Shown here: positions 1 through 64,000 of the stretch, one piece after another
Layout: every line of letters starts with the position of its first letter
Position numbering within the stretch: position 1 is the first letter of the stretch
DNA from: Gemmatimonadales bacterium
GTDB lineage: Bacteria > Gemmatimonadota > Gemmatimonadetes > Gemmatimonadales > GWC2-71-9
Assembly: GCA_044867445.1 (NCBI GenBank)
Contig: JBIOUY010000027.1
Coordinates: 18,124-82,123 of the forward strand
Direction of reading: 5' to 3'
DNA length: 64,000 nucleotides
Program-made: the position numbers and the translations under genes
Notes under the pieces: generated by a model
Databases searched by the model: none
What the model was told of the DNA's origin: nothing
The model's input: only the letters and a program-made list of their open reading frames with translations

Positions 1-1
1 G

Positions 2-2107
2 AGGGAAGCCGCACTCATCACGCTGGTGTTGCTCCTGACGGCAGGGGCGCTCGCAGCCCAGGAAAATCCCCGGGTGGTTCGTCAGGTCGCCTTCGAGGGC
101 AATCAAGCGATCACCGACGAAGTCCTCGCGAGCGCGATCAGCACTACGCAGTCCAGCTGGTTTGCCCGCAGCTTCTTCTTCCGTTGGCTCGGTCTCGGCG
201 AGAAGCGGTACTTCGACGAGCAAGAGTTCCGCCGCGACGTCGTCCGGATCGTCGTGCTCTATCGCCGCAGCGGCTATCCCAGGGTGGCGGTCGACACGCT
301 GGTCCGGCGGACTCCCCAGAACGCGTTCATCACCTTTCGAATCAAGGAGGGCGACCCGATCCGGGTGACGGCCTTCGGGGTGATTGGGCTGGACTCGCTT
401 CCCCAGCGAATCCGCGAGTTAGCTGTGGTAGACCTACCCTTGCAGCGGGGCGATCCCTTCAATCGCTACGAGATGCAGGCCACGGCCGACACCCTCACCC
501 GCCGCCTAAAAGATCGCGGATATCCCACGGCGCGGGTCTATTCCAGCTTCGAAACCAATCGGGAGACCGAAACAGCCTCGGTCACGCTGGAAGTCGTGCC
601 GGGCAAGCACGCGGTCATTGGCAATGTCCAGGTCGTTGGTGCCAAGCGGGTGGAGCCCGATCTGGTGCGCAACCTCATGGTCTCGCGCCCCGGCCGGCGG
701 TATTCGCAGGACGAGCTGTTTCAGAGCCAGCGCAACCTGTATCAGTCCGATCTGTTTCGCTTTGCCACGGTCAACATCGACTCCGCCCAGTTTCAAGCCG
801 GCGCTGATTCCGTCCCGCTCCTGGTACAGGTCAACGAAAGCAAACGCCGTCGGATCCGGAGCGGAATCGGCTATGGCACCGAAGACTGCTTCCGCGGCTC
901 GGCTGGGTGGACCTCGCGCAACTTTCTCGGGAGCGGCGGGCGCATCCTCGATCTGACGAGCCGGGTCTCGAAAGTCGGGGTGGGCGATCCGGTCGACTGG
1001 GGGCTCGCGAACAGCATCTGCAGCGCCTCCAAGAACGACACTATCGGCTCGGCCAAGGTAAACTTCTCACTGGGCGCCTCCATCCGGCGGCCGGCCTTTC
1101 TGTCGCCCAACAACACCATTTCGGTGTCGGTGTTCACCGAGCGCCGGTCGGAGTTCAGGGTATATCTCCGGCGGGAGACCGGTACCACGATCACACTCCG
1201 GCGGGAGACACCCCGGCGCCGGCTGCCTCTGTCTTTGGCGTATACCCTCTCCTACGGGCATACCGAGGCGACCCCGGTGAGCTTCTGCGCCTCCTTCAAC
1301 GCCTGCACGGAGGACGTGATCGACCTGCTGCGGCAGAACCGGGTGCTCGCGACCATCACCGCCAACGCCAGCATTCCTCGAACCAACAACCCCATCGATC
1401 CTTCCCGCGGATCGCTGAAGTCGCTCGAGCTCACCGTCAGCTCCAAGCTTCTGGGCTCGGCCTCGTTCCAACAGTTCACCCGGCTGGTGGGTGAAGCCGC
1501 CTGGTATCGGCCACTCGCTCGAGATGTGGTGCTGAGCTGGCGAATCCGGGGCGGAGCCATCTTTGCTCCGCGAGTGGACGTCGCCACCCAGTCGGGCAAC
1601 TTCATTCCACCGGAACAGCGCTTCTATGCCGGCGGGCCCAATGACGTTCGGGGGTTCGACCGCAACGAGCTCGGTCCGGTGGTATACGTGGTTTCTCAGG
1701 AGCACCTTGACAGCGTGGGAGGAGTAGACCGGCTCAATCCGGACTCGGTCCAGGTTTCCGCCACTGGCGGCAACACGCTCACGGTGGGGAATCTCGAGCT
1801 CCGGCTCCCTTCGCCCATCTTCAGTTCCCGGATGCGCCTCGCCGCGTTTGTCGATGCCGGCGGGGTGTGGCAGCGGGGGAGCGGCGGCACGGGGGCCGTT
1901 ATCCGAGTGACGCCGGGCGTCGGGCTGCGACTCAATACACCCCTGGGTCCCGCCCGGCTCGACATCGCCTACAATCCATATAAGCTGCAATCAGGCACGC
2001 TCTTTCAGTTCGACTCGGCGGGCGTGCTGACAGTGGTGCAGGACTCCTACGTCCGCGGTCGTGGCAGCAAGTTCAACTATCACATCGCGGTGGGACAGCC
2101 GTTCTGA
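2..2107 (+). CDS. Omp85/BamA-family outer-membrane beta-barrel protein (TamA-like by synteny); 5' end runs off the window
   Basis: The frame is open from nt 2, and REAALITLVLLLTAGALAAQ looks like a signal peptide whose Met lies upstream. It has POTRA-like N-terminal repeats and a C-terminal barrel ending ...VGQPF (terminal-Phe OMP signature). Its stop overlaps the start of the TamB-like gene (TGATG at 2105-2109). Confidence 0.8.
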   Translation, partial: REAALITLVLLLTAGALAAQENPRVVRQVAFEGNQAITDEVLASAISTTQSSWFARSFFFRWLGLGEKRYFDEQEFRRDVVRIVVLYRRSGYPRVAVDTLVRRTPQNAFITFRIKEGDPIRVTAFGVIGLDSLPQRIRELAVVDLPLQRGDPFNRYEMQATADTLTRRLKDRGYPTARVYSSFETNRETETASVTLEVVPGKHAVIGNVQVVGAKRVEPDLVRNLMVSRPGRRYSQDELFQSQRNLYQSDLFRFATVNIDSAQFQAGADSVPLLVQVNESKRRRIRSGIGYGTEDCFRGSAGWTSRNFLGSGGRILDLTSRVSKVGVGDPVDWGLANSICSASKNDTIGSAKVNFSLGASIRRPAFLSPNNTISVSVFTERRSEFRVYLRRETGTTITLRRETPRRRLPLSLAYTLSYGHTEATPVSFCASFNACTEDVIDLLRQNRVLATITANASIPRTNNPIDPSRGSLKSLELTVSSKLLGSASFQQFTRLVGEAAWYRPLARDVVLSWRIRGGAIFAPRVDVATQSGNFIPPEQRFYAGGPNDVRGFDRNELGPVVYVVSQEHLDSVGGVDRLNPDSVQVSATGGNTLTVGNLELRLPSPIFSSRMRLAAFVDAGGVWQRGSGGTGAVIRVTPGVGLRLNTPLGPARLDIAYNPYKLQSGTLFQFDSAGVLTVVQDSYVRGRGSKFNYHIAVGQPF

Positions 2108-5100
2108 TGCATCGGCGGATCGCGCGGTTCGTGTTCGTCTTTCTGCTCGGCACGCTTGCCATGGTGCTCGGAGTGGTGACGTCCATGACGCTGACGCCGC
2201 CGGGACGCGACCTCCTGGCGCGTACCGTCTCCAAGTTTCTCGATCGGATCGTGACCGGCCAGGTGCAGGTGGGTGCGATCTCCGGCTCGTTCCTGTACGA
2301 TCTCACGCTGGAAAATCTGGTGGTCCGCGACACCAGTGGCGCACTGCTCGGCGATCTGCCGCGCGTGCGGGTGAGCTATCGACTGCCCAATCTGTTGGCC
2401 GGTCAGGTGGTGCTGTCGGGAATCCAGCTCGACCGTCCGGTGATCCAGCTGATCAAGCACCGCAACGGCCGCATGAATTACGAGGAGGTCTTCGGGATAG
2501 GAAAAGGCAAGCCGGGCGGCCGCTCGCCCCTGGTCGAGTTCCACAATGTCCGGGTGAACAACGGCTCACTCCGGATCGCGCTCCCCTGGAATCCGGATCG
2601 CTCGCTGACGACCCAGGAGGCCAAGGACTCCGCCTTTCGCGCCGAGCGAGCCAAGCCCGGCAGGGTGATCGAAGAGAGTTATGAGGGCCGGCGGCGGGTG
2701 ATCGTGCTGGCGGACCTCACTACGAGGATGAGCCGGCTCAGGATCGTCACCCCTGACCACCTGCCGTTCACGGCAGATCTCGACTCTCTCGCCACTCGAG
2801 TGAACGATCCAGCGGTCAGGCTCCGGCATGCGGTGGGACGGCTGCGACTTCGGGGCGACAGCGCGGTGGTCAGCCTGTCACAGGGCGCGTTACCCGATAC
2901 TCGCTTCTCCGGCGGCGGCGCGATCACCTGGCCGCACGACACCATCCTGTTCGATTTCCAGATGAACGCGACCCACCTGAATCTGGACGATTTCCGGTGG
3001 GTCTCGCCCGACTTCCCCTCGATGACGGGTCAGGCCGTTCTCACCGCCCGCTCGGAAACCGGGGCGCGCACCGCGTACGACATCCGCAATCTGCATCTCC
3101 GAGCCGGAGCCCAACGCATCGACGGCGACCTGGTCGCGCTCACCGACAAGAAGCGCGGCCTGGGCGTCCGCGACATGCGGCTGACGCTTCGGGACCTCGA
3201 TCTCGATGTCGTGCGGCCCTATCTCGACAGCCTCCCGTTCTACGGCACGATCACCGGCAACGTCGCCGGAACGGGATATCTGGACGCGCTTCGGGTGAAT
3301 GTCGACTTCGCCTTCGCCGACGCGCGGGTCCCTGGTGTACCGGTGAGTACCATCGCAGGCGAGGGAGGAGTCGGCGCGGCCCGGGACAGCGGGCTCACCT
3401 TTACCGGCTTCGCGGTGCGCCGCTCCAATATCGATCTCCATACGGTTCGGCGAATCGCGCCCGCGGTCATTCTCGAGGGGCGGCTCTCGGCGGTGGGAAC
3501 CCTCAACGGGCCGCTGCGAAACGTAACTTTCGGCGGGGTGCTTCAGCATCAGGACGAGGACCGTCCCGCGAGCCGCGCCACCGGCCGGGTGCATCTGGAC
3601 ACCCGGTTCGACACCCTGGGCCTCGCCACCGACGTGAATTTCGATCCGCTCTCTTTCGATGGGATCCGGCGCGCCTTTCCGTCGCTGCGTACCAGCGGCG
3701 AGGTGCGCGGACGATTCCAGAGCGAGGGGAAGCTCTCGCACCTGATGGTTGACGCGTCGCTCAATGGTGACATCGGCTCGGTCACCGCCCGAGGATCGGT
3801 CACGCTCACGCCGCCCAAATGGGGTGCCGAACGGCTGCTGCTCCGCTTCTCCCGCCTGGACCTCGCCGCACTCACCGGGCGGAGACTCCGAACCTCGTTG
3901 GATGGTCAATTGCAGACCACGGGCAGCATCGACACCCTGCGCGCCCCCGAGGGAGAGCTGGAGCTCACGCTCGCTCGAAGCCGGGTCCGCGAATGGGAGC
4001 TGGATAGTGTCTTCGCCCGAGCCGGAGTCCATGACAGTGTGATCCGGGTGGATACTGCGTATGCCGGCTGGAAGGGTGCCCGGGCCGTCGGGTCCGGCTC
4101 GCTGGGATGGCGGGCACCCCACTCCGGCAACATGACGGTATCGCTGGTGGCTGACAGCTTGATCGGTTTCGACTCTCTCCTTCTCGCCGTGACCGGTCAG
4201 AAGCGGGATAGCTCCCCGGAGTCGAGACCACTGGGCGGCACTGCGCAGAGCGACATGCAGCTCGCCGGCAGTCTGGATTCGCTCGTGGCACAAGGTCAGC
4301 TCGCCATCAACCGGTTCGAGTGGCAGCGGATCCACTCGCCCCGGATCACCGGGACTTTCCACTGGATCGGGGGCCATCGGCCGCAGCTCACGGCCGCCGT
4401 GAGCTCCGACTCGATCACGATGCAGAAGTGGGCGTTCCATCGCACCGCTGGAGAGGTGCAAGGCTTCGCGGATTCCCTGAGATGGACCGCGGGAAGCAGT
4501 TTGGGAAGCTCCATCCGGGTGGACGGATCGGGTCAATGGTATGAACGGGGAGACTCCCTGCTGCTTGGGGTGGATACCCTGCTGGCCGTATTGCCGGCCC
4601 ACCACTACCGCCTGGTGAGGCCGGCGTCAGTGGCATTCCACGACTCGACCGAGACCATCCGGGCACTGGCGCTTCAGGCAACCGACGGCTCCGGCGTGAT
4701 GCGGGTCTCAGGAACGGTGCCGGCCAAACGGCCGGGCGCGCTCGCCATCGAGGTCGTGGGCCTCGACTTGCACGATCTCTACGGAATTCTCCAGCGCGAC
4801 ACGCTGGGCGTGGCCGGAGATCTTGGTTTGGATCTGCAGGTCGGCGGCACCGCCACCGCGCCGACCCTTCGGGGAAGCGCCAAGCTGGCGGACAGCCGAT
4901 TCGGCGACTTCCAGGCGCCGTTCATCCAGGGCGTGGTGAACTACGAGGGCCATCGGCTCGATGCCAATCTTGATCTCTGGCGCACCGGTGAGGACATCCT
5001 GCAGGTAGCGGCCCATCTCCCGATGGACCTTGCCCTGAGTGGCGCGGAGAAGCGGCTCCTCGACGGCGCCATCTCGGTCCGCGCGCACACCGACAGCGTC

Positions 5101-6504
5101 GATCTGGGCTTGCTCGAGGCCCTCACACCAGCGGTAACCCGGGTGGATGGAATGCTGGCGGCCGACGTTCAGATCGCCGGCACCTGGAAGACTCCCCGGC
5201 TCGCGGGCAGTCTCGCGGTACGCAACGGCAGTATGTCCGTTCCCGGGCTGGGGGTGCGGTTCGGCAGCGTGAAGGGTGGCGCCGTGCTCCAGGGCGACTC
5301 GGTGCTGCTTCGGGATGTGCGGCTCACCAGCGGAGGGGGCGATCTGGACATCACCGGATCGATCTGGCTCGAGGACCTCTCCCGCCCCGTCTTGGACCTG
5401 GGATTCCGGGCGGCACAGTTCCGGGCCATCGACGTACGCAACTTCCTGACCCTGATCGCGACTGGGGATCTGCAGCTCATTGGCCCGGTGTTTCATTCGA
5501 CCCTGACCGGCAATCTCACCGCCAACCACGGCGTGCTGTACTTTGCCGACCTGGTCAATAAGCGGGTCATCGATTTAGAGGACCCCTCGATTGCCGACCT
5601 GGTCGACACGACGCTTATCCGCAAGGAGAACCTGGGGAACAAGTTCCAGAACCGCTTCCTGGACTCGCTCAGGATCAACGATCTTCGCCTCGCGATGGGC
5701 TCCGACGTCTGGCTCCGCTCGGGCGAGGCCAACATTCAGCTCGAGGGAAGTGTGCGAGTGAGCAAGGCGGAACAGCAGTATACCCCGACCGGCACGCTCA
5801 GTGCCCCGCGGGGCACTTATACCCTGAAGATCGGGCCCGTGACTCGGGACTTCACGGTAGACAAGGGTGAAGTGCAGTACATCGGGAATCTCAACGCCAA
5901 CCTCAATATCCAGGCCCGCCACACGGTGCGTGCGATCCGGGGCGACGAGATCCCCGTCATCGCCGATATCACGGGCACGCTCTACGCGCCCAAGCTCACC
6001 CTGGAGAGCACCATCCGTCCCCCCATTTCGGAGACAGATCTGGTCTCCTACCTCATCACCGGTTATCCAGCGAACGAGGCCACGCTGGTCGGGCAGGGCA
6101 ACGCGCTCGCGACCGGGCTCTCCTATTTCTCCAGCGCACTCTCCAGTGAGCTGGAACGGGCGCTGATCCAGGACCTCGGCGTTCCGATCGATCTGATCGA
6201 GATCCGGCCTGGAGTTTCTTCCAGTCCTGCGGGCGGCGGCTCGTTCACCCAGCTCGCGGCCGGATGGCAGATCGGGAAGAAGACCTTCCTCACCTTCAAC
6301 GCCGGCTTTTGTCCCGACCTCAGTCAGTTGAGTCATCGGAACCTTGGCGCCAGTCTGGAGTTCCGTTTCAGCCATGAGTGGAAGCTGCAGAGCAACCTGG
6401 AGCCGAGCTTCCAATCCTGTAACGGTGTAGTTCGGGTCACCAACCTCACCACCTTCAATCCCTACCAGGTCGGATTTGACATCCTCTGGGAACGGGAGTT
6501 CTGA
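2107..6504 (+). CDS. tamB: TamB-like translocation and assembly module protein (AsmA-like/DUF490 family)
   Basis: 1465 aa with an N-terminal membrane anchor (FVFVFLLGTLAMVLGVV). It has a long beta-rich repetitive body and a C-terminus ...FDILWEREF. It is translationally coupled to the upstream Omp85 gene. Confidence 0.8.
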   Translation: MHRRIARFVFVFLLGTLAMVLGVVTSMTLTPPGRDLLARTVSKFLDRIVTGQVQVGAISGSFLYDLTLENLVVRDTSGALLGDLPRVRVSYRLPNLLAGQVVLSGIQLDRPVIQLIKHRNGRMNYEEVFGIGKGKPGGRSPLVEFHNVRVNNGSLRIALPWNPDRSLTTQEAKDSAFRAERAKPGRVIEESYEGRRRVIVLADLTTRMSRLRIVTPDHLPFTADLDSLATRVNDPAVRLRHAVGRLRLRGDSAVVSLSQGALPDTRFSGGGAITWPHDTILFDFQMNATHLNLDDFRWVSPDFPSMTGQAVLTARSETGARTAYDIRNLHLRAGAQRIDGDLVALTDKKRGLGVRDMRLTLRDLDLDVVRPYLDSLPFYGTITGNVAGTGYLDALRVNVDFAFADARVPGVPVSTIAGEGGVGAARDSGLTFTGFAVRRSNIDLHTVRRIAPAVILEGRLSAVGTLNGPLRNVTFGGVLQHQDEDRPASRATGRVHLDTRFDTLGLATDVNFDPLSFDGIRRAFPSLRTSGEVRGRFQSEGKLSHLMVDASLNGDIGSVTARGSVTLTPPKWGAERLLLRFSRLDLAALTGRRLRTSLDGQLQTTGSIDTLRAPEGELELTLARSRVREWELDSVFARAGVHDSVIRVDTAYAGWKGARAVGSGSLGWRAPHSGNMTVSLVADSLIGFDSLLLAVTGQKRDSSPESRPLGGTAQSDMQLAGSLDSLVAQGQLAINRFEWQRIHSPRITGTFHWIGGHRPQLTAAVSSDSITMQKWAFHRTAGEVQGFADSLRWTAGSSLGSSIRVDGSGQWYERGDSLLLGVDTLLAVLPAHHYRLVRPASVAFHDSTETIRALALQATDGSGVMRVSGTVPAKRPGALAIEVVGLDLHDLYGILQRDTLGVAGDLGLDLQVGGTATAPTLRGSAKLADSRFGDFQAPFIQGVVNYEGHRLDANLDLWRTGEDILQVAAHLPMDLALSGAEKRLLDGAISVRAHTDSVDLGLLEALTPAVTRVDGMLAADVQIAGTWKTPRLAGSLAVRNGSMSVPGLGVRFGSVKGGAVLQGDSVLLRDVRLTSGGGDLDITGSIWLEDLSRPVLDLGFRAAQFRAIDVRNFLTLIATGDLQLIGPVFHSTLTGNLTANHGVLYFADLVNKRVIDLEDPSIADLVDTTLIRKENLGNKFQNRFLDSLRINDLRLAMGSDVWLRSGEANIQLEGSVRVSKAEQQYTPTGTLSAPRGTYTLKIGPVTRDFTVDKGEVQYIGNLNANLNIQARHTVRAIRGDEIPVIADITGTLYAPKLTLESTIRPPISETDLVSYLITGYPANEATLVGQGNALATGLSYFSSALSSELERALIQDLGVPIDLIEIRPGVSSSPAGGGSFTQLAAGWQIGKKTFLTFNAGFCPDLSQLSHRNLGASLEFRFSHEWKLQSNLEPSFQSCNGVVRVTNLTTFNPYQVGFDILWEREF

Positions 6505-6505
6505 C

Positions 6506-7411
6506 GTGCCCAGGGTACTGGTCATCACCAATCCCGCCGCCGCGCGGACCCGCCAGGGTGCCGTAGACGCGGTGATGCGCACGCTCCACTCCTCCGGCTG
6601 GAGCGCCGAAGTGCTTGCCACCGGCGGTCCGGGCGATGCTCGACGCCTGGCGGAGTACGGGGTAGCCGAAGGGGTGGAGACCGTCGCCGTGTTCGGGGGT
6701 GACGGGACCACGATGCAGGCAGCCGCGGCACTGGTGGGCACGGAGGTCAAGCTCGGGGTCATTCCCGGAGGCACCGGGAATCTCCTGGCGGGAAATCTCC
6801 GAATTCCGGCCTCTCCGGCGCGTGCCGCGCGAGTGCTTGTCGCAGGGCGGCCGCGACCGTTCGATCTGGGGAGAATGGAGCGGAATACCGGCGTGGAGTA
6901 CTTCGCGGTGGCCTGTGGTGCGGGATACGACGCCCGAGTGATGGCGGGGACGCAGTCGGTGCACAAGCAGCGCTGGGGCATGGCAGCCTACGTCGCAACG
7001 ACGCTTCGGCTGATGGGTGAGATCCGAAGCACGGCCCACATCATCACCATCGACGGGGTGGAGTACGACGCCAATGCCGCTATGGTGCTCATCGCCAATT
7101 GTGGCGAGGTCATTCCGCCGTACGTGCGGTTGCGATCGGGGATCCGCCCGGATGATGGACTCCTGGACGTCGTGGTCATGCGGGCCAACAGCCTGGGGCA
7201 GAGCGTCCGGGCGGTGTGGGATCTGCTTCGGGACGCACCCGGCGTGGCCGGAGAAGACACCTTTGTGGGTTATGCCCAGGGCCGGGAGATCAGGGTGGAA
7301 ACCGAGCCGGTGCAACCAGTTCAACTCGACGGCGAGCCCGGAGGGGAGACCCCCTTTACCGTACGGGTGGTTCCTGGGGCAATCCGAATCATGGTGCCTT
7401 CGGCGGCGTGA
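6506..7411 (+). CDS. diacylglycerol/lipid kinase family protein (YegS/BmrU-like)
   Basis: VAVFGGDGT catalytic-domain motif. I moved the start to the GTG at 6506, just after the tamB stop at 6502-6504. Confidence 0.8.
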   Translation: MPRVLVITNPAAARTRQGAVDAVMRTLHSSGWSAEVLATGGPGDARRLAEYGVAEGVETVAVFGGDGTTMQAAAALVGTEVKLGVIPGGTGNLLAGNLRIPASPARAARVLVAGRPRPFDLGRMERNTGVEYFAVACGAGYDARVMAGTQSVHKQRWGMAAYVATTLRLMGEIRSTAHIITIDGVEYDANAAMVLIANCGEVIPPYVRLRSGIRPDDGLLDVVVMRANSLGQSVRAVWDLLRDAPGVAGEDTFVGYAQGREIRVETEPVQPVQLDGEPGGETPFTVRVVPGAIRIMVPSAA

Positions 7412-7530
7412 GGCATGGCGCAGATCGAGCGACTGTTTAATTTCTAGAGGGCTCCGCTGTCGTCCCTCGCAAGCAGGCCGCTCGCTTGGCGCGGGATGAC
7501 CCTCTCGAGGTCCTCACATCAGGTATCCCA

Positions 7531-8877
7531 ATGGCCGGATCGGTCCTCCTCATCGACGATGATGTCGACGTCCTGCGCAGCATCGGAAGCTATTTCGAGC
7601 GCCTCGGTTACGAGGTCACTCGCGAGCTGAGCGGAGAGGCGGGGCTGGCCACTTTCGACCGATTGCGGCCGGAGGTGGTCATCCTCGATCTCAGGCTTCC
7701 AGGCATGAATGGAATGGAGGTCCTGGAGGAGCTGCGGCAGCGGGATGCCGCCTGCATTCTTCTCACCGGTGAAGGCGACGTGCCCACCGCGGTGCGCGCG
7801 ATGCAGCTCGGTGCGGAGAACTTCCTCACCAAGCCGGTGGATATGGAACACCTGGCGGCGGCCACCGCCCGGGTGGCCGACAAGGCTCGACTCCGCCGGA
7901 TCAACGAAGCCCTGCTGGTTCAGAGCGCACCGGGACACGGCCTCGACTCGCTGGGCACCTCCTCGGGCATGCAGGATTTCGCCCACCAGGTCGCGCTCCT
8001 GGCTCAAAGCGAACGCACCACGGTGCTCCTGACCGGCGAGAGTGGTACGGGCAAGGGGTGGGTGGCCCGCATGATCCATGACCTGAGCCCGCGGGCCAAG
8101 GCCCCCTTCGTCGAAGTCAACTGCGCCGGGCTCAACGCGACCTTCCTCGACTCTGAGCTCTTCGGCCACGAGAAAGGCGCGTTCACCGACGCCAAGGACC
8201 GGAAGCAAGGATTGTTCGAGATTGCCGACCACGGGACCATCTTCCTCGACGAGATCGGCGATTTGGCTCCCGAGCTTCAGCCCAAGCTCTTGAAGGTGCT
8301 CGAGACCAAGACCTTCCGCCGACTCGGCGGCACCCGCGAGATCACCGTAGACGTCCGTCTGGTCGCGGCCACCAACAAGAACCTGCAGAGCGAGGTCGAA
8401 GAGACCCGTTTTCGGGAAGATCTCTACTACCGGTTGAGCGTCATGCCGCTCATGCTGCCAGCCGTGCGGGACCGCTCCCGGGAGGACCGGCTGTCGCTCA
8501 TCACCAGGCTCATGAGCGATCTTCGCGCCGAGCTTCCCGATGGCCCCGCCACCCTCTCGAGCGAGGTGCTCGAGCGGCTCCTGGCATACGGTTGGCCGGG
8601 GAACGTGCGGGAGATGCGGAATGTGCTGGAACGGGCCCTCATCCTGGGTCGCGGCCAGGGCGCAGTGAGCGTCGAGCACCTTCCGGGAGAGTTCCGAGCC
8701 CGGCCCGGCATTGGTGATCGCCGGCACACACCCCTCAGCCTGGAAGATCTTGAGCGGCAGCACATCGAGCGGACCCTGAAGCACCACACCGGCAATCGTA
8801 CCCGCGCAGCCATTGAGCTCGGCATTTCGCGGGCGACGCTGATCAACAAGATCAAGCGGTACAACCTCACTTCCTGA
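7531..8877 (+). CDS. sigma-54-dependent response regulator (NtrC family)
   Basis: REC domain (LLIDDD...DLRLPGMNG). AAA+ domain with GESGTGKG Walker A and the GAFTDA (GAFTGA-type) sigma-54 contact loop. C-terminal Fis-type HTH. Start set at the ATG at 7531 (MAGSVLLIDDD). Confidence 0.9.
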   Translation: MAGSVLLIDDDVDVLRSIGSYFERLGYEVTRELSGEAGLATFDRLRPEVVILDLRLPGMNGMEVLEELRQRDAACILLTGEGDVPTAVRAMQLGAENFLTKPVDMEHLAAATARVADKARLRRINEALLVQSAPGHGLDSLGTSSGMQDFAHQVALLAQSERTTVLLTGESGTGKGWVARMIHDLSPRAKAPFVEVNCAGLNATFLDSELFGHEKGAFTDAKDRKQGLFEIADHGTIFLDEIGDLAPELQPKLLKVLETKTFRRLGGTREITVDVRLVAATNKNLQSEVEETRFREDLYYRLSVMPLMLPAVRDRSREDRLSLITRLMSDLRAELPDGPATLSSEVLERLLAYGWPGNVREMRNVLERALILGRGQGAVSVEHLPGEFRARPGIGDRRHTPLSLEDLERQHIERTLKHHTGNRTRAAIELGISRATLINKIKRYNLTS

Positions 8878-8883
8878 GGCATC

Positions 8884-9069
8884 GTGGCCGACATTCAGGA
8901 GCGCGATGCTATGGTGTGCCGAGCCTGCGGTCGGGAGGAACGGGCGTCGGAAGGCTACCCCTGTCAGGGATGCGGGACCTTCCTCTGTCTGATCTGCACC
9001 TTTCGCGGAGTGACCCTCTGCCAGGCGTGCGCAGCCAAGGCCGCCGCCGGTCCCGCGCCGGATTCCTGA
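8884..9069 (+). CDS. small Cys-rich (double CxxC zinc-ribbon-like) protein
   Basis: 61 aa carrying the pairs CRAC, CQGC, CLIC and CQAC. It fills the only gap between two plus-strand genes. There is no homology I can name. Confidence 0.5.
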   Translation: MADIQERDAMVCRACGREERASEGYPCQGCGTFLCLICTFRGVTLCQACAAKAAAGPAPDS

Positions 9070-9114
9070 GTCCCACCCACACCCCACCCATCGAACCGCC
9101 CCTCGGTCAGCCCC

Positions 9115-9903
9115 GTGAGCTCCGCCGCCATCGCCCACTCCGGCATCGCTCCCTTTCTCGCCGAGCCAAGCCTGCGATCGGAGCAGGTGACTCAGCTCGT
9201 CATGGGAGAGACGGCAACCATCATGGAGCGCTCGGGTGAATGGCGGCGAGCTCGCACCCGGATGGATGGCTATGACGGGTGGGTTCACCAGGGCTACATC
9301 ATCGAGACGGATGAGGACGCGATGGAGACCTGGGAGGAAGAAGCAGATGGCTGGAGTCTGGGCGCCATGCTGCAGCTGGGAACTCAACGGCTGCGTCTGC
9401 CGCTCCGGGCGCGGGTCGTGCTGGAAGATCAGGGCGTGCGACTCCCGGACGGCCGGCGCGGGCGGGTCGTGGAAGGTACGGTTCCGCCGCGCTCGGAAGG
9501 CATTACCGCTGCCCGGGCCAAGGCACCGGAGCGGTGGGCCATCGAACACTTTGCTGGAGCGCCTTACCTCTGGGGTGGGGTGACCCCCGCAGGAGTGGAC
9601 TGCTCCGGCCTGATCCAGACCACGTTTGCCGCTCGGGGAATTTCCCTGCCGCGGGACTCGGCTCAGCAGGTCGAGTGTGGCATCCCAGTCCCGATCGACG
9701 GCGGACACCCGGGTGATTTGCTCTTTTTTCGGGGAGATGTGGGCCGCCGGATCACCCATGTCGCCTTCGCGGGGGATGCTGACACCCTGGTGCACTCGAG
9801 CGTTGCCAACGGCGAGACGTTGGTCGAGCCCTGGCTCCCGGGCACCCGCGCCGCGTATTTGCGCGAGCGGTTGGTGGCGGTGAGGAGGCTAGAGGAAAGA
9901 TGA
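9115..9903 (+). CDS. NlpC/P60 (C40) cell-wall peptidase with N-terminal SH3b-like region
   Basis: Catalytic Cys motif GVDCSGLIQ and downstream His (ITHVAF...VHSS). GTG start. Confidence 0.8.
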   Translation: MSSAAIAHSGIAPFLAEPSLRSEQVTQLVMGETATIMERSGEWRRARTRMDGYDGWVHQGYIIETDEDAMETWEEEADGWSLGAMLQLGTQRLRLPLRARVVLEDQGVRLPDGRRGRVVEGTVPPRSEGITAARAKAPERWAIEHFAGAPYLWGGVTPAGVDCSGLIQTTFAARGISLPRDSAQQVECGIPVPIDGGHPGDLLFFRGDVGRRITHVAFAGDADTLVHSSVANGETLVEPWLPGTRAAYLRERLVAVRRLEER

Positions 9904-9914
9904 GGGTGGCTAAT

Positions 9915-10047
9915 CTAACAGCTAACAGCTAACAGCTAACAGCTAACAGCTAACAGCTAACAGCGGCGCCCTGGCTGCAGCGTCCGCTGCCTGGTCTGGC
10001 GATCTCGTCCAACGCGGACTGTTAGCTGTCAGCCGTTAGCCGTTAGC
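9915..10047. repeat. paired inverted tandem-array module A (CTAACAG x7, spacer, CTGTTAG/CCGTTAG-type arm)
   Basis: Seven perfect CTAACAG units at 9915-9963. The complementary arm ctgttagctgtcagccgttagccgttagc lies at 10019-10047. The module starts 12 nt after the P60 stop and ends 9 nt before the HAD start. Confidence 0.9.
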
Positions 10048-10055
10048 TTCTGTTC

Positions 10056-10748
10056 ATGAAACTCGTCCTCTTCGACATCGACGGTACCATCCTGCTCACC
10101 GCTGGAGCCGGTAGGCGTGCAATCACCGCCGCGCTCCGTAGTGAGGTGGGCGAGAACACCGCGTTCGAGCGGATCCGGTTCGATGGCAAGACCGATCCCC
10201 AGATCGTAGCCGAGATGCTCGAAGCCGCGGGGCAGCCGGTATCGCAAGATTCGGAGCTGGTGCGCTCGCTCTGTCGCCGCTATGTCCAGTTCCTCGCGGT
10301 GGAGCTGGAGCGCCCCAACAGCCGGACCACCCTGATGCCGGGTGTGCGCCCGCTGTTGGATCGCCTCGAAGCCGAGCCGAGCGTGGTCCTCGGATTGCTA
10401 ACCGGCAACGTCGCGGAAGGCGCGGCGCTCAAGCTGCGCTCGGGAGGACTGGATCCGGACCGTTTTCGCCTCGGCGCGTATGGCTCCGACGCCGGCCATC
10501 GGCATGAGCTCCCCGCTATCGCGGCGGAGCGAGCGGCACCGTTCTTCGGCCGGGTGCCGACCGGCGCCGAGATCGTCATCATCGGTGACACACCGGCGGA
10601 TATCGCCTGCGGCATGAGTGTAGCCGCTCGCGCGGTGGCTGTGGCGACCGGATCGTATTCCGTGGCCGACCTCATGGCTTGTTCTCCGCACGCCTTGTTC
10701 GAGGATCTGCGAGACACCGAGCGGGTGTTGCACGCGATTCTCCACTGA
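10056..10748 (+). CDS. HAD-superfamily hydrolase (phosphoglycolate phosphatase-like)
   Basis: N-terminal DxDGT motif (LFDIDGTIL) and C-terminal GD(T)xxD motif (IIGDTPADI). Confidence 0.8.
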   Translation: MKLVLFDIDGTILLTAGAGRRAITAALRSEVGENTAFERIRFDGKTDPQIVAEMLEAAGQPVSQDSELVRSLCRRYVQFLAVELERPNSRTTLMPGVRPLLDRLEAEPSVVLGLLTGNVAEGAALKLRSGGLDPDRFRLGAYGSDAGHRHELPAIAAERAAPFFGRVPTGAEIVIIGDTPADIACGMSVAARAVAVATGSYSVADLMACSPHALFEDLRDTERVLHAILH

Positions 10749-10751
10749 TCC

Positions 10752-11342
10752 ATGGCTCAGGAGCTCGAGCTCAAGGCCGTCGTCAGCGACCCGGCGCGGC
10801 TGCGGCAAGCACTGCTGACTGCCGGGGCGGTTCTCCAGTTCCAGGGAGAGATGAGCGACCGGCGCTTCGACCGCGGCGGTGAGCTGACCGCGCGAGATCA
10901 GGTCCTCCGGGTACGGAGCTATCATCACGCCGATGGTCGGGTCGACTCGACGCTGGGGTGGAAGGGCCCGGTGCGCCTCTCCCAGGGGTACAAAGAGCGT
11001 GAGGAGCTCGAGCTCCCGATTGCGAGCGAAGGCGACCCGCCCGAGGTCCTCCTGCGAGCGTTAGGGTACGAGGTGGTCCATGCGATCGATCGGCGGGTCG
11101 AGATCTATCGGCTCGACGCCGCCACCCTGCGGCTGGAGGCCTATCCTCGAATGGATCCGCTCCTCGAAGTCGAAGGCGAACCGGCAGCCATCGAACGTGC
11201 CATCCAGGCGACCGGAATCCCGCGCCGGGAATTCACTGCGGATGCGCTGACCGAGTTCGTTCTTCGATTCGAGAATCGAACCGGGCAGACCGCCGCGATT
11301 GCCTGGAACGAGAGCGCCGGCCCCAAGCCGTCCGTCCCCTGA
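10752..11342 (+). CDS. CYTH-domain protein (class IV adenylate cyclase / triphosphate tunnel metalloenzyme family)
   Basis: ExExK signature at the N-terminus (ELELK). About 195 aa, the typical CYTH size. Confidence 0.7.
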   Translation: MAQELELKAVVSDPARLRQALLTAGAVLQFQGEMSDRRFDRGGELTARDQVLRVRSYHHADGRVDSTLGWKGPVRLSQGYKEREELELPIASEGDPPEVLLRALGYEVVHAIDRRVEIYRLDAATLRLEAYPRMDPLLEVEGEPAAIERAIQATGIPRREFTADALTEFVLRFENRTGQTAAIAWNESAGPKPSVP

Positions 11343-12094
11343 TGCTGTCAGGCGACAGCGGCTCCGCCTGGGAGGTGCCTCAGCTCGGTCCGTCGCTCGG
11401 GCGACTGACCGACCCTCCATCGAAGGATCGGACCGGTATTCTGGGAGTCGCGCTGGACGATATCCGCCTCGATCTTGTGACCGGAGTGTTTGATCGGGCC
11501 GGCGCGGGTCGGTCCTTTATCGCCGCAGGCGACCGAGATGATGCGGTTGCCTCGCTCAACCGAGTAGCCTGGCTCGGTCTCTGGGAACGGGCCCTGGCCG
11601 CCGCCGCCGCTCGCATCGCCGAGGCGGCGAACGTGGGGTTCAACGACGCGGCGGTTGAGTCGCGGTTTCATCCTCGTCGGTTGCTGCCCCTTCTGCTTAC
11701 GCCTCAGGACACTCGCGCCATCGCCGCACGGCTGGGGAGTGGCGGTGCCACTTTCGTGGCTGCGCTGGATGTCCTGGAGCAAAGCGTACACGCATCCAGC
11801 CGGGGCGGGCGAACCCGGCTGGTGCAGGAGGAATGGCGGGGAGCGCTGCTGGCGGCTGCGCGGCGGCTGGAGTCGGCCTGGCTGGCACTGGAGGATGCCG
11901 CCCTGGCGGAGCAGCGGCGCTGGCAGGTGGAGATCGAGCTGGTGCGCGCTTGGCGCCGACCCGTATGGCCTATGTGGCTCCTTACTCTGGTATTGCTGTC
12001 CGCGGCAACCTACCTCGGCCTGGTTCTCGGTGGGATTGTCCCGGTGCCTCCTCCCCTCCGAGGCCTGGTGCTCTGGTGGTGGAACCGGCTGTGA
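11342..12094 (+). CDS. hypothetical protein with C-terminal transmembrane segments
   Basis: The start overlaps the upstream stop (TGATG) and the stop overlaps the acpS GTG. C-terminal hydrophobic stretch WPMWLLTLVLLSAATYLGLVLGGIV. No recognisable family. Confidence 0.55.
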   Translation: MLSGDSGSAWEVPQLGPSLGRLTDPPSKDRTGILGVALDDIRLDLVTGVFDRAGAGRSFIAAGDRDDAVASLNRVAWLGLWERALAAAAARIAEAANVGFNDAAVESRFHPRRLLPLLLTPQDTRAIAARLGSGGATFVAALDVLEQSVHASSRGGRTRLVQEEWRGALLAAARRLESAWLALEDAALAEQRRWQVEIELVRAWRRPVWPMWLLTLVLLSAATYLGLVLGGIVPVPPPLRGLVLWWWNRL

Positions 12095-12483
12095 GCGTGC
12101 TTGGCGTAGGCATCGATCTGGTAGACCTGGCTCGGGTAGCCCGGCTGCTGCAGGACAAGGGTGAGCAGGCCAGGATTCGGTTCTTCACCGAGGCTGAACG
12201 AGAATACCTCGACACTCGCCCCGATCCGACCGGGAACGCCGCGGCGCGGATCGCCGCCAAGGAAGCAGTGTATAAGGCGCTGCAATCGCTGCCGGGTGCG
12301 CGCGCCGTGGGGTGGCGGGAGATCGAAGTGGTTCGTGATGGGGAGGGACGGCCCGCCGTTCGGCTTCATGGACTCGCCGAGCGCCTGGCCCAGGAGCAGG
12401 GAGGACTTCGGATTCAGGTGTCGCTCACCCATTCGGCGACCACCGCCGGCGCCGTTGTGGTGGTGAGCGCCGGTCAGCCGTAG
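12091..12483 (+). CDS. acpS: holo-[acyl-carrier-protein] synthase
   Basis: VLGVGIDLVDLARV... and the EAVYKAL motif; about 130 aa. The GTG start overlaps the upstream stop (GTGA). The longer ORF-track version (11833) is an out-of-context extension. Confidence 0.8.
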   Translation: MSVLGVGIDLVDLARVARLLQDKGEQARIRFFTEAEREYLDTRPDPTGNAAARIAAKEAVYKALQSLPGARAVGWREIEVVRDGEGRPAVRLHGLAERLAQEQGGLRIQVSLTHSATTAGAVVVVSAGQP

Positions 12484-12744
12484 GCACTGCAACTGCGCAC
12501 TGCAACTGCGCACTGCAACTGCAACTGCGCACCACGGAGACACGGAAGACACGGAGATTGCACGGAACTGTAAGCGGGCTGCTTCTATTCTTTTGATAAG
12601 CTGAGGGTGCCTCTCCCCACCCCATCTTCTCATGTGAATGAGCCGGCGTGGCATTCCGTGCTGTCTTCGTGCTCTCCGTGTCTCCGTGGTGCGCAGTTAC
12701 AGTGCGCAGTTACGGTGCGCAGTTGCTTTGCCGAAGTGCGCAGC
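12484..12744. repeat. paired inverted tandem-array module B (compound: GCACTGCAACTGC-type plus ACACGGAG-type units)
   Basis: The left arm at 12484-12565 is (gcactgcaactgc)x3 followed by cacggagacacggaagacacggag. The right arm at 12656-12744 is ccgtgctgtcttcgtgctctccgtgtctccgtgg followed by (tgcgcagtta[c/a]ag)n, its reverse complement. A loop of about 90 nt with lower GC separates the arms. The module sits between the convergent acpS and kinase genes. Confidence 0.9.
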
Positions 12745-12755
12745 TTGATTGAGTC

Positions 12756-14567
12756 TTAGCCCAGCACCTCACGCACTTTGCGGGCGAGCACGTCGGAGGT
12801 GAACGGCTTGGGCAAGAAGGCGCCACCTTGCCCCACTCCCCGGGCGGCAAGCTCTCCATCGGAATATCCCGAGAGGAACAGGATGGGGACTTCCGGGTGC
12901 TCCCGGGCCATCTCCAGCGCCAATTCACTGCCGCCCATCTCCGGCATGACGATGTCGGTGATGACCAGATGGACCGGGCCGGCGTGTTCCGCCAGGCGAT
13001 CGAGGGCGTCGCGCCCGTGGCGGGCCTCGAGCACGGTGTAGCCCTGCTTCTCCAGCGCCTTGTTGGCAAAGACCCGCACGGCCTCCTCGTCCTCGACCAG
13101 CAGAATAGTCTCCGATCCCCGGGGCCCAGGCTCCTGATACAAGCGGGGTGATTGGTCGAGGCGCAATCCTTCAATCCTGGGCAGGAGGACCCGGAACGTG
13201 GCCCCGCACTGCGGGGCGCTCTCCACTTCGATGTGGCCACCCGCCTGCTTGACGATACCGTAGACGGTCGCCAGCCCAAGGCCGGTGCCCTGACCCGGTT
13301 CCTTGGTAGTGAAAAACGGGTCGAAGATCTTGCCCTGGATCGCGTGCTCGATCCCGCTGCCGGTGTCGGCGATGGTGAGCCGGATATAGGGCCCGGGCGG
13401 CAGGTCGGGGCCAACTCTCGGGTCGCTCTCGTTCAGAAATTCGTTGGCGGTCTGAACCAGGAGTCGGCCGCCCGCAGGCATCGCGTCACGGGCGTTCACC
13501 GCCAGGTTCATGATGACCTGCTCCAACTGTCGCGGATCGGCGTGCACGGCATCCAGCCCGGGGTCCAGGGAGCTTTCCAGGACGATGTCTTCGCCGAGTA
13601 GCCGGGGCAGCAGCCGCTCCATCTCCCGAATGACCCCGTTGAGATTCACCGGTTCCGGCTCCGCCACCTGCCTGCGACTGAAGGCCAGGATCTGGCGAGT
13701 GAGCGCCGCGGCCCGCTCCGACGCCTTGCGAATTTCCTCCAGGTCATCCCGGCGAGGGTCCGACGGTCCCAGGTCGTTCATCAGCAGGCTGGTATATCCC
13801 TGAATCGCGGTCAGCAGATTGTTGAAGTCATGGGCCACGCCGCCGGCGAATCGCCCGAGCGCTTCCATCTTTTGCGCCTGGCGGAGCTGTCCTTCGAGCC
13901 GCTCTCGCGCCGTGATGTCGCGCGCCGTGAGGATGACGTGCTCCTTCCCCGGCCAATCCCGGGGATGGTTCACCGTCGCTTCCAGGCTGCGCCACCCGCC
14001 ATCCGCGTGTCGAACGCGAAAGGCGATCGGCTCGCCGAAACCTGAGCGGCGAACGGTCGCCGCCAGGGCGAACCGTACGGCATCCACATCGCCGGGGTGA
14101 AGGAACCCCTCCAGGGGCTTTCGGGCGACCTGGTCTGGCGTCCATCCCAGCACATGGGGAAGGGAAGGGCTGGCGAAGCCGATCAACCAGCTCCGATCCA
14201 AGGTGAGGATGACGTCCGAGCCGTTCTCCAGCAGCATGCGGAACCAATCCTGGCGGTCGCGCAGGATATTGGTCCGGAGCCGCAGCTGTTGAGCCATCTG
14301 TCCAATTGCCGAGCCGAGGAGGGCAAAGTCATCGGTGCCCTCCAGCTCGATCGGCACGTCGAAGTCCCCGCCTGCGATGCGCCGGGTCGTACGGATGAGG
14401 GAGTGAGCTCGACGCGAGCGCTCACGCTCATACCAGACCCAAGCAATGAGGCAGAGCAGGAGAAATCCGGCGGTCCCGATGAGATACGTGTCGGGTCCGG
14501 CCGTCGTGGGGCCGGAATGGGAAGAAAAGGAAAACAGAGCCGGAACGGCTCTGAACGCAGCAGGCAT
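12756..14567 (-). CDS. hybrid sensor histidine kinase (TM-HAMP-PAS-HisKA-HATPase_c-REC)
   Basis: H-box AHDFNNLL, then N/G1/G2 boxes (NLAVNARDAM, DTGSGI, GTGLGL), then a C-terminal receiver (LLVEDEE...DIVMPEMGG). Start set at the ATG at 14567; upstream of it the ORF lacks coding character. Confidence 0.85.
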   Translation of the reverse strand: MPAAFRAVPALFSFSSHSGPTTAGPDTYLIGTAGFLLLCLIAWVWYERERSRRAHSLIRTTRRIAGGDFDVPIELEGTDDFALLGSAIGQMAQQLRLRTNILRDRQDWFRMLLENGSDVILTLDRSWLIGFASPSLPHVLGWTPDQVARKPLEGFLHPGDVDAVRFALAATVRRSGFGEPIAFRVRHADGGWRSLEATVNHPRDWPGKEHVILTARDITARERLEGQLRQAQKMEALGRFAGGVAHDFNNLLTAIQGYTSLLMNDLGPSDPRRDDLEEIRKASERAAALTRQILAFSRRQVAEPEPVNLNGVIREMERLLPRLLGEDIVLESSLDPGLDAVHADPRQLEQVIMNLAVNARDAMPAGGRLLVQTANEFLNESDPRVGPDLPPGPYIRLTIADTGSGIEHAIQGKIFDPFFTTKEPGQGTGLGLATVYGIVKQAGGHIEVESAPQCGATFRVLLPRIEGLRLDQSPRLYQEPGPRGSETILLVEDEEAVRVFANKALEKQGYTVLEARHGRDALDRLAEHAGPVHLVITDIVMPEMGGSELALEMAREHPEVPILFLSGYSDGELAARGVGQGGAFLPKPFTSDVLARKVREVLG

Positions 14568-14700
14568 GTGACGACAACGCCGAAAGAGCTGTAATTCCCG
14601 CGAAACATAGTTGATACCTGGTTTACAGTGTACAGTGCACCTCTTCCAATTCCGACTAGCGCACTCTAGTTTAGCAGCTGGTGACTCAAACAGAGTGAAA

Positions 14701-16809
14701 ATGATTCTCAACGGCTGGACGACACCCGTTCTCCTCTCTGCCCTTGTGGTGGCGCCTCCCCGCCAAGGCACGCAAGATCAGGCTCCCGTGGTTCGCCGGC
14801 TCGCCGCCACCGCCCAACTGGCGGCGCAGGAGTACCGGGTCGGCATCGCGAACGGAAAGGTGATCGCCCCGGCCGAGGTGCAGGAGGCGCGGCTGTTCCT
14901 CCGAGAGGCGCGCCGTTCCGCAGCCTTGCTGCCTCGCGCCGTGGGCGCTCCGGCCACGGCCCAGATCGATTCCCTGATGCAGCTGGTTGATCACACCGCC
15001 TCCCCCGACACCATCGCCGCCCGAGTTCTTGCATTCACCTCCGCGCTCTCCCGCCAGTCGGGAGTAACTCTGGACGAGCTGCCGGCCCAAACCCCTTCGC
15101 TCGCTCGAGGAGCCCAGATCTATCAGGGCAACTGTGCCGGTTGTCATGGCACGCTCGGTCGAGGAGATGGCCCCCAAGCGAGAGGTCTCGATCCCAAGCC
15201 GGCCAATCTTGCTGATTGGGTGGCTCTCCGCGACCAATCGCCACTGGATTATTTCCGGCGGGTGAGCATCGGGGTCGTGGGCACGGCAATGCCGGCGTTC
15301 GAGAGTCGGCTCTCACCGGAGGATCGCTGGGCGGTTGCGCTCTATGCTTCGGTGCTCCGTCTGCCCTCGCCGGCGGGAGAGGTGCCGCCCGGGCTCCAGG
15401 CATTCGCCACCAGCGGCAAGATGTCCGATCTCGAGCTGCTCCGAGCGCTCGGGGCTCGGGAAACGGGTGAGGCGGAGGCGCTCGCCCGCCTGGCCCGGGT
15501 TCGTACCGTGCAGGCCGATGCCGGCACCACGGCCACGGCTCAGACCTTCGATCGGGTACGGGCCCAGATCGAATCGACCTACGCGCTCGCCCGCACCGGC
15601 GATTCCTCCGCCAGCTCGCGCGCGTTCGACGCCTACATGACGTTCGAGCAGGTTGAGCGGCAGGTGCGGGCCAAGAACGCATCACTGGCCAGCGATCTCG
15701 AAGCCTCCTTTGCCAGCCTGCGTACCCGTGCGGCCGGTGGCGCCACCCCGGCAGAGCTCGAGACCATTCACCGGCAGTTGGTAGGCCAGCTGGAGAACGC
15801 CGAGCGGCTTCTGGCCGACGAGCTTTCCCCCATCAACCTCTTCGTGCAGTCATTCGTCATCCTAGTTCGCGAGGGGCTCGAAGCGATCCTCATTGTTGGC
15901 GCGCTGATGACCTTTCTCGCCAAGATGGGCGCAGCCAACCGCCGGCGGGACGTGCATATCGGTGTTGGGGCCGCGGTCGGTGCCAGCCTGCTCACCGCCA
16001 TCGCGCTGGAGACCATCTTCCAGCTCACCCCGGCCAAGCGCGAAGCCCTCGAGGGCGCCACCATGATGGTGGCGACGGTGGTGCTCTTCTATGTGAGCTA
16101 CTGGCTGCTTTCCAAGATGGAAGTGGCCAAGTGGAATCAATTCGTGAAGAGCAAGGTGCAGGACGCTCTGACCAGTGGCTCGGCGCTGGCGCTCGCATCC
16201 GCCGCGTTCCTGGCGGTGTACCGCGAGGGCTTCGAGACAGTGCTCTTTTACAAGGCGCTCTTCCTCTCGGGGGCGAGCGGCGGCGCCGTGCCGGTCGTTG
16301 TGGGGATCGTCCTCGGCTCGGTCGTGCTGGTAGCGGTGTACGTCGGCATCTATCGATTCGGAGTGCGGCTGCCGCTCAAGCCGTTCTTTGGCGTGACCAG
16401 CGCGTTCCTGTACTACATGGCCTTTGTTTTCGCCGGAAAGGGGATCGCCGAGCTCCAGGAAGGTGGGCTCATTTCTACCACCGTCCTCACCTGGGCGCCC
16501 CGGGTCCCACCGCTGGGTATTTATCCGACTGTCGAATCGTTGGCGGCTCAAGCCATCCTGCTGGCGCTCCTGCTGGTCGCATTGGCCTGGACCTTCCTCA
16601 TCCAGCCGCGCCGGGTCAGGGTGACATCGGTTCTGGTGCCGGAGCCCGGTGCCCGACCGGCCGGGCCCGGCGGCACAGTCCCGGCCTCCAGCCGCGGCCT
16701 GGAGCTCATCCGGTCGCTTGAGCGGATGGAAGCAGACCTGGCCGAGATCCGCGCCGAGGTTGAGCGGATGAAGCGGTATCTCTCCTCGGTCTCGACCCCG
16801 CCCAGGTAG
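14701..16809 (+). CDS. cytochrome c domain fused to an FTR1/EfeU-family high-affinity iron permease
   Basis: CAGCH heme-binding motif. Two RExxE iron-permease motifs (REGLEAIL, REGFETVL) sit in a polytopic membrane domain. Start set at the ATG at 14701. Confidence 0.8.
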   Translation: MILNGWTTPVLLSALVVAPPRQGTQDQAPVVRRLAATAQLAAQEYRVGIANGKVIAPAEVQEARLFLREARRSAALLPRAVGAPATAQIDSLMQLVDHTASPDTIAARVLAFTSALSRQSGVTLDELPAQTPSLARGAQIYQGNCAGCHGTLGRGDGPQARGLDPKPANLADWVALRDQSPLDYFRRVSIGVVGTAMPAFESRLSPEDRWAVALYASVLRLPSPAGEVPPGLQAFATSGKMSDLELLRALGARETGEAEALARLARVRTVQADAGTTATAQTFDRVRAQIESTYALARTGDSSASSRAFDAYMTFEQVERQVRAKNASLASDLEASFASLRTRAAGGATPAELETIHRQLVGQLENAERLLADELSPINLFVQSFVILVREGLEAILIVGALMTFLAKMGAANRRRDVHIGVGAAVGASLLTAIALETIFQLTPAKREALEGATMMVATVVLFYVSYWLLSKMEVAKWNQFVKSKVQDALTSGSALALASAAFLAVYREGFETVLFYKALFLSGASGGAVPVVVGIVLGSVVLVAVYVGIYRFGVRLPLKPFFGVTSAFLYYMAFVFAGKGIAELQEGGLISTTVLTWAPRVPPLGIYPTVESLAAQAILLALLLVALAWTFLIQPRRVRVTSVLVPEPGARPAGPGGTVPASSRGLELIRSLERMEADLAEIRAEVERMKRYLSSVSTPPR

Positions 16810-16823
16810 TCCTTCTCTCTACC

Positions 16824-17309
16824 GTGGCTTTCACCACTCCGGATCTCTGCGATGAGTTCGGTGCTGAGGTGCAGGTCGCCGATCCAGTGTTCCAGGATTT
16901 CGGCGGCGCCCGGCGGTTCGCCGGCGTCATCGAGACGGTGCGGGTGCAGGACGACAACGCCCTGGTTCGGGAAGTGCTGACCGGGGAGGGCCAGGGCAGA
17001 GTTCTGGTGGTCGACGGTGGGGCTTCGTTGCGCTGCGCCCTGCTCGGCGGGCGGCTGGCCGCACTGGCGCGGACTAACGGTTGGTCCGGTGTAATCGTGA
17101 ACGGCTGCATCCGTGACCGCTCGGAGATCGCAGCTACAGCAATCGGGGTCAAGGCGCTCCAGGTCTCGCCCCGTCGAAGCGGGAAGACCGGAGCTGGCGA
17201 GCGAAGTGTTCCGCTGCACTTCGCCGGGGTGACCCTCCGGTCTGGAGCCTACCTCTATGCCGACGAGGACGGTCTCATCGTGGCGGAACGGGATCTTTTG
17301 AAGTCCTGA
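16824..17309 (+). CDS. rraA: RraA-family protein (RNase E regulator / 4-hydroxy-4-methyl-2-oxoglutarate aldolase family)
   Basis: 161 aa. TPDLCDEF...VQV N-terminus and the GGxxxAxxG...NGWxGxxxxGxxRD pattern. Confidence 0.8.
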   Translation: MAFTTPDLCDEFGAEVQVADPVFQDFGGARRFAGVIETVRVQDDNALVREVLTGEGQGRVLVVDGGASLRCALLGGRLAALARTNGWSGVIVNGCIRDRSEIAATAIGVKALQVSPRRSGKTGAGERSVPLHFAGVTLRSGAYLYADEDGLIVAERDLLKS

Positions 17310-17326
17310 TTGGCCCAGCCCGGAAA

Positions 17327-17364
17327 ACGCAAACGGCCCGCCGGAATCGGCGAGCCGCTTGCGT
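17327..17364 (+). terminator. stable stem-loop downstream of rraA (possible terminator; no U-tract)
   Basis: acgcaaacggc/gccgcttgcgt outer stem plus cgccg/cggcg inner stem around a GAAT loop, about 15 bp with 2 mismatches. It begins 18 nt after the rraA stop. It is followed by AATGAGG, not a T-run. Confidence 0.3.
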
Positions 17365-17644
17365 AATGAGGTGGTAGATCGCCCCCTGAGTTTACGGAGA
17401 CAAGCCGAAGTGCCTGCTCCACCCTTCTTCGACCTACCACTTTTCGTATGAAGTCCTCTTCGACTTCCCGGCCTTGCTAGAAGCAAGCCCAGTGCCATTT
17501 CGCGCATGGGAGCTAAGTACATGCGCCTGCATGACTTGGTAGGAATGGCGGGTCAGTCGGAAGGGCGGATAAGTCGTCGAAGGAATGTACGTTTTTCGGG
17601 GCTTGCTGCCTAACGCCATACAGGGCAACTACTTACAATTCTGT

Positions 17645-18496
17645 TTAATTCTTTGACGACAAACCTTTCTTGCCAACTTCCAGATACCTCCCCGGCGCGG
17701 GGCTGCTTCCCGACCGCCATGCGCTCAGCAGGCCCGCGCCCAAGACCACCAGCAGGACGCTGGTGAGCTGCGCGAGCGTGAACGGGCCCAGAAAGCGATC
17801 GTCCTTGGCGCGCAGGATCTCGACCAGAAATCGCTCTGTCCCGGCGAGCACCAGGTAGAGGCCGAAGAGCCAGCCGATCGGGCGTTGCCGGGTACGAAGT
17901 CTCCAGAGAATGGCAAAGACCACCAGCATGGAGGCGGTCTCGTACAGTTGCGTAGGATGCACCGGCAGGACGATCGATGGGTCGGTCCCGGCCGGCACTC
18001 GGATGCCAAAGAGATTTTCCATGTTTCCCGCGGTCGAGGGAGGGAGTCCGCGGGGAAAGCGCACCGCCCAGGGCAAGCTGGTGGGTCTGCCGTAGTCGTC
18101 GTTCACCATGAAGCAGCCGACCCGGCCGAGCGCATAAGCTGCCGCCAGGGCGGGAGCATTGAGGTGCATGGTCCAGCGCAGCGGGACCCGCAAGCGCCAA
18201 CCATTCAGGATGACAGCGGCCGCCCCGCCGAGAAAGCCGCCGTAGTAGACCAGCCCGCCTCGTGACAGGAGAGTTCGGGGATCCCCGGTAAGCGCGACGT
18301 ACCACAGCTTGGCCCCGATGATGCCTCCGATGACCGCACCGGCAACGATGTCCGCCGCGTAGTCCTCGGCGAGTCCACGGCGGCGAAGCTCCAGCGCGAT
18401 CAGCCAGCCACCCATGAGAAAGGCGACCATCAGCATGATCCCGTAGCCGGTGATCTCGAGCTGGCCCAGATGGATGACGAACGGGTAGACGGTCAT
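17645..18496 (-). CDS. lgt: prolipoprotein diacylglyceryl transferase
   Basis: 283 aa polytopic membrane protein. The GYGIMLMVAF... N-terminus and the YGRPT region are typical of Lgt. Confidence 0.85.
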   Translation of the reverse strand: MTVYPFVIHLGQLEITGYGIMLMVAFLMGGWLIALELRRRGLAEDYAADIVAGAVIGGIIGAKLWYVALTGDPRTLLSRGGLVYYGGFLGGAAAVILNGWRLRVPLRWTMHLNAPALAAAYALGRVGCFMVNDDYGRPTSLPWAVRFPRGLPPSTAGNMENLFGIRVPAGTDPSIVLPVHPTQLYETASMLVVFAILWRLRTRQRPIGWLFGLYLVLAGTERFLVEILRAKDDRFLGPFTLAQLTSVLLVVLGAGLLSAWRSGSSPAPGRYLEVGKKGLSSKN

Positions 18497-19557
18497 GAGG
18501 TAATGGTTTGAGCAACCGGTGTGGCGATCAGTCCTGGGATCGGCAGATCATCGCGAGGCTCGAGGTCCCAGCCGCTGCGATCGCCTCGCGCCAGTCGCCA
18601 GGCACCCGCCGCCGCAATCATTGCGGCATTGTCGGTATTGAGGCGAGGAGAGGCGACGCTCACCCTGGCCGAACCCTCCAGCCGCTGGGTGAGCCGTTGC
18701 ACCAGAGCCCGGTTGCAGGCCACCCCACCGCCGATCATTGCGGCGGAGTAGCCCGAGGCCTCAACCGCCTGGGCGGCCTTGGCGGTGAGCACATCCAGTA
18801 CGGCATCCTGGAATCCGCGGGCGATGTCGGCCCGGTCGCGCTCGAGGTCCGGGCTCGAGCGCACGGCCCGGAGGACAGCGGTCTTGAGTCCACTAAAGGA
18901 GAAGGCGTAGCGCTGTGGGCCGTCGCGGTCGAGCTCCTGAAGCATGGGTCGAGGAAAGCGGAACCGTTCGGGTCTTCCCTCGCGGGCCAGCCGCTCGATC
19001 GCCGCGCCGCCCGGATACCCTAGCCCGAGGAGATTCGCCACCTTGTCGAACGCCTCGCCGGCTGCATCGTCCAAAGTCTGCCCCAACAGGCGATACCGCC
19101 CCCATTTGGGCACATCGAGGAGCATCGTGTGTCCACCGCTCACCAGGAGTCCGATGAAGGGAGGCTTCAGCTCCGGGTCTTCCAGCACCGGTGCGAAGAG
19201 ATGTCCTTCGAGGTGGTTGACGCCGAGAAAGGGTCGGTCGAGGCTGAAGGCGAGGGTCTTACCGTACATCACTCCGACCAGAAGCGCGCCGACCAGCCCG
19301 GGCCCCGCGGTCACTACCACGGCGTCGAGTTGGCTGAGGCCGATGCCGGCATCGGCCAGAGCGCGGTCCACCACCGAGCCGATGGCCCGCACGTGAGCGC
19401 GGCTGGCCAGCTCAGGCACGACCCCGCCAAAAACCCGGTGCACATCCTGCGACAGAATGACCAGACCCTGGAGCGACGGCTGCGTCTCCTCTATCCGCAG
19501 CACCGCCGCCGAGGTCTCGTCGCATGACGTCTCCAGTCCCAGGATCCACTCAGCCAC
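18493..19557 (-). CDS. tsaD: tRNA N6-adenosine threonylcarbamoyltransferase
   Basis: ILGLETSCDETSAAV N-terminus and HLEGH motif; 354 aa. Confidence 0.9.
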   Translation of the reverse strand: MAEWILGLETSCDETSAAVLRIEETQPSLQGLVILSQDVHRVFGGVVPELASRAHVRAIGSVVDRALADAGIGLSQLDAVVVTAGPGLVGALLVGVMYGKTLAFSLDRPFLGVNHLEGHLFAPVLEDPELKPPFIGLLVSGGHTMLLDVPKWGRYRLLGQTLDDAAGEAFDKVANLLGLGYPGGAAIERLAREGRPERFRFPRPMLQELDRDGPQRYAFSFSGLKTAVLRAVRSSPDLERDRADIARGFQDAVLDVLTAKAAQAVEASGYSAAMIGGGVACNRALVQRLTQRLEGSARVSVASPRLNTDNAAMIAAAGAWRLARGDRSGWDLEPRDDLPIPGLIATPVAQTITS

Positions 19558-20470
19558 GGCTGCCTCGCCTCACCAGGTCCACGCTATCGGGCACCGCCTC
19601 GCCAGTGATCCCCTGAGGAAGCAGGACCCGCAACCCGACCCGGCCCGGGGAGGCTCGCCCGTTGGGATTCACCATGACAACCAGGCTGTCCGGCAGCAGT
19701 CCGGCCAACCGGGACACGGGGCCGCGCACTTTCACGCGCACCACTTCGAGGCTGGGTCGAAAGCTCGCGGCCACGGCGCTGGGCATGCCGACAGGCACGT
19801 CTTCGATGGTTCGCTCGCTCGAGGCCTCGATCTCTACCCGCACCGTGACGACGCGGGGCTCGATCCGTACCAGGCGCAACCCCGCAGTGTCGAGGCCGAG
19901 GTCCCGCTCGAGCGGTGCGTCGGCGCTGGTCACCTCGAGAGCCACGGTGCGGATGGAGTCGATGTCCTTGAGCCGGGCAACCGGACCGAACAACCTCACG
20001 GTGCCGGGCACTACCGAGATGCCCTGCACCGAGAAGCCGAGGTCCGGTCGCAGGTTGACGATCGGTTCGACCGGCACCACACGCTGTGAGGTCGAGTCGA
20101 GCTCAACGGTCACGGAGCGAGGCTGAAGGTCCTGCACCCTCACGGTCACCCCGCTTGGAATCTCCAGCTCGCCCGGCGCGAGATCGAGCCGGATCTGGTC
20201 TCCCTCCATGGTATCGGGCAAGATCCGGGTCAGCCGGACAGGTGTGGCGGAGAGCCGGAGCAGGTCTCGCCGCGGGCCGGTGACCAGGGCACGGAGCGGC
20301 TCGGGAGGACGGAGAATGGTGCGTCCCGGCGGCGGACGAACGATGACTTCCACCTTGAGCAGGGCGCTCCCGGGCTCCTCACCGGCTGCGAGAAACCAGA
20401 GAAATACCGAAAGGAAGACCGAGGTGAGCTTCAGAGGCAGGTCAGCCAGGAAGGCGCTGCGGAAGCTCAC
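19550..20470 (-). CDS. YbbR-like domain protein
   Basis: N-terminal TM segment (LKLTSVFLSVFLWFLA) followed by repeated beta-rich YbbR-type modules. No adjacent diadenylate cyclase gene is present. Confidence 0.55.
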   Translation of the reverse strand: MSFRSAFLADLPLKLTSVFLSVFLWFLAAGEEPGSALLKVEVIVRPPPGRTILRPPEPLRALVTGPRRDLLRLSATPVRLTRILPDTMEGDQIRLDLAPGELEIPSGVTVRVQDLQPRSVTVELDSTSQRVVPVEPIVNLRPDLGFSVQGISVVPGTVRLFGPVARLKDIDSIRTVALEVTSADAPLERDLGLDTAGLRLVRIEPRVVTVRVEIEASSERTIEDVPVGMPSAVAASFRPSLEVVRVKVRGPVSRLAGLLPDSLVVMVNPNGRASPGRVGLRVLLPQGITGEAVPDSVDLVRRGSRG

Positions 20471-20471
20471 C

Positions 20472-21011
20472 TTACTTCTCCGCGTCGTCCAGAAGCCGCT
20501 GGATCAGCTTGCGGTTGACCTCCGAATCCCAGTCGTGCGCGCCAATGACCCGTTTGATCAGTACTCCGCGACGGTCGAGGAGAAAGCTCTCCGGGACCCC
20601 GGTGGTCTCATAGATCTCCTGGATCTTGCCGCCCCGATCCTGCAGGATGTCGAAGCTGACGTGCAGGTTGCTGGCGAATGCCCGCACGTCCTCCGGATCT
20701 CCCTGGTCGATACTGACCGCCGCGATCTCGAAGCCTTGGGACCCCACGGACTGGAACAGCTTTTCCATCGAGGGCATCTCCACCTTGCAGGGGAGACACC
20801 AGGTCGCCCAGATGTTGACCAAGGTGACCTGGCCTCGGTAGCGGCCGCGCAGGGAGACAGAGTCGCCAGTTCTGAGGTCGATAGCCCGGAACTCGGGCGC
20901 GCTCTTCCCGACTTCTACTCGAGTGGCACCGTCGCCGAACCAGACGATGGCGCCGGCCCCTGCCAGCAGCCCTCCGACAATGACCGCTACGAACGTCCAC
21001 TGTTTGGACAT
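20472..21011 (-). CDS. TlpA/ResA-like thiol:disulfide oxidoreductase (thioredoxin fold)
   Basis: WATWCLPC active-site motif with an N-terminal membrane anchor. Confidence 0.85.
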   Translation of the reverse strand: MSKQWTFVAVIVGGLLAGAGAIVWFGDGATRVEVGKSAPEFRAIDLRTGDSVSLRGRYRGQVTLVNIWATWCLPCKVEMPSMEKLFQSVGSQGFEIAAVSIDQGDPEDVRAFASNLHVSFDILQDRGGKIQEIYETTGVPESFLLDRRGVLIKRVIGAHDWDSEVNRKLIQRLLDDAEK

Positions 21012-21017
21012 GGAGAC

Positions 21018-21683
21018 TCAGGCAAGCACGGCGCAGCGGCGCTGCAGCTCCCGCACCGCATCCGCGGGGTCGTCGCCACCGAACACGGCGGTGCCCGCAA
21101 CGAAGGTATCGGCCCCGGCATTCCAGGCCTCGGCGATGGTGGCCGTGGTGATGCCGCCATCGACTTCGAGCACCGCCCGCGAACCGTGGCGATCCAGCAG
21201 GGCGCGGACTCGGCGGATCTTCTCGGTGGCCTGAGGCAGGTAGGCTTGCCCCCCGTAGCCTGGGTTCACCGACATGACGAGCACAAGATCCAGATCCTCG
21301 AGCGCCTCCTCGATCAGGGCGATGGGACTCGCCGGGTTGAGTGCCAGGCCGGCGAGCATCCCCAGCTCCCGCGCGGCCGCGAGGTGGCGCTGCACATGGA
21401 TGGTGGCTTCGGGGTGGAAGGTGAATACGCTCGCACCCGCCTCGGCGAACTCGGCGAGGTAGCGCTCGGGTGATTCCACCATGAGATGAACGTCCAGCGG
21501 ATGATCGGTGATTTCCCGAAGTGCCCGGATCATCGGAGCCCCAAAGGTGAGATTGGGCACGAAATGGCCGTCCATGACGTCGACGTGAATCCACTCGGCC
21601 CCGCCGGCGATCGCCCGCTCCACCTGGTCCCGGAGGCGGCCCAGGTCCGCGCTCAGCACGCTGGGGGAAATCCGTACGCTCAC
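21018..21683 (-). CDS. rpe: ribulose-phosphate 3-epimerase
   Basis: SVLSADL...HVDVMDGHFVPN signature; 221 aa. Confidence 0.9.
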   Translation of the reverse strand: MSVRISPSVLSADLGRLRDQVERAIAGGAEWIHVDVMDGHFVPNLTFGAPMIRALREITDHPLDVHLMVESPERYLAEFAEAGASVFTFHPEATIHVQRHLAAARELGMLAGLALNPASPIALIEEALEDLDLVLVMSVNPGYGGQAYLPQATEKIRRVRALLDRHGSRAVLEVDGGITTATIAEAWNAGADTFVAGTAVFGGDDPADAVRELQRRCAVLA

Positions 21684-22273
21684 TGGCTACCTCCTGGTCC
21701 GCCGCTGACGACCAAATCGACTGCTGACCCTCTGGGTCGACCGTTTCCCGGCGCGGGCCGGGTTACCAACACCACTCCCGCCTCCTGGGGACCACGGACC
21801 GTATCGACGCTGCCGCGTTGCATACCGGCTGTCCGCAAGATCCTTTCAGCGGATGGAAGGGAGAATCCGATTAAGTCTGGCACAGTGACCGGCGCCGGAC
21901 CGGCACTCAGGACCAATTGCACGACGCTGTTCGGCGGCAGCACCATCCCGGGTGGCGGATCTTGCCAGATCACCGTCCCTCGGGCCACCGTGGGGCTGGG
22001 GCGATCAGAGTCCATTCGAGGGCGAAATCCGGCTGCCGCGAGCTCTTGGCGCGCCTTGGCCTCGGCAAGATCGAGCACCCGGGGCACCGCATGGTTCGAG
22101 CTGAAGACCGAGCCGGGCGACACCCAGAATGATGAGATCCCAAACCCAATCACAAAGGTCAGGGCGACCAGACCCAGGTCACGCAGAAATCGTCTCCCAG
22201 GCGAGGCTGCGAGCCAAGCCAGCCGCGTCGCGAGCGTTGCGGAGCCGGAACTGGTATGACGGCGGAACCTCAT
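21680..22273 (-). CDS. membrane-anchored protein with two PASTA domains (no kinase or PBP domain)
   Basis: One TM segment, then two modules of about 65 aa of the form VP.L.G....A...L...G. Overlaps the rpe start by 4 nt. Confidence 0.6.
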   Translation of the reverse strand: MRFRRHTSSGSATLATRLAWLAASPGRRFLRDLGLVALTFVIGFGISSFWVSPGSVFSSNHAVPRVLDLAEAKARQELAAAGFRPRMDSDRPSPTVARGTVIWQDPPPGMVLPPNSVVQLVLSAGPAPVTVPDLIGFSLPSAERILRTAGMQRGSVDTVRGPQEAGVVLVTRPAPGNGRPRGSAVDLVVSGGPGGSQ

Positions 22274-23529
22274 ACGCGGCGCCGCAGGCGCGCGGCATAC
22301 GCGCCGTCCATGGCATCCCGTTGAGGCAGAATCATCAGGTCTCCCTTGGCCGTGAGCAGCGTCGGGGGAAAGGTATCGCTTGGCTCCCGCTGAAAGTCGG
22401 GGTGCCGCTCCAGAAAGCGCTCTACCTGCTGCTCATTTTCCTCCGGTTCCAGCGAGCAGGTCGAGTAAACCAGGAGCCCGTTTGGGCCCACCGCCTCCGC
22501 TGCTCCGTCGAGGAGGCGCTCCTGCAGGCCGGCCAGCTCGCCCAGCGCCTCCGGAGTCACCCGCCAGCGGGCATCAGGATGCCGGGCAAAGCTTCCGGTC
22601 CCGAGGCAGGGGGCATCGAGCAACACTGCATCGGCCGAGCGGACGGGCGGGTGACGCGCGTCGGCGACGACGGCGTACTCCCGGCCACTCCCCGCGCGAG
22701 CCAGGTTCTCGGCCAGCCTCCGCACCCGGGCCCGGTTCACATCGGCCGCCACTATCAGAGCCGCGTCTCGCCCCAAGCCGATGGTTTTTCCCCCCGGCGC
22801 CGCGCTGGCATCGTAGACCGCGCGTCCCGGCGGTAGATCCGCGAACCAACCGAGCAGGGCCTGCCCCGGGTCCTGCACGATGAAAGCTCCCTGGTCGAAT
22901 CCCGGCAGAGCCTGAGGTCGCGCTCGATCGGTGACCAGACCAGCGCCGTAGGGGGCCGGCTCGGTCGTGATGCCGGCGGAGCGCCACTGTCGCTCCAGCT
23001 CTTGCAACGGCGTGCGGGCGGGCTGCAGGACCAGCCGCGGACGCCGGTCATTCCACTGGAGCAGCCGCTCGGTATCCTCTGCGCCATACCGATCCAGCCA
23101 CCGTTCCACCAGCCAGAGAGGATGCGAGTGGGCTTGCGCTAGTTGCGCCGCGGTTCGGGCGGCCGTCTCCGCTGGAAGGGGAGCCGTGCGGCTCAGCTTC
23201 CGGAGGACCGCGTTGACCAGCCCACCGGCCTTGTGACCGGCCGTCTCTTTGGCCAGCGCGACACTAGTGTCCACGGCGGCGTGAGCGGGAACGCGGTCGA
23301 GCACCGTGAGCTGAAAGGCTCCCAACCGCAGAACGTCGAGCAGCTCCGCCCCGAGGCGATCTAGACCGCGGGAGACCAGCGGCATCAGCCGGGAATCGAG
23401 CACGGTTTGCCGCCGAAGCACGCCGGCCGCCATCTCGTGAGCGAGGCGCCGGTCGGCCTCGCCCAACTGCTCCAACGCCGGTCCTAAAGCGGCGTCGAAG
23501 GGCCGCCCCTCCCGCACCTCGCGCAACAC
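22270..23529 (-). CDS. rsmB: 16S rRNA (cytosine967-C5)-methyltransferase
   Basis: NusB-like N-terminal domain. SAM-binding DASAAPGGKT motif and the catalytic TCS/PRO motifs (YSTCSLEPEENE). Confidence 0.9.
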   Translation of the reverse strand: MLREVREGRPFDAALGPALEQLGEADRRLAHEMAAGVLRRQTVLDSRLMPLVSRGLDRLGAELLDVLRLGAFQLTVLDRVPAHAAVDTSVALAKETAGHKAGGLVNAVLRKLSRTAPLPAETAARTAAQLAQAHSHPLWLVERWLDRYGAEDTERLLQWNDRRPRLVLQPARTPLQELERQWRSAGITTEPAPYGAGLVTDRARPQALPGFDQGAFIVQDPGQALLGWFADLPPGRAVYDASAAPGGKTIGLGRDAALIVAADVNRARVRRLAENLARAGSGREYAVVADARHPPVRSADAVLLDAPCLGTGSFARHPDARWRVTPEALGELAGLQERLLDGAAEAVGPNGLLVYSTCSLEPEENEQQVERFLERHPDFQREPSDTFPPTLLTAKGDLMILPQRDAMDGAYAARLRRRV

Positions 23530-23564
23530 CTTGAGCGCCGCTCGTCGGGCAGGCAGACCGGCCG

Positions 23565-24368
23565 CTATTCCAGCATCCCCCGAACCGGGCTCGATGGCAC
23601 CGCGATTTCTCGGCGGGACATACGGCCGGCGAGAAACGCCAGGCGTCCAGCTTCCACGGCATGACGCATGGCCAGCGCCATAGCGACGGGTTCCCGGGCC
23701 TCGGCAAGCGCGGTGTTCATGAGAATCCCATCTACACCCTGCTCCATCGTAACGCAGGCATCCGACGCGGTGCCGACACCGGCATCGACGATCACCGGCA
23801 CCTCCAGCCGCCGCTTGATCGTGCGGATGCTGTAAGGATTGAGCAGGCCGAGTCCACTCCCGATGGGCGACGCGAGCGGCATGACCGCGGCACAGCCTGC
23901 CTCCTCCAGCCGGAGCGCCGTGATCAGGTCGTCATTGGTGTACGCCAGGACCTTGAAGCCGTCGCGTACCAGTTCTCGTGCCGCGGCAAGCAGCCCCTCG
24001 GTATCGGGGAGCAGCGTTTCCTTGTCCCCGATGACCTCGAGCTTCACGAAAGCATTGAACCCGGCCTCCCGAGCGAGGCGGGCGTAGCGCACTGCCTCAT
24101 CGGCGGTGTAGCAGCCGGCCGTATTGGCGAGCAGGAAATACTGGTCGGGATTGAGATGGAAGAGGACACCCTCTTCCTTGGTGCGATCGAGATCCACCCG
24201 CCGCACCGCAACGGTCACGATCTCGGAACCGGACGCCTCGATGGCGCGGACCATCTCCGCGTTGTCGCGATATTTCCCGGTGCCGAGCATGAGGCGCGAA
24301 CGAAAGCTCCGGCCGGCGATGGTAAGTGGTGCGTCCAGCGATGGTTCGGTGATGAGGGCAGTAGTCAT
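23565..24368 (-). CDS. thiG: thiazole synthase
   Basis: LMLGTGKY..., KLEVIGD... and PIGSG motifs. Start set at MTTALITEP (24368). The 64-aa extension in the ORF track reads through repeat module C. Confidence 0.9.
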   Translation of the reverse strand: MTTALITEPSLDAPLTIAGRSFRSRLMLGTGKYRDNAEMVRAIEASGSEIVTVAVRRVDLDRTKEEGVLFHLNPDQYFLLANTAGCYTADEAVRYARLAREAGFNAFVKLEVIGDKETLLPDTEGLLAAARELVRDGFKVLAYTNDDLITALRLEEAGCAAVMPLASPIGSGLGLLNPYSIRTIKRRLEVPVIVDAGVGTASDACVTMEQGVDGILMNTALAEAREPVAMALAMRHAVEAGRLAFLAGRMSRREIAVPSSPVRGMLE

Positions 24369-24384
24369 GCGGGAAAGATAAGGC

Positions 24385-24611
24385 AGTAGGAAGTGAGAAG
24401 TGAGAAGTAGAGGAGTAAGGAGTGAGGAGCGATGTCCTCCTGGAGAGAGCCCGGAAGGGCGACCGGAAGGGGCCGAAGCTCGATTTGGTTTCGGCTCCCT
24501 TCGTTCGCTGCGCTCAGTCCAGGGTGACTGCAGGCTCCCCCGACGTTCCCGCCTTCTCACTTCTTACTTCTCACTTCTTACTTCTTACTTCTCACTTCTC
24601 ACTTCTCACTC
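24385..24611. repeat. paired inverted heptamer-array module C (GAAGTGA/GGAGTAA type), inside the thiS-thiG junction
   Basis: The left arm at 24385-24429 is purine-rich heptamers. The right arm at 24553-24611 is CTTCTCA/CTTCTTA units. The 123-nt core contains a degenerate GATCCCTCGCTGCGCTC-like motif at 24495-24528. The thiS stop TGA (24610-24612) abuts the array. Confidence 0.9.
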
Positions 24612-24825
24612 ATCCGCCCCCGACAAAGTGCACCAGCTCCACGCGATCCCCCTGGGCCAGCGTGGTCTCTCCCAGCCGCGGTCGCCGAACGATCTCCCGA
24701 TTGAGCTCGACCACGACAGTCCGAGGATCCAGCGTGAGGTGACCCAGCAGATCGAGCAGAGTGGCCGGGCTCCGAATGCGGCGAGCCTCGCCATTCACCA
24801 GGATCTCGATTTCGGCCGAGGTCAT
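24610..24825 (-). CDS. thiS: sulfur-carrier protein ThiS
   Basis: 71 aa ending ...VHFVGGG (C-terminal Gly-Gly). The ATG at 24825 overlaps the thiE stop (ATGA). The 175-aa ORF-track version is a false extension. Confidence 0.85.
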   Translation of the reverse strand: MTSAEIEILVNGEARRIRSPATLLDLLGHLTLDPRTVVVELNREIVRRPRLGETTLAQGDRVELVHFVGGG

Positions 24826-25445
24826 GATGCTTTCACCCATGGCTCGAGCAGTGCCAGTGTCGCGGCAGCCGAATCTGGTGCCCGCCAAAGTGCCCCGATG
24901 GAAGCGGCTCCATATGCGCCCGCCTGGGCGACCTCGACGGCTCGATTGGCGTCGATTCCCCCGATGGCGATCACCGGTCGCCCCAGGCGGACAGTCTGAC
25001 GCACCAGGTCGAGGCCCGCTCCGGGATGGCCAGGATGAGAGGCGCTCTGATACACGCTTCCGACCATCAGGAAGTCCGCCCCCTCCTCTACAGCCTGCGC
25101 CGCCTCCTCCTGGCTGTGAACCGACCGGCCGATCCACCCTGCCGGAAACACGAGTCGGGCATCGCGAGGAGAAAGATCGCTGGTGCCGAGCTGGACACCC
25201 TGGGCGCCGGTTGCAGCGGCGATATCGGGCCGAGCATTCACGAACACGGCGGCTTCGGGCGGACGGGCGAGGGCCAGGAGTCGCAGCGTCACCTGAGAAA
25301 GACGGGCACCACCGGCTGCCCGGTCGCGAGCATGCAGCGCGACCGCCGAACCGGCGGCGGCGATGGCCGCTGCTCGGATCGCGAAGTCCGGTGCGTCCAG
25401 CACGGCGGCATCGGTCACTGCGTGGAGCCGAGGCAGCGGCCTCAT
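24822..25445 (-). CDS. thiE: thiamine-phosphate synthase
   Basis: 207 aa TIM-barrel pattern (LHAVTD..., GADFLMVGSVY, IGGI). The start overlaps the fmt stop. Confidence 0.85.
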   Translation of the reverse strand: MRPLPRLHAVTDAAVLDAPDFAIRAAAIAAAGSAVALHARDRAAGGARLSQVTLRLLALARPPEAAVFVNARPDIAAATGAQGVQLGTSDLSPRDARLVFPAGWIGRSVHSQEEAAQAVEEGADFLMVGSVYQSASHPGHPGAGLDLVRQTVRLGRPVIAIGGIDANRAVEVAQAGAYGAASIGALWRAPDSAAATLALLEPWVKAS

Positions 25446-26368
25446 GTGAGTTGCTGCCCCACGGAGATTCTACGACCTCGCACCCAGGCTTCGGCCGGCA
25501 TCCGGTTGCGACCGGCGGGCTGGACCTCGCGCACCGCGAGCGCGCCGTCGCCGCAGGCGATCACGAGCTGCTGGTCCGCGGACAGGACGGTTCCGGGTAT
25601 ACCCTCGCCGGCTGTCGGGGTGGGTCCGAACAGTTTGATCGCGGTCGCGTCGAGCGTGGCCCACGCCCCCGGACTCGGGTCGAAGGCGCGCACCTGGCGC
25701 GCCAATGCCTCTGCTCCGCGGGTCCAGTCGAGCCGGGCCGCCTCGCGATCGATCTTGGGAGCATAGGTGGCGAGTCCAGGATCCTGCGGCTGGGGCCGAG
25801 CCAGCCCGGCGGAGATGAGCGACAGCGCCTCGATCAATGCGGTGGCTCCGAGCTCAGCCAAACGGCCGGCCAGGGCACCGGCCGTCTCCCCTGGCCGGAT
25901 CGGAGTTGTGGCGCGATGGAGAATAGGACCGCTGTCCAGTCCCTCGTCCATCTGCATGATGCTGACGCCGGTCTCCATTTCACCGGCCAGGATCGCATGC
26001 TGGATTGGTGCGGCGCCGCGGTAACGGGGCAGGAGGGAGGCATGAACGTTGTACATCCCCCGGGGCGGAACGGTGAGGACCTCCCGTTTGAGGATGTGGC
26101 CATACGCTACCACCACCGCCAGATCAGGTTCCAGCCGCCGAAGGCTCGCGAGAAAGAGATCACCGAGCGGTCGGACCGGCTGGAGCACCGGCAGTCCGGC
26201 TGCCCGGGCAACCTGCTTGACCGGGGGAGCGACCAGGGTGGATCGGGACCGACCCTGGGGCTTATCGGGTTGGGTCACGACGCCGGCGACTGGGAAGCGC
26301 TCCCGCAGCAGTGCCCGAAGCGATGCGACCGCGAACTCCGGCGTTCCGAAAAAAACGATACGCATCAC
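25442..26368 (-). CDS. fmt: methionyl-tRNA formyltransferase
   Basis: IVFFGTPEFA N-terminus and the HASLLPRYRGAAPI motif. Confidence 0.9.
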   Translation of the reverse strand: MMRIVFFGTPEFAVASLRALLRERFPVAGVVTQPDKPQGRSRSTLVAPPVKQVARAAGLPVLQPVRPLGDLFLASLRRLEPDLAVVVAYGHILKREVLTVPPRGMYNVHASLLPRYRGAAPIQHAILAGEMETGVSIMQMDEGLDSGPILHRATTPIRPGETAGALAGRLAELGATALIEALSLISAGLARPQPQDPGLATYAPKIDREAARLDWTRGAEALARQVRAFDPSPGAWATLDATAIKLFGPTPTAGEGIPGTVLSADQQLVIACGDGALAVREVQPAGRNRMPAEAWVRGRRISVGQQLT

Positions 26369-26901
26369 TCCGACCGGGCAGTCGCCGCTTGCACCTCTTT
26401 GGTGTAGCCCGTGTCGTCCTTATGCTCCCGCCGATACTTGGCGAGCAGCATCTGACGCTTGATCAGGCTGAGATGATCGAGGAAGAGGATCCCGTCGAGG
26501 TGATCGATCTCATGCTGGATGGCCCGGGCCTTGAGCCCGGTGGCGTCGAGACGAAAGCGGATGCCTTCGCGGTCGAGCGCCTCGATGACCACCCGTTCCG
26601 GGCGGGTCACATCCCCGTAAATCTCCGGGATGGAGAGGCAGCCCTCCTCGGCGGAGGCACTGCCTTCGGTTTCGAGAATGATCGGGTTAATCATCGCGAA
26701 GCGTTCACCGTCCGCATCGACTACCGCTATTCGCCGGCTTACTCCTACCTGGTTTGCCGCGAGTCCGACGCCTTTGGCGGCATCCATAGTCTCGAACATG
26801 TCATCGACCAGTCGGCGTACCACATCGTCGACGCTGGTCACCTCGGTACTGTGCTGACGCAGCACCGGCGAGCCGAGCAGGTGGAGCGGGAGAAGGCTCA
26901 T
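26365..26901 (-). CDS. def: peptide deformylase
   Basis: GLAANQVG, EGCLS and HEIDHL metal-binding motifs. Confidence 0.92.
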   Translation of the reverse strand: MSLLPLHLLGSPVLRQHSTEVTSVDDVVRRLVDDMFETMDAAKGVGLAANQVGVSRRIAVVDADGERFAMINPIILETEGSASAEEGCLSIPEIYGDVTRPERVVIEALDREGIRFRLDATGLKARAIQHEIDHLDGILFLDHLSLIKRQMLLAKYRREHKDDTGYTKEVQAATARSE

Positions 26902-27230
26902 GCCGCGGGAACCGCCGGGGCAGAGGCGCCGCCGATGCGGACAATCCGGGAGCGCTCGATGATGACCGTTGCCGACCCCGACTCCACCGTGACCCGGACC
27001 TCTTTGACTCCGTCGGTCTCCACTTCCTTGATCTCCTTCACCCGGCCGATGATGCCGCCGCTGGTCATCACTTCATCTCCCTTCTTCAGATTCTCCAGGA
27101 GCGCCGCATGCTTCTTCCGGGCCTGACTCGAGGGCCGCAGGATCAGGAAGTAAAAGACCGCCCCGATGGCGAGCATCTGGAGCAGCAGGATCGTGAGACC
27201 ACCGCCGGAGCCGGTTGGGGTTTGGAGCAT
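26898..27230 (-). CDS. yajC: preprotein translocase subunit YajC
   Basis: 110 aa with a single TM. KGDEVMTSGGIIGRV motif. Confidence 0.85.
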   Translation of the reverse strand: MLQTPTGSGGGLTILLLQMLAIGAVFYFLILRPSSQARKKHAALLENLKKGDEVMTSGGIIGRVKEIKEVETDGVKEVRVTVESGSATVIIERSRIVRIGGASAPAVPAA

Positions 27231-27260
27231 GGGTGTTCCCTGTGGTTCCTCTCAGGTTGA

Positions 27261-29051
<1,791 letters not shown>

Positions 29052-29058
29052 CTCCCGC

Positions 29059-30222
29059 TCACCAGATGAGCATCGCGTCGCCGTAGGAATAGAAGCGATA
29101 GTGGTGGGTCACGGCGTGGTGGTAGGCCGCCATCACCAGCTCGTGTCCCCCGAAGGCGCTCACCAACATGAGGAGCGTGGAACGAGGCAGATGGAAGTTG
29201 GTGAGCAGTCGATCCACCACGCGAAAGTGGTAACCCGGCCTGATCATGAGCGACGTCTCGCCGACGCCGGCACGAACTCGTCCGTCACTCTCGGCGGCGC
29301 TCTCGAGCGCGCGGACTACCGTCGTGCCGACCGCCCAGATCCGACCGCCTTGTTCCCGCACCATCTCCACCAACCCGGCGAGCCGGGGAGTGATCTCGTA
29401 GCGTTCGGGGTGCATCCGGTGCTCCGCCGGATCGTCGGTCTCGACCGGCTTGAAGGTGCCGGGTCCCACCTCCAGGTCGAGTCCACTGATCACCACGCCT
29501 TTGGCCGACAAGGCGTCGAGCAGTTCAGCGGTGAAATGCAGACCGGCGGTGGGGGCGGCCACGCTCCCCTCCCGCCGGGCGTAAACGGTCTGATACCGAT
29601 GGGCGTCAGTTTCAGTCGGCGGCCGGGTGATGTAGGGTGGCAGCGGGATCAGACCGAAGCGGGCGATGGCCTCCGCCGCCGTGGCCCCGACGAATCGCAC
29701 CCGCCGGTTACCGTCCTCGAGGATCTCGACCGTTTCTACCCAGACCTCCGCCCCGAGGGCAATACGCTTGCCCGGCAGCAGGGCGCTGCCCGGCTTTCCC
29801 AGCGCGACCCAGGTCTCGTCCGGCTCGGGGTGAATCAGCAGCACTTCGGCCGGCGCTCCCGAGGGGCGAGTGCCCAGGAGCCGAGCGTGCCGCACCTTGG
29901 TCGTGTTGAGGACCAGGAGGTCACCGGGAGGGATGAGCGACGGCAGTTGAGAGAAGAGGGAATCGACCAGAACCGAGCCGGCCACTGCGCGCTTGTCGCC
30001 GGGTACCGCATGCTGACGAAACGCGCCGCTTGCTCTCCGCTGCGCCGCCCCATCCGTCCGCTGAGTCAAGCGACGCTCGGGATGGCCCGGAATTCTTCGA
30101 TCCGCCCGGATCACAAGCAAGAGCCGACTAGACGCCCGTTCCGGCAGCGGCTCCTGGGCGATGAGCTCGGGCGGAAGGTCGTAATCGAAATCGGCGGTGC
30201 GTCGAGGGGTTTCAGCCGTCAA
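29059..30222 (-). CDS. queA: S-adenosylmethionine:tRNA ribosyltransferase-isomerase
   Basis: [16 protein letters not shown]-terminus and the C-terminal [12 protein letters not shown] motif. Confidence 0.9.
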
Positions 30223-31237
30223 AGATCGTGGTCTGCCCTGGGGGCGGCGTCAGGCCGAAACGGCGGTAGGCCAGTGCGGTGGCGCAGCGTCCCCGAGGGG
30301 TGCGCTCGAGAAACCCCTGCTGTATGAGATAGGGCTCATAAACATCCTGCAGGGTGCCGGCGTCCTCGCCCACGGCGACCGCCACTGTGCCAAGCCCCAC
30401 GGGGCCGCCGCCGAACTTTTCAATGATGGTCGTGAGGATTCTGGCGTCCATGTCGTCCAGTCCGAACTCGTCCACGCTGAGGCGCGCGAGCGCGGCGTCA
30501 GCCACCTCGGCGGTAATGGTCCCGTCGGCTTTGACCTGGGCGTAGTCGCGCACCCGGCGGAGCAGTCGATTGGCCACACGGGGAGTGCCGCGGCTCCGGC
30601 GGGCGATTTCGCTGGCACCGGCAGCTTCCATGGGGACCTGCAGGATCGAGGCGGATCGGGTGACGATCTGGAGCAGCTCCTCCGGAGGATAGAAACCCAA
30701 TCGCTCGACGATTCCGAATCGGGCCCGCATGGGCGGAGTAAGCAGCCCAAAGCGAGTGGTCGCGCCGATCAGCGTAAACCGCTCCAGGTTCATCGGGATG
30801 GTCTGTGCATGAGGACCCTCGGCGATGCGGACGTCCACCCGATAGTCCTCCATGGCCGGATAGAGAAACTCTTCCAGCGCGGGTTTCAGTCGGTGGATTT
30901 CGTCGATGAACAGCATGTCCCCAGGCCCCAGGGAGGTCAGCATTCCGACGAGGTCGCCCGGCTTCTCCAGTACCGGGCCTGAGGTGGTGCGGAGCTGCAC
31001 GCCCATTTCTCTGGCCATCAGGATGGCGAGTGTGGTCTTGCCTAGTCCGGGCGGCCCAAAGAACAAGGTGTGGTCCAGCGTCTCGCGCCGCTGCCGCGCG
31101 GCATCGATGGCGATTTGGAGCGATGCCTTGACCTGCGCCTGGCCGACGAACTCATCCAGGCGCGAGGGACGCAGCGCCGCGTCAGCGCTGGTTTCTTCCG
31201 GCAACGCTTCAGGTGTGGTGACCTGCAACTTGGGCAT
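30212..31237 (-). CDS. ruvB: Holliday junction branch migration DNA helicase RuvB
   Basis: [12 protein letters not shown] and GPPGLGKTT Walker [10 protein letters not shown] Walker B. Confidence 0.95.
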
Positions 31238-31250
31238 GGGTGGAAAGTAG

Positions 31251-31500
31251 CAGCAAGAAGTAAGAAGTAAGAAGTAAGAATGTGAGAGGTGAGGAGTAAG
31301 GAGTAAGGAGCAAGGAGTGAGGAGTGAGGAGCAGGGTTAGTCCTCCTCATCCCGAGCGTAGGCCAGGGATCTGCTCAGCTGTCATCGCGACCCGCCGAGC
31401 AGACCCCTCCGTCAGGTACGCTCCCTCGGGATGACGAACCCGTTCAGTGGGTCACTCCTCACTCCTCACTCCTCACTCCTTAATTCTCACTGCTCACTGC
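31251..31500. repeat. paired inverted heptamer-array module D (GAAGTAA/GGAGTGA type), between the zinc-ribbon ORF and ruvB
   Basis: The left arm at 31251-31334 has about 12 units. The right arm at 31453-31500 is CACTCCT units followed by CACTGCT units. The core is itself a nested inverted repeat: cctcatcccgagcg at 31345 pairs with cgctccctcgggatgacg ending at 31436. Confidence 0.9.
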
Positions 31501-31676
31501 TTTTCTTGCAGCCTCGCCGTCCAGCGCACCGGTCGCTCGCCCGGCTGAATGAAGTGCCGGGCACCACAGTGGGAACACCGGTCGGTCAGCTGGATCGCGC
31601 GCGCCGGCACCAGTTTGCGATTGGTAGTTCCGCAGCGAGTGCAGTTCCACTCGGCGGTCACGGCAGCAACCGGCAT
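31494..31676 (-). CDS. small zinc-ribbon protein (CxxC...CxxC)
   Basis: 60 aa with CTRCG...CSHCG. It fills the gap between ruvA and module D, and its stop lies inside the right arm of the module. Confidence 0.5.
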   Translation of the reverse strand: MPVAAVTAEWNCTRCGTTNRKLVPARAIQLTDRCSHCGARHFIQPGERPVRWTARLQEKQ

Positions 31677-31682
31677 GAAGAG

Positions 31683-32282
31683 TTACTTCCCCGCTCGAAC
31701 CGCGCCGAGCTGCTGGAGCGCGCGGCGGATGAGCTGCGAGGTGTCTTGAGAGGCGCCGGACGCGAGCGCGGCGCGGACCGCGTCTTCTGCGGGCCCCGCG
31801 CCGTAGCCCAGCCCGATGAGCGCGGTTACGGCCTCGCCGGCGCCGCTGGGAGCCGGAGCCGGGGGCTCGAGCCCCACGTCGCCAAACCGGTCCTGCAGCT
31901 CGAGGACCAAGCGTTCGGCCTTCTTCCTCCCAATACCACCAACCGAGCTCAGCGCGGCCAGATCACGAGAGCGGATACTCCGTACGGTCCGCTCGGCTCC
32001 GAGCGCCGAGAGCAGCGCCAACGCCAGCTTGGGCCCGAAGCCGCTCGCGCCGAGCAGGCGCTGGAACACGATACGCTCGGAGGGCCGGTCGAACCCAAAG
32101 AGCGACCAGCCGTCTTCCTTGACCACGAGCTCGGTATGAAGGCTGACCCGTGCGCCTTTGCCGGGCAGGCGCTCCGCCACGCCCAGCGGCAGGGTCAGCG
32201 CGTAGCCCACCCCGCCGTCGGTCTGTACCACAATAGTGTCGCCCTCGCGCTCGACCAGGACCCCGGCGACTATAGCGATCAT
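31683..32282 (-). CDS. ruvA: Holliday junction DNA helicase RuvA
   Basis: MIAIVAGVLVE... OB-fold N-terminus. HhH motifs (LLGASGFGPKLALALLS, LSSVGGIGRKKAERL). Confidence 0.9.
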   Translation of the reverse strand: MIAIVAGVLVEREGDTIVVQTDGGVGYALTLPLGVAERLPGKGARVSLHTELVVKEDGWSLFGFDRPSERIVFQRLLGASGFGPKLALALLSALGAERTVRSIRSRDLAALSSVGGIGRKKAERLVLELQDRFGDVGLEPPAPAPSGAGEAVTALIGLGYGAGPAEDAVRAALASGASQDTSQLIRRALQQLGAVRAGK

Positions 32283-32791
32283 CGCGCGCCGGTGACCTGG
32301 CGGAAGAAGACCGCCTGACGGGTTGCGATCAGCAGATGGGTCAGTGCGACAGCTACTCCGTCCGCCGCGTCACCTGGCGACGGCGGACCCTTGAGACGCA
32401 GCAGTTGGGCTACCATGTAGGCCACTTGCGGCTTGAGCGCGGCACCCTTTCCTACGATCGTCTTCTTGACCAGCGCTGGTGAGTATTCCGCGATGCTGAC
32501 GCCTGCCTCTTCGGCTGCCAAAAGGATCACTCCCCGGGCATGGCTCAGGACCACCGTGGTCCGGACGTTCTTGGCGTAGAACGCACTCTCCACCGCGACG
32601 GCCTGGGGCGCGTGGCGATCGATCAGTTCCGCCATACCGTCGTGGATGACCCGCAAGCGGGTGGGGAGAGGATCGCGCGGAGTTGTGGTGAGCGTTCCGC
32701 ACTCCATCAGCCGGAGGTGCGATCCCGAGCCGCCCTCCACCACCCCGTACCCGAGGACCGTGGTGCCCGGGTCGATGCCAAGCACCCTCAC
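32279..32791 (-). CDS. ruvC: crossover junction endodeoxyribonuclease RuvC
   Basis: VLGIDPGT catalytic Asp motif. Start moved to the GTG at 32791, which removes overlap with the yebC stop at 32802. Confidence 0.85.
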   Translation of the reverse strand: MRVLGIDPGTTVLGYGVVEGGSGSHLRLMECGTLTTTPRDPLPTRLRVIHDGMAELIDRHAPQAVAVESAFYAKNVRTTVVLSHARGVILLAAEEAGVSIAEYSPALVKKTIVGKGAALKPQVAYMVAQLLRLKGPPSPGDAADGVAVALTHLLIATRQAVFFRQVTGAR

Positions 32792-32801
32792 CGCCCGACT
32801 C

Positions 32802-33551
32802 TCAGGCTTGGGCCTCGGCCAGCTGGGCAGCGTCGATATCGAAGTTGGAGAAGACCTTGGAGACGTCATCCAGCTCCTCCAGCGTCTCCACCAACCGAAG
32901 GATCCGTTCGGCGTCCGTGCCTTCCACTTTCACGGTGCTCTTGGGCACCATCGCGAGCTCGGCGGAATCGATGGCGAAGCCGCGCGACTTGAGCGCGTCC
33001 TGCACGGCGTGGAACATGGAGGGAGTCGTGGTGATCACGTATTGATCGCCCTCTTTGGCAAAGTCCTCGGCTCCTGCATCGAGGGCGGCTTCGAGGGTGG
33101 AGTCCTCGTCGCGCCGCGCCGCGTCGAGATAGATCTGTCCCTTTCGGTCGAACATCCAAGCGACGGAGTTGGTTGCGCCGAGGTTGCCACCGTTACGACT
33201 GAACGCATGGCGAATCTCGGCCACGGTCCGGTTGGCATTGTCGGTCGTCACTTCGATGAAGATTGCCGCCCCGCCAGGCCCGTACCCCTCGTAGGTCAGC
33301 TCCTCGTAGATACTGCCTTCGAGCTCGCCGGTGCCCTTCTTGATAGCCCGATCGATATTGTCGTTAGGCATGTTCACCGCCTTCGCCGCATCGATGGCGG
33401 TGCGAAGGCGAGGGTTACCGCCAGGGTCGCCGCCGGCGCTCTTGGCGGCTACGGTGATCTCACGAATGACCTTGGTCCAGGAGGAGGCTCGGCGCGCGTC
33501 GGTGACGGCCTTCTTGCGCTTGATCTGCTTCCATTTGCTGTGTCCGGCCAT
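32802..33551 (-). CDS. YebC/PmpR-family DNA-binding transcriptional regulator
   Basis: MAGHSKWKQIKRKK N-terminus; 249 aa. Confidence 0.9.
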   Translation of the reverse strand: MAGHSKWKQIKRKKAVTDARRASSWTKVIREITVAAKSAGGDPGGNPRLRTAIDAAKAVNMPNDNIDRAIKKGTGELEGSIYEELTYEGYGPGGAAIFIEVTTDNANRTVAEIRHAFSRNGGNLGATNSVAWMFDRKGQIYLDAARRDEDSTLEAALDAGAEDFAKEGDQYVITTTPSMFHAVQDALKSRGFAIDSAELAMVPKSTVKVEGTDAERILRLVETLEELDDVSKVFSNFDIDAAQLAEAQA

Positions 33552-33674
33552 GGCCGAACTCCTTCACGCTAACGATGTTGGGCGGGCGGCAACGGGGGGC
33601 GCCGGCGGCTCGGCGCATCGGCGGAAACATAAGCCGGACAGCCGCTTGCGGCAACGCGGCGGAGCGCTTCACCC

Positions 33675-33703
33675 TTGACCCATCGAGGCCGCCCTGGTAG
33701 TCT
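33675..33703 (+). promoter_or_regulatory. candidate sigma-70-type promoter for the lipoprotein gene
   Basis: TTGACC (33675-33680), a 17-nt spacer, then TAGTCT (33698-33703). It sits about 10 nt upstream of the ATG at 33713. This is sequence resemblance only. Confidence 0.3.
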
Positions 33704-33712
33704 CCCAGCCCT

Positions 33713-34132
33713 ATGCTCCCCGCCAAAATTCATGGTGCCCTGGTGCTCTGCCTGCTGCTGGTCGCCTGCCGCGACCGCACCCCGCACACGCCCAAGATTG
33801 CAGAGGTTTTCCCCAACCTTCCTCTTCCCCCGGAACCGAGCTTCGTGTCGCGTGCCGGCGGACCAGACGCCCTCCAGTTCACTTTCCGATCGCCGGCACC
33901 GGCAGACCAGGTCGCGGCCTATTATCGCAAGGTGTTTAAGCAAGGTGGATGGAAGCTGGTCAGCGATGCCAAAGATGCCGATGGGGCTGTGGTCCTCTTG
34001 GCTGAGCAGAAGGGACCACCGCTCTGGGTTCGCATTCGGAAGTCGGATGATGGCCATAGCACGGTGGTCGAGCTCGCCGGAGCAGTGGTGGCCAAGAAGG
34101 ACAGCACTGGCGCTCGCAAACCGACCTCATGA
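33713..34132 (+). CDS. hypothetical lipoprotein
   Basis: Signal peptide with lipobox (ALVLCLLLVAC). 139 aa; no family recognised. Confidence 0.6.
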   Translation: MLPAKIHGALVLCLLLVACRDRTPHTPKIAEVFPNLPLPPEPSFVSRAGGPDALQFTFRSPAPADQVAAYYRKVFKQGGWKLVSDAKDADGAVVLLAEQKGPPLWVRIRKSDDGHSTVVELAGAVVAKKDSTGARKPTS

Positions 34133-34143
34133 GGCGCTGACGC

Positions 34144-34306
34144 TCAGGTGGACGGGTTCTTAGCGATGATGAGCTCGGTGCCGTCTTCGACACCCTGGCC
34201 CGGCCGGTAGATCTCCTCCCGGTAGATCGCCAACACCACAATCCGCATTCTGTTTGATCGCGCCTAACCCGCCGAGATCGTCAAGTATCGGCGGGGACCG
34301 CCGCGC
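34144..34306 (-). pseudogene. decayed C-terminal fragment of a DnaB-type replicative helicase (frameshifted and truncated)
   Basis: The minus strand reads ...RRSPPILDDLGGLGAIKQNAD, then after a 1-nt frame change IVVLAIYREEIYRPGQGVEDGTELIIAKNPST*. This parallels the DnaB C-terminus [30 protein letters not shown]....GIAEIIIGKQRNGP. A TAA lies directly upstream in the first frame. Confidence 0.6.
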
Positions 34307-34717
34307 TTAGGTCCGATGTCGGGGAGCTGCGCTCGGGCGATGATGAAGCGTAGCCCGGGCAGCTCGGGCTGCCTGAGCCACGGCGTCCCCTGCCTCAGGA
34401 CCACCGGATTCCCGAGCCGGTGCCACCAACTGGCTCAGCACCTGAGCAGCGACTTCAGGGCTCGCCACTCGGAGTTGGCTCATGGCCGCGCTCAGCGCGC
34501 GCCGCAGCGGCGGTGGTATGGTGAGACTGGAAAGTCGATGCTCGAGAGCTTGAAGACGACGTCGATGAGCGCGGTCGCTGGGGGGAGGGTCCTGCAGCAG
34601 GTCCTGGGCAACCCGCAGGGTGAGCCACAAGGCGAAGATTCCCTCCCGGCGTGGCCCTCGGCCTGTTTGAGGCAGGAGAGTGAGTAACTCGGTGGCCGAG
34701 GGGTCCCAGCCGGTCAT
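34307..34717 (-). CDS. hypothetical protein (may be non-functional or part of the decayed helicase region)
   Basis: The ATG at 34717 overlaps the GT9 stop. The sequence is Ala/Arg/Pro-rich with no family. The weak VLSQLVAPARESGG resemblance to DnaB ALSQLNRAVEQRGG is not convincing. Confidence 0.35.
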   Translation of the reverse strand: MTGWDPSATELLTLLPQTGRGPRREGIFALWLTLRVAQDLLQDPPPSDRAHRRRLQALEHRLSSLTIPPPLRRALSAAMSQLRVASPEVAAQVLSQLVAPARESGGPEAGDAVAQAARAARATLHHRPSAAPRHRT

Positions 34718-35721
34718 GCGATGCTCCGCCGCAGGGCATCGAACACCGAGGCTGGTGTGATCTCTTTCATGCAGCGGTGATGACCCTCTGGACACACTGG
34801 CCCTCCCATCGCACTACAAGGGCGACAGGGGAGAGTGGTCTCCAGGACCTCGGCCGCCTGGCCGTAGGGAAAGAAGCCGAATGCGCGCACCGTCGGTCCG
34901 AAGAGGGCAACGAGCGGCGTGCCAACGCCGGTGGCCATGTGCATGACTCCGGTGTCGCCGCTGATCAGCACCCGAGCGTGCGCGAGAAGCGCTCCGGTCC
35001 CCTGGAGCCCGAACCGGCCCGCAGCCCTCCACGTCCGCTCCCGATGGTCTCGAGCCAGCTCGTCGGCCAGCTCGGCATCGTCCGGACCGCCCACGATCAC
35101 CACGTCCATGCCTGCGCAAACCACGCTGTGGAGCAGCCGGGACCAGTAGTCCATAGGCCACCGCTTGGTATGGTGCGCTGCCCCAGGCGCGATGGCGACT
35201 AAGGGACGGCCGGGATGGAGGCCCTGGGCCACCAGCCAGGCGGCGGCCTCATCGCGCGCCCGCCTGGCCAGGAAGAATTCGGGCGACTTGCCGTCGGGGT
35301 GCACATCCAGGTCTCGCGCCGCGTCGAAGTAGCGCTCGGGCACCGGACGAACGTCGCGGTACCGGTTTCGTTTGGTATGGATCAGGAGGGCCCGGCGGAT
35401 GCGGTGCTTCGGGTAGGTCCGCCAGGGACCAGGCACCATAGCGCGCAGCAGCTGGCTGCGCACGCTGTCGTGCAAATCGAGCAGATGGGTAAAGCCCTCG
35501 GCGCGCAGCTCGGCTGCGATGCGGACCAGCGAGCCCGAGGGATCGAGGGCCATGACCCGATTGATCCGCGGATTGTCGCTGAGCAGCGGCGCAAATGCCC
35601 GCTTGGTGAGCACTGTGATCCGGGCTTCCGGATGGCGTTGGCGGATGCTTCGCAACAGCGGCGTGGTGAGCAGCACATCGCCGATGGAGCTGAACCGGAC
35701 CACGAGGACGTTCGGGAGCAT
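34714..35721 (-). CDS. glycosyltransferase family 9 (LPS heptosyltransferase-like)
   Basis: VVRFSSIGDVLLTTPLLRSIRQRHPEARITVLT N-terminus and the C-terminal GDTGVMHMA motif. Start set at MLPNVLVV (35721); the ORF-track extension reads through module E. Confidence 0.85.
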   Translation of the reverse strand: MLPNVLVVRFSSIGDVLLTTPLLRSIRQRHPEARITVLTKRAFAPLLSDNPRINRVMALDPSGSLVRIAAELRAEGFTHLLDLHDSVRSQLLRAMVPGPWRTYPKHRIRRALLIHTKRNRYRDVRPVPERYFDAARDLDVHPDGKSPEFFLARRARDEAAAWLVAQGLHPGRPLVAIAPGAAHHTKRWPMDYWSRLLHSVVCAGMDVVIVGGPDDAELADELARDHRERTWRAAGRFGLQGTGALLAHARVLISGDTGVMHMATGVGTPLVALFGPTVRAFGFFPYGQAAEVLETTLPCRPCSAMGGPVCPEGHHRCMKEITPASVFDALRRSIA

Positions 35722-35740
35722 GGGCCGAGAGGAATGTACA

Positions 35741-35964
35741 GCAGGGGAGCAGGAAGTGAGAGGTGAGAGGTGACGGAGGGGCAGCGAGGGATCTGGGCCG
35801 GCTGCATCAAAGTCGGCGAGTAGATCCCTCGGTCGCTTGTGCTCCGTCGCTGCGCTCGGGGCACGCTCCTCGGGATTGCGCTCGGGGCATGCTCCTCGGG
35901 ATGAGGATTCACTCCGCACTCCTCACTCCTCACTTCTCACTTCTTACTTCTTACTTCTTACTGC
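35741..35964. repeat. paired inverted heptamer-array module E (GTGAGAG / CTCACTT, CTTACTT type) in a divergent promoter region
   Basis: Left arm at 35741-35779 and right arm at 35910-35964. The core holds gcagcgagggatct (35781) inverted against agatccctcggtcgc (35822). It also holds three tandem GCGCTCGGG/GCTCCTCGGGAT-like copies. Confidence 0.9.
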
Positions 35965-35992
35965 CCTCTTCTCACCCCGTTAAGTTTCAGTC

Positions 35993-37558
35993 ATGCCACG
36001 GCCCAAGAGCATTCTGTGGGTGGACGACGAGGTCGAGAGCCTCACGTCACATATCCTGTTCCTGGAAGAGCAGGGGTTTGCGGTTGAGACCAGCCCGCAC
36101 GGCGATGACGCGCTCGTGCTCCTGCAACGCCAGCCCTACGGTGTGGTGTTGCTGGATGAGCACATGCCCGGCCGTCGCGGGCTCGAGCTCTTCCGCGCGA
36201 TCCGTTCCATCGATCACGGCATGCCGGTCGTGATGGTAACCAAGAGCGAGGAGACCGAGACCCTCAAGGACGCGATCGGCGCGGACATCTCGGACTATCT
36301 CATCAAGCCGGTCAATCCCCGGCAGATTCTCTCGGTGGTGACCCGCCTGCTCGACGGCGATCGGATCCGGCAGCAGCGGCTCTCTCGCGACTTCGCCACC
36401 CGCTTTCGCGAGCTCGAGGCGCGGCGGGGTGGTCCGCTAGCCTGGCGAGAGTGGGTCGAGCTGGTGGCCGAGCTCGCCGAGTGGGAGGTGCGGCTGGGAC
36501 AGGCCGACGAGCCGGGCTTGCAGGACGCGCTCCGCACCCTGCAGGACAGTCTGCGGCAGGACTTCGCCCGATACCTCGAGCGCAACTATGCCCGGTGGCT
36601 GCACGACGGCGACAGCGACCGCCCTCCGCTCTCGGTCGACATCGGGGCCGAATTTCTGCGGCCGGTGCTCGACCGGCACGGCAAGGCGCTGCTGGTGGTG
36701 GTCGACTGTCTCCGCCTCGACCAGTGGGCCATGATTCGGCCGCTCATCAGTTCCCGCTTCGACATCGAGACGGCGCATTACTTCTCGATTCTCCCCACGG
36801 CGACTCCCTTCGCGCGCAACGCGATCTTCAGCGGACTCTTTCCCGCCGAGATCAAGGCCCGGTACCCGCGGTGGTGGACCGACCAGGAGGAGGCCAGCCT
36901 CAACGCGCACGAGGCGGAGCTGCTCACCGAACAGCTCAAGGAGATCACCGGGCGCTCCGTACCGGTGCATTACGAGAAAGTCTTCACCGCCGCGGATGGT
37001 GATGGACTGCTCCGGCGGCTCCCGGCACACCTGGCTCAGGAGGGCGTGACCGCGCTGGTCTTCAACTTCATCGATCAGCTCACCCACGGTCGAACCGAGA
37101 ATTCGACGTTGTTCGAGGTGGCGCGCGATACCCCGGCGCTGCGGAATCTGACACGAACCTGGTTCGAGCGTTCACCCCTCTGGGACGCGCTTCGCGAGGC
37201 GGAGCGGCGTGGGGTGCCGGTACTGCTCACCACCGACCACGGCTCAATTCATTGCCATACCCCGGCGACGGTGTACGCCAAGCGTGACACCACCTCGAAC
37301 CTGCGCTACAAGTTCGGCGATGATCTGCGGGCCCAGGAGGCTGATGCTGCAGTGGTGGTGGACAACCTGCCCAGCTTCGGCCTGCCCCCACGAACACCGG
37401 GGACCAGGCTGCTCCTCGCGACCGGTGATCGGTTCTTCGTCTACCCCACGAAGCTGCGGGAGTACCAGGCACGCTATCGTGGGGCCTTCCTCCACGGCGG
37501 GGTCTCTCCCGAGGAAGTGATCCTGCCGATCGCGTTGCTCACTCCACGACACGGCTAG
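35993..37558 (+). CDS. PorX-like orphan response regulator: REC domain fused to a PglZ/alkaline-phosphatase-superfamily domain
   Basis: ILWVDDEVESLTSHILFLEEQGF...LLDEHMPG receiver domain. The C-terminal portion of about 380 aa has the PglZ pattern (VVVDCLRLDQW..., TDHGS). Its 521 aa length matches the PorX family. Confidence 0.7.
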   Translation: MPRPKSILWVDDEVESLTSHILFLEEQGFAVETSPHGDDALVLLQRQPYGVVLLDEHMPGRRGLELFRAIRSIDHGMPVVMVTKSEETETLKDAIGADISDYLIKPVNPRQILSVVTRLLDGDRIRQQRLSRDFATRFRELEARRGGPLAWREWVELVAELAEWEVRLGQADEPGLQDALRTLQDSLRQDFARYLERNYARWLHDGDSDRPPLSVDIGAEFLRPVLDRHGKALLVVVDCLRLDQWAMIRPLISSRFDIETAHYFSILPTATPFARNAIFSGLFPAEIKARYPRWWTDQEEASLNAHEAELLTEQLKEITGRSVPVHYEKVFTAADGDGLLRRLPAHLAQEGVTALVFNFIDQLTHGRTENSTLFEVARDTPALRNLTRTWFERSPLWDALREAERRGVPVLLTTDHGSIHCHTPATVYAKRDTTSNLRYKFGDDLRAQEADAAVVVDNLPSFGLPPRTPGTRLLLATGDRFFVYPTKLREYQARYRGAFLHGGVSPEEVILPIALLTPRHG

Positions 37559-37560
37559 CC

Positions 37561-39393
37561 GTGCGGCCAGGGCTCCGGCTGCTGCGACAGGTGTCGCCAT
37601 ACCGCGGCATGCTCGCGCTCGGCCTGGCCAGCACCTTCTTTGCTTCGTTGCTGGACGGCTTTACGCTGATCATTCTCATTCCGCTGCTACGGAATCTGTT
37701 CGGCACCTCGGGGGAACTGCATGCCGGCTCGACCAGGCTGGAAGAGCTCACCGCCAGGCTGGTCGAGCCAGTGGTAGCCGGTCTCTCGCATGGGGCTGCC
37801 GCCGGGCGCCTGGTCGTGGTCCTTGCGCTCGTGCTGCTGCTCAAGAACGCACTGGCGTACGCCTCCACCCAGATTACTGTGGCAATCCAGGAGGGTCTGG
37901 TGCGCGACCTGCGCGTCCGGATTTTCAATCACCTCCTTACCTTGCCCTTGGGGTACTTTCAGCACACCCGCGCAGGCCAGCTCATTTCCGGAATCATCAC
38001 CGAGGTCGATCAGACCAAGACGGTAATTACCGCGTCCCTGATCTCGCTGTTTCAAAACGTGGTCGTGGTCCTGGTGACATTGTTCGTGCTGAGCCAGATC
38101 TCGCTCCGGCTGACACTGTTCACCCTGGCCTTTGTCCCCGTTCTCGTGCTCCTGTTGCAGACCATGATCCGGCGCTTGCGCGCCCACTCCCGCGCCCGCA
38201 CCCGAGAGCGAGGGGAGATCACGGCTACCATCACGGAGCGCGTCGGCGCCATCCGGCTGATCCGCTCCTACGGAGAAGAGGTCCGAGAAGGGGACACTTT
38301 CGCCGCCCAGGCCAATCGCTATCGCAAGCAGGTGATTCGAACCCAGCGGTTCTCCTCCATCACCAGCCCGCTCACCGAGGTGTTTTCCGGCTTCCTGGTC
38401 ATCCTCATCATCTGGGCCGGTACCCGGCCGGCACTGGTGGGACTCGCTACCCCGCTGGCGCCGGAGGCGATCATCGTCTTTCTGATGGCCGCGCTCAAGC
38501 TGACCTCTCCGCTCAAGACGATTGCCTCCTTTCCGGCGGTCATGGCGATCACTCTTGCGAGCGCGGAACGGGTGTTCGAGATCCTGGACGAGCCCTCGAG
38601 CGAGCTGGACCGTCCCGGCGAAGGGCAGGCCCGCTTCGATCGAGAACTCGTGTTTGACCGGGTTTCCTTTCGCTATGGTGCCGGCGACCCGGTGCTCAGC
38701 GATGTTTCCTTTTCCATGGCGAAGGGAAGGGTCATCGCGCTCGTCGGACCATCCGGTGCGGGGAAGACGACCCTGGCCGATTTGCTCCCCCGGTTTCATG
38801 ATCCGACCGGTGGACAGATTCTCATGGATGGTGTCCCGCTTACTCGGCTCACCCGCCGGTCGCTCCGCTCGCTCATGGGGGTGGTGAGCCAGGACACCGT
38901 TCTCCTCAACGACACGGTTTACGCGAACATCGCCTACGGCTCGCCAGGCGCTACCCGGCTGCAAGTGGAGCTGGCGGCCGCGGCCGCGAACGCCGCCGGA
39001 TTCATCGCCCAGCTGCCCCAGGGCTATGACACCCTTCTGGGGGAGCGGGGAACCCGGCTCTCCGGCGGCCAGCGGCAACGGATCGCTATCGCCCGGGCTT
39101 TGCTGAGGGACCCGCCGATTCTGATTCTGGACGAGGCGACCAGCGCGCTTGATACCGAATCGGAGCGCCTGGTACAGCAGGCCATCGAGCGGCTGATCCG
39201 GGAACGCACCGTGTTGGTGATCGCGCACCGGCTCGCCACCGTCCGCGATGCCGATGAGATCGTGGTCCTCGACGCCGGCCGGGTGGTCCAGCGCGGCACC
39301 CATGAGGAGCTGTTCCGCGCGGGCGGTTTGTACCGCAGGCTGTACGATCTTCAGTTCCGGGACGAGGAAACCATCCTCGCCGCGGATGTGTGA
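37561..39393 (+). CDS. ABC exporter, fused permease/ATPase (MsbA-like lipid/glycan flippase family)
   Basis: Six-TM domain. Walker A GPSGAGKTT, signature LSGGQRQR and Walker B ILILDEATSALD. Confidence 0.9.
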   Translation: MRPGLRLLRQVSPYRGMLALGLASTFFASLLDGFTLIILIPLLRNLFGTSGELHAGSTRLEELTARLVEPVVAGLSHGAAAGRLVVVLALVLLLKNALAYASTQITVAIQEGLVRDLRVRIFNHLLTLPLGYFQHTRAGQLISGIITEVDQTKTVITASLISLFQNVVVVLVTLFVLSQISLRLTLFTLAFVPVLVLLLQTMIRRLRAHSRARTRERGEITATITERVGAIRLIRSYGEEVREGDTFAAQANRYRKQVIRTQRFSSITSPLTEVFSGFLVILIIWAGTRPALVGLATPLAPEAIIVFLMAALKLTSPLKTIASFPAVMAITLASAERVFEILDEPSSELDRPGEGQARFDRELVFDRVSFRYGAGDPVLSDVSFSMAKGRVIALVGPSGAGKTTLADLLPRFHDPTGGQILMDGVPLTRLTRRSLRSLMGVVSQDTVLLNDTVYANIAYGSPGATRLQVELAAAAANAAGFIAQLPQGYDTLLGERGTRLSGGQRQRIAIARALLRDPPILILDEATSALDTESERLVQQAIERLIRERTVLVIAHRLATVRDADEIVVLDAGRVVQRGTHEELFRAGGLYRRLYDLQFRDEETILAADV

Positions 39394-39438
39394 GGCCGAT
39401 TCCTAAACTCCGGCTGCCCGGGGGAGACTGCTCGGGGC

Positions 39439-40419
39439 GTGACTGAGACGTACTCTGATGCCCGGATCCTCCTGATCGGGGCGTTCGACGACGCCATGTA
39501 TGCCCATACGGCGCTGCGCCGTCGCGCGCTTCAGCGTCTGGGCTGCGCGGTCGGGACACTGAATCTGACCAGCCCGCGCCGCTGGTGGAGCCGGTTCCGG
39601 CGGGTCAGTCTGCGGGAGCGGTTGGAACAGGCGATCGCGCAATCGGTGCCCGGGATCGTACTCGTCCTGGAAGGCAGACAGCTCGAGGCAGCGCTCGTCG
39701 CCGAACTCAAGCGCCGCACTCGCGCTCTGTGGCTCAACTGGTTCTGCGATGGCCGCCGCTCGCTCGAGACGGTCAGGTCCATTGCCCCGGCCTATGATCG
39801 GGTCTTCGTCGCTGGCAGCGAGGTGGTCGCCGCTCTGAAGCAGCCGGGCCAGCCGCCGGCCCGGTATCTCGCCCCCGCCTGCGATCCCTCCGTGCATCGG
39901 CCCATGCGATCTCGAGATCAGTTTCGGGCGAACCTGGTGTTCGCGGGCACCGCGACGCCCCATCGCGAGCGACTCCTGTCCGAGTTGGTGGAGTTCGGGT
40001 TGGCGGTATGGGGGCCTGGATGGCGAAAGACGAAACTACGGGACTACTGCCGGGGAGAGTTGCTGGATCACCTCGACTATATCCGGGCCTATGCCGGTGC
40101 ATCGGTCGCGCTCAATCTGCAGTGGGGTGAGAGCTCGGGCCCGGCTCTCGATCCCGGGTGCAACCGCCGGCTTTTCGAGCTTGCCGCCATCGGCGTGCCC
40201 CAGGTCGCGGAGGACCGTCCCGACCTGCATCTCCATTTCCAGGAGGGCTCCGAAGTGCTCGTCTCCCGGGGCATCGCCGACTTCAAGGCGCTCATCACGG
40301 AGGCGTTGCACGACCGGGGATGGGCCGAGCAAGTGGCGGCCGGCGCGCGGCAGCGAGCGCTGACCGAGCACACCTATATGCACCGGATGGCCGAGCTGTT
40401 GAAGGCAGTGAGAAGTTAG
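39439..40419 (+). CDS. CgeB-family (DUF3880-type) glycosyltransferase-like protein
   Basis: The pattern FAGTATPHRERLL...WGPGW...NRRLFELAAIG...HTY..R resembles the CgeB/YkvP-type family. GTG start. The last codons and the stop lie in module F. Confidence 0.55.
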   Translation: MTETYSDARILLIGAFDDAMYAHTALRRRALQRLGCAVGTLNLTSPRRWWSRFRRVSLRERLEQAIAQSVPGIVLVLEGRQLEAALVAELKRRTRALWLNWFCDGRRSLETVRSIAPAYDRVFVAGSEVVAALKQPGQPPARYLAPACDPSVHRPMRSRDQFRANLVFAGTATPHRERLLSELVEFGLAVWGPGWRKTKLRDYCRGELLDHLDYIRAYAGASVALNLQWGESSGPALDPGCNRRLFELAAIGVPQVAEDRPDLHLHFQEGSEVLVSRGIADFKALITEALHDRGWAEQVAAGARQRALTEHTYMHRMAELLKAVRS

Positions 40420-40614
40420 AAGTGAGAAGTGAGAAGTGAGAACAAGTGAGAAGTGAGAAGTGGATCGAGTTCGCCGTTTCCAGTCCGCCGCGACTTCCCG
40501 GTACGTTCGGGACAGATCCCTCGCTGCGCTCGGGATGAGGAGCCCCGCTCCTCACTGCTCACCTCTCACCTCTCACCTCTCACCTCTCACCTCTCACTGC
40601 TCACTGCTCACTGC
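40405..40614. repeat. paired inverted heptamer-array module F (GTGAGAA / CTCACCT, CTCACTG type) between convergent glycosyltransferase genes
   Basis: Left arm at 40405-40462 with about 8 units. Right arm at 40547-40614 with about 10 units. The core carries GATCCCTCGCTGCGCTCGGGATGAGG at 40515-40540. Both flanking genes terminate inside the arms (stops at 40417 and 40601). Confidence 0.92.
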
Positions 40615-41527
40615 TGTTCGGCATCTCCCCCGTCTTCAAATACTCGCTAAACACCCGCAGGTAGCCTTCCGCCATCGCCAGGTGGGAAAAGTGCCGCTCG
40701 GCACGGGCCCGGCACGCGGCGGGATCGATCCGATCGATGCCGCGCGCCAGTTCGACCAACTCCTCCACGCTATCCCCCAGGGCGCCTACTTCCGCTGTGA
40801 CGATCTCGGGCAAGCTACCCCGACGGGTGCCCAGTATCGGTGTGCCGCACATCAAGGCCTCGAGCAGAACATTGGCGCAGGGCTCGTCCCAGAGGGCCGG
40901 CATCCAGAGGCAGCGCGCGCCGGCCAACAGCGTCATGCGTTGTTCCCCGTACACTGTGCCAACGTACCGGACCCAGCGACTGAAGCTAGGCCGCCAGCCG
41001 CCCGCCACCACCAGACGCCGCCGGCTACGCTTCGCTCCCTCCGCGGCCCAGTGATAGCCTTTGGCATGGTGCAGCCGTCCCAGGAAGAGGTCGAAGTCGG
41101 TCTTGATCGGCTGGAAGGGATATTCCCTCGGGTCCACGCCGTTGTACACGAACGTGTGGCCACCATGACGCCGAGCATGATCGGCACTGACGAACAGGGT
41201 GTTCGGGGGGCAGACCTGGCCAGGCCTCCGGTTGCCGGCCAGGCGCCAGATCCAGGGCACCCGGGGCGGAACATGCAATGGCGAGAAGGCGCAGAGAATA
41301 TCGATATCAGCAGGCAACCATGGTTGGATATCGAAACTCGGCCCGCGTGCGGCCCGGACGTCCACCGGCACCAGCGTGGTCTCGCGGACCTCTGATCCCG
41401 ATCCGGCCAGCAGGGTAACGCGGGTTCCCAACTCCGCCAATCCGCGAGCCACAGTGACGATTGCCCGCTGAGTGCCGCCATAACCCTGCACCGGGAGCCG
41501 GTCGGGAAAGAAGAGGGCCACGTGCAT
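40601..41527 (-). CDS. glycosyltransferase family 4 (GT-B, GT1 clan)
   Basis: C-terminal EPCANVLLEALMCGTPILGTRRGSLPE (E-x7-E type motif). N-terminal YGGTQR... region. Confidence 0.75.
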   Translation of the reverse strand: MHVALFFPDRLPVQGYGGTQRAIVTVARGLAELGTRVTLLAGSGSEVRETTLVPVDVRAARGPSFDIQPWLPADIDILCAFSPLHVPPRVPWIWRLAGNRRPGQVCPPNTLFVSADHARRHGGHTFVYNGVDPREYPFQPIKTDFDLFLGRLHHAKGYHWAAEGAKRSRRRLVVAGGWRPSFSRWVRYVGTVYGEQRMTLLAGARCLWMPALWDEPCANVLLEALMCGTPILGTRRGSLPEIVTAEVGALGDSVEELVELARGIDRIDPAACRARAERHFSHLAMAEGYLRVFSEYLKTGEMPNSSEQ

Positions 41528-41636
41528 GGCGCGGTATCATAGTGGGCGGGGTACCGCGAACAAGTGGCGCAACGTGGCGGGTGCAGGAGGGCCACGATAT
41601 GTTACGGCCGCGCCGAACGAAATCTCCTCGAGGTTT

Positions 41637-42500
41637 GTGGTGGTCAAAGTCTCCGGGTTTACCATCGTCCGCAACGCGGTGCAGCTCGATTTTCCTCTGG
41701 TCGAGAGCATTCGTTCGATCCTGCCGATCTGCGACGAAGTCGTAGTCAATGTCGGAAAGTCAGACGACGATACGCTGAGCCTGGTGCAGTCGATTGCCGA
41801 TCCCAGGATCCGCGTTCTCGAGACCGAATGGGATCTCAGCAAGCGCAATTTCGTATTCGGTGAGGAGACGCTGCGCGCCATGCGGGCCTGCCAGTACCCG
41901 TGGGGCGTGTACATCCAGGCAGATGAAGTTCTGCACGAGGACGGCGCCGTCGAGCTGCGCCGCGCCATCGAGGAAAACGACGGCGACCCGCGGGTGGAAG
42001 GACTCTTGGTGCAATACCTGCACTTTTACGGCGGACTGGACACCGTGGCCACCCACCGGCGGTGGTATCGGAGAGAGATTCGGGCCGTGCGTCTCGATCC
42101 AGCGTTGGATATCCGACCGTACCAGGGGGCGCAAGGATTTCGTGTCGGCCCCAACGCGCGAAAGATCCGCGCCCGCCTGACCGGAGCCCAGATGTTCCAC
42201 TACGGCTGGGGCCGCCCGGCCAAAGCGCTGCAGGCCAAGCGCGCAGTGACACGGGGCTTCTTCCCGCACAAGCAGCCGGACACCGCCCCGCTGCTACCGT
42301 GGATCCCGGGCATCCGTCCGTTCAGGGGACAGCACCCCGCCGTTGCCCGGGATTGGGTCGAAGCCCGTCGGCATGACCCTGAGCGCCGGATCGGTCCCCG
42401 CTTTTTCCACCCCCAGCACGTGCGGCTCTACATCTCCGATGCCATCGAGCGCCTGACGGGACACCGGGTGTTCGAGTTCCGCAACTACACCCTGGTTTGA
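41637..42500 (+). CDS. glycosyltransferase (GT2-like)
   Basis: SGFTIVRNA...ICDEVVVNVGKSDDDT...IQADEVLHED pattern. The start is uncertain. I prefer the GTG at 41637 over the ATG at 41526, which would overlap the divergent gene start. Confidence 0.5.
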   Translation: MVVKVSGFTIVRNAVQLDFPLVESIRSILPICDEVVVNVGKSDDDTLSLVQSIADPRIRVLETEWDLSKRNFVFGEETLRAMRACQYPWGVYIQADEVLHEDGAVELRRAIEENDGDPRVEGLLVQYLHFYGGLDTVATHRRWYRREIRAVRLDPALDIRPYQGAQGFRVGPNARKIRARLTGAQMFHYGWGRPAKALQAKRAVTRGFFPHKQPDTAPLLPWIPGIRPFRGQHPAVARDWVEARRHDPERRIGPRFFHPQHVRLYISDAIERLTGHRVFEFRNYTLV

Positions 42501-43537
42501 TCACTTTCGCGCTCGTCGAGGTGGGACGTGCTCCGACTGGCAGGTGGCTCGGTCGGGTCGAGAGGGTACCCTTGCCCGTCAAGCAGGAGCGCGAGCCGGT
42601 GGGCGTAGGTGTGATGATCGAGAGCGTGGCGCCGGCCTGCTCGTGCAATGGCGACACGGGAGTCTGATTTCCGCAGGTAGTATCGCACCAGGTCGACTGC
42701 CTCGTCGGCCGGGTCATACCACACGCAGTGCTCGCCACCCCGCGCCAGCTGGTCGATGCCCTCCACCCAGGGTCCGAGATAAAACCCGCCGCATCCCAGA
42801 ATCTTCCACATCCGGTTCGAGGCGCAGGCCTGCTCCGAGCGCTGATTGGGAAAGGCGTGACCGCCGATCGAGACCGAAGCCCCTCGTACCACTCGGGCGA
42901 ACTGCCGGCCGCGGACCGAGCCACCGACAACCGGGAGATCACCCGGTGCCCCTTCCCAGCCCGGCCCCCTGATCTGCAGATCGAAGTTGGCCGCGACGGC
43001 ACGCAGCAGCTGGTGGCGATAGGGGTACTGGCCCGACCCGACGAATGAGACCTCGCAGCGGTAGCGCCGCCGGCTCCATCGCGCCGGGCGATCGACCTTG
43101 GGATCGACAGCCTGGGGCAGGAAGCCGACCCAGTCTACGCCGGCGGTCCGGTACAGGTCGGCCTGTGAGGGACAGGTGACGAACATCTGGTCGACGGCCC
43201 GGCCCAGTCGGATGATTCGCTCGTGGGCCTGAGTCACCAGGTCGAAGAACCAGAGGGCGGATCGACGGCCGTGCACCACGGCCTCGAGGCTGCTGCCATC
43301 CAGATCGGCGGCGTAGCGGGTCAGGATGACGGTGTCGGGTGCGAAGCCGTCCACGCGCCAGCGCACCATGCGCCCGGCACGAGCGCCGAGACGGCGGTAC
43401 CAGCGGGGGACATCGATCAGGCGGACACGGTGGCCCAGCGCGTGAAGCCCGCGGACAATCGCGGCCTCGGTGCGGTGTGAGCCACGCCGTCCCAGGACCA
43501 CCACGCGGCGCGGCCGTGCTGCTTCTCGCGAGTTCAT
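42485..43537 (-). CDS. CgeB-family (DUF3880-type) glycosyltransferase-like protein
   Basis: It is a paralogue-like match to 39439-40419 (FVGSGQYPYRHQLL...RGPGW...NRMWKILGCGG...HTYAHR). Confidence 0.55.
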   Translation of the reverse strand: MNSREAARPRRVVVLGRRGSHRTEAAIVRGLHALGHRVRLIDVPRWYRRLGARAGRMVRWRVDGFAPDTVILTRYAADLDGSSLEAVVHGRRSALWFFDLVTQAHERIIRLGRAVDQMFVTCPSQADLYRTAGVDWVGFLPQAVDPKVDRPARWSRRRYRCEVSFVGSGQYPYRHQLLRAVAANFDLQIRGPGWEGAPGDLPVVGGSVRGRQFARVVRGASVSIGGHAFPNQRSEQACASNRMWKILGCGGFYLGPWVEGIDQLARGGEHCVWYDPADEAVDLVRYYLRKSDSRVAIARAGRRHALDHHTYAHRLALLLDGQGYPLDPTEPPASRSTSHLDERESDQTRV

Positions 43538-43558
43538 GAAGGACCTAATTTAGCAGTC

Positions 43559-44335
43559 ATGTCCCTCCCCGTCACAATCGTGATACCCACGCTGAATGAA
43601 GCGGACCAGATCGCCGACTGCGTCCGGCAGCTGGCCTGGGCCGACGAGATCATCGTGGCGGATGCGGGCTCGAGTGATAGCACCGTCCCGTTCGCCCGCG
43701 AGGCCGGCGCGATGGTGCTGGAAGGGATCGGGCCCACGATTGCGGCGCAACGCAACACCGCCATCGCCCGCGCGCGCAATTCCTGGATATTCGCTCTCGA
43801 TGCGGACGAGCGATTTAGCGACGAGCTTCGGGAGGAGCTGGCGACTACGCTGTCCAACCCGCAACACCGCGCCTACCGGGTGCGACGCCGCAACTTTTAC
43901 CTCGGCAGCGAGCTTCGTCGCGGCCATTGGGGAAGGGACTGGGTCACCCGGCTCTTCGCCAGGGAGTGTCGCTGGCGGGAGCGCCGGGTGCACGAGACCC
44001 TCGAGTTCGAGGGCGAGTCCGGCGTCCTCCGGGGCACCCTGCTGCATTCGCCGTATCGAACCCTCTCGCATCAGCTGGAGAAGATGGACCGCTACGCCCG
44101 ATGGGGCGCCCAGGATCTCTACGATGGAGGCCGTCGCGCTTCGGCGTGGGATCTCTGGGCTCGGCCCCTGGGCCGGTTCGCCCGGGCCTACCTGCTGCAG
44201 GGCGCGATCTTCGATGGCCGCTTCGGGCTGGTGGCCTCCGCTCTGGGTGCCTACACCGGCTTCCTCAAGTATGCCCATCTCTGGGCCCTGGAGCGTGCTC
44301 GCCTTTCCCAGTCGACGCCCGAGGGGCGTCCGTGA
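43559..44335 (+). CDS. glycosyltransferase family 2
   Basis: VTIVIPTLNEA start and DAD (DxD) motif; 258 aa. Confidence 0.8.
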   Translation: MSLPVTIVIPTLNEADQIADCVRQLAWADEIIVADAGSSDSTVPFAREAGAMVLEGIGPTIAAQRNTAIARARNSWIFALDADERFSDELREELATTLSNPQHRAYRVRRRNFYLGSELRRGHWGRDWVTRLFARECRWRERRVHETLEFEGESGVLRGTLLHSPYRTLSHQLEKMDRYARWGAQDLYDGGRRASAWDLWARPLGRFARAYLLQGAIFDGRFGLVASALGAYTGFLKYAHLWALERARLSQSTPEGRP

Positions 44336-44367
44336 GCCGCCGGCCGGCCACCGCGGTGATCCCTGAT

Positions 44368-45471
44368 ATGCGAGTGGCCTTGATGACCGGCGCCAGCGGC
44401 TGGCGTGGATCGGCTGCCAGCTATGCCAAGATCGCCCGAGGTCTGCTGGAACGAGGCCATGAGTCGCTCTTGCTCACTGGGGCGCCCAGGCTGACGGCGC
44501 GGTTTATCGAGGAAGGACTGCCGGTCACCCAGCTTCCCGCCCGGAACACCGGCCCGCGGGAGGTCTGGGCACTCAATCGGGTGCTGCGCCGGCTGAGTGC
44601 TCAGGCGATCATCGTCGATACCCCTCGTGACCTGCGGCTGGCAGGATATGCCACGCTTCCGCTGGGCACCAGGGTGGTGTATCGCTACAATCTCAATTAT
44701 CGACCTGCGAGAGGGCACCTGGCCGACCGGATGTATGCCCGGAGAATCTCCTTGCTGGTATTTCAGTCGAGGTTCATTCGGGAAGACGCGTATCGGCAGT
44801 CACCCTGGCTTCGTCGTATTCCCGAGGTGCAGATCCCCAACGGATACGATACCGATCGGTACCAACCCGATCCTCAGGCGGGGCTGTCCTTCCGCGCCGC
44901 ACGTGGGATCGATCCGGAGCGGTTCGTCGTCGTCACACCGGGCAAGCTGGCCCGCAACAAGGGGCACGACGTGGCCTTTCACGCGTTGGCGACGGTCGCG
45001 GCGCGGGAGGCGATACCTCTCACCTATGTGGTCCTGGGTGATGGTGTGCGCGAGGCAGAGCTCCGCTCCCTTGCTGAGCGGCTGTGCCTGCCCACGATCT
45101 TCACCGGGTTGCTCAGTCCAGCCGAGGTGGCAGCGGCGCTCAACGCGGCCGATCTAGTGGTGCACCCGTCACCTCAGGAGATTTTCCCCAACGCTGTGGG
45201 CGAGGCGATGTCATGTGCCCGTCCCGTCGTTGCGACCGACGCCGGCGGCACCGGTGAGCTGGTCGGACGCGACGGGGCCGCGGGCGTGCTGGTGCCGCCG
45301 GGTAATTCGGAAGCCTTGGCCGGGGCGGTCGCGGCTCTGGTTCGCGATCCCGAACGACGCCGGTCGCTCGGGATCGGGGGACGCCGGCGGATCGAAACCG
45401 AGTTTCCGCTGCGCCGGATGATCGACGGCTACGAGACCGCTCTCGCCGGGATGCTGCTTGCCCGTGGATGA
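44368..45471 (+). CDS. glycosyltransferase family 4
   Basis: MRVALMTG...GG N-terminus and C-terminal FPNAVGEAMSCARPVVATDAGGTGE. An alternative GTG start at 44332 overlaps the upstream stop. Confidence 0.8.
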   Translation: MRVALMTGASGWRGSAASYAKIARGLLERGHESLLLTGAPRLTARFIEEGLPVTQLPARNTGPREVWALNRVLRRLSAQAIIVDTPRDLRLAGYATLPLGTRVVYRYNLNYRPARGHLADRMYARRISLLVFQSRFIREDAYRQSPWLRRIPEVQIPNGYDTDRYQPDPQAGLSFRAARGIDPERFVVVTPGKLARNKGHDVAFHALATVAAREAIPLTYVVLGDGVREAELRSLAERLCLPTIFTGLLSPAEVAAALNAADLVVHPSPQEIFPNAVGEAMSCARPVVATDAGGTGELVGRDGAAGVLVPPGNSEALAGAVAALVRDPERRRSLGIGGRRRIETEFPLRRMIDGYETALAGMLLARG

Positions 45472-46432
45472 CATCCGCTGGTTCGCGCCCAACGCCTACT
45501 CATCGCTCATCGTTCCTGAGCTGCGGCGGCGAGGCCTCAAGATCGCCCTGGAAGGCAACGCGCCCGCCCGGCTGGTATTCGCCGCCGGAGCCCGGGTGGC
45601 CGACGTCGCCTGGCGCTATTCCCGAGCCATGCGCAGCGGGCTGATACTCTATGTCTGGGATCTCCCGCCGCGAGCCACCGGCACGGGCCGGCCCGACCCG
45701 GTGTGGTGGTTGGCCGGGCACTTTCTTCGCGTGCCGAGACCGTTCGGGGGGTATGGGCGCCGACGGGGGTACTTCAGCCGGCTGAATTACATCGCGGCTC
45801 GCGCGGATGCCGTGTGGGTGGCGAGCACGCTCACCCGGGAGCTGATGGCTGAGCGATTCGGCGTTGCGGCGGAGCGGGTCCCCTACTGCTACGACTCCGA
45901 GCGCTTTCGCCCTGCGGGCGCGGCACCGAGCCGGCCGCCAACTCTGCTCTGTGTCTCTCGCTTGCAGCCACACAAGAATCAAGCGGCGGTGCTTCGCGCG
46001 GCGGCCCGCTTTCGCCGTGAGGTCCGGGTCCGGCTCATTGGCCGCGGCCCTGAGAGCCAGACACTCGCCAACGCCGCCGCCGCCCTTGGTGTACGGTGCG
46101 ACATCGAAACCGACGCATCGGACGCGACCGTGACCGAAGCCTACCATACGGCGGGCGTGGTCGTCTGTCCCAGTCGTTTCGAGGGCTTCGGCCTCACGCC
46201 TATCGAAGGCGTAGCCTCCGGCGCTCCGGTGGTGGCATCGGACATCCCGCCGCATCGGGAGTTCGTGGGAACGGCCGCGAAGTTCTTTGAGCTCGAAGAC
46301 GACGCGGCCTTGGTTGGCGCGATCGATGCTGCTCTGGATGGGGGGCCGGCGGATCCCGAAGCGGTGCGCGCGCTGACCATCCCGGTAGCCGGGGAGCGGT
46401 TCCTGTCCTCCCTCGGCCGCTACCTCCGCTAA
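45458..46432 (+). CDS. glycosyltransferase family 4
   Basis: EGFGLTPIEGVASGAPVVASDIPPHRE motif. The start is TTG at 45458 or GTG at 45464, overlapping the upstream gene end. Confidence 0.75.
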   Translation: MPVDDIRWFAPNAYSSLIVPELRRRGLKIALEGNAPARLVFAAGARVADVAWRYSRAMRSGLILYVWDLPPRATGTGRPDPVWWLAGHFLRVPRPFGGYGRRRGYFSRLNYIAARADAVWVASTLTRELMAERFGVAAERVPYCYDSERFRPAGAAPSRPPTLLCVSRLQPHKNQAAVLRAAARFRREVRVRLIGRGPESQTLANAAAALGVRCDIETDASDATVTEAYHTAGVVVCPSRFEGFGLTPIEGVASGAPVVASDIPPHREFVGTAAKFFELEDDAALVGAIDAALDGGPADPEAVRALTIPVAGERFLSSLGRYLR

Positions 46433-46441
46433 ATTCTCACG

Positions 46442-47638
46442 GTGGCCACGCACCTCCTCCTCACCTACGACTTCCCCCCGATGGGTGGCGGCATCGCGAG
46501 ATGGATGGGCGAGCTTGCCCGGCGCTATGCGCCGGGAGCCTTGGTGGTCTCGACGGGCCAACACGCCGATGCAGCCGATGTCGATGCCATGTTTCCCAAC
46601 CGCATCGACCGTCTGCCCGTGCCCTCGCGGCGGCTGCGGAGCGTTCAGGGGCTTCTGCTCTGGGCTCGCCGAGCCGCGGTGCTGGCCCGGTCCACCGGGG
46701 CCGAGTTTATCTGGTGCGGGAACATCAAGCCGGCGGCCTATCCTGCGAAATGGACCAAGGAGCGGCTGGGGACTCCCTTCGGAGTCCTGCTTCACGGGGG
46801 CGACATCCTCATTCTCCAGCACCAGGCCCATCAATCGGTGCTCAAGCGCCGCACCGCAAAGGCGCTGCTCTCATCGGCCGCGGTTCTGGTGGCCAACAGC
46901 CAGTGGACCAGGGATCGTTGCCTGACGCTGCTGGGTGAGCTGGACATCGAGCCCGCACCCGGGCAGGTCCAGGTGGTCCCGCTGGGCGCCGATCATCTCT
47001 TCTTCCGCCCTGGTCTCGATACCCGCGACGTCCGGGCACGCTACGGCCTGACCCAGGGACGCTGGTTACTCTCTGTCGCCCGGCTCACCCGGCACAAGGG
47101 CATCGATACCGCGCTTGGGGCGCTCGCCATGTTGAGCCGCGAGTATCCCGATCTGCGCTACGCTGTGGTGGGAACGGGAGAAGAGCACGAGGCACTCGAG
47201 GCCGAGGCGCGCGGGTTGGGGATTGCGGACCGGACCCGATTTCTCACCAATGTGCCCGACCGTGATCTTCCCGCCCTCTACAACTGTGCCGAGATCTATC
47301 TGGGTGTCTCACGCCTGATGGAACAGCGAGTCGAAGGATTCGGGATCTCGTTGGTGGAAGCCTCTGCCTGCGCCCTGCCCGTGGTGGCCGGCCGCAGCGG
47401 CGGCATTCCGGAAGCCGTGCGGGACAGGGAGACCGGTCTGCTGGTGGATGCTGAGCGTCCCGAATCGGTTCGGGATGCGCTGGCCCAATTGTTGAACGAT
47501 GCCGGACTGCGGAACCAGCTCGGAAGCGCCGGTCGCCGGGCAGTCGAGGAGTTCTATAACTGGGATCGGGTTACCGCCGACCTGCGACGGATCGGGCACG
47601 AGTTCGGATTGACCGTGAGCGGCGAGGTTGTCTCCTGA
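46442..47638 (+). CDS. glycosyltransferase family 4
   Basis: EGFGISLVEASACALPVVAGRSGGIPE motif. GTG start. Confidence 0.8.
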   Translation: MATHLLLTYDFPPMGGGIARWMGELARRYAPGALVVSTGQHADAADVDAMFPNRIDRLPVPSRRLRSVQGLLLWARRAAVLARSTGAEFIWCGNIKPAAYPAKWTKERLGTPFGVLLHGGDILILQHQAHQSVLKRRTAKALLSSAAVLVANSQWTRDRCLTLLGELDIEPAPGQVQVVPLGADHLFFRPGLDTRDVRARYGLTQGRWLLSVARLTRHKGIDTALGALAMLSREYPDLRYAVVGTGEEHEALEAEARGLGIADRTRFLTNVPDRDLPALYNCAEIYLGVSRLMEQRVEGFGISLVEASACALPVVAGRSGGIPEAVRDRETGLLVDAERPESVRDALAQLLNDAGLRNQLGSAGRRAVEEFYNWDRVTADLRRIGHEFGLTVSGEVVS

Positions 47639-48285
47639 TGTCGCCCATACTGCACTCGGCCGCTGCCGAGGAGTATGACCGGCAATACCGAGCCTGGTCC
47701 GAGCGGTTGGGACCACGGGCGCAGGACCTCGACTGGCGGCGAACCCACCTCATCTGGCGTCATCGAGCACTGTTGCACCGTTACTCGCCGGCGGGAAAGC
47801 GAGTCCTCGATTTCGGCTGTATGGATGGCGTGTTCACCTTGCAGTTGCAGCAGTTGGGCGGTGAGGCGGTGGGGTATGACATCTCGCCGGCGGCGATCTC
47901 CCAGGCAAAGGTCTTCCGCGGTACCGCTGCGCGCCCGGTGTTTACCACGGTGCCTCCCGGTCCCGGACAGTTCGACCTGATCTACTGCAATGAGGTGTTG
48001 GAGCACGTCGAAGACGACTCGGCACTCATCGGGGAACTGGTCGGCTATCTGGCACCAGGCGGATCAGTGGTGGGAACGACGCCGGTCGGTCGCTACTTCT
48101 GGGATCCTGATCACAAGCGTTCCTATGATGCGGTGCTGCTCAAGCGGGCCCTGGTGCCGTGGGGGAAGGTCCGAATTCATCGGTACTACCGCAGCCGCCT
48201 TCGCAACTTGCTCCCGCTACGCCAGAAGGGCGCCGCGGTCTTCATCTTCCAGGTTACGCCGCCGAATCCACCGGCCGGGTGCTGA
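47638..48285 (+). CDS. class I SAM-dependent methyltransferase
   Basis: Motif I VLDFGCMDG and post-I/II pattern (FDLIYCNEVLEHV). The ATG overlaps the upstream TGA. Confidence 0.75.
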   Translation: MSPILHSAAAEEYDRQYRAWSERLGPRAQDLDWRRTHLIWRHRALLHRYSPAGKRVLDFGCMDGVFTLQLQQLGGEAVGYDISPAAISQAKVFRGTAARPVFTTVPPGPGQFDLIYCNEVLEHVEDDSALIGELVGYLAPGGSVVGTTPVGRYFWDPDHKRSYDAVLLKRALVPWGKVRIHRYYRSRLRNLLPLRQKGAAVFIFQVTPPNPPAGC

Positions 48286-49363
48286 TCGCGTAGGTGGGAC
48301 AGTTGAGCACGTAGGCTCCGTCAATTGGGGACCAGGTCTGAATCGGGGTGTGTACTTCCGCCTTCCCCCGCGCATCCAGCCGGAAGACCTTGGGAGCCTG
48401 CACCACGCAGGCACCGCAACCCACACAACGTTCCTCATCCACCAAGACGCGAAGCTGCCTGGTCGGGTGCATGCCGTGGCTGACGCCATCCAGCCGGCCA
48501 TTCATCTGGTCGAGCGTCTGCGCCGTGGCGCGATACCCTGCCTCGATCAGCTCGTCGGTTCGATCGAAGGCGAACATCGAGATGTGCTCTACCTTGGGCT
48601 GCACCAGGATGAGAGGTGGTCCTTTCCAGTCGCGGAGCTGATTCTCGATCTGGGTCTGCATCACGATCTCGAGGCCGCGGATGTAGGTCGCGGCAAAGCC
48701 CTCGGTCTCGGTCTCGGAGCGCAGCACGCTGGTGGCGGCGACGTTCACAGCGATGATCGGCCCCTTGCCCACCGCTGCCGCCAGGCGAACCGGGAGGTTC
48801 TCGACCACTGCCCCATCGACATAGGCACGGCCGTTGATCACGCGCGGCGAGAAGATGCCGGGCAGGGCACAGGAGGCGGCGATCGCGTCGGCGACTCGGG
48901 CCTCCAGCAATCCCGGAAGGCCCCACATTACTTGGCGGCCAGAGTGGAGATCGGCAGTGTTGACCAGAAGACGGCGGGAGAGATCGCGGAAGGTGAGCTT
49001 GCCGACCAGACTGGTGATCAGGGATTCGAGCGGCTCCCGGCGGTAGAGTGCCGGGGCGAGGAGGCGCCGGAGAGCGACGTCGACCCGGGCCACCTGAAAC
49101 ACGTCCCGCCGCCGAACTGCCCGGGCCCGCTCAACCATTTGATCATTGGTTGCGCCCACCGCCCACGCGCCGCCGATCAGCGAGCCAATGCTCGATCCAA
49201 CCACCAGGCTCGGCACGAGCCCACGCTCTTCCAGCGCACGGAACACTCCGATGTGCGCCAGCCCTTTGAGGCCGCCGCCACTGAGCACGAGGGTGAAGGG
49301 TCGCTCTGGGCTCACTCGCTTGCACCGAAAGAGGTTGATTGCGTAACCTTTTGGCCACACCAT
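48254..49363 (-). CDS. patatin-like phospholipase fused to a C-terminal single-cluster ferredoxin-like domain
   Basis: GGGLKG oxyanion motif, GSSIG (GxSxG) nucleophile and DGAV catalytic Asp. The C-terminus carries CVGCGAC...NCP, a Cys pattern typical of small ferredoxins. Start set at the ATG at 49363. Confidence 0.75.
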   Translation of the reverse strand: MVWPKGYAINLFRCKRVSPERPFTLVLSGGGLKGLAHIGVFRALEERGLVPSLVVGSSIGSLIGGAWAVGATNDQMVERARAVRRRDVFQVARVDVALRRLLAPALYRREPLESLITSLVGKLTFRDLSRRLLVNTADLHSGRQVMWGLPGLLEARVADAIAASCALPGIFSPRVINGRAYVDGAVVENLPVRLAAAVGKGPIIAVNVAATSVLRSETETEGFAATYIRGLEIVMQTQIENQLRDWKGPPLILVQPKVEHISMFAFDRTDELIEAGYRATAQTLDQMNGRLDGVSHGMHPTRQLRVLVDEERCVGCGACVVQAPKVFRLDARGKAEVHTPIQTWSPIDGAYVLNCPTYAISTRPVDSAA

Positions 49364-49460
49364 TTTGCAAGAATCATGCGCCAGCGCGCTATGACGGCTC
49401 ACAGTGCAAAGCGGTGCGCGCTGCCCCAGTTCCCGACGTAACCCAAATCACGGGATACCT

Positions 49461-50306
49461 ATGGCTCGAGGACCATTGGGCGAGCTGGTCCGACGCGATC
49501 GGTTCTTCCAGCTGGGACTCAGCTTGGTCGCACTGGTCGTGGGGGCGGCTCTGTTCGCTCCCTGGCTGGCTCCCCACAATCCCCTTTCCGGCGACCTCCG
49601 GAATGCCTACCTGTTGGAGCCGAGCGCCCGGTTCCTGCTTGGAACCGACCCCCAGGGGCGTGATGTCCTCAGCCGGGTGCTCTACGGGGCCCGACTGTCC
49701 CTTTCTGTGGGACTCATCGCGCAATCCGTGGCAGTCACAGTCGGCGTCCTTCTGGGGCTGTTGGCCGGGTACTACGGGCGGTGGATCGATGCCCTAGTGA
49801 TGCGTCTTGCCGACATCACTCTCGCGTTCCCCACTCTCCTCCTGCTGATCGCCGTCGCGGCAGCAGTGCGGCCATCTTTACCAGTCGTCTTCGTGGTGAT
49901 TGGGGTAGTCGGTTGGGCCGGTATGGCGCGACTGGTCCGAGCCCAGGTGCTGGTCTTGAAGCGAGCCGAATTCGTGCTCGCCGCGCAGGCGCTGGGCGCG
50001 CTCGACCGGCGTGTCCTGCTGCAACACCTACTCCCGAACGTGCGGACCCAGGTGATCATCGCCGCGACGCTGGGCATCGCCGGCGCGATCATGGCCGAGG
50101 CCGCGTTGTCGTTTGTAGGACTGGGTGCCCAGCCGCCAACGCCAAGCTGGGGTGCCATGGTGGCGGATGGGCGGGATCTCCTCCGGGTGGCGCCATGGGT
50201 TTCGTTCGCCCCGGGTCTCGCGATCGGGATCGCGGTGTTGGGATTCAATCTGGTGGGCGATGGCTTGCGCGAGGCATACGATCCCAAGCTCCGCAGTGAG
50301 CGTTGA
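49461..50306 (+). CDS. ABC transporter permease (DppC/OppC-like); no partner genes nearby
   Basis: Six-TM pattern and an EAA-like loop (AAQALGALDRRVLLQHLLPN). Start set at the ATG at 49461. Confidence 0.8.
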   Translation: MARGPLGELVRRDRFFQLGLSLVALVVGAALFAPWLAPHNPLSGDLRNAYLLEPSARFLLGTDPQGRDVLSRVLYGARLSLSVGLIAQSVAVTVGVLLGLLAGYYGRWIDALVMRLADITLAFPTLLLLIAVAAAVRPSLPVVFVVIGVVGWAGMARLVRAQVLVLKRAEFVLAAQALGALDRRVLLQHLLPNVRTQVIIAATLGIAGAIMAEAALSFVGLGAQPPTPSWGAMVADGRDLLRVAPWVSFAPGLAIGIAVLGFNLVGDGLREAYDPKLRSER

Positions 50307-51441
50307 TCTCGCCGCGCTCCGCCGGGAGGAGTTCCCCTGGTGCGAGCACACGGTCTACCTCAACAACGCCAGCACTGGCCCACTGCCTGAGCGCACCCGC
50401 CTGGGGTTGGAAGAATTCAACCGCCGCCGGACGCAGCCATTCCGTCTGCCCGATCGCGATGTGTTCGCGATGCTGGATCACTCGAGAGCTCTCATTGGAG
50501 AGCTGATCGGCGCGGACCAGGAGGAGATCGCCCTCTCGGTCAATACCGGTTTCGGGCTGAGCCTGGCGGCCCGGGCCCTGCCGCTCAAGGCAGGGGAGAT
50601 CGTGCTGGGAAGTGATCGTGAGTTCCCCGCGAACGTGTACCCGTGGATGCGCCTCCGCGAGAGCGGCATCACCTTCGAGCGGACCCCCACGACTGAAGCC
50701 GGCTGGCCCGACGAAGACCGTCTGCTGGAGCGGCTGGGGGACCCTCGGGTTCGAGTGGTGGCGATCTCCTGGGTCCAGTTCAGCAATGGGTACATGGTGG
50801 ATCTGGCCCGGTTGTCAGAGGCTACCCGGAGCGCGGGCGTGTTCCTGGTGGTAGACGCGATTCAGGGTGTGGGACAAGTTCCCCTGGACTTGCGGCGGAC
50901 CCCGGTTGATGTGCTGGCCTGCGGGGGCCAGAAATGGCTGCTCTCACCCTGGGGCTCTGGATTCACCTATGTGCGTCGGGAGATGATTGCTCGGCTCAGC
51001 CCAGCCGTTACCGGGTGGATGGCCTTCGAGGGGACAGACGACTTCAGCCGATTGACCCGCTACGACGACAGGCTGAGGGGGGATGCACGACGCTTCGAGC
51101 TGGTTACGCTCCCCTATCAGGAGTTCGCCGGAATGAACGTCTCGCTCGAGCTGCTGCTTTCGATCGGGGTGGAACGCACCCGAGAACACCTACGGGCCTT
51201 GCATCGGCCGATTCTCGAATGGGCGCAGCGTGCCGGGGCCCGGGTGGCGTCACCCACGGACGGCCACGGCTCGGGTATCCTCTGCATTGCGCCACCCGCG
51301 GTGGACGATGTCTTCCGACGGCTCAAGGCGGCTCGGATCATCTGCAGCCTGCGGGAGGGGATGATCCGGCTGAGTCCGCACTTCTACAACAGCGTGAGGG
51401 ATATGGAGCGGGTGGTGGAGGAGCTGGAAGGTGAGAGGTGA
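50296..51441 (+). CDS. class V aminotransferase-fold PLP enzyme (cysteine desulfurase/selenocysteine lyase-like)
   Basis: YLNNASTGPLP N-terminus and VDAIQ...GGQKWL (PLP-Lys region). The GTG at 50296 overlaps the upstream gene end. The last codons GER and the stop lie in the module G arm. Confidence 0.75.
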   Translation: MSVDLAALRREEFPWCEHTVYLNNASTGPLPERTRLGLEEFNRRRTQPFRLPDRDVFAMLDHSRALIGELIGADQEEIALSVNTGFGLSLAARALPLKAGEIVLGSDREFPANVYPWMRLRESGITFERTPTTEAGWPDEDRLLERLGDPRVRVVAISWVQFSNGYMVDLARLSEATRSAGVFLVVDAIQGVGQVPLDLRRTPVDVLACGGQKWLLSPWGSGFTYVRREMIARLSPAVTGWMAFEGTDDFSRLTRYDDRLRGDARRFELVTLPYQEFAGMNVSLELLLSIGVERTREHLRALHRPILEWAQRAGARVASPTDGHGSGILCIAPPAVDDVFRRLKAARIICSLREGMIRLSPHFYNSVRDMERVVEELEGER

Positions 51442-51939
51442 AAGGTGACAGGTGACAGGTGAGAGGTGACAGGTCAGTCTTTGGGCCCGTACCGCTTTCT
51501 CAGCCCCATGAGCAGGGCCTGCGCTCTGGAGCATTGCTTTCGAGCTGGCTGGACGACCGATTTCCGGCACGATGCTCTCCGACATGCAAAGATCCAGCAG
51601 CTCTGCTGTCTCGACCGCGGAACCATAGGCAATGGTCAGATGATGTCGAAACGACCGACTCGATTGACGGGCGTACCCTTCAGCGATATTCAGTTGTACT
51701 GATAATGACGCCCGCTGCAGTTGACTGAAGACACTCGCGAGTCGAGGCTGATAGTAGTCCCGGGTGATCGCCATGACATGACCAACCAGGGCGCGTGCGA
51801 CCTGCCAGGCGACGAGGGACCGATGGTCTCGCATACTGGATGATGGCGCGGGCCGCGCGGCTTGTTGTATCGCGATCCCGCAGCCTCAATCCTGGCAGCG
51901 CTCCGGCCTTCACCTGTCACCTGTCACCTGTCACCTTCC
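51431..51939. repeat. paired inverted heptamer-array module G (GTGAnAG / CTGTCAC type) enclosing a four-helix-bundle gene
   Basis: The left arm at 51431-51472 is six GTGA[G/A/C]AG units. The right arm at 51908-51939 is (CACCTGT)n. The 435-nt core carries the four-helix-bundle ORF on the minus strand. The right arm ends 2 nt before the ATG of the next gene. Confidence 0.9.
51474..51834 (-). pseudogene. four-helix-bundle protein (23S rRNA intervening-sequence protein family), apparently frameshifted
   Basis: The N-terminal about 95 aa fit the family (SLVAWQVA...LQRASLSVQLNIAEGYARQS...AYGSAVETAELL). The family-like C-terminus (...RAQALLMGLRKRYGPKD*) and a stop at 51474-51476, at the arm edge, are in another frame, because 361 nt is not divisible by 3. 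The in-frame 194-aa ORF instead runs antisense through the array and the neighbouring gene. Confidence 0.55.
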
Positions 51940-51940
51940 G

Positions 51941-53530
51941 ATGCCCACATTCACCGCAATGCTCGCCGCCGGTTACGGCTTCACCGACCCCAGCGTCACC
52001 CTCGGCGCGGCGCTGGAAGGCCAGGGGATTCACCAGGAGCCCAAGATCAAGATCCCGCTGGCCATGCTGAACCGTCACGGCCTCATCTCCGGAGCCACCG
52101 GAACCGGCAAGACCAAGACGCTCCAACTCCTCACTGAACAGCTCTCGGCCCAGGGGGTCCCGGTGTTTGCCGCCGACATAAAGGGCGACCTGAGCGGGCT
52201 CGCGATGCCGGGCGAGGCCGGCGATCGCGTGACCGGGCGGGCCAAGGAAGTGGGCTGGGATTGGAAACCGGCCGGTGTGCCAGTCGAGTTCGTGAGCCTC
52301 AGCGGTGGCCCTGGTGTCCAGCTCCGCGCCACCGTGAGCTCTTTCGGTCCGCTCCTGCTCGGCAAGGTCCTCTCCCTCAATGAGACCCAGACCAGCGTCT
52401 TGACGATGGTCTTCAAGTACGCGGACGACAATCAGCTTCCGCTCCTCGACCTGCCCGACCTGCGGGCAGTATTGCAGTTCCTGAGCTCGGACGGGGGCAA
52501 GGAAGCGCTTGCTTCCTACGGCGGCATGTCACCCGCGTCGGTGGGAGTATTGTTGCGGAAGATGGTGGAGCTCGAGTCGCAGGGCGCGGACCGGTTCTTC
52601 GGAGAGCCCGAGTTTGATGTGAAGGACATGATCCATCTGACCCAGGATGGCCGCGGGGTGGTGACCTGCCTCGAGCTCTCCGACGTTCAGGACAAGCCGC
52701 TGCTGTGGTCCACGTTCATGATGTGGCTGCTGGCCGAGTTGTATCACAACCTTCCCGAAGCCGGCGACCTTCCCAAGCCAAAGCTGGCGTTCTTCTTCGA
52801 CGAGGCGCACCTGCTCTTCGACGACTCCCCCAAGGCGTTCTTGGACCAGATTCAGCAGGTCGTCCGGCTGATCCGTTCCAAGGGGGTGGGAGTGTACCTG
52901 GTGACCCAAACTCCCAAGGACGTCCCGACCGACGTCTTGGCCCAGCTGAGCAATCGGATCCAGCACGCCTTGCGGGCGCACACCCCGGACGACGACAAGG
53001 CGCTCAAAGCCACGGTGCGAACCTTTCCCAAGACCAGCTTCTACGACCTGGAAGAAACGCTGACGACTCTGGGCATCGGCGAAGCGGTGGTGACGGTTCT
53101 CGATGGGCGGGGCGTACCCACTCCGGTCGTCGCCACCCGGCTCATTCCTCCGAGCTCCCGCATGGCGCCGCTCACTCCTGAGGAGCTTCAGGCCGATATC
53201 CGGCAGTCGGATTACCTGCAGGAGTATGGCAAAGCAGTGGATCGGGAGAGTGCCCGGGAGATGCTGGCGTCGCGCATGGCGAAGACCGCCACTCCCACTC
53301 CAGTGCCGGCTGAGGCCGGGCCGGTCTCGGTGCCGGCCGGTGGGGCGTCTCCTGAGCCGGCGCGGGGCTCAAGAGTGGGCAAGACCATAGCCCAGGTGGC
53401 AGGAGGGGCGTTGGTGGGTGCGCTTACCTCATCCATCGGTCGGACCGTCGGACGGGAAGTCGTGCGTGGACTGTTCGGGTTACTCGGCGCCAAGCCGCCG
53501 CGAACCACTATTCGGCGATCGCGCTGGTAG
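51941..53530 (+). CDS. HerA-like/DUF853 (YjgR-family) P-loop NTPase
   Basis: Walker A GATGTGKT and Walker B LAFFFDEAH. 529 aa with a low-complexity C-terminal tail. Confidence 0.75.
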   Translation: MPTFTAMLAAGYGFTDPSVTLGAALEGQGIHQEPKIKIPLAMLNRHGLISGATGTGKTKTLQLLTEQLSAQGVPVFAADIKGDLSGLAMPGEAGDRVTGRAKEVGWDWKPAGVPVEFVSLSGGPGVQLRATVSSFGPLLLGKVLSLNETQTSVLTMVFKYADDNQLPLLDLPDLRAVLQFLSSDGGKEALASYGGMSPASVGVLLRKMVELESQGADRFFGEPEFDVKDMIHLTQDGRGVVTCLELSDVQDKPLLWSTFMMWLLAELYHNLPEAGDLPKPKLAFFFDEAHLLFDDSPKAFLDQIQQVVRLIRSKGVGVYLVTQTPKDVPTDVLAQLSNRIQHALRAHTPDDDKALKATVRTFPKTSFYDLEETLTTLGIGEAVVTVLDGRGVPTPVVATRLIPPSSRMAPLTPEELQADIRQSDYLQEYGKAVDRESAREMLASRMAKTATPTPVPAEAGPVSVPAGGASPEPARGSRVGKTIAQVAGGALVGALTSSIGRTVGREVVRGLFGLLGAKPPRTTIRRSRW

Positions 53531-53539
53531 GCAAGACTG

Positions 53540-54823
53540 CTACGGCTCCAGCACCAGCCGCAGGTAGTTCTTCTTGCCCTTCCGCAAGACCATGAATCGC
53601 GCTTCGGGAGGTCCCTGAAGGTCGTCCTCACCGATCTGCAGCTCGACGCTGTCGATCGGCTCACCGTTGAGGTAGAACCCTCGGCCCTGAATCCCCCGGC
53701 GCGCATCGGCCTTGGAGCTGGCCAGCCCGCTGGCGACCAGCACGTCTACTACCGGAAGCCCGGCCGGCAGCTGCGATCGGGACACTCTCCGTTCTGGCAT
53801 ATCGGGAGCCCCGTCGACCACCACCGGCTGATCTCCGGCCGAGCGGCCGAAGAGCGCCTCGCTGGTTCGGATGGCTTCGTCCGCGGCCTGCTCCCCATGC
53901 ACCGTGGCCGTCACCTCTCGCGCCAGCAACCGGTGGGCCGGCCGGCGACCGGGATCGCTCCGGTGCTCCGCCATGGCGGCATCGATTCGCTCGAGCCGCA
54001 GAAAGGTGAAGAGCTTGAGGTACCGCTCCACGTCCCGATCTTCGGTGTTGAGCCAGAACTGATAGAAGTGATAGGGACTGGTGCGTTCACCGTCGAGCCA
54101 GATGTTGCCCCCGCCCCCCTCGCTCTTGCCGAACTTGGTGCCCGTCGCGGTCGTAATCAGCGGGAAGACCAGGCCGTGCACCTGGGCACTCTCGCGTCGT
54201 CGCACCAGCTCGATGCCGGCGGTAATGTTTCCCCATTGGTCGCTGCCGCCCATCTGCAGCTCACAGCCTTCGGCCCGATAGAGATGCCAGAAATCGTACG
54301 CCTGGATCAGCATGTAGCTGAACTCGGTGTACGAGATTCCAGTCTCCATCCGGTTCTGTACCGAATCCTTCTGGAGCATGTAGCCGAGCGAGAAGTGCTT
54401 GCCGGTGTCCCGGAGAAACTCCATCAGCTGGATGCCCCGCAGCCAATCGGCATTGTTGCGCATTCGGGCGGCATTGGCACCCTCAAATGAGAGGAAACGG
54501 GACAGCTGTCGGCCGATCCCCTGGGTATTGCGGTCGATCTGCTCCAGGCTCATGACCGGGCGCTCCTCCCGCTTGCCGCTGGGATCGCCCACCATGCCGG
54601 TTCCCCCACCGACCAGGGCGATGGGGGTGTGGCCAAACCGCTGCAGCCAGGCCAGGCCAATCGCGGGCACCAGACTGCCGACGTGAAGCGAATCGGCCGT
54701 CGGGTCGAAGCCGACGTAGGCGGTGATGGGACCCTGTTGAAGTCGTTCGGGCAATCCGGGCGTGGCGTTCTGGACGAAGCCGCGGGCCGCGAGCGTGGTA
54801 AGGAGGTCGCTCATAGCCGCCAA
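53540..54823 (-). CDS. tyrS: tyrosine--tRNA ligase
   Basis: HVGS (HIGH-type) motif and KFGKS (KMSKS) motif. C-terminal S4-like domain. Confidence 0.9.
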
Positions 54824-54869
54824 TCGTACCCGCTGGAATCAGGCCTCGCAACCGGCTAGCTTTGCGTTC

Positions 54870-57167
54870 ATGGCCCGCCCGGAAGACTCCAAAGAAAAGC
54901 GCGTTCGCCTCTCGCCCCGCGTCCGTCGAAACATCCTCGTGGGTGTTCTCGCGGTGTTCGCCTTCGTGTGCGCCGTGGCCGTTGCGGCGTGGACCCGTGC
55001 CTGCGCCGGGAACAGTTGCCCCTCCATCGGCGAGCTGGGCGGGTACGATCCCAACCAGGCGTCCAAGATGTACGCGGCCGACGGCCGGCTGATCACCGAC
55101 CTCGGCCTGGAACGGCGGACGGTGGTCCCTCTAGGGGAGATGTCACCCTATGTGAAGGCTGCCTTCATCACCACGGAGGACAAGCGGTTCTACGACCACC
55201 ACGGGATCGACTGGTATCGGGTATTCGGGGCGATCAAGAACAACATCACCAAGTTCCGGGTGGCCGAGGGCTTCTCCACCATCACCATGCAGTTGGCCCG
55301 GAATCTCTGGCCGGAGGACATCAGCGGTCGGGATAAGTCCCTACGGCGCAAGCTGCGGGAGGCCCACGTGGCCAGGGAGATCGAGGCCAAGTTCCCCAAG
55401 GACAAGATCCTCGAGCTCTATCTTAATCAGATCGACCTGGGCAACCGGGCCTACGGCGTGGAGGCCGCCTCTCAGCGCTACTTCGGGAAATCGGTCCGCG
55501 AGCTCAACGTCGCTGAGGCGGCCACGTTGGCAGCCATTCCCAAGGCTCCCTCACGCTACAATCCCCGGAAGAATCCCAATCTCAGCATTCAGCGCCGCAA
55601 CACGGTCCTCAACCTGCTTCGGGACAACGGGCTGCTCACCGCTGACGAGACCGAGCGCTGGAAGGCGTACCCCCTATTGCTCTCTTCCCGCTCCGACTTC
55701 AGTGGGGTGGCGGAATATTTCGTGGAGTACGTGCGACAGCAGCTCGATGCTCGGTTCGGTTCGGACCTCTACCGTTCCGGGTACCGGATCTACACTACGC
55801 TCGATCTCGACATGCAACAGGCCGCCGAACGGGCGCTGGAAGCGCGACTCGAGGCCATCGAGAGCGGGGCGGACGGGAAGTTCGCCTATCCCAGCTATCG
55901 CCAGTACATGGACTCCAAGTCCGATGCCAGCGACGACAACACCGGCGCGAACAGCCCGTACCTCCAGGGATTGATGGTGACGCTCGAGGCCAAGACCGGC
56001 TCCATTCGCGCGATGGTCGGCGGCCGCGATTTCGAGGACAGCAAGTTCAATCGAGCCACTCAGGCGAGGCGGCAGCCCGGCTCTACCTTCAAGCCGTTCG
56101 TTTACGCAGCGGCGATCGAGGCGGGATACCCACTCTCCTATGTCATGGTCGACGATCCGCTCAGCGTAGAGATCGATCCCACGGAGCCGCCGTGGAATCC
56201 GCAGAACTACGATCTCGAGTTCGATGGAGCGATGACGTTGCGCCGAGCCCTGTATCTCTCCCGCAACATCATCGCCATCAAGCTGGGAATGGAGATCGGT
56301 GAGCAAGCGGTGATCAGCGAGGCGACCAAGTTCGGCATTACCACGCGGATTCCACCGGTGCCATCGATCCACATCGGTTCCGCCGACGTCTACCCGCTCG
56401 AGATCATCGCGGCGTATACCGCCTTTGCCAACCTGGGCACTCGCACGCTTCCCAACGCCATTCTCCGGGTCGAAGACCGCAGCGGCAAGATCGTCTGGCA
56501 GCCCACGGTCCGAAGCGTCACGGTGATGGACACGGCCCACGCCTGGCTGATGACGGACGCGCTGCGCGATGTCGTGCGCCATGGCACCGCGGTGGGCTCA
56601 GTAGGATCTCGGATCGATTTTCCCGCCGGGGGAAAGACTGGCACCACCAATGACGGCTACGATGTCTGGTACATCGGATTTACTCCCGACCTCGTCACCG
56701 GGGTGTGGATCGGGTTCGATCAACCCAAGAAGATCAAAGCCAACGCGCAGGGAGGGGTGCTTGCGGCCCCGGCTTGGACCACAATGATGAATGAGGTGTA
56801 CGAGCGGCGCGCGGCTCCGGGGGCATGGCCCCGGCCCGATGGGTTAACCGCCTTGGACATCGATAAGACTACCGGCTACAAAGCGACTCCGTTCTGCCCC
56901 AAGGACGTGCACTACATCGAGTCGTTCATCCCCGGGACCGAGCCAACCGCCTTCTGTCCGATCCACTCACCCTTCGGCTCGCTGGGCGGCGTCATGGGCG
57001 GTGTCGGGGCTGGGCCCGCGGCGGCTGGTTCGCCGCCAACTGCGCCGGCCTCCGGCACCGGCAAACCTGGGGTTCCGCAGCGGCCTACACCGGCCGACAC
57101 TACCCCCACTGGAACCACCTCGGGCGTAATGGGGGGTGCAGGCCCTCCACCGAGCTCCCAGCGCTAG
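54870..57167 (+). CDS. class A penicillin-binding protein (transglycosylase/transpeptidase, PBP1A type)
   Basis: GT51 motifs (EDKRFYDHHGID, GFSTITMQLARN). Transpeptidase motifs STFKP, SRN and KTGTT. Start set at the ATG at 54870, followed by a TM anchor. Confidence 0.9.
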   Translation: MARPEDSKEKRVRLSPRVRRNILVGVLAVFAFVCAVAVAAWTRACAGNSCPSIGELGGYDPNQASKMYAADGRLITDLGLERRTVVPLGEMSPYVKAAFITTEDKRFYDHHGIDWYRVFGAIKNNITKFRVAEGFSTITMQLARNLWPEDISGRDKSLRRKLREAHVAREIEAKFPKDKILELYLNQIDLGNRAYGVEAASQRYFGKSVRELNVAEAATLAAIPKAPSRYNPRKNPNLSIQRRNTVLNLLRDNGLLTADETERWKAYPLLLSSRSDFSGVAEYFVEYVRQQLDARFGSDLYRSGYRIYTTLDLDMQQAAERALEARLEAIESGADGKFAYPSYRQYMDSKSDASDDNTGANSPYLQGLMVTLEAKTGSIRAMVGGRDFEDSKFNRATQARRQPGSTFKPFVYAAAIEAGYPLSYVMVDDPLSVEIDPTEPPWNPQNYDLEFDGAMTLRRALYLSRNIIAIKLGMEIGEQAVISEATKFGITTRIPPVPSIHIGSADVYPLEIIAAYTAFANLGTRTLPNAILRVEDRSGKIVWQPTVRSVTVMDTAHAWLMTDALRDVVRHGTAVGSVGSRIDFPAGGKTGTTNDGYDVWYIGFTPDLVTGVWIGFDQPKKIKANAQGGVLAAPAWTTMMNEVYERRAAPGAWPRPDGLTALDIDKTTGYKATPFCPKDVHYIESFIPGTEPTAFCPIHSPFGSLGGVMGGVGAGPAAAGSPPTAPASGTGKPGVPQRPTPADTTPTGTTSGVMGGAGPPPSSQR

Positions 57168-57168
57168 C

Positions 57169-58419
57169 ATGCCAGCCCGCCGCCTGGCGGCCCGGTGGGT
57201 GATCCCGATGGAGGACCACCCGATCGAGCGGGGTGCGGTGCTGATCGGTGACGATGGCCGGATCATCGCGGTGGGTCCGGATGAGCAGGTTGCTCGTTCT
57301 TCCGACGTGCCGGCCGAGGAATTCGGGAATGCCGCCCTGCTCCCCGGGCTGATCAATACCCATACCCATCTGGAGCTCACCGGTCTCCAAGGGGAAGGCG
57401 CCGAGCCTGACTTCCCCCGCTGGATCATGAGCGTGCGTGAGCGCAAGGCGGCTCGCACCCGAGAGCAGTTTCTCGCGGCTGCACATGCCGGACTCGCGGC
57501 CTGTTGGGCCGCTGGGGTAACCACCGTCGCCGATACCGGAGATTCCGGCGCGGTGATTCAGGCCCTGGCCCAAGCCGGCGGCTCCGGGATTGCGTACCAG
57601 GAAGTCTTTGGAGCTCATCCCGACGATGTCGGCGTGAGCCTCCCGGGGCTTCAGGCCAGGGTCGAGGCTCTCGGCGCCTTCGCCACCGGCCGAGTCCGGA
57701 TGGGAGTCTCGCCCCATGCTCCGTATACGGTCAGCGGTCGACTCTATGCCGCGACGGCCGAATGGGCTCGGGCTGAGTCCCTTCCGCTAGCGGCGCATGT
57801 TGCCGAATCGCCTGCCGAGTGCGACCTTCTCGCCCGGGGAATCGGCGGCTTCGCGGAGGCATGGCGGCGGCGCGGCATTCCGCTGCCGAGCCCTCTGGGT
57901 TGCACGCCACTCGCGTGGCTGGATGAACACGGGGTGCTGGGCGAAAGCACCCTCTGTATCCACGGCATCCAGGTGACCTCGACCGATCTGGACCGAATGC
58001 GAGCTGCCGGGGCGGCCCTCGCACACTGCCCTCTGTCAAATCAGGCCCATGGCCACGGGAGCGCACCGCTGCGGCAGTATCTCGAGCGTGGTATCCGGGT
58101 TGGCCTGGGAACCGATTCGGTCATCAGTGTCGGGATGTTGAACCTCATGGCCGAAGCGCGGGCGGCGCGAGGAGCGGCTGGTCTGGACCCCCACCGCGCC
58201 CTCGCGCTGTGCACATTGGAAGCTGCTCGGGCGCTTGGGCTCGACGGCGAGATCGGGAGCCTCCGGGCCGGAAAGTGGGGGGACTGCACCGTGATCCTGC
58301 TGCCGGCCGATGTGACCGAGCGATCGCTGGTCGAGCGAATCTTGGCAACCGGCCCGGAGGACGTGGTAGCGACCTACCTGTCTGGAGGAGCGGTGTATCG
58401 AGCTCACGCCCGAGTATGA
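57169..58419 (+). CDS. amidohydrolase-superfamily deaminase/chlorohydrolase-like enzyme
   Basis: INTHTHLE metal-binding motif, and downstream HxxE and CIHG/GTDS motifs. Start set at the ATG at 57169, just after the PBP stop. Confidence 0.75.
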   Translation: MPARRLAARWVIPMEDHPIERGAVLIGDDGRIIAVGPDEQVARSSDVPAEEFGNAALLPGLINTHTHLELTGLQGEGAEPDFPRWIMSVRERKAARTREQFLAAAHAGLAACWAAGVTTVADTGDSGAVIQALAQAGGSGIAYQEVFGAHPDDVGVSLPGLQARVEALGAFATGRVRMGVSPHAPYTVSGRLYAATAEWARAESLPLAAHVAESPAECDLLARGIGGFAEAWRRRGIPLPSPLGCTPLAWLDEHGVLGESTLCIHGIQVTSTDLDRMRAAGAALAHCPLSNQAHGHGSAPLRQYLERGIRVGLGTDSVISVGMLNLMAEARAARGAAGLDPHRALALCTLEAARALGLDGEIGSLRAGKWGDCTVILLPADVTERSLVERILATGPEDVVATYLSGGAVYRAHARV

Positions 58420-58862
58420 AGATCCAACGGCATGCGGCAATCCTGCGCGTGGTGCGCGACCGGCGCATCGAAAGCCAGGATGAGCTGCGTGAGGCGTTGG
58501 CCACCGAGGGCTTCGTGGTGACTCAGGCTACGCTCTCCCGTGACATTCGCGAACTCGGCCTGGCCAAGCTGGCCGATCCTCAGGGCGGGGCGTATTACAC
58601 CCATCCGCATCGTGCGGCCGTGCGGCCGGACTTGGCCCAGATCCTGCCGACATTGCTGGTGAGCGTGGATGGGGTAGGACCCCTGCTCGTGATCAAGACG
58701 GCCAGCGGGTCTGCCGGTGCCGTAACCGAAGCCCTGGACCACGCGGGCTGGGCCGAGATCATCGGGACCATCGCCGGGGACGACACGGTCCTGGTCGTCA
58801 CCCGCAGCCAACGGCTGCGTGAATCCATCGCTTCCCGGATCCAGGGACTGGTCAAAAAGTAG
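58416..58862 (+). CDS. argR: arginine repressor
   Basis: RHAAILRVV...ESQDEL...GFVVTQATLSRDIRELGL winged-helix N-terminus. C-terminal GTIAGDDTVLVV motif. ATGA overlap with the upstream gene. Confidence 0.85.
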   Translation: MKIQRHAAILRVVRDRRIESQDELREALATEGFVVTQATLSRDIRELGLAKLADPQGGAYYTHPHRAAVRPDLAQILPTLLVSVDGVGPLLVIKTASGSAGAVTEALDHAGWAEIIGTIAGDDTVLVVTRSQRLRESIASRIQGLVKK

Positions 58863-59042
58863 ACAGGCAACGTCATTCCCTTGCTCGCCTGCTCGGCGTT
58901 CATTACGATTCCAGAGCGCGATTAGCCGGTCTGCATCAGTCCAGCCTACCGGTCCTATCCCGCCGGGCCCGTCTCCCACCCCCGGGGCGAGCGAGGCGGG
59001 TTTCGTGCGTCCTCAACCCGTTTTCGCCACGGAGAAAATCGC

Positions 59043-59597
59043 GTGCGGTGCCTGGCGTTGAATGCCTCCTTCGAGCCACTGACAATGGTGCCGGTGCGGC
59101 GCGCCTTGCGACTCGTCATCGAGGGCAAGGCGGAGATCGTGGAATCCGACGGTCCCGACCTGGTTCGAAGTGAACGCCTGACGCTGCCCAAACCTGCAAT
59201 TATCCGGCTCATCAAGTTCGTGCACGTTCCCCGCCGCTTCCGTCGCCAGGTCACCAACACATTCCTCTTTGCTCGTGATGGTTACCGATGCCAGTTCTGC
59301 CACCGGGGACAGAACGAGCTGCGTCATCGGGAATGCCTGACCCGGGACCATCTGGTCCCGCTCTCTCGCGGGGGCGACAACGAATGGACCAACGTGGTGA
59401 CCGCCTGCAGTTCCTGCAACACTCGCAAGGGTAATCACCTGCCCGAAGAGTGCGGCATGCACCCGCTGATCGTGCCGAGGGAGCCGCACTTCGTACACCT
59501 GTCGTGGGCTGTGCGCCGGCTCTCGGCGGCGCAGGCGAAATACATCAAGTTGTTCTACGGTGAGGAAGCCCTGCGGGCGTTGGGGGGGACGGTCTGA
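59043..59597 (+). CDS. HNH endonuclease-family protein
   Basis: CQFC...LTRDHLVPLSRGG...NVVTACSSCNTRKG, the zinc-finger HNH pattern. GTG start. Confidence 0.8.
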   Translation: MRCLALNASFEPLTMVPVRRALRLVIEGKAEIVESDGPDLVRSERLTLPKPAIIRLIKFVHVPRRFRRQVTNTFLFARDGYRCQFCHRGQNELRHRECLTRDHLVPLSRGGDNEWTNVVTACSSCNTRKGNHLPEECGMHPLIVPREPHFVHLSWAVRRLSAAQAKYIKLFYGEEALRALGGTV

Positions 59598-59601
59598 GGG
59601 C

Positions 59602-59790
59602 GTGAAGCGTGAAAGGTGAAACGTGACAGGTGAAGCGTGAGAGGTGAAAGGTGAAAAGGCGCCAAAATTCGGCTCCTTTTTACTTTTTACGGTTCACGTT
59701 TCACGTCTTTTACGTTCTTTTACGTTTCCCGGTTCACGTTTCACCTGTCACCCGTCACCTGTCACCTGTCACCTTCACCCCTCACTTCAC
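59602..59790. repeat. paired inverted heptamer-array module H (GTGAnnn x8 / about 16 complementary units, AT-rich inner part)
   Basis: The left arm at 59602-59657 is eight exact-period GTGA[A/C/G][A/G][C/G/A] units. aaaaggcgcc pairs with ggctcctttt around the 7-nt loop AAAATTC (59664-59670). The right arm runs to 59790 with CTTTTTA, GTTCACG, TTTCACG and CTGTCAC units. The module starts 5 nt after the HNH stop, and the convergent gene stop (59782) lies inside the right arm. Confidence 0.92.
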
Positions 59791-60465
59791 TCTAAACGCC
59801 GGGCTCCTCGCCTCCAGCCGCAGACTCGGTAGCCCCGCCAGTCGTAGCAGGAACCGCGTTGCTCCGCGGCCCATCGCGTCGCCAATGCTCTCCTTTCCTC
59901 GTGCCACCTCTCCCAGGTCGCCGGCGAGGAAGCGCTCCAACTCGTCAAGATCGGTATCCGACAACGTAGACACCTGCAGCGAGGCGGCATAGTAGTAGGT
60001 GCCGGCGTCGGCAGGCAGCACGTTCACCTGATAGGAGAAGGCGAGAGCGGCACTGAGCGCGTCCAGAGTGGCATATCTCCTCTCCTGTGCCCGGCCTCCT
60101 ACCAGTGTCAGCATGGTGTACTGATCGAGCAACGGCTCGTGACGCATCACGACGTCCCACTCCGCCTGTCGGATGAAGGCGTCGAACCAGCCGGGCTTCG
60201 ACCGCCACACCTCAACTCGGTAATGCAACCGCACCGGGAGCCCGGACCGCAGGGCGGAGAGCCACCGGGTATCCCCCAACAGATTGTGCGAGCGGACAAT
60301 GGGCGCTCGAGCACCGTCGGCGGCAGAATCCCGGGCCAGCCTCACCTCGAGCGACACCGACCCGGTGTCTTGTGCAGCGGCGGGCTCCGCGGGGATCGTC
60401 CCCAGAGCTAGAGGGATGGCCACTGCCCAGGCTCGCCAGACAGCGGTGCCGGGCAGAAGAGGCAT
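59782..60465 (-). CDS. secreted hypothetical protein (possibly DUF4390-like)
   Basis: Signal peptide MPLLPGTAVWRAWAVAIPLALG...AAAQD. The body resembles the family found next to NtrY/NtrX operons, but I cannot confirm that. Start set at the ATG at 60465. Confidence 0.5.
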   Translation of the reverse strand: MPLLPGTAVWRAWAVAIPLALGTIPAEPAAAQDTGSVSLEVRLARDSAADGARAPIVRSHNLLGDTRWLSALRSGLPVRLHYRVEVWRSKPGWFDAFIRQAEWDVVMRHEPLLDQYTMLTLVGGRAQERRYATLDALSAALAFSYQVNVLPADAGTYYYAASLQVSTLSDTDLDELERFLAGDLGEVARGKESIGDAMGRGATRFLLRLAGLPSLRLEARSPAFRVK

Positions 60466-60476
60466 CGCGAAGAACA

Positions 60477-62258
60477 CTAGAACCGGCGCTGCAGCCTGAC
60501 CACGAACTTGACCGGCTCGGCGTCGGTGAGGGCCTTCACCAGATACGCGCCGATCTGGCCTGCATCGATCCCGACCCCGACATCCCACTTCCACTCGTGC
60601 AGGGAGGGAATGCGGTTGACCGGCACTTGACTCGGCCCATCCCCCGCGAGCCAGGCCTTTCCAGCGTCACCCAGCAGCACCAGATCGGCCTCTTCGATGC
60701 CGATGAAGCGCCCGTTGGGTCCACCGTCTCGGTCCCGGAAGCGGTGGCCGAGGTTGAGGCCCAGCCTGGTCCGCACCTCGATTTGGGCGGCGATCATGCG
60801 GTCGCAGAGCGCCAGCTGGGACGGATCGTTGAAGCCTCTCGGTGCGCAGGTGAAGGCCCGGAAGTCATAGCCCGGCATCAGGTCCAGCCCGCCCAGTGAG
60901 ACTCGGCGCTGCACCGGCAGCCGGTCGCCGCCGACCCATCCATCCGCCCGGAGCCGAGCGTTGACCCGGAGCGAGGGCGTGAGCCGTGAATACCGCCGCA
61001 GGTCCAGGGAGAGACGATCGAAGTGGTAGCCACCGAAAAGCGGGGGCGCGGGACGAATGACCTCGGGTAAGGTCACCGGCGCGACGTTATCGCTGGTGGA
61101 GTGCTCGAACCGGGCTCGGAGGAACCAGCCGGTGCTGGGAAGGTCCCGCTCGTTTCGAGTATCGAAGTCCAGCGCCAGGCCGGTGGTAAAGTAGGCGCCG
61201 TCGTCGATCAGCGGATTTCGCCGCCACCGGTCGCTGTTGCGCAGGAGCGACCATGGGTCAGTGGCGCGGACCGAATGTTCGCCGTCGCGACGGAGACTGA
61301 GCTCGAATCGGAGCGGACGCAGCGGCTGAACCCAGGCCGCCGCGCCGCCACCCTGGCGTTCGAAGTAGTCGTGGTAGTCGCGTTGGAGCAGGAACGCGGA
61401 CCAGCCATTCTCGCTGGGTGAGAGTGGCTGGTCCTCGATGGAGCTGGTCTCGCTGTACACTCGCCCCGTGATGCCGGCGACAGCGGTCTTGACCTCGAGG
61501 CGGAGGTTGTACCCGAAATCGCTGCTCAACCGCGAGCCTTCGCTCGCACTCCGCAGGATCCCCCGTAGGTCGAGCCTTGCCACCGAGCCGCGAGTCGGGC
61601 GCAGCTCGAACATCGGCCCGAACACAATGGGCAGCCCTTCTATCCGGTTGTAGGTGCCTCCGGTCCCCAGCGTGAGTGTGGTTCTGACTTTTCCGGTCTG
61701 AAAGCTGGTCCGCGCGGTGGCCAGCTCGGACAGGGGGCGCCGGCGCTCGCGCAGAACCAGTATGCCGTCGGCGTTGCGCAGCACCGGTGCGGCATCCCAG
61801 TACACCCGCTCGCGGCCCTCGTGCTGAGCGTTGGGGGAGCGGATCAGGCGTCCACCAACCACCAGGATGTCCCCGTCCACCACCGCGCCCGGCAGCAGAT
61901 ACAGGGTGCCATTGGCGACCGCGATCGGACCTGAGACCCGGCCCGAGATGCGGAGCGCGCCGCGATACTGCCCCAGACGGCCCTCGAACCGGCTGTCAGG
62001 TGGTAGGCTTACATCTCCCTGCATGCGAGTGGTGGCGGAATCGTTGTAGAAGGCGATCAGGTCGCTGACGACGCTGGACGGAGGCCCGCCGCGCATCACC
62101 GTGTCAATCGGAGGGGCGTCGGGATCGATGACGATGACGCTGTCCTGAGCCCGCAGGCGCGTGACGACGCCGAAGAAGAGAAGAGCATGAAAGGTGAAAC
62201 GTGAAACGTGAAAGGTGAAACGTGAAAGGTGAAGGGCGGAGCGAGGTGATATGGGCAT
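60477..62258 (-). CDS. Omp85-family outer-membrane beta-barrel protein with an N-terminal bactofilin-like/polymer-forming repeat region
   Basis: C-terminal barrel ending ...VRLQRRF (terminal Phe). The N-terminal region has GxxxVxGDIxVVGG-type repeats. The only in-frame starts (ATG 62258, GTG 62273) lie upstream of repeat array I, so the array is translated (SRFTFHVSRFTFHALLFFGVV). Confidence 0.7.
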   Translation of the reverse strand: MPISPRSALHLSRFTFHVSRFTFHALLFFGVVTRLRAQDSVIVIDPDAPPIDTVMRGGPPSSVVSDLIAFYNDSATTRMQGDVSLPPDSRFEGRLGQYRGALRISGRVSGPIAVANGTLYLLPGAVVDGDILVVGGRLIRSPNAQHEGRERVYWDAAPVLRNADGILVLRERRRPLSELATARTSFQTGKVRTTLTLGTGGTYNRIEGLPIVFGPMFELRPTRGSVARLDLRGILRSASEGSRLSSDFGYNLRLEVKTAVAGITGRVYSETSSIEDQPLSPSENGWSAFLLQRDYHDYFERQGGGAAAWVQPLRPLRFELSLRRDGEHSVRATDPWSLLRNSDRWRRNPLIDDGAYFTTGLALDFDTRNERDLPSTGWFLRARFEHSTSDNVAPVTLPEVIRPAPPLFGGYHFDRLSLDLRRYSRLTPSLRVNARLRADGWVGGDRLPVQRRVSLGGLDLMPGYDFRAFTCAPRGFNDPSQLALCDRMIAAQIEVRTRLGLNLGHRFRDRDGGPNGRFIGIEEADLVLLGDAGKAWLAGDGPSQVPVNRIPSLHEWKWDVGVGIDAGQIGAYLVKALTDAEPVKFVVRLQRRF

Positions 62259-62287
62259 ACGATGGTCCTTCACTGTTCACGTTTTAT
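62187..62287. repeat. paired inverted heptamer-array module I (GTGAAAC/GTGAAAG x7 with a short complementary arm)
   Basis: The left arm at 62187-62235 has strict 7-nt period. The right arm at 62267-62287 is ccttcac tgttcac gttttat. The left arm overlaps the 5' coding end of the Omp85-like gene. Confidence 0.85.
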
Positions 62288-62304
62288 GCCTTTGGTGCTG
62301 CGCT

Positions 62305-63675
62305 TCAGGTCTCACGTTTGTCGCTGTTGCCGATGCCCAACCGCCGCATGCGCCGATACAGGTTGGCCCGATCGGTCTGGAGTACGCGCGCGGCCTCAGC
62401 CACGTTGCCCTGGGACTGAGCCAGCGCGGCCGCGATGAGCCCGTGCTCGAATTCATCCAGCGCATCGTTGAGTGGCCGGCCCAGGGCCGCCGCCGCTGCC
62501 GGCGGGATCGGAGTAGGGCGAAGCACCTGGCGCACCGCCGGCGCGTCCACCACGGGGCCGCTCAGGATGCTGAGCCGCTCGACCAGGTTGGCCAGCTCCC
62601 GCACGTTACCCGGCCAGGGGTAGGAGCCCAACGCGTCTATCGCTGCCGGAGTGAACGCTACGCCGTCTCGGGGCCGTACCCGCTCGGCCAGATGGGACAC
62701 CAGCGCGGGCAAGTCCTGCAGCCGCTGCCGGAGCGGCGGCAGGTGGATGGGGAAGACGTTGAGCCGGAAAAACAGATCTTCTCGAAAATTTCCCTCGGCA
62801 ACCTCGACGTCTAGCCGGCGGTTGGTGGCCGATACAATCCGGACATCCACTCGCACCGTGTGCTCCGCACCGATCCGCTGGAGATCGCCGGTCTCCAAAG
62901 TCCGCAGCAATTTGGCCTGAGCCTCGGCGCTCAGGTCGCCGATTTCGTCGAGGAAGAGCGTGCCGCCATGCGCCAGCTCGAAACGGCCCAGGCGCCTCTC
63001 GGTGGCCCCGGTGAAGGCCCCGCGCTCGTGCCCGAACATCTCGCTCTCCACCAGGTCGCGAGGAATGGCGGCGCAGTTCACGGTGACGAACGGCCGCTGG
63101 GCCCGTTGACTCGCCGCGTGGATCGCGGCAGCGACCAACTCCTTCCCCGTACCCGAGTCGCCGGTGATGAGTACCCGTGCCTCGGTTGGGGCGACTCTGG
63201 CGATGAGGGCCCTGACGTCCTGCATGGCCGGGCTATCGCCGATGAGGGTACCTCGCGGTGCCAGCTCCGCCCGAAGCGCGCGGTTCTCGGCCCGGGTCCG
63301 ATTCAGCTCCAGCGCGGCCCGTACGGTCACGAGGACCGACTCCGGCGCGAGCGGCTTCTCCAGGAATTGGAAGGCGCCGAGCTTCACAGCGCGCACCGCA
63401 TCGGTGAGTTGAGCCTTGCCGCTCATCATGATGACCGGGATGTTGCGTCCCCGCTCGCGCATGCGAGCAAGCGTCGCCAGTCCGTCGGGGCCCGGGGGCA
63501 TCAGCAGGTCGAGCAGGACGACGTCGGGATCGGCGTCATCCAGCATGAGCAGCGCGGCGTTCCCATTGGCCGCCTCCGCCACGGTGTAGCCTTCCTCCCG
63601 CAGCAGCGCGGCCAGCATCCGGCGAATGTTGGCTTCGTCATCCACCAGGAGTACCTGTACCGAGCCGGCGCTCAT
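62305..63675 (-). CDS. sigma-54-dependent response regulator (NtrX/NtrC family)
   Basis: REC domain (LLVDDE...DLLMPPG). GDSGTGKE Walker A, GAFTGA loop (ERGAFTGA) and a C-terminal HTH. Confidence 0.9.
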
Positions 63676-64000
63676 TTGCCCAGCATCCTGACCACGAAGG
63701 TTGCGCCGCCGCCGGGTGTCTGCTCGACCGTGATCGTCCCCCGGTGCATCTCCACCGTCTGTTTGGCGAGCGCCAGGCCGAGTCCGGTGCCGCCGCTCTT
63801 TCCGGTGCAGTAGGGGTCGAAGATCCGGCCGTCCAACTCCGGCGGAATGCCTGGCCCGTGGTCTCGAATCACGACCCTGACCGCTCCGTCGGGAGCTGGA
63901 GCGGCCATGATCTCGATGTCCCCCTGACCATCACACGCCTCTACCGCGTTGCGTAGGATGTTGCTGAAGGCCCGGCGTAGCGGATCGTAGTGACCCAAGA
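63672..64000 (-). CDS. sensor histidine kinase, C-terminal HATPase_c part only (N-terminus beyond the window)
   Basis: N-box NILRNAVEA, G1 DHGPGI and G2 GGTGLGLA. The stop overlaps the regulator start (ATGA-type coupling). Confidence 0.85.
   Translation of the reverse strand, partial: LGHYDPLRRAFSNILRNAVEACDGQGDIEIMAAPAPDGAVRVVIRDHGPGIPPELDGRIFDPYCTGKSGGTGLGLALAKQTVEMHRGTITVEQTPGGGATFVVRMLGK

Follow-up and report, generated by a model that had tools for sequence, protein, structure and literature searches.

What are the repeat-built hairpins that lie between the genes of this Gemmatimonadales soil bacterium, and are they related to any element already described? Within a 64,000-nt stretch of DNA, one strand of GCA_044867445.1 JBIOUY010000027.1:18124-82123 (the window), a sequence-only reading had pointed to ten intergenic modules, here named A to J, each composed of a tandem array of short units, a core, and the reverse-complement array. 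In this study, we examine the build of these modules, their fate in related genomes, and a gene that one of them encloses. The data incline us, with somewhat more confidence than doubt, toward the explanation that the modules are repeat hairpins of the type of the 23S rRNA intervening sequences (IVSs) that lie outside rRNA, change by slippage, and are probably substrates of RNase III.

A TRF and inverted-repeat search recovered arrays and complementary arms at every locus (Table 1), so that the ten modules and their constant architecture were confirmed, with an arm complementarity of 75-96% by the inverted-repeat search. The repeat detector found 14 arrays of period 6-9 in the window, as against 0-1 (mean ~0.25) in each of 20 block-shuffled windows. 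Units of the GTRAnnn type build seven of the ten modules, and A (CTAACAG) and B (13-mers plus 8-mers) fall into the separate classes first assigned to them; module J had to be set apart, with a GTCnTTG unit of its own. At least six unit types occur among the ten modules. The cores had been described as unique, but those of D, E, and F have in common an inner palindrome, roughly GTCATCCCGAGCGnAGCGAGGGATC. The statement that most non-coding DNA belongs to the modules holds approximately for 24-41 kb, where modules occupy four of the six spacers above 60 nt in a tally from a close relative's gene calls. In modules F, G, and H, the flanking genes have stop codons at the array edge or inside it. 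The same architecture recurs in independent MAGs, JGI metagenome contigs, and finished replicons of cultured strains, which argues against an assembly artefact; short-read MAGs may hold collapsed arrays, and exact copy numbers in short-read assemblies are uncertain.

Table 1. Modules of the window in order of position. Fold z-scores are relative to dinucleotide shuffles, + strand / - strand.
Feature	Position	5' array	Core	3' array	Context	Fold z
A	9912-10049	CTAACAG x7.9 (9912-9966)	~52 nt	GTTAGCC/CTGTTAG (10019-10049)	two + strand genes; begins 9 nt past stop codon, ends 7 nt before next ATG	-5.8/-8.7
B	12483-12732	compound, GCACTGCAACTGC x3 + CACGGAGA x3 (12484-12557)	~100 nt	compound, TGTCTCCG x3 + GTGCGCAGTTACA x3 (12662-12732)	between convergent genes; starts directly after TAG stop	-15.8/-15.1
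C	24385-24614	GTGAGAA/GTAAGGA (24385-24432)	120 nt	CTTCTCA/CTTCTTA (24553-24614)	thiS-thiG junction, - strand (gene calls of relative)	-8.0/-6.4
J (short)	27261-27345	GTCnTTG		complementary CAAnGAC	tgt-yajC junction, - strand	-2.0/-1.8
D	31249-31505	GTAAGAA/GTGAGGA x12 (31249-31333)	inner palindrome, 31346-31376 pairing with 31397-31435	TCACTCC (31450-31505)	14 nt upstream of ruvB ATG, within ruvC-ruvA-small ORF-ruvB string	about -7.5 to -7.8/-9.4 (dG -125.8)
E	35741-35975	GTGAGAG (35741-35776)	palindrome pieces + 26-nt direct repeat (35851-35902)	TCACTCC/TCACTTC/TTACTTC (35909-35975)	between divergent glycosyltransferase-9 gene and response-regulator/PglZ gene	-7.8/-4.0
F	40405-40617	GTGAGAA x8 (40405-40464)	half palindrome (40515-40539)	CTCACCT/CTCACTG x9.6 (40551-40617)	convergent glycosyltransferase genes; both stop codons inside arrays	-6.4/-9.0
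G	51426-51939	GGTGAGA/GGTGACA (51426-51474)	leader + four-helix-bundle gene	TCACCTG (51907-51939)		-3.6/-4.4
Four-helix-bundle gene of G, - strand	51474-51834				PF05635 23S_rRNA_IVP, TIGR02436; E 2.5e-19 and 3.6e-18
Leader of this gene, 72 nt	51835-51906
H	59600-59790	GTGAAAG/GTGAAAC/GTGACAG x8 (59600-59656)	loop ~20 nt	longer, TTTTTAC/GTTTCAC/CTGTCAC, ~16 units (59676-59790)	between convergent genes	-8.7/-9.6
I	62187-62290	GTGAAAG/GTGAAAC x7 (62187-62236)	short	degenerate, 2-3 units TTCACTG/TTCACGT (~62270-62290)	5' arm adjoins start codon of - strand gene (CAT 62186-62188)	-4.9/-3.4

Nine modules fold far more stably than their shuffles, with z-scores from -3.4 to -15.8, and the strongest hairpin is that of module B. 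Module J, at about -2, is a borderline case, but its repeats are real, because their copy number varies between relatives. The arms are polar: the 5' arm is purine-rich in 76 of 83 modules and the order is reversed in only two. Relative to the enclosed gene, neither strand has the more stable stem overall (sense more stable in 23 of 50 modules, antisense in 26; Wilcoxon p = 0.9), nor is there a G-U bias toward the sense strand of that gene in the stem stability of the 50 modules. Thus nothing in stem stability is specific to RNA over DNA, and the RNA-level function first proposed draws no support from it. No Rfam family matches the modules.

The claim that no coding sequence explains the modules proved wrong for module G, whose core holds a gene for a four-helix-bundle (4HB) protein of family PF05635. 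The gene is frameshifted by one extra A near 51564; its conserved C-terminus is intact in the +1 frame and ends with a TGA (51476-51474) beside the array. Orthologous modules at this locus in two relatives (L002 and L003) have an intact 4HB gene between arrays of 8-15 units. The PF05635/TIGR02436 ORF is the ORF of 23S rRNA IVSs (PMC4990558). On the evidence of its sequence, the gene in G ties the module family to these IVSs, which had entered the first reading as background only.

Paired arrays enclose most of the 4HB genes sampled in Gemmatimonadota, Cyanobacteriota, and Xanthomonadales. On Gemmatimonadota-dominated contigs, 53 of 82 sampled 4HB genes have arrays of 7-nt period on both sides within 350 nt, as against ~1.2% of trials at random positions, and exact reverse-complement 7-mers occur between the arms in 52 of the 53 array-flanked Gemmatimonadota genes. 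Core length in gene-bearing modules clusters at 413-507 nt. Among 12 plasmid-borne 4HB genes (11 cyanobacterial and one from Gemmatirosa), 11 have arrays on both sides, and the flanking arrays are inverted in 10. The array-flanked 4HB gene of Xanthomonas and Rhodanobacter sits between accB and accC; its flanks are (GGGAATC)4 ... (GATTCCC)4 in one genus and (GGGATTC) ... (GAATCCC)4 in the other, a compensatory change of both arms, from GGGAATC to GGGATTC. Modules without the gene far outnumber those with it, and only one of the ten window modules, and only one of 18 modules at loci orthologous to site E (L084-L164), carries it. We found no paper that links heptamer hairpins with the 4HB gene.

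Close relatives reveal how the modules change. At site D, three contigs encoding identical RuvB have 3, 4, or 7 CTCCTTA units, which bears out the slippage-driven array evolution that had been suggested; such gain and loss of units between near-identical strains is the signature of slipped-strand mispairing. L167 and L168 likewise have different numbers of units in module J. Relatives also differ by the gain or loss of a whole module or of a single arm, as with the arm lost in L167, and the two arms often differ greatly in length (12 versus 5 units in D, 8 versus ~16 in H). The expected variation in occupancy among related genomes was also found: the module that fills site F in the window is missing from L165, in which only 5 nt separate the flanking genes; L084 retains almost nothing at site D; and many loci orthologous to site E have no module. 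Because sites are empty in close relatives, the modules are dispensable. A mini hairpin of one unit persists at the "empty" sites: GCAGTAGcaaCTCTAC in L165 (site F) and AGTAAGtctaCTCCTTCAC in L084 (site D). Site C in L165 has GTGAAAC units without the long core, sites C and E have different units in relatives whose RuvB is 98% identical, and 80 loci orthologous to site E range from empty to 7-, 8-, or 9-mer arrays of unrelated units. The arms remain complementary although the unit sequence changes. The comparison of units within and between modules is partly circular, since pairs were chosen for complementarity.

The modules had been taken for an undescribed system, but their parts were described before, in the heptamer stem of the Coxiella IVS (PMC4990558) and the inverted pairs of intergenic heptamer arrays in Xanthomonas (PMC4692102). 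The 23S rRNA IVSs of Leptospira, Coxiella burnetii, and Haemophilus sp., like the modules, have terminal inverted repeats that pair into a long stem. The Coxiella stem has, in its 5' part, 2-4 tandem GACAGAT heptamers in strain-dependent number, the first of which is the site of RNase III cleavage (PMC4990558). As in module G, a PF05635 four-helix-bundle ORF occupies the IVS loop, and this ORF is decaying in some strains (PMC4990558), as is the frameshifted copy in G. Unlike IVSs, which reside in helix 9, 25, or 45 of 23S rRNA, the window modules lie between protein-coding genes; unlike ORF-bearing IVSs, nine of the ten are without an ORF. At up to ~16 units, their arrays far exceed those of the IVSs, and RNase III processing, shown for IVSs, is for the window modules proposed by analogy.

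Each Xanthomonas genome has 70-75 "inverted repeat" pairs of the intergenic SSR (GGGAATC)n (Rehm et al. 2015, PMC4692102). Like the modules, these tandem heptamers fill intergenic spacers in all gene-orientation contexts, with many convergent pairs able to form stem-loops; they are mostly transcribed, and related species have the same type at different lengths (PMC4692102). Repeat #15 of that study adjoins XCC0516, the crystallised 4HB protein, and XCC0516 orthologues have a complementary array on the other side; Rehm et al. 2015 did not connect the repeats with the 4HB gene or with IVSs. The Xanthomonas unit is G-rich and was read as a G-quadruplex former (PMC4692102), whereas most window units are GTRAnnn, without G4 potential. 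Cyanobacterial STRR and TAACTGA-type repeats are also intergenic heptanucleotide arrays that often end just upstream of start codons and are patchily distributed across phyla, but they are described as direct repeats, with one inverted among ~170 TAACTGA sets and no hairpin architecture or enclosed gene reported (PMC4679880). Heptanucleotide arrays of this kind flank cyanobacterial 4HB genes. REP/BIME and REPIN-RAYT elements share with the modules hairpin-forming repeats in intergenic spacers and operon junctions and a strain-variable occupancy. In REPIN-RAYT, one protein gene is bracketed by inverted copies of the repeat and many gene-less copies are dispersed. REPs, however, have a conserved sequence of ~20-40 nt per genome rather than tandem microsatellites, and RAYT belongs to the Y1 transposases, whereas no catalytic activity is known for PF05635.

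Several other explanations must be weighed. We consider it unlikely that the modules are a neutral by-product, in which small hairpins at stop codons or operon junctions were expanded by slippage without any function and the 4HB genes merely lie in such spacers. The mini hairpins at "empty" sites, the very unequal arms and the arm lost in L167, the dispensability of the modules, and the lack of strand bias in stem stability all agree with this, but separate slippage in each arm fails to explain complementarity that is kept amid complete unit change between lineages, with both arms changed at the accB-accC site. It also leaves the 76:2 purine-first polarity to be explained, as well as the ~50-fold enrichment of arrays around one gene family in three phyla. 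A mobile family, in which the gene-bearing copy is autonomous and gene-less hairpins are moved in trans, like REPIN/RAYT or MITE/transposase, appears to us quite unlikely. It would account for presence/absence polymorphism at orthologous sites, for the many gene-less copies per gene-bearing copy, and for 4HB modules in unrelated conserved operons (accB-accC, cas6-cas4, cas10-cmr3), and rRNA IVSs are believed to spread by horizontal transfer, as discussed in PMC4990558. However, no target-site duplication was present at site F in the only filled/empty pair compared (window versus L165), and the mobility first considered possible is, in the transposon sense, without support from this one pair. 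Unit sequence differs among copies of one genome, and sites remain occupied across lineages while their sequence turns over; therefore, change in place fits better than repeated insertion. We know of no nuclease or transposase activity in PF05635, and PADLOC and PHROGs gave no family match for P0002 or P0005.

That the arrays are binding sites seems very doubtful. Here a ring of five 4HB subunits would wrap at least five heptamers of RNA or DNA, much as TRAP wraps GAG repeats, and may regulate or stabilise neighbouring transcripts in cis and trans. Tight linkage between gene and arrays in three phyla would suit such a role, as would the toroidal homopentamers of the family (PDB 2GSC and 2RLD, five chains each; Lin 2006 as cited in PMC4990558) and arrays that usually have at least 4 units, in which a conserved 4-nt core (GTRA or GGGA) is combined with 3 positions that vary. 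Yet protein and unit type show no clear co-variation (Rho -0.23, non-independent pairs), GGGA-type units do not mark any 4HB protein clade, and units vary within one genome that shows only one 4HB gene in the window. Highly improbable, finally, are DNA-level structures (G-quadruplex or cruciform) or ordinary intrinsic terminators. GGGAATC arrays do form G4 in vitro (PMC4692102) and the hairpins are symmetric on both strands, but GTRAnnn units have no G-runs, so that G4 is not a common property. The terminator role once suggested is not borne out: no T-tract follows the stems, and in the 24-43 kb scanned, terminator-like sites are not enriched (9 found versus 9.0 expected) and none coincides with any of the five modules there.

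Under the explanation we favor, that of IVS-type hairpins outside rRNA, the ten modules would be chromosomal intergenic counterparts of the 23S rRNA IVS hairpin. Tandem units of 7 nt (sometimes 8, 9, or 13 nt) form the arms of a long imperfect stem, the 5' arm purine-rich and mostly GTRAnnn, the 3' arm its pyrimidine-rich complement, around a loop that is short, contains a small palindrome, or, in ~1/10 of modules, holds the PF05635 gene. What keeps the arms complementary is probably selection on the hairpin, template switching between them, or both. Because GTRA holds TGA or TAA and 7 is not divisible by 3, such a 5' arm, read from either side, would stop all three frames within 21 nt, which would keep ribosomes off the stem whatever the array slippage; these stops cannot be general, as no stop codon occurs in GGGAATC, GGCGGAGA, GGGAACA, or the units of module B. 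Co-transcription of the modules with their neighbours is probable, given that the modules lie within operons and directly beside start and stop codons. By analogy with the Coxiella IVS, the long duplex is probably cut by RNase III, and such cutting would render the element tolerable and uncouple the flanking cistrons.

Period-7 arrays were recovered by Tandem Repeats Finder at every locus at which a sequence-only reading had placed the ten intergenic hairpins called modules A-J, each made up of a 5' array, a core and a reverse-complement 3' array, and the arrays of module B were resolved into 13-mers and 8-mers. An inverted-repeat search gave arm complementarities of 75-96%, and so the paired architecture is upheld at all ten loci. 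Our own detector, run for periods 6-9, found 14 arrays in the window and no more than one (0-1) in any of 20 block-shuffled copies. The hairpin folding that the same reading had proposed was also seen: relative to dinucleotide shuffles, nine of the ten modules folded with z-scores of -3.4 to -15.8 on both strands, and the short module J with a z-score of about -2. All ten are flanked by protein-coding genes in a window of about 65% G+C, in which a tRNA scan detected no tRNA and an Rfam search, rRNA included, returned nothing relevant at gathering thresholds or at E <= 1. The arrays themselves contain the stops of the two convergent genes flanking module F, of the gene upstream of G and of the gene to the right of H; a start codon lies 0-14 nt from the array end in modules A, D, G and I.

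The modules had been thought to be explained by no coding sequence, which fails for module G. Its 432-nt core houses an ORF (see the table) that matches PF05635, the 23S rRNA-intervening sequence protein family, with an E value of 2.5e-19 (Pfam), and TIGR02436, four helix bundle protein (4HB), with an E value of 3.6e-18 (NCBIfam). Compared with the closest intact orthologue, an extra single A in an A-run near 51564 shifts the reading frame. Either the shift arose very recently and the gene is a young pseudogene, or the extra base reflects an error of sequencing in the homopolymer. Read in the +1 frame, the gene retains an intact conserved C-terminus, and its terminal TGA adjoins the array; the NCBI annotation of the frameshifted gene is a 194-aa read-through product (P0001). 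The intact orthologue is present in two metagenome contigs, with 85-89% identity, at the locus shared with module G, where the neighbours on either side are genes for an aminotransferase and a HerA/DUF87 protein. Inverted heptamer arrays enclose it there too, and their length and unit differ from those of the window, with 15 perfect GGTGACA units in one of the contigs. No other gene was found within any window module, and a search of six-frame translations with the 4HB HMM detected no remnants in modules A-F and H-J at E < 0.01; for this reason the gene-less modules cannot be claimed as deletion derivatives.

Coordinates of individual features in the window, with one counterpart in a comparison locus
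Feature	Location	Coordinates	Strand	Remarks
Array pair with unusual unit	Module A	9912-10049		CTAACAG/CTGTTAG
Small palindrome	Module D	31346-31376 with 31397-31435		
Conserved small ORF, ~59 aa	ruvA-ruvB interval	31506-31682	minus	Also in comparison locus L165, 9708-9887
Small palindrome	Module E	35781-35795 with 35822-35836 and 35896-35908		
Small palindrome half	Module F	40515-40539		
4HB gene	Module G	51834-51474	minus	PF05635/TIGR02436

The enclosure of a 4HB gene by inverted heptamer arrays extends well beyond this locus. Relatives of the module G protein were sampled at 80 loci from species-representative genomes, all but one of them Gemmatimonadota MAGs, and these loci, together with comparison loci L002 and L003, were scored for arrays of period 7 within 350 nt of the gene. 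Arrays were present on both sides of 53 of the 82 genes and on at least one side of 65, as compared to two-sided arrays in about 1.2% of trials at random positions in the same data. In 52 of the 53 two-sided cases, 7-mers of the upstream array recurred exactly in the downstream array once the latter was reverse-complemented. At gene-bearing loci, a gap of about 60-100 nt separates the upstream array from the start codon and one of 10-70 nt separates the gene from the downstream array; most cores measure 413-507 nt. Gene-less copies of the module dominate: one 4HB hit was obtained for the ten modules of the window with the protein HMM, and the loci orthologous to site E (the locus of module E; L084-L164) hold a single 4HB gene, again inside an array pair, among 18 modules called by a strict pair-finder.

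Plasmid and proteobacterial copies have the same setting. A tBLASTn search of plasmids with XCC0516, a Xanthomonas 4HB protein that is a pentamer in its crystal structure (PDB 2GSC), returned 25 records, nearly all cyanobacterial and one from Gemmatirosa kalamazoonensis, a cultured species of Gemmatimonadota. Of the 12 plasmid copies inspected, 11 had two-sided arrays, inverted in 10 of those 11; the twelfth, from Nostoc PCC 7120, has an ISL3 transposase gene where the 5' arm is expected. In the acetyl-CoA carboxylase operon of Xanthomonas and Rhodanobacter, where the 4HB gene lies between accB and accC, the arms are (GGGAATC)4 and (GATTCCC-type)4 in Xanthomonas and (GGGATTC)4 and (GAATCCC)4 in Rhodanobacter, and thus at this orthologous site both arms show the change of unit. 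There XCC0516 and its orthologues share the orientation of the operon, the 3' array ending directly at the accC ATG, and the accB-4HB-accC arrangement is kept across genera of Xanthomonadales (Xanthomonas, X. sacchari and Rhodanobacter soli; L182-L186). On cyanobacterial plasmids, the 4HB gene and its flanking arrays were observed within CRISPR-Cas operons (Anabaena sp. 90 pANA02, L173; Pseudanabaena galeata pPg_01, L179; a plasmid of Picosynechococcus PCC 7003, L174), where the neighbours on either side are cas6 and cas4 in two genera, and cas10 and cmr3 in the third. The 4HB proteins P0002 and P0005 had no family match in PADLOC or PHROGs, and a fragment of XCC0516 had none in a phage collection by tBLASTn.

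Unit composition was examined in 83 modules called by the strict pair-finder. A purine-rich 5' arm is paired with a pyrimidine-rich 3' arm in 76 of these, and the polarity is reversed in 2. Units start with GTGA (54), GGGA (8), GTAA (6) or GGCG (4), the period is mostly 7 and at times 8 or 9, and the three remaining positions differ from module to module. Over 73 modules there were 32 distinct heptamer consensus units, with at least six different units among the ten window modules, and the arms of one module agree; the mean consensus distance was 0.55 within and 2.23 between modules, a test that is partly circular because the pairs were chosen for complementarity. The order of unit variants was mirrored between arms beyond 95% of unit-order shuffles in only 8 of 56 modules, and co-variation of protein and unit was weak and confounded by phylogeny. 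The unusual unit of module A recurs near cyanobacterial 4HB genes as TTAGCTG and AAAAGCT/AATCGCTAA (Calothrix PCC 7716, L176; Pseudanabaena, L179), from which 'GCTAA-type' units may be another recurring type in addition to GTRAnnn and GGGAnnn. Some comparison loci carry arrays far larger than those of the window, including three to four copies of a ~62-nt higher-order block of GTGAACG-type heptamers in L063 (1162-1400), about 32 units in L032 (2791-3155), and about 25 units upstream of the 4HB gene of Anabaena sp. 90 (L173, ~430-680).

The window RuvB is 98-99% identical to Gemmatimonadales MAG proteins, a similarity by which the organism was placed, and change at the modules was followed in five close contigs and in 80 loci orthologous to the response-regulator/PglZ gene adjoining module E. 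At site D, a relative with 98% identity retains both arms and is missing the 116-nt core, and in three contigs with identical RuvB most of the 5' arm is gone, the one difference among them being the number of CTCCTTA units (3, 4 or 7), as expected from the slippage-driven evolution that the sequence-only reading had put forward. A more distant relative is essentially without module D, and lineages at 78% identity have none. The filled and empty sites for which this reading had suggested a search among relatives were also found. Site F is empty in a close relative, in which the convergent genes are 5 nt apart, and the site E loci range from empty spacers of about 70-100 nt to modules of GTGAGCG, GTGAACG, GGGAACA, 8-mers such as GGCGGAGA, or 9-mers, always with the purine-rich arm first; 'empty' sites keep a one-unit mini hairpin. 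At site C, a relative has GTGAAAC units, the type of window modules H and I, in place of GTGAGAA. These comparisons largely establish that slippage alters unit number, that arms and whole modules come and go, and that the two arms co-vary.

Several further observations concern the same intervals. Upstream of site E in L086 (1-100), a 98%-identical relative, the 5' arm is replaced by two copies of a different repeat, ctacaattggctgacac, possibly the edge of some other insertion. Many metagenome contigs with the response-regulator/PglZ gene (L085-L164) start or stop within a few hundred bases of site E, which makes the hairpins a possible cause of frequent assembly breaks; in practice, repeat hairpins of this kind may often break short-read assemblies. 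The loops of several modules hold a palindrome, approximately GTCATCCYGAGCGnAGCGARGGATC plus its complement, that also occurs in L089, L093, L095, L101, L064 and L091. Window module D has it; module D of the relative with 98% identical RuvB does not. We reject it as an integral part of the module because 7 of 14 half-site occurrences have no array within 200 nt, and its distribution suggests a separate REP-like element for which module loops are a frequent landing place. Module D itself lies between ruvB and a small ORF conserved in the ruvA-ruvB interval of this lineage, which encodes paired, CxxC-like Cys motifs and is without a Pfam hit on record.

Two known kinds of sequence resemble the modules. 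Like the intervening sequences (IVSs) of 23S rRNA, window modules have terminal inverted repeats that pair into a long stem, and, like the Coxiella type in particular, this stem consists of tandem heptamers whose number varies between strains. The Coxiella stem has two to four GACAGAT heptamers, variable by strain, a PF05635 ORF in its loop, and an RNase III cut at the first repeat (PMC4990558). In the window the looped PF05635 ORF is a property of module G only, and the modules differ from IVSs in lying between protein-coding genes rather than in helix 9, 25 or 45 of 23S rRNA. Like the heptamer SSR/STRR arrays of Xanthomonas and cyanobacteria, the window heptamers are concentrated in intergenic DNA, and they share with those of Xanthomonas an organization in convergent (inverted) array pairs, of which Xanthomonas has 70-75 per genome (PMC4692102). 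The published table of Xanthomonas heptamers includes, without comment, an array that overlaps the start annotated for XCC0516 (PMC4692102), and heptamer repeats are known also in Beggiatoaceae as well as cyanobacteria (PMC4679880). The window units GTGAGAA, GTAAGGA, GTGACAG, GTGAAAC and CTAACAG differ from those of Xanthomonas in having no GGG runs, and because units lack G-runs, the G-quadruplex proposed for Xanthomonas is ruled out as a shared property.

Other explanations fit less well. A MITE or transposon would have terminal inverted repeats, as the modules do, and the modules had been suggested to be mobile. The one filled/empty comparison, at site F, reveals no target-site duplication, and the copies are not near-identical, with their several units among ten modules; both speak against mobility of this type. 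The modules had also been proposed as possible terminators. Intrinsic (Rho-independent) terminator-like sites number 9 in the 24-43 kb region as compared to 9.0 expected, none coincides with any of the five modules there, and a scan for promoter and terminator consensus sequences gave no signal at those five, all of which tells against this role. Stems were more stable in the sense orientation of the enclosed gene in 23 and in the antisense orientation in 26 of 50 (p = 0.9), and there is thus no G-U signature for one transcribed strand. The claim that the system is undescribed stands in part. Its pieces are known, namely the IVS with S23p ORF and heptamers, the inverted array pairs of Xanthomonas, and the heptamers of cyanobacteria and Beggiatoaceae; what appears to be new is the link between them. 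In the literature covered, which excludes most subscription journals and leaves an earlier description possible, we found nothing tying non-rRNA PF05635 genes to enclosing inverted tandem-heptamer arrays, nor treating dispersed arrays as the gene-less form of a 4HB-bearing structure.

By architecture and shared cargo gene, we conclude with fair confidence that the modules are IVS-type hairpins outside rRNA. Modules lie inside the operons ruvA-ruvB, thiS-thiG, tgt-yajC and accB-accC, and are therefore probably transcribed within their host operons. A long imperfect duplex is a classic RNase III substrate, and by analogy with the Coxiella IVS the module duplex is probably one as well. The motif GTRA includes TGA or TAA, and a 7-nt period visits each reading frame in turn. 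As either strand presents the purine arm first, translation arriving from either side would halt at the stem edge whatever the slippage, which would account for the polarity of GTRA-type units only. Co-variation of the arms could reflect selection on pairing or template switching between inverted repeats, an established mutational mechanism.

A broader proposal, which we consider rather unlikely, is that the 4HB pentamer and the tandem-heptamer hairpins form one unrecognised cross-phylum element, in which the protein binds, maintains or propagates the repeats and the gene-less hairpins are dispersed partners, as REPINs are to RAYT; such an element would account for the origin of ORF-bearing 23S IVSs, for cyanobacterial STRR and for the GGGAATC arrays of Xanthomonas. 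That the ring-shaped pentamer acts on the repeats is a possibility not supported by our data, because unit type tracks protein clade only by a weak phylogenetic signal.

To our knowledge, PF05635/TIGR02436 is a very large family without known function, where rRNA IVSs come from and what purpose they serve has been a puzzle since about 1990, and the over-representation of heptamer microsatellites in many bacterial genomes has no explanation. The evidence joins these three puzzles. The IVS architecture, a tandem-heptamer stem with a 4HB ORF, is the normal setting of non-rRNA 4HB genes in at least three phyla, and a large share of the little intergenic DNA in a compact Gemmatimonadales genome consists of its gene-less hairpins. 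All three puzzles are now testable in tractable organisms, for example at accB-XCC0516-accC of Xanthomonas or in Gemmatirosa.

Follow-up and report, generated by a model that had tools for sequence, protein, structure and literature searches.

The best-described relatives of the repeats considered here are the NTS/SRM sequences recognised by the GIY-YIG nuclease SsnA. SsnA of Neisseria binds its hairpin as single-stranded DNA only, and only on the tag strand, cleaves it a few bases 5' of the tag and does not act on RNA; this biochemistry covers the Neisseria and Wolbachia homologues only (PMC11893778). Among SsnA homologues, 42% have flanking repeats on both sides, and the published SRM search string reads HGTCWYN(0-2)YYVSBRHN(0-5)WNVSBRGN(0-2)RNCYNB (PMC11893778, Chenal et al. 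2025). Another related group is the CGTC-tagged REP superfamily of Di Nocera, De Gregorio and Rocco (2013), which includes dRS3 of Neisseria as well as RPE-4 and RPE-6 of Rickettsia, and whose described hosts are mostly Alphaproteobacteria (PMC3733652). The GTAG-tagged REPs and REPINs with their RAYT enzymes are a further system of this kind.

We analysed a window of 64,000 nucleotides of Gemmatimonadales DNA, in which a first-pass annotation had noticed a shared core motif inside several modules bounded by heptamer arrays (C, D, E and F), and once without arrays. All strings that it quoted were found at the coordinates given, the F string at 40515-40540 being exact. The features are listed below; TRF denotes tandem repeat detection and CM R1 the covariance model.

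7462-7500, minus strand: look-alike hairpin ending in GGGATGAC; fold unremarkable (z -1.1 and -1.9)
24495-24528, minus strand: probable relic in module C; CM R1 local match of 15 bits, E 0.14, at 24504-24516
31255-31331, no strand: left heptamer array of module D (TRF); context, outside the core
31345-31373, plus strand: left unit of the D head-out dimer, reading CCTC-ATCCC-GA-GC-GTAG-GC-CA-GGGAT-CTG; CM R1 22.6 bits, E 0.0017
31374-31399, no strand: spacer of 26 nt between the D units, read from the sequence
31400-31436, minus strand: right unit of D, inverted partner of the left unit, reading CGTC-ATCCC-GA-(16-nt apex insert)-GA-GGGGT-CTG; CM R1 15.5 bits, E 0.11
31452-31498, no strand: right heptamer array of D (TRF), in which a 60-aa ORF (31494-31676, minus strand) has its stop codon
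35781-35795, plus strand: left unit of E, 3' half only (GCAGCGAGGGATCTG), read from the sequence
35822-35906, minus strand: right unit of E, expanded and decayed (TRF; CM R1 local match)
40407-40462, no strand: left heptamer array of F (TRF), overlapping the stop of a glycosyltransferase gene (39439-40419)
40513-40540, minus strand: intact unit of F, a monomer, reading CCTC-ATCCC-GA-GC-GCA-GC-GA-GGGAT-CTG, its tag facing the right-hand array; CM R1 43.1 bits, E 1e-8
40551-40615, no strand: right heptamer array of F (TRF), overlapping the stop of a gene at 40601-41527 (minus strand)

The motif occurs above chance frequency. Four copies of CTCGGGATGA were found in the window where 0.39 were expected, all of them within modules D, E or F, and four or more copies were reached in 0 of 100 shuffles; TCATCCCG by itself was not enriched in the window (7 copies, 4.5 expected). 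The F copy at 40515-40540 is the only full 24-mer in the window at up to 3 mismatches. A covariance model scan, which had been suggested as a check, recovered F as one intact unit of 43 bits and module D as a head-out dimer; from E and C it returned no more than decayed fragments. In D, the inverted half-sites noted earlier are indeed an inverted pair, but they represent two complete head-out units, and the entire stretch 31342-31440 forms a single long hairpin (folding z -3.7 and -4.8). The pieces reported for E are present as well: the half-unit at 35781-35795 lacks the tag and the 5' stem and lies at the array border, and the right unit has a CCTC-ATCCC-GAG head at 35906, a AGATCCCTCG tail at 35822 and an internal 26-nt tandem duplication at 35851-35902 (TRF period 26, 2 copies, 96%). 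Its apex GAGCGCAGCGA (35847-35857) is the only part that scores (11 nt; CM local 12 bits, E 0.85).

The two remaining candidates are less clear. The C copy reads GTC-ACCCT-GGAC-TGAGCGCAGCGAA-CGA-AGGGA, and its interior is disrupted; the model scores the apex TGAGCGCAGCGAA alone, inspection by eye adds the GTC tag and a closing stem of 4 bp, and its fold is no better than that of shuffles. This copy is probably a relic of a hairpin unit, judged from its sequence. The solo copy at 7462-7500, which lies 3' of the gene at 6476-7411 and 5' of the sigma-54 regulator, does contain the hairpin string, but CM R1 gave no match there at E<10. The earlier view that the cores are homologous can be retained for D, E and F and probably for C, while homology and family membership of the 7462-7500 look-alike are unproven.

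Read on the tag strand, the unit is (T/C)(G/C)TC-ATCCY-GA-GC-GNA-GC-GA-RGGAT-C, and the corresponding oligonucleotide of the Gemmatimonadales unit is CCTCATCCCGAGCGCAGCGAGGGATCTG. The tag is unpaired; in the window it is CGTC in the right unit of D and CCTC in the other three (F, left unit of D, right unit of E), and in most other taxa it is TGTC. It is followed by a 5-bp stem that starts with an A-T pair, by the invariant apex GA-GC-GNA-GC-GA, and by a short tail (C-T/C-N). From the stem into the apex, the five Watson-Crick pairs are continued by G.A/A.G and then by two G-C pairs that enclose a 3-nt GNA loop, in which all four bases occur at position N; the loop of the left D unit has 4 nt. 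F is a single unit, and D and E are head-out dimers with spacers of 25-60 nt.

Compensatory changes in the ATCCC/GGGAT stem, which the first-pass annotation had proposed to look for, were found. In a set of 74 copies, aligned on the tag and the apex alone, each of the five stem pairs varied on both sides. There were 75 double-change cells compared with 24.6 +/- 7.3 in shuffles (reached in 0 of 500), and 89% of the cells were pairing as compared with 13-55% when the partner was slid. The apex GC-GNA-GC is what we take to be the very stable GNA-triloop motif of single-stranded DNA, flanked here by tandem G.A. Hirao and co-workers reportedly studied d(GCGAAGC) and other GNA-triloop DNA mini-hairpins in the 1990s, in biophysical work that did not deal with a genomic repeat family. 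Sheared G.A pairs and GNA loops are known to be stabilising, although nearest-neighbour DNA folding of the single unit did not reproduce this: its stability was not unusual and there was no strand asymmetry.

The tentative remark of the first-pass annotation that other soil-bacterial genomes hold similar repeats was borne out. Among named genomes, at least 119 stretches carry the exact F 23-mer; they come from at least 6 phyla or classes, with members in Acidobacteriota, Gemmatimonadota, Alpha-, Beta- and Gammaproteobacteria, Verrucomicrobiota and Bacteroidota. A degenerate 23-mer was found in 81 IMG/VR (viral-contig) stretches, with a chance expectation below 0.1 by our own rough estimate. 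The D, E and F cores, and probably the C core, are members of a family dispersed over many phyla. Family-wide, the tag was TGTC in 293 cases, CGTC in 54 and CCTC in 5, and about half of the canonical copies (184 of 344) are paired head-out with another copy no more than 160 nt away. Among the loci for which an organism name was seen, canonical units with a CCTC tag were confined to Gemmatimonadales (L096, L109 and L120); one further CCTC locus is a viral contig.

Head-out units enclose GIY-YIG (PF01541) genes at L083, L141 (twice), L173 and L096, the last being a Gemmatimonadales MAG with CCTC-tagged units on the flanks of the gene. Their products are of about 95 aa with a single GIY-YIG domain. 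This association was also seen in an independent sample of 80 metagenome loci picked by protein alone: of the 79 small GIY-YIG genes scored, 32 (41%) had head-out units on both sides, compared with 0.05% of control positions, and 46 were flanked with relaxed detection, compared with 8% of controls. Besides GIY-YIG, no other recurrent gene family was found next to the units. There is no NCBIfam model for the unit-flanked proteins, and among solved structures UPF0213 proteins come closest. The GIY-YIG ORFs of L083 and L173 terminate in ...DPSLRSG within a hairpin unit.

With the NTS/SRM-SsnA system (PMC11893778), the units share an oriented hairpin with, across most of the family, a conserved unpaired 5' (C/T)GTC tag, intergenic copies by the hundred, a wide phylogenetic spread and a flanked single-domain GIY-YIG gene of ~94 aa; the likeness of the proteins to Neisseria SsnA is one of size, single domain and flanking units. 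The stem covariation and the score of F likewise characterise them as hairpin-forming imperfect inverted repeats (~20-50 nt), as SRMs are defined. However, NTS/SRM repeats have a perfect 8-bp stem, a 3-4-nt loop and an HGTC flank, whereas the units described here have the GA-GC-GNA-GC-GA apex with two G.A mismatches and, in the window, mostly CCTC; NTS/SRM repeats also flank a nuclease gene, and no GIY-YIG gene was found in the 64-kb window. Our own regex version of the SRM string, which matches Neisseria NTS, hit 0 sites in the window and 0 canonical F-type units, and the F-type unit is therefore filed as a variant. The main text of PMC11893778 makes no mention of heptamer arrays, Gemmatimonadota or Acidobacteria. 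With the CGTC-tagged REPs (PMC3733652), the units share a terminal unpaired tag (CGTC, TGTC or CCTC), a stem opening with AT (the described families have A-T and T-A as their first two pairs), a short unpaired tail, a predominance of head-head dimers with spacers of 20-100 bp (26 nt in D), the lack of an attached tyrosine transposase and occasional nesting in longer palindromes. They differ in that the stems of the four described families are perfect and 8-9 bp long, with 4-5-nt loops and a CCA tail, in contrast to five Watson-Crick pairs, tandem G.A, two G-C pairs, a 3-nt loop and a CTN or CCN tail here.

Taking these observations together, we regard it as likely that the core is a Gemmatimonadales variant of the CGTC-tagged REP/SRM repeats, serving as a nuclease target and turning over at the tips of resident palindromes. 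The window units would be targets of a GIY-YIG nuclease encoded elsewhere in the genome, and probably non-autonomous relatives of the nuclease-flanking units. Gain and loss of these units may take place where a long palindrome of inverted heptamer arrays, already in place, exposes its single-stranded tip; the arrays themselves would be resident, with slippage and inversion between the arms as their modes of change. To our knowledge, neither the movement of CGTC-tagged REP/SRM-type hairpins nor its mechanism has ever been demonstrated.

The first-pass annotation had taken the homologous cores as a sign that whole modules are mobile or of common descent. The position of the C, D, E and F cores, all inside array modules, and the recurrence of the array-core-array architecture in other phyla would agree with the whole module being one mobile or commonly descended element, but we consider this extremely unlikely. 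At the D site, three independent assemblies of close Gemmatimonadales relatives (L282-L284; RuvB 97-98% identical) retain the arrays and lack the dimer, with TGTGTCATCCCC alone at the apex, and at the F site the relatives L291 and L292 retain the arrays and lack the hairpin unit. The E structure is common to L291, where the half-unit at 35781-35795 has 3 changes. Because the orthologous sites of D and F keep their arrays and lack hairpins, the part that is gained and lost is, on this comparison, the small hairpin unit or dimer and not the module; for D, the remnant at the apex of the relatives makes loss appear a better fit than gain. In addition, the array units are different at every locus compared, a further five array modules of the window contain either a different core or no core, and outside the window ~80-90% of the units have no array nearby, with arrays on both sides in only 13 of 310. 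The placement of all four window cores in array-bearing gaps has a P of ~0.09, from our own count of ~15 gaps measuring 100 nt or more, of which 9 hold arrays, and a specific link between core and array is not proven. Arrays at orthologous sites vary in unit and copy number between relatives, as expected from local slippage, and the array palindromes appear to be older than, and independent of, the hairpin turnover at their tips. For the arrays only, a parallel may exist in the cyanobacterial STRR heptamer repeats reportedly described by Mazel et al. in 1990, which are likewise tandem and intergenic with many arrays per genome, but which belong to another phylum and have other units; paired inverted arrays round a core are a notable trait here.

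The layout of unpaired tag, imperfect hairpin, inverted dimers and intergenic position is also that of classical REPs or REPINs mobilised by a RAYT or IS200-like Y1 (HUH) transposase. These share inverted dimers as the likely unit, recognition of single-stranded DNA and a REPtron-like arrangement in which repeats surround the gene of their own nuclease, and REPs inside longer palindromes are known (PMC3733652). Mobilisation by such an enzyme is nevertheless very unlikely: the tag is (C/T)GTC or CCTC and not GTAG, the only recurrent neighbouring gene family found encodes GIY-YIG and not HUH Y1 enzymes, and in the work of Di Nocera et al. CGTC units were not found around any tyrosine transposase (PMC3733652). 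Moreover, phmmer detected 0 IS200-like ORFs at 200 motif loci, a search of low sensitivity that used a single probe sequence. Alternatively, the units could mainly be RNA elements under selection, such as stabilising or processing hairpins or terminators, with an incidental link to the nuclease for the copies in this window. Modules D and F are probably transcribed, since D is situated within the transcription unit of ruvA, a small ORF and ruvB, and F separates two convergent genes; RNA roles of REPs have been argued for (PMC3733652), and whole modules fold as long hairpins, although their likeness to miRNA-precursor models is generic only. On balance we think this improbable, as D, E and F lack an intrinsic-terminator or promoter consensus, no Rfam family matched, close relatives manage without units at D and F, the 23-mer identity across phyla is more readily explained by a protein that recognises the sequence than by a generic RNA hairpin, and SsnA is inactive on RNA (PMC11893778).

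The assignment as a REP/SRM variant targeted by a GIY-YIG nuclease separates two layers of the window that had been merged, namely the resident array palindromes and the hairpin units nested in them. It would explain a sequence scattered widely over the genomes and metagenomes of soil bacteria, and that matters for annotation in that the hairpin yields spurious or extended ORFs. It would also tie this repeat to recently characterised, site-specific single-stranded DNA nucleases of biotechnological interest, and it indicates that a major pan-phylum variant escapes the published search string for SRMs. Orthologous sites that carry or lack the dimer, in relatives whose RuvB is 97-98% identical, offer a natural experiment on hairpin turnover. 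A more speculative reading, which we think rather doubtful, is that the array palindromes are resident landing pads whose extruded single-stranded tips are preferred for insertion and excision of Ssn-type dimers, so that the two repeat systems would be mechanistically coupled in Gemmatimonadota, Acidobacteriota and other soil phyla. If true, nested palindromes would be maintained by a single-strand-specific GIY-YIG nuclease, and the F-type unit would mark a very large, uncharted Ssn branch with its own specificity.

The strings that the first-pass annotation had quoted from the cores of several array modules were, upon checking of the sequence, present where it had placed them. The full 24-mer, GATCCCTCGCTGCGCTCGGGATGA, occurs once in the window, in module F, while its 3' part, CTCGGGATGA, occurs four times versus 0.39 expected, a number reached in 0 of 100 shuffles. 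All four copies lie in modules D (two, inverted), E and F. The G+C content of the window is 65% throughout. CTCGGGAT (10 versus 4.8 expected) and TCATCCCG (7 versus 4.5 expected) were not enriched in the window. The 11-mer GAGCGNAGCGA was found five times, always on the minus strand, versus an estimated expectation of about 0.26; two of these five copies are intragenic, one in tgt and one in the ABC transporter gene near 38860. A covariance model, R1, was built from copies collected in public contigs and then run on the window.

Motif-related features of the window, and the small ORF at the D site
40513-40540, minus strand: F, intact unit (R1 43.1 bits, E-value 1e-8)
31345-31373, plus strand: D-left, complete unit (R1 22.6 bits, E-value 0.0017)
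31400-31436, minus strand: D-right, complete unit with a 16-nt apex insert (R1 15.5 bits)
24504-24516, minus strand: C, apex only (R1 15 bits)
35847-35857, minus strand: E, apex only (R1 12 bits)
24504, 27931, 35847, 38860 and 40519, minus strand: sites of GAGCGNAGCGA, located by sequence
31494-31676, minus strand: small ORF between ruvA and ruvB, its TGA stop inside the first heptamer of the array

The view that these modules share a core is sound for D, E and F, but weak for C, where R1 recognises the apex only. The look-alike at 7462-7500, upstream of the sigma-54 regulator gene, gave no R1 match, and its proposed status as a solo copy of the family is unsupported. Module D does contain inverted motif copies, but these are not two half-sites: since R1 matches two complete units there, D is a head-out dimer (an inverted pair with the tags outward) with a 26-nt spacer. 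Module E is made up of a 3' half-unit at 35781-35795 and, at 35822-35906, an expanded right unit containing a 26-nt internal duplication. This duplication (35851-35902) is of the same kind as the partial heads (TGTCATYC plus a few bases) that are often repeated next to a unit, with tandem reiterations beside complete units at the compared loci L069, L073, L189 and L263; slippage at the hairpin or repeated repair may have produced them. A partial match at 27931-27947 inside tgt lacks the tag and is probably due to chance.

The motif is best read on the opposite strand, as (T/C)(G/C)TC-ATCCY-GA-GC-GNA-GC-GA-RGGAT-C(T/C)N. In this reading an unpaired tag precedes a 5-bp stem, followed inwards by two G.A oppositions, two G-C pairs and a 3-base GNA loop with an unconstrained middle base; a short tail ends the unit. 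The d(GCGNAGC) mini-hairpin of DNA biophysics is very stable, and we take the apex of the unit, GC-GNA-GC flanked by tandem G.A, to match it. Nearest-neighbour folding of the unit indicated neither special stability nor strand asymmetry. The stem was examined in 74 distinct by-catch copies, whose register was set by tag and apex only and none of which was chosen for pairing. Each of the five stem pairs varies on its two sides, the variants including ATCCC/GGGAT, ATCCT/AGGAT, ATTCC/GGAAT, ATTCT/AGAAT, ATGCT/AGCAT, ATTGC/GCAAT and GTCCT/AGGAC. Double-change cells numbered 75 versus 24.6 +/- 7.3 in shuffles (0 of 500 shuffles as high), and 89% of the cells were pairing versus 13-55% when the partner column was slid. 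Compensatory changes, which the first-pass annotation had suggested looking for in the ATCCC/GGGAT stem, are thus present.

The unit is spread across phyla. The exact 23-mer of module F was found in at least 119 stretches in named genomes, with hosts among the matches listed that include Terriglobia, Thermoanaerobaculia, Blastocatellia, many Gemmatimonadales, Longimicrobiaceae, Reyranella, Vineibacter, Luteimonas, Legionella yabuuchiae, Burkholderiales, Chthoniobacterales and Bacteroidales, and a degenerate 23-mer was found in 81 IMG/VR stretches. Frequently, two copies form an inverted pair with outward tags at a distance of 40-66 nt. Searches of the window and 12 motif-bearing loci against Rfam at the gathering threshold identified no family for the motif, an E-value threshold yielded only generic long-hairpin (miRNA precursor) matches, and a literature search by sequence string returned unrelated primers only. 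In several viral contigs (L067, L009/L016/L040, L053/L070) long ORF-like sequences include the motif in frame, for example as ...ILRSAQDDKEK... recurring 300 nt apart. Either the motif has inserted into genes, as reported for REPs, or the ORFs were over-called.

Inspection of multi-copy loci first drew attention to a small GIY-YIG gene (PF01541) between two head-out units, as seen in L083, L141 (twice) and L173. An independent sample of 80 metagenome loci was then fetched by protein alone. With a strict detector (GTC tag plus perfect 5-bp stem), 32 of 79 genes had head-out units on both sides versus 0.05% of same-locus control positions, and with a relaxed detector this was the case for 46 of 79 genes versus 8% of controls. 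A loose unit detector (GTC plus any 5-bp stem) returned about half noise and was dropped. Tags were TGTC in 293 cases, CGTC in 54 and CCTC in 5, and, among the loci for which an organism name was seen, CCTC occurred on canonical units only in Gemmatimonadales. In one such metagenome-assembled genome (L096), CCTC-tagged units flank the GIY-YIG gene, an ORF at 4686-4994, one of the units with the GAGCGCAGCGA apex, a variant that is also present in the window. In L083 (1157-1179) and L173 (4619-4640) the GIY-YIG ORF terminates within the right-hand unit, at the TGA of GGATGAC, and the C-terminus of the protein (...DPSLRSG) is therefore encoded by the repeat. NCBIfam has no model for these proteins, of which the nearest solved structures are UPF0213 proteins, and a literature search for GIY-YIG paired with REP, COG2827 or YhbQ found nothing. 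All-against-all clustering of neighbour genes revealed no recurrent family, only related viral contigs. The 64-kb window itself contains no GIY-YIG gene.

Two published systems resemble these units. The CGTC-tagged REP superfamily (Di Nocera et al. 2013, PMC3733652) has a 3-nt tail, forms head-head dimers with 20-100-bp spacers and lacks a dedicated transposase. The tags found here (TGTC, CGTC, CCTC) fit this description, but in the F-type unit both stem and loop are built differently from those of the four CGTC families. Chenal et al. (2025, PMC11893778) described the Neisseria NTS (CGTCATTCCCGCGMAVGCGGGAATCYRG), a subset of dRS3, and Ssn-related motif (SRM) hairpins that flank ssnA, a 94-aa single-domain GIY-YIG gene; 42% of ssnA homologues had hairpins on both sides. 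Binding of Neisseria SsnA (NMV_0044) to the hairpin requires single-stranded DNA and is confined to the tag strand, with cleavage just upstream of the hairpin, and the authors likened NTS-ssnA-NTS to insertion sequences and the REP/RAYT pair (PMC11893778). The unit-gene-unit arrangement is thus already published, and, as a member of a described class, the motif does not represent a new kind of system. However, the published SRM search string misses the F-type unit: a regex version of it matched NTS, none of the units here and no site in the window. We regard the units as a variant of the described class, because the SRM string missed them, their geometry differs, the window has no GIY-YIG gene, and the GIY-YIG proteins have no NCBIfam model and UPF0213 proteins as their nearest solved structures. 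New, and of modest novelty, are the pan-phylum F-type variant missed by that string, the CCTC tag of Gemmatimonadales and the nesting of units in heptamer-array palindromes.

Palindromic array modules number at least nine in the window, and hairpin units lie in C, D, E and F only; the remaining modules contain a four-helix-bundle gene, a terminator-like hairpin or unrelated sequence. Of 310 units elsewhere, 13 were flanked at both ends, within 120 nt, by short-period arrays, versus 0.36% of random positions, the enrichment being 12-fold for both sides and 2.5-fold for any side. The array repeat there differs at every locus, but the left array is in each case the reverse complement of its right-hand partner. 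A specific association of units with arrays is not claimed here, because this enrichment is about that of two co-located intergenic features and there is no tag-side preference. Formation of arrays by tag-side cutting was likewise rejected, as arrays accompanied 14 of 160 monomers on the tag side and 12 of 160 on the tail side. At 51429-51936, inverted AGGTGAC / TCACCTG heptamer arrays surround a minus-strand ORF (51250-51834) that matches PF05635 (23S rRNA intervening-sequence protein, four-helix bundle; E-value 2.5e-19) over profile positions 2-84 of 106. It is IVS-like cargo within an array palindrome, and may be truncated because the ORF continues into the array and upstream gene. As a partner of the motif this gene was dismissed, as none was found near units elsewhere. 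Octamer arrays with CACGGAGA-type units lie at 12533-12557 and 12662-12688; a near-identical unit recurs in L028, L285 and L287, which comprise an unrelated viral contig and ruvA-ruvB sites from other Gemmatimonadales, and some array units may therefore be common to different loci and genomes.

Homologues of the window's RuvB at 91-99% identity belong to Gemmatimonadales, and hairpin units are present or absent at orthologous sites among these relatives. Three independent assemblies with RuvB 97-98% identical have the same heptamer arrays at the D site, with only TGTGTCATCCCC at the apex, which is probably a deletion remnant because it equals the tag and 5' stem of the unit. Relatives at 91-93% lack the unit and have either different arrays or a long palindromic spacer. 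The ruvA-ruvB gap of all Gemmatimonadales relatives examined (L282-L290) holds a conserved ORF of 57-60 aa, which has two CxxC pairs and no Pfam match. At the F site, the arrays persist in relatives at 92% and 90%, which have, in place of the unit, an unrelated 42-nt apex that is reverse-complemented between L291 (7014-7061) and L292 (local alignment score 58 versus 12); this inversion fits recombination between the array arms. The decayed cluster at the E site is common to the window and L291, with different array copy numbers. In L153, syntenic with part of the window, the array-only module 59600-59785 is absent and the same two genes lie 7 nt apart (7292-7298). The centre of that module (aaaaggcgccaaaattcggctccttttt), between an HNH gene (59043-59597) and a DUF4390 gene (59782-60594, minus strand), resembles a two-way terminator hairpin. 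Orthologous sites such as D and F thus keep arrays and differ in hairpin units, which argues strongly against the proposal that modules share descent or move as units.

The units may possibly act at the RNA level, which would suit the position of D within an operon and of F between convergent genes. However, a scan of 31-41 kb found no promoter or terminator consensus in modules D, E and F. As a DNA-level process, and by analogy with the single-strand, tag-strand-specific binding and cutting reported for Ssn, an Ssn homologue encoded elsewhere in the genome would recognise the units of the window, and dimers would be non-autonomous relatives of the unit-gene-unit arrangement. The comparison of orthologous sites indicates that the arrays are resident and locally changing, while hairpin units come and go at the tip; the units may enter and leave where the tip of an extruded array palindrome would be single-stranded.

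Follow-up and report, generated by a model that had tools for sequence, protein, structure and literature searches.

An intergenic palindrome of tandem heptamers supplies the stop codons of two convergent glycosyltransferase genes in a soil Gemmatimonadales genome

Module G, a palindrome of ~210–213 nt in a soil Gemmatimonadales genome (40405–40617 of the 64-kb stretch analysed here, the window), consists of an inverted pair of tandem heptamer arms and represents, within the Gemmatimonadales, the inverted pairs of heptameric repeats known from Xanthomonas, Nostoc, and Geobacter. A preliminary description of this DNA had seen in the stop codons of the arms a strand-symmetric design, possibly that of an insulator; its observations were partly confirmed and its interpretation is partly supported. 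We consider it probable, though not overwhelmingly so, that module G is a fast-evolving intergenic palindromic tandem-array element whose apparent design is a survivorship effect, not that of a purpose-built insulator. The polarity of its arms is common to related hairpins devoid of stops, which therefore points to a known, poorly understood repeat class rather than to a purpose-built device.

The left arm of module G carries TGA or TAG in 3/3 plus-strand frames; the right arm is stop-free in the plus reading and has TGA in 3/3 frames on the minus strand (Table 1). Copy numbers of the two arrays, from Tandem Repeats Finder and a custom scan, are 7.6 and 9. The GTGAGAA-type units contain no G-runs and hence are not of the G-quadruplex type. 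The modules are accompanied by palindromes of a distinct REP-like family (TGTCATCCCGAGCGAAGCGAGGGATCT...), which are also found nested within module cores.

Table 1. Modules of the window with associated genes and internal features (positions are those of the window)
Feature	Position	Strand	Description
Module A	9912–10048		(CTAACAG)7 ... (CTGTTAG/CCGTTAG)n; between P60 stop and HAD hydrolase start
Module B	12484–12724		outer 13-mer arrays and inner CACGGAGA ... TCTCCGTG 8/9-mer arrays
Module C	24385–24614		GTGAGAA/GTAAGGA arm, 120-nt core, CTTCTCA/CTTCTTA arm
Module C flanks	thiS stop 24610; thiG start 24368	both minus	
Module D	27231–27334		(GTCGTTG)n...(CAACGAC)n read on minus; between tgt stop (27335) and yajC start (27230)
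Module E	31249–31500		between zinc-ribbon ORF (31494–31676, minus; stop within arm) and ruvB start (31237)
REP-like palindrome, module E core	31344–31374 / 31419–31437		
Module F	35752–35965		between divergent starts: GT9 heptosyltransferase (minus) and PglZ response-regulator (35993, plus)
Glyco_trans_1_2 glycosyltransferase gene	39439–40419	+	TAG 40417–40419 within variant unit GTTAGAA of module G left arm
Module G left arm	40405–40464		~8 units AGTGAGA; variants AGTTAGA and one 10-nt unit; purine-rich
Module G core	40465–40550		86 nt, non-repeated
REP-like family fragment, module G core	40513–40541		CAGATCCCTCGCTGCGCTCGGGATGAGGA
Small GC hairpin, module G core into right arm	40537–40553		
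Module G right arm	40551–40617		~9 units CTCACTG / CTCACCT
Glycos_transf_1 glycosyltransferase gene	40601–41527	-	TGA (40601–40603 on +) within module G right arm
Module H	51428–51939		(AGGTGAC)n arm with aminotransferase stop 51439–51441; 432-nt core; (TCACCTG)n arm
Decayed PF05635 four-helix-bundle (23S rRNA IVS protein) ORF, module H core	from 51834	minus	
Module I	59600–59785		GTGAAAG/GTGAAAC arm vs TTTCACG/TCACCTG arm
Module I flanks	HNH gene stop 59595–59597; DUF4390 gene stop 59782–59784		convergent; DUF4390 stop within arm
Module J	62187–62320		(GTGAAAC/GTGAAAG)7 arm and degenerate TCAC arm; absent from the earlier list

How do two genes come to end on a repeat? At the orthologous site of L211 and L212, which is empty, the convergent glycosyltransferase genes are separated by 5 nt and each ends on a TAG of its own (...ATGCCG TAG AGTTG CTA CTGCAC...), where the window carries the ~213-nt module. 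Comparison of filled and empty site indicates that ~14 nt, including both native stops, were replaced by module G; it revealed no target-site duplication, and the flank is not duplicated. TGA and TAG of the array now terminate both genes, adding an RS ending (+1 aa) to one and, as its final 5 residues, the array-encoded tail NSSEQ (+5 aa) to the Glycos_transf_1 product. The preliminary description had left a choice between insertion aimed just 3′ of stop codons and the survival of only such insertions; since the native stops have been replaced by array stops, module G fits the survival-only option.

The arrays evolve quickly. In a sister strain (L210) the outer units and a DSSEQ* tail are kept, and the inner arms and core differ from those of the window, while the arrays of the near-identical L001 differ from the window's at the level of single units: between near-identical strains, arms gain, lose, and substitute units. 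The same module sites, with varying array length and sequence, are found in L001, L210, L124, and L125, and modules persist at the same sites across genomes of 85–91% identity. Many relatives have only an empty spacer of 9–46 nt at the thiS-thiG, tgt-yajC, and ruvB-upstream sites; in others these sites are occupied by REP-like palindromes, by hairpins of 8/9-mer arrays, or by GTGA hairpins of another unit type. ThiS keeps its native stop, thiG and ruvB keep the conserved leader ahead of them, and the length of the zinc-ribbon ORF differs by at most 2 aa with and without the array.

Ten modules lie within the 64 kb. We counted 17 period-7 arrays in the window, 11 of which reach 35 nt or more; in Markov simulations the mean was 0.43 arrays and none attained that length. 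The cores of modules A to J, 27 to 432 nt in size, show no relationship beyond short REP-like fragments common to E, F, and G, which rules out a shared mobile core, and no transposase accompanies the modules. Both arms of module A carry stops on both strands; module B, flanked by the stops of acpS and of a histidine-kinase gene, is nearly stop-free. The TCAC arm of module H stops 1 nt short of the herA-like ATG at 51941, and the degenerate arm of module J contains the stop of a sigma-54 response-regulator gene (62305). PF05635 genes are bracketed by inverted arrays in module H and at L204, L205, L208, L214, L053, L078, and L083; these 8/8 cases amount to 6 independent sites, as module H of the window, L204, and L214 share one. 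A plus-strand ORF at 26311–27126 proved spurious, the true gene there being yajC on the minus strand.

In modules C, E, F, G, H, I, and J, the left arm in its plus-strand reading and the right arm in its minus-strand reading have stops in all three frames, and the opposite readings contain none except for one TAA each in the left arm of G (minus) and the right arm of E (plus). Both properties follow from heptamer arithmetic: a purine-rich unit (left arms are 78–85% purine) with a single T gives T-purine-purine, a stop in three of four cases, a period of 7 brings this triplet into every frame, and the complementary arm stays open. The claim that GTGA modules show stops in every frame on entry thus holds for C, E, F, G, H, and I, with J to be added. 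That the GTGA arm is always on the left in modules C to I is true of the same six, but not of D, a hairpin of another type (GTCGTTG/CAACGAC) with just two TCAC units at its edge. Likewise, the distal arms of the window are nearly free of stops as described, although the TAAs are in E and G rather than a single one in D. As a general rule, openness on exit fails: in viral contigs, 47/124 GTGA hairpins (38%) have a stop on an exit arm.

At least seven window genes end on array stops. T in the window arms is followed by GA, AA, or AG 99 times and by GG once, and GTAA outnumbers GTGG by 15:1 in the window and by 6:4 across phyla. As a sign of selection for stop-keeping variants the GTAA excess is unusable, given that slippage copies units and that the excess is no more than 6:4 across phyla. 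A degree of selection in favour of stop-bearing units may nevertheless operate, although slippage inflates the window counts.

Does the polarity serve to present stops, as had been proposed? The GTGA arm comes first in 6/6 confirmed GTGA modules of the window and in J, in 24 cases versus 2 with TCAC first among 120 loci from many phyla, in 35 versus 2 in a wider census, and in 107 versus 5 in a scan of the whole of IMG/VR. Whole IMG/VR scans for other unit types returned the same order, namely GTGG-first 46:0, GGGA-first 41:2, and GTTG-first 74:4; summed over the four types of this unbiased scan, most of them without stop codons, the G-rich arm is 5′ on both strands in 268 cases versus 11. Stops in all frames were present in 8/46 GTGG hairpins and 2/36 GGGA hairpins, and GTGA-type hairpins are 2–3 times commoner in IMG/VR than the GTGG or GGGA types. 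An arm order shared by GTGG, GGGA, and GTTG arrays that rarely or never bear stops speaks against the proposal, as does the same order in the GGGAATC arrays of Xanthomonas (PMC4692102). These controls show that the fixed order, in which either strand has its G-rich arm 5′, characterises the entire class, stop-less arrays included. A purine-first rule was dropped in favour of G-first, GTTG and CAAC arms being equal in purine and still ordered 74:4. A function or a generating mechanism could lie behind the G-first polarity; Rho avoidance as its cause would be pure inference.

Nor is a targeting of the modules to gene ends supported. Of their 18 flanks in the window, 11 are gene ends and 7 are gene starts, the latter 1–27 nt from an arm, and a crude cross-phylum census of flanks counted 20 ends and 18 starts; flank distances to the arm were -23 to +13 nt for stops and 2–81 nt for starts. 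The stops previously listed as inside, abutting, or just outside arrays (24610, 27335, 31494, 40417, 40601, 51439, 59782, 59595, 12481, and 9901) are all correct, but the accompanying statement that flanking genes end at arms passes over the seven starts and module F, which has no facing end: flanked by two divergent starts, it is entered by no ribosome. Targeted insertion 3′ of stops is likewise at odds with an ends-to-starts ratio of ~1:1, with modules inside the thiS-thiG and ruvA-ruvB runs, and with F between its divergent starts. The modules simply fill short intergenic spacers.

Folding predicts near-perfect stems of 50–60 bp (~55 bp) on either strand, with stabilities of -105 and -122 kcal/mol (z = -6.4 and -7.1). 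A scan of F and G for terminators was negative, and the hairpins show no signature of intrinsic termination, the marks of which are a compact GC-rich stem-loop followed by a U-tract and, for bidirectional action, preceded by an A-tract. Counts of T- and A-runs around 200 hairpins gave no signal, and in 101 GTGA hairpins the expected sides were no richer in T5+ or A5+ runs than the control sides. Searching the whole window against Rfam at gathering thresholds yielded 0 matches, rRNA included. Mimicry of the anti-Shine-Dalgarno sequence was rejected: the TCACCTC of the right arm of module G equals the 16S 3′ tail, but the three variable bases differ elsewhere, as judged by eye. A full-text literature search for three consecutive GTGAGAA units, the REP-like palindrome, and CACGAAGG arrays retrieved nothing relevant.

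Could the modules nonetheless be purpose-built bidirectional insulators, whose arms stop ribosomes from either side and whose hairpin stops or uncouples transcription between neighbours? Every GTGA module displays all-frame stops both ways, at least seven window genes end on array stops, both native stops have been replaced at G, the hairpin is predicted to be very stable on both strands, and TGG is nearly missing among the T-starting triplets of the arms. We still hold this explanation to be very unlikely: stop-less arrays have the same polarity (46:0, 41:2, 74:4), as does Xanthomonas GGGAATC, and the hairpins carry neither a U-tract nor another terminator signature. Modules also lie within thiS-thiG, zinc-ribbon ORF-ruvB, and tgt-yajC, co-directional pairs of conserved adjacency that may be co-transcribed and in which a transcription block would be harmful, as well as between tRNA genes in L215, where translation is irrelevant, and between the divergent starts at F. 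Add to this the empty orthologous sites of many relatives and the exit-arm stops of 38% of GTGA hairpins elsewhere. The same locations between co-directional neighbours and between tRNA genes would be compatible with a selected RNA processing or stability element, its stem serving as an RNase III site where cleavage would separate cistrons, leave protective duplex ends, and set differing mRNA levels. The predicted stems of 50–60 near-perfect bp on either strand would suit such a role, and module H and its relatives carry, between inverted arms, the PF05635 ORF of rRNA IVS, whose stem in Coxiella is cut by RNase III (PMC4990558). In only 1/4 co-directional modules, however, is the better-folding strand the transcribed one, and we therefore set strand-specific RNA selection aside as evidence, since the sense RNA bears no mark of selection that tolerates G-U pairs. 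With sites dispensable in relatives, no Rfam match, and a polarity that a stem leaves unexplained, selection for RNA processing appears unlikely.

At the DNA level, the heptads might be iterated protein-binding sites, read by a ribbon-helix-helix protein or by IHF/HU in nucleoid organisation or global regulation, a view suggested by a GTGA core at strict 7-nt spacing whose other three bases vary both inside a genome and from one genome to another in many phyla. A ribbon-helix-helix protein reading TCAC heptads is a candidate, on the model of the pSM19035 plasmid omega repressor with its WATCACW heptads. The arms of module G share the core and not the variable bases and are therefore not optimised for pairing; the arrays are abundant (10 modules per 64 kb), and the authors of the Geobacter study proposed the same role for paired sites (PMC2700814). 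On the other side, core conservation is partly circular because the scan was GTGA-seeded, and the majority of the cross-phylum examples have variable bases that mirror each other from arm to arm, as in a hairpin. GTGG, GGGA, GTTG, GGGAATC, and 8/9-mer arrays behave alike and would need many different binding proteins, and no candidate binding protein was identified; we regard binding arrays as improbable. Finally, G-first heptad-array hairpins could be a single class across bacteria and phages with one undescribed dedicated mechanism, the GTGA subclass being adapted to landing on stops, which seems to us quite unlikely. One candidate is a templated process that extends the two 3′ ends of a break with G-rich repeats before the ends are joined, which would give exactly the observed arm order; another is hairpin-specific mobilisation in connection with the four-helix-bundle proteins (PF05635 / 23S-IVS) so often enclosed by the arrays.

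Survivorship of a fast-evolving repeat, the reading we prefer, would work as follows. GTGA arms would offer an immediate stop in any frame, so that elements could abut or overlie gene ends at almost no cost, and selection would thereby let them saturate the tiny spacers of a compact genome. Once transcribed, the arms should pair into a ~55-bp stem, double-stranded RNA of the kind that RNase III cuts in the 23S rRNA IVS; any effect of the modules on mRNA processing or stability would probably be a side consequence. Module density and site persistence could reflect a host function.

For annotation, the arrays of these genomes matter in that they provide real stops and hence array-coded C-terminal tails such as NSSEQ, and in that the open strand yields false N-terminal extensions and read-through ORFs, as in GT9, ThiG, and a 194-aa PF05635 ORF deposited in NCBI. 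False extensions had been attributed to the open arm for ThiG, GT9, and ThiS, correctly in the first two cases; that of ThiS is not caused by a module. Short-read assemblies are broken by the arrays, and Logan contigs end there. More generally, a repeat that incidentally encodes stops in every frame can colonise spacers down to 5 nt in a compact genome. The controls sharpen the idea of design into that of a G-first order common to arrays of four unit types, with the regular enclosure of PF05635 genes beside it.

Several known systems resemble the modules in part. Repeats of TAACTGA in marine Beggiatoaceae, cyanobacteria, and Bacteroidetes (MacGregor 2015, PMC4679880) are likewise intergenic heptamer arrays whose forward reading has stops in all three frames, which confines overlap to the last ORF codons; they differ in occurring as 169 direct versus 1 indirect set, mostly just 5′ of start codons, and do not form paired hairpins. 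REP, BIME, and REPIN elements are also abundant intergenic palindromes, often just past stops and inside operons and tolerated as hairpins, but module arms are slippage-prone tandem repeats without a fixed unit-length consensus, and no GTAG head was identified; REP and REPIN elements are characterised by a conserved 20–40-nt palindromic consensus that has a GTAG-type head and is mobilised by a RAYT transposase. From MITEs, the modules are set apart by the missing target-site duplication at G and by internal sequence and size that are not shared among copies. The 23S rRNA IVS with an S23p / PF05635 ORF, for example in Coxiella and Leptospira (Coxiella stem cut by RNase III, PMC4990558), has terminal inverted repeats that pair into a long stem, with an optional PF05635 ORF enclosed between them, an arrangement also present in module H and its relatives, module G being a stem without the ORF. 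These IVS are seen as selfish, their mobility being unknown. Unlike them, the modules sit between protein-coding genes rather than in 23S rRNA helices, have tandem-array arms instead of unique 28-bp repeats, and in most copies, G included, lack the ORF.

Nearer still are the 'global regulator binding sites' of Geobacter metallireducens, classes 1–3 of which are tandem repeats paired across the two strands (Aklujkar et al. 2009, PMC2700814), which were read as IHF/HU sites and whose stops and polarity were not analysed there. Like the modules, they are short opposite-strand array pairs at variable distance, intergenic and also within operons (proBA); class 3 consists of five tandem heptamers, and the class 2 unit TCTCCGTS(Y) is the inner unit of module B. 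Their heptamer consensus is MTYCTGA and not GTGAnnn, and the GTGAGAA unit of module G conforms to neither class 2 nor class 3. The closest prior art is the inverted G-rich heptameric pairs described by Rehm et al. (2015, PMC4692102), with GGGAATC in Xanthomonas campestris and axonopodis and GGGGAYT (STRR-type) in Nostoc. There, ~90% of heptamers are intergenic, with 70–75 convergent pairs (+ then -) per genome; on the coding strand the G-rich array lies 0–50 bp after, or overlaps, a stop, and on the non-coding strand it precedes starts, and sites are shared between species while array length and sequence vary (PMC4692102). The modules have in common with these pairs the tandem heptamers, arm order, placement rule, and conserved sites, showing at least three units at a 7-nt period, a convergent opposite-strand pair, intergenic placement with the G-rich array 0–50 bp past or overlapping a stop and the C-rich array ahead of starts, and a kept site with a varying array. 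Module G differs in lacking G-quadruplex-forming G-runs, a feature of the published examples that the architecture does not need. What further distinguishes the Gemmatimonadales modules is their host, their larger cores with nested REP-like pieces or a PF05635 gene, and a GTGAnnn unit that is inherently stop-bearing, whose arms replaced native stops.

Module G, the element under study, lies between two convergent glycosyltransferase (GT) genes, and its arrays demonstrably supply the stop codons of both. The window (G+C content, 65.6%; closest named homologues of its proteins in Gemmatimonadales metagenome-assembled genomes) contains 17 arrays of period 7, of which 11 reach 35 nt or more, compared with a mean of 0.43, and none of at least 35 nt, in first-order Markov simulations. 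They are paired in inverted orientation around cores of 27–432 nt. Read on entry (left arm on the plus, right arm on the minus strand), both arms of modules C, E, F, G, H, I, and J are stopped in all three frames; the opposite, exit readings hold no stop save one TAA in the left arm of G and one in the right arm of E. The stop-on-entry pattern noted in the preliminary description is thus real and striking and extends to module J; the stop coordinates given there are all correct. Stray exit-strand stops are indeed rare, but had been misplaced to D, which is not a GTGA module: it is a hairpin of another type, (GTCGTTG)n...(CAACGAC)n, separating tgt from yajC. In module A both arms carry stops on either strand; module B has almost none. 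False N-terminal extensions through open arms, likewise proposed earlier, were seen twice: the GT9 ORF (401 aa; database gene call, 387 aa; Pfam domain from residue 133) runs upstream into module F because the exit arm is open, as does its similarly extended counterpart in locus L001, and ThiG (331 aa, domain only from residue 80) is overextended in the same way.

Coordinates of the features discussed (window positions unless a locus fetched from another genome or contig is named)
Feature	Position	Strand	Remark
Module G, left arm	40405-40464		~8 tandem heptamers, GTGAGAA type
Module G, core	40465-40550		unique, 86 nt
Module G, right arm	40551-40617		~9 heptamers CTCACCT/CTCACTG, complement type
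GT gene	39439-40419	+	TAG stop within variant unit, left arm of G
GT gene	40601-41527	-	TGA stop within right arm of G
Module J	62187-62320
GT9 gene	34714-35919	-
GT9 counterpart	L001 15589-16752
Zinc-ribbon ORF	31494-31676	-	60 aa, CxxC...CxxC
REP-like fragments	40513-40541		core of G
REP-like fragments	31344-31374/31419-31437		core of E
REP-like fragments	35781-35796/35892-35907		core of F
REP-like palindrome	L126, L127, L130, L131, L133, L153, L162, L164		relatives
8/9-mer array hairpin	12533-12557/12662-12688
8/9-mer array hairpins	L136, L153, L173		upstream of ruvB
TTATCTTT	24369-24384	-	same position in L125, L132, L143, L145, L136; before thiS in L167
GTGA/GTAA hairpins	L215 1860-2360		GTAC centre, between tRNA genes
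OsmC-like gene with arrays	L120 5602-6144
PF05635 gene	51475-51834	-	module H
PF05635 gene	L204 3001-3360		Gemmatimonadales-like
PF05635 gene	L205 3001-3375		Gemmatimonadales-like
PF05635 gene	L208 2363-2719		Gemmatimonadales-like
PF05635 gene	L214 1501-1851		Gemmatimonadales-like
PF05635 gene	L053 7570-7905		Acidimicrobiaceae
PF05635 gene	L078 2140-2478		Omnitrophota
PF05635 gene	L083 6311-6670		Omnitrophota

Why do these arrays carry stops? The property is arithmetic. In the purine-rich reading every T precedes two purines, T-purine-purine spells TGA, TAA, TAG or TGG, and a period of seven covers three frames within 21 nt; the pyrimidine-rich complementary arm cannot hold such a triplet. Unit sequence and arm order therefore yield stops on entry and openness on exit. 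Arm order itself is non-random, as had been suspected. A scan for four GTGA units (one genome per species; at least 120 loci, many phyla) gave, among the loci listed, 24 nearby pairs with GTGA left and TCAC right and two in the opposite order, ~400 nt apart and each bracketing a gene; a motif-free census of periods 7–13 in all fetched loci gave 35:2 for GTGA-type pairs; and a symmetric scan of the whole IMG/VR collection (three units, gap of 10–40 nt, three units; L216–L487) gave 107:5, three of the five being junctions between adjacent hairpins. Yet the order is not particular to stop-bearing arrays. Other units in the motif-free census, such as GGGGAAA, CACGAAGG, GACGGAAG, GGCGCAGA and GGATTGC, mostly without any stop, place the purine-rich or G-rich arm first at ~20:1, and in IMG/VR the same order prevails for GGGA (41:2), GTGG (46:0) and GTTG (74:4), even though both entry arms are stopped in all frames in 124/124 GTGA hairpins as opposed to 2/36 GGGA and 8/46 GTGG hairpins (exit arms contain a stop in 38–65% of IMG/VR hairpins). 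The rule, the G-rich arm 5′ on both strands, is therefore class-wide and independent of stop codons. A purine-first rule is ruled out because GTTG and CAAC, equal in purine content, still segregate 74:4. Some large viral contigs of IMG/VR sample 3300045988 carry many hairpins each. At L215 the G-rich arm is again first, in a tRNA-gene setting where translation is irrelevant. The OsmC-like gene of L120 has (ATTCACC)n upstream and (GGTGAAT)n, holding its stop, downstream, an enclosing pair in reverse order.

The association with gene ends had been ascribed either to insertion aimed 3′ of stop codons or to survival of only such insertions. Gene ends and gene starts flank the modules at similar rates: 11 and 7 in the window, where starts lie 1–27 nt from an arm and module F separates two divergent starts, and 20 and 18 in a crude cross-phylum census of GTGA hairpins, with arm-to-stop distances of −23 to +13 nt. 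Where empty, the orthologous sites are short spacers. In L211 and L212 (GT 85% identical) the GT genes lie 5 nt apart (...AAG ATG CCG TAG / AGTTG / CTA CTG CAC...), and in the window a ~213-nt module replaces ~14 nt including both native stops, changing the protein ends from ...GKMP* and ...RAVQ* to ...EMPNSSEQ* and ...KAVRS*; no target duplication is visible in this comparison. The tgt-yajC spacer is 9 nt in relatives, in place of module D. The thiS-thiG spacer measures 20–46 nt in many relatives, others having a REP-like palindrome (TGTCATCCCGAGCGAAGCGAGGGATCT...) and L125, L124 and the window GTGA hairpins of differing unit type and core; here ThiS still ends at its native stop behind the essential Gly-Gly, the array begins 0–8 nt further on, and the conserved leader ahead of thiG persists. 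The site upstream of ruvB is empty in 7 or 8 relatives and holds REP-like palindromes in three, 8/9-mer array hairpins of the module B type in three and GTGA hairpins in four, while the length of the preceding zinc-ribbon ORF stays constant within 2 aa. Together, these sites and the flank census lend no support to stop targeting and argue for arrays that would colonise any small free spacer, selection deciding what persists. That both GT genes now end on array stops fares well with the survival alternative and supports the notion that only stop-bearing arms might survive atop a gene end.

After insertion, module G appears to have kept evolving. L210 (91% identical) retains the outer units and a DSSEQ* tail alongside a different core and inner arms, which points to a single old insertion with probable interior turnover thereafter; the near-identical L001 shows unit changes in one arm only. 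L001 (JBIOTS010000147.1) and L210 (JBIOTS010000180.1), with GTs 100% and 91% identical, both come from GCA_044866105.1, and two GT-locus versions in one assembly suggest a mixed-strain bin. Two Logan contigs (L002, L003) end exactly at the array; such repeats thus break short-read assemblies.

Other elements share these sites. In relatives, the same intergenic positions hold palindromes of a distinct, REP-like family, TGTCATCC(C/T)GAGCGAAGCGA(G/A)GGA...TCCCTCGCTTCGCTCGGGATGACA, and (CACGRAGG)n...(CCTYCGTG)n hairpins often carry a TTCACC...GGTGAA cap. The zinc-ribbon ORF, conserved in every relative examined, sits between ruvA and ruvB; in the window, L124 and L125 the array encodes its final codons and stop. 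A conserved pyrimidine-rich motif, TTATCTTT, occupies the expected Shine-Dalgarno position 6–8 nt ahead of the start codon of thiG (and of thiS), and a similar CTACTTTCC precedes ruvB; the motif may be a non-SD leader or a regulatory site. Within its core, module H carries a gene for a four-helix-bundle protein of PF05635 ('23S rRNA intervening sequence'). This copy has decayed: its own stop is lost and it reads out via the open arm to 194 aa, an ORF that exists as a deposited protein (P0001). Inverted tandem arrays bracket 8/8 PF05635 genes encountered (Gemmatimonadales, Acidimicrobiaceae, Omnitrophota and another lineage); in L214 the cargo at the aminotransferase/herA site is oriented opposite to that of the window and L204.

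Do the modules act as bidirectional insulators, as had been proposed? All fold strongly on both strands (G, −105 kcal/mol on plus, z = −6.4; −122 kcal/mol on minus, z = −7.1), the transcribed strand being the better-folding one in only 1/4 modules. The modules match no Rfam family, nothing resembling a terminator was seen at F or G, and around 101 GTGA hairpins neither downstream T-runs nor upstream A-runs were in excess. Modules C, D and E separate the co-directional pairs thiS-thiG, tgt-yajC and zinc-ribbon ORF-ruvB, whose adjacency is conserved across relatives; both this location and the placement of the L215 hairpins between tRNA genes speak against any strong block to transcription or translation, and an insulator role is unsupported.

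Several known systems invite comparison with these modules. Two MITE features were looked for and not found, a target-site duplication at G and a core shared among modules, nor do the arms have a REP-type fixed consensus. 23S rRNA intervening sequences carry PF05635 ORFs between terminal inverted repeats, the stem being cut by RNase III (PMC4990558), and the ORF lies likewise within inverted repeats in module H and its relatives. Among the paired tandem-repeat sites catalogued in Geobacter (Aklujkar et al. 2009; PMC2700814), 'class 2' of Geobacter metallireducens (TCTCCGTS) shares the unit of the 8/9-mer hairpins and of module B. A heptamer stopped in three frames can overlap only ORF ends (MacGregor 2015; PMC4679880). 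Closest are the GGGAATC heptamers of Xanthomonas and GGGGAYT of Nostoc (Rehm et al. 2015; PMC4692102): ~90% intergenic, in convergent pairs 70–75 times, located at most 50 bp after or over a stop on the coding strand and before starts on the non-coding strand, conserved in site and variable in length. Architecture and placement rule are the same as here, but their unit lacks a stop. We file module G among these inverted heptameric repeat pairs, an already known kind, to which it adds the GTGAnnn unit and a Gemmatimonadales host.
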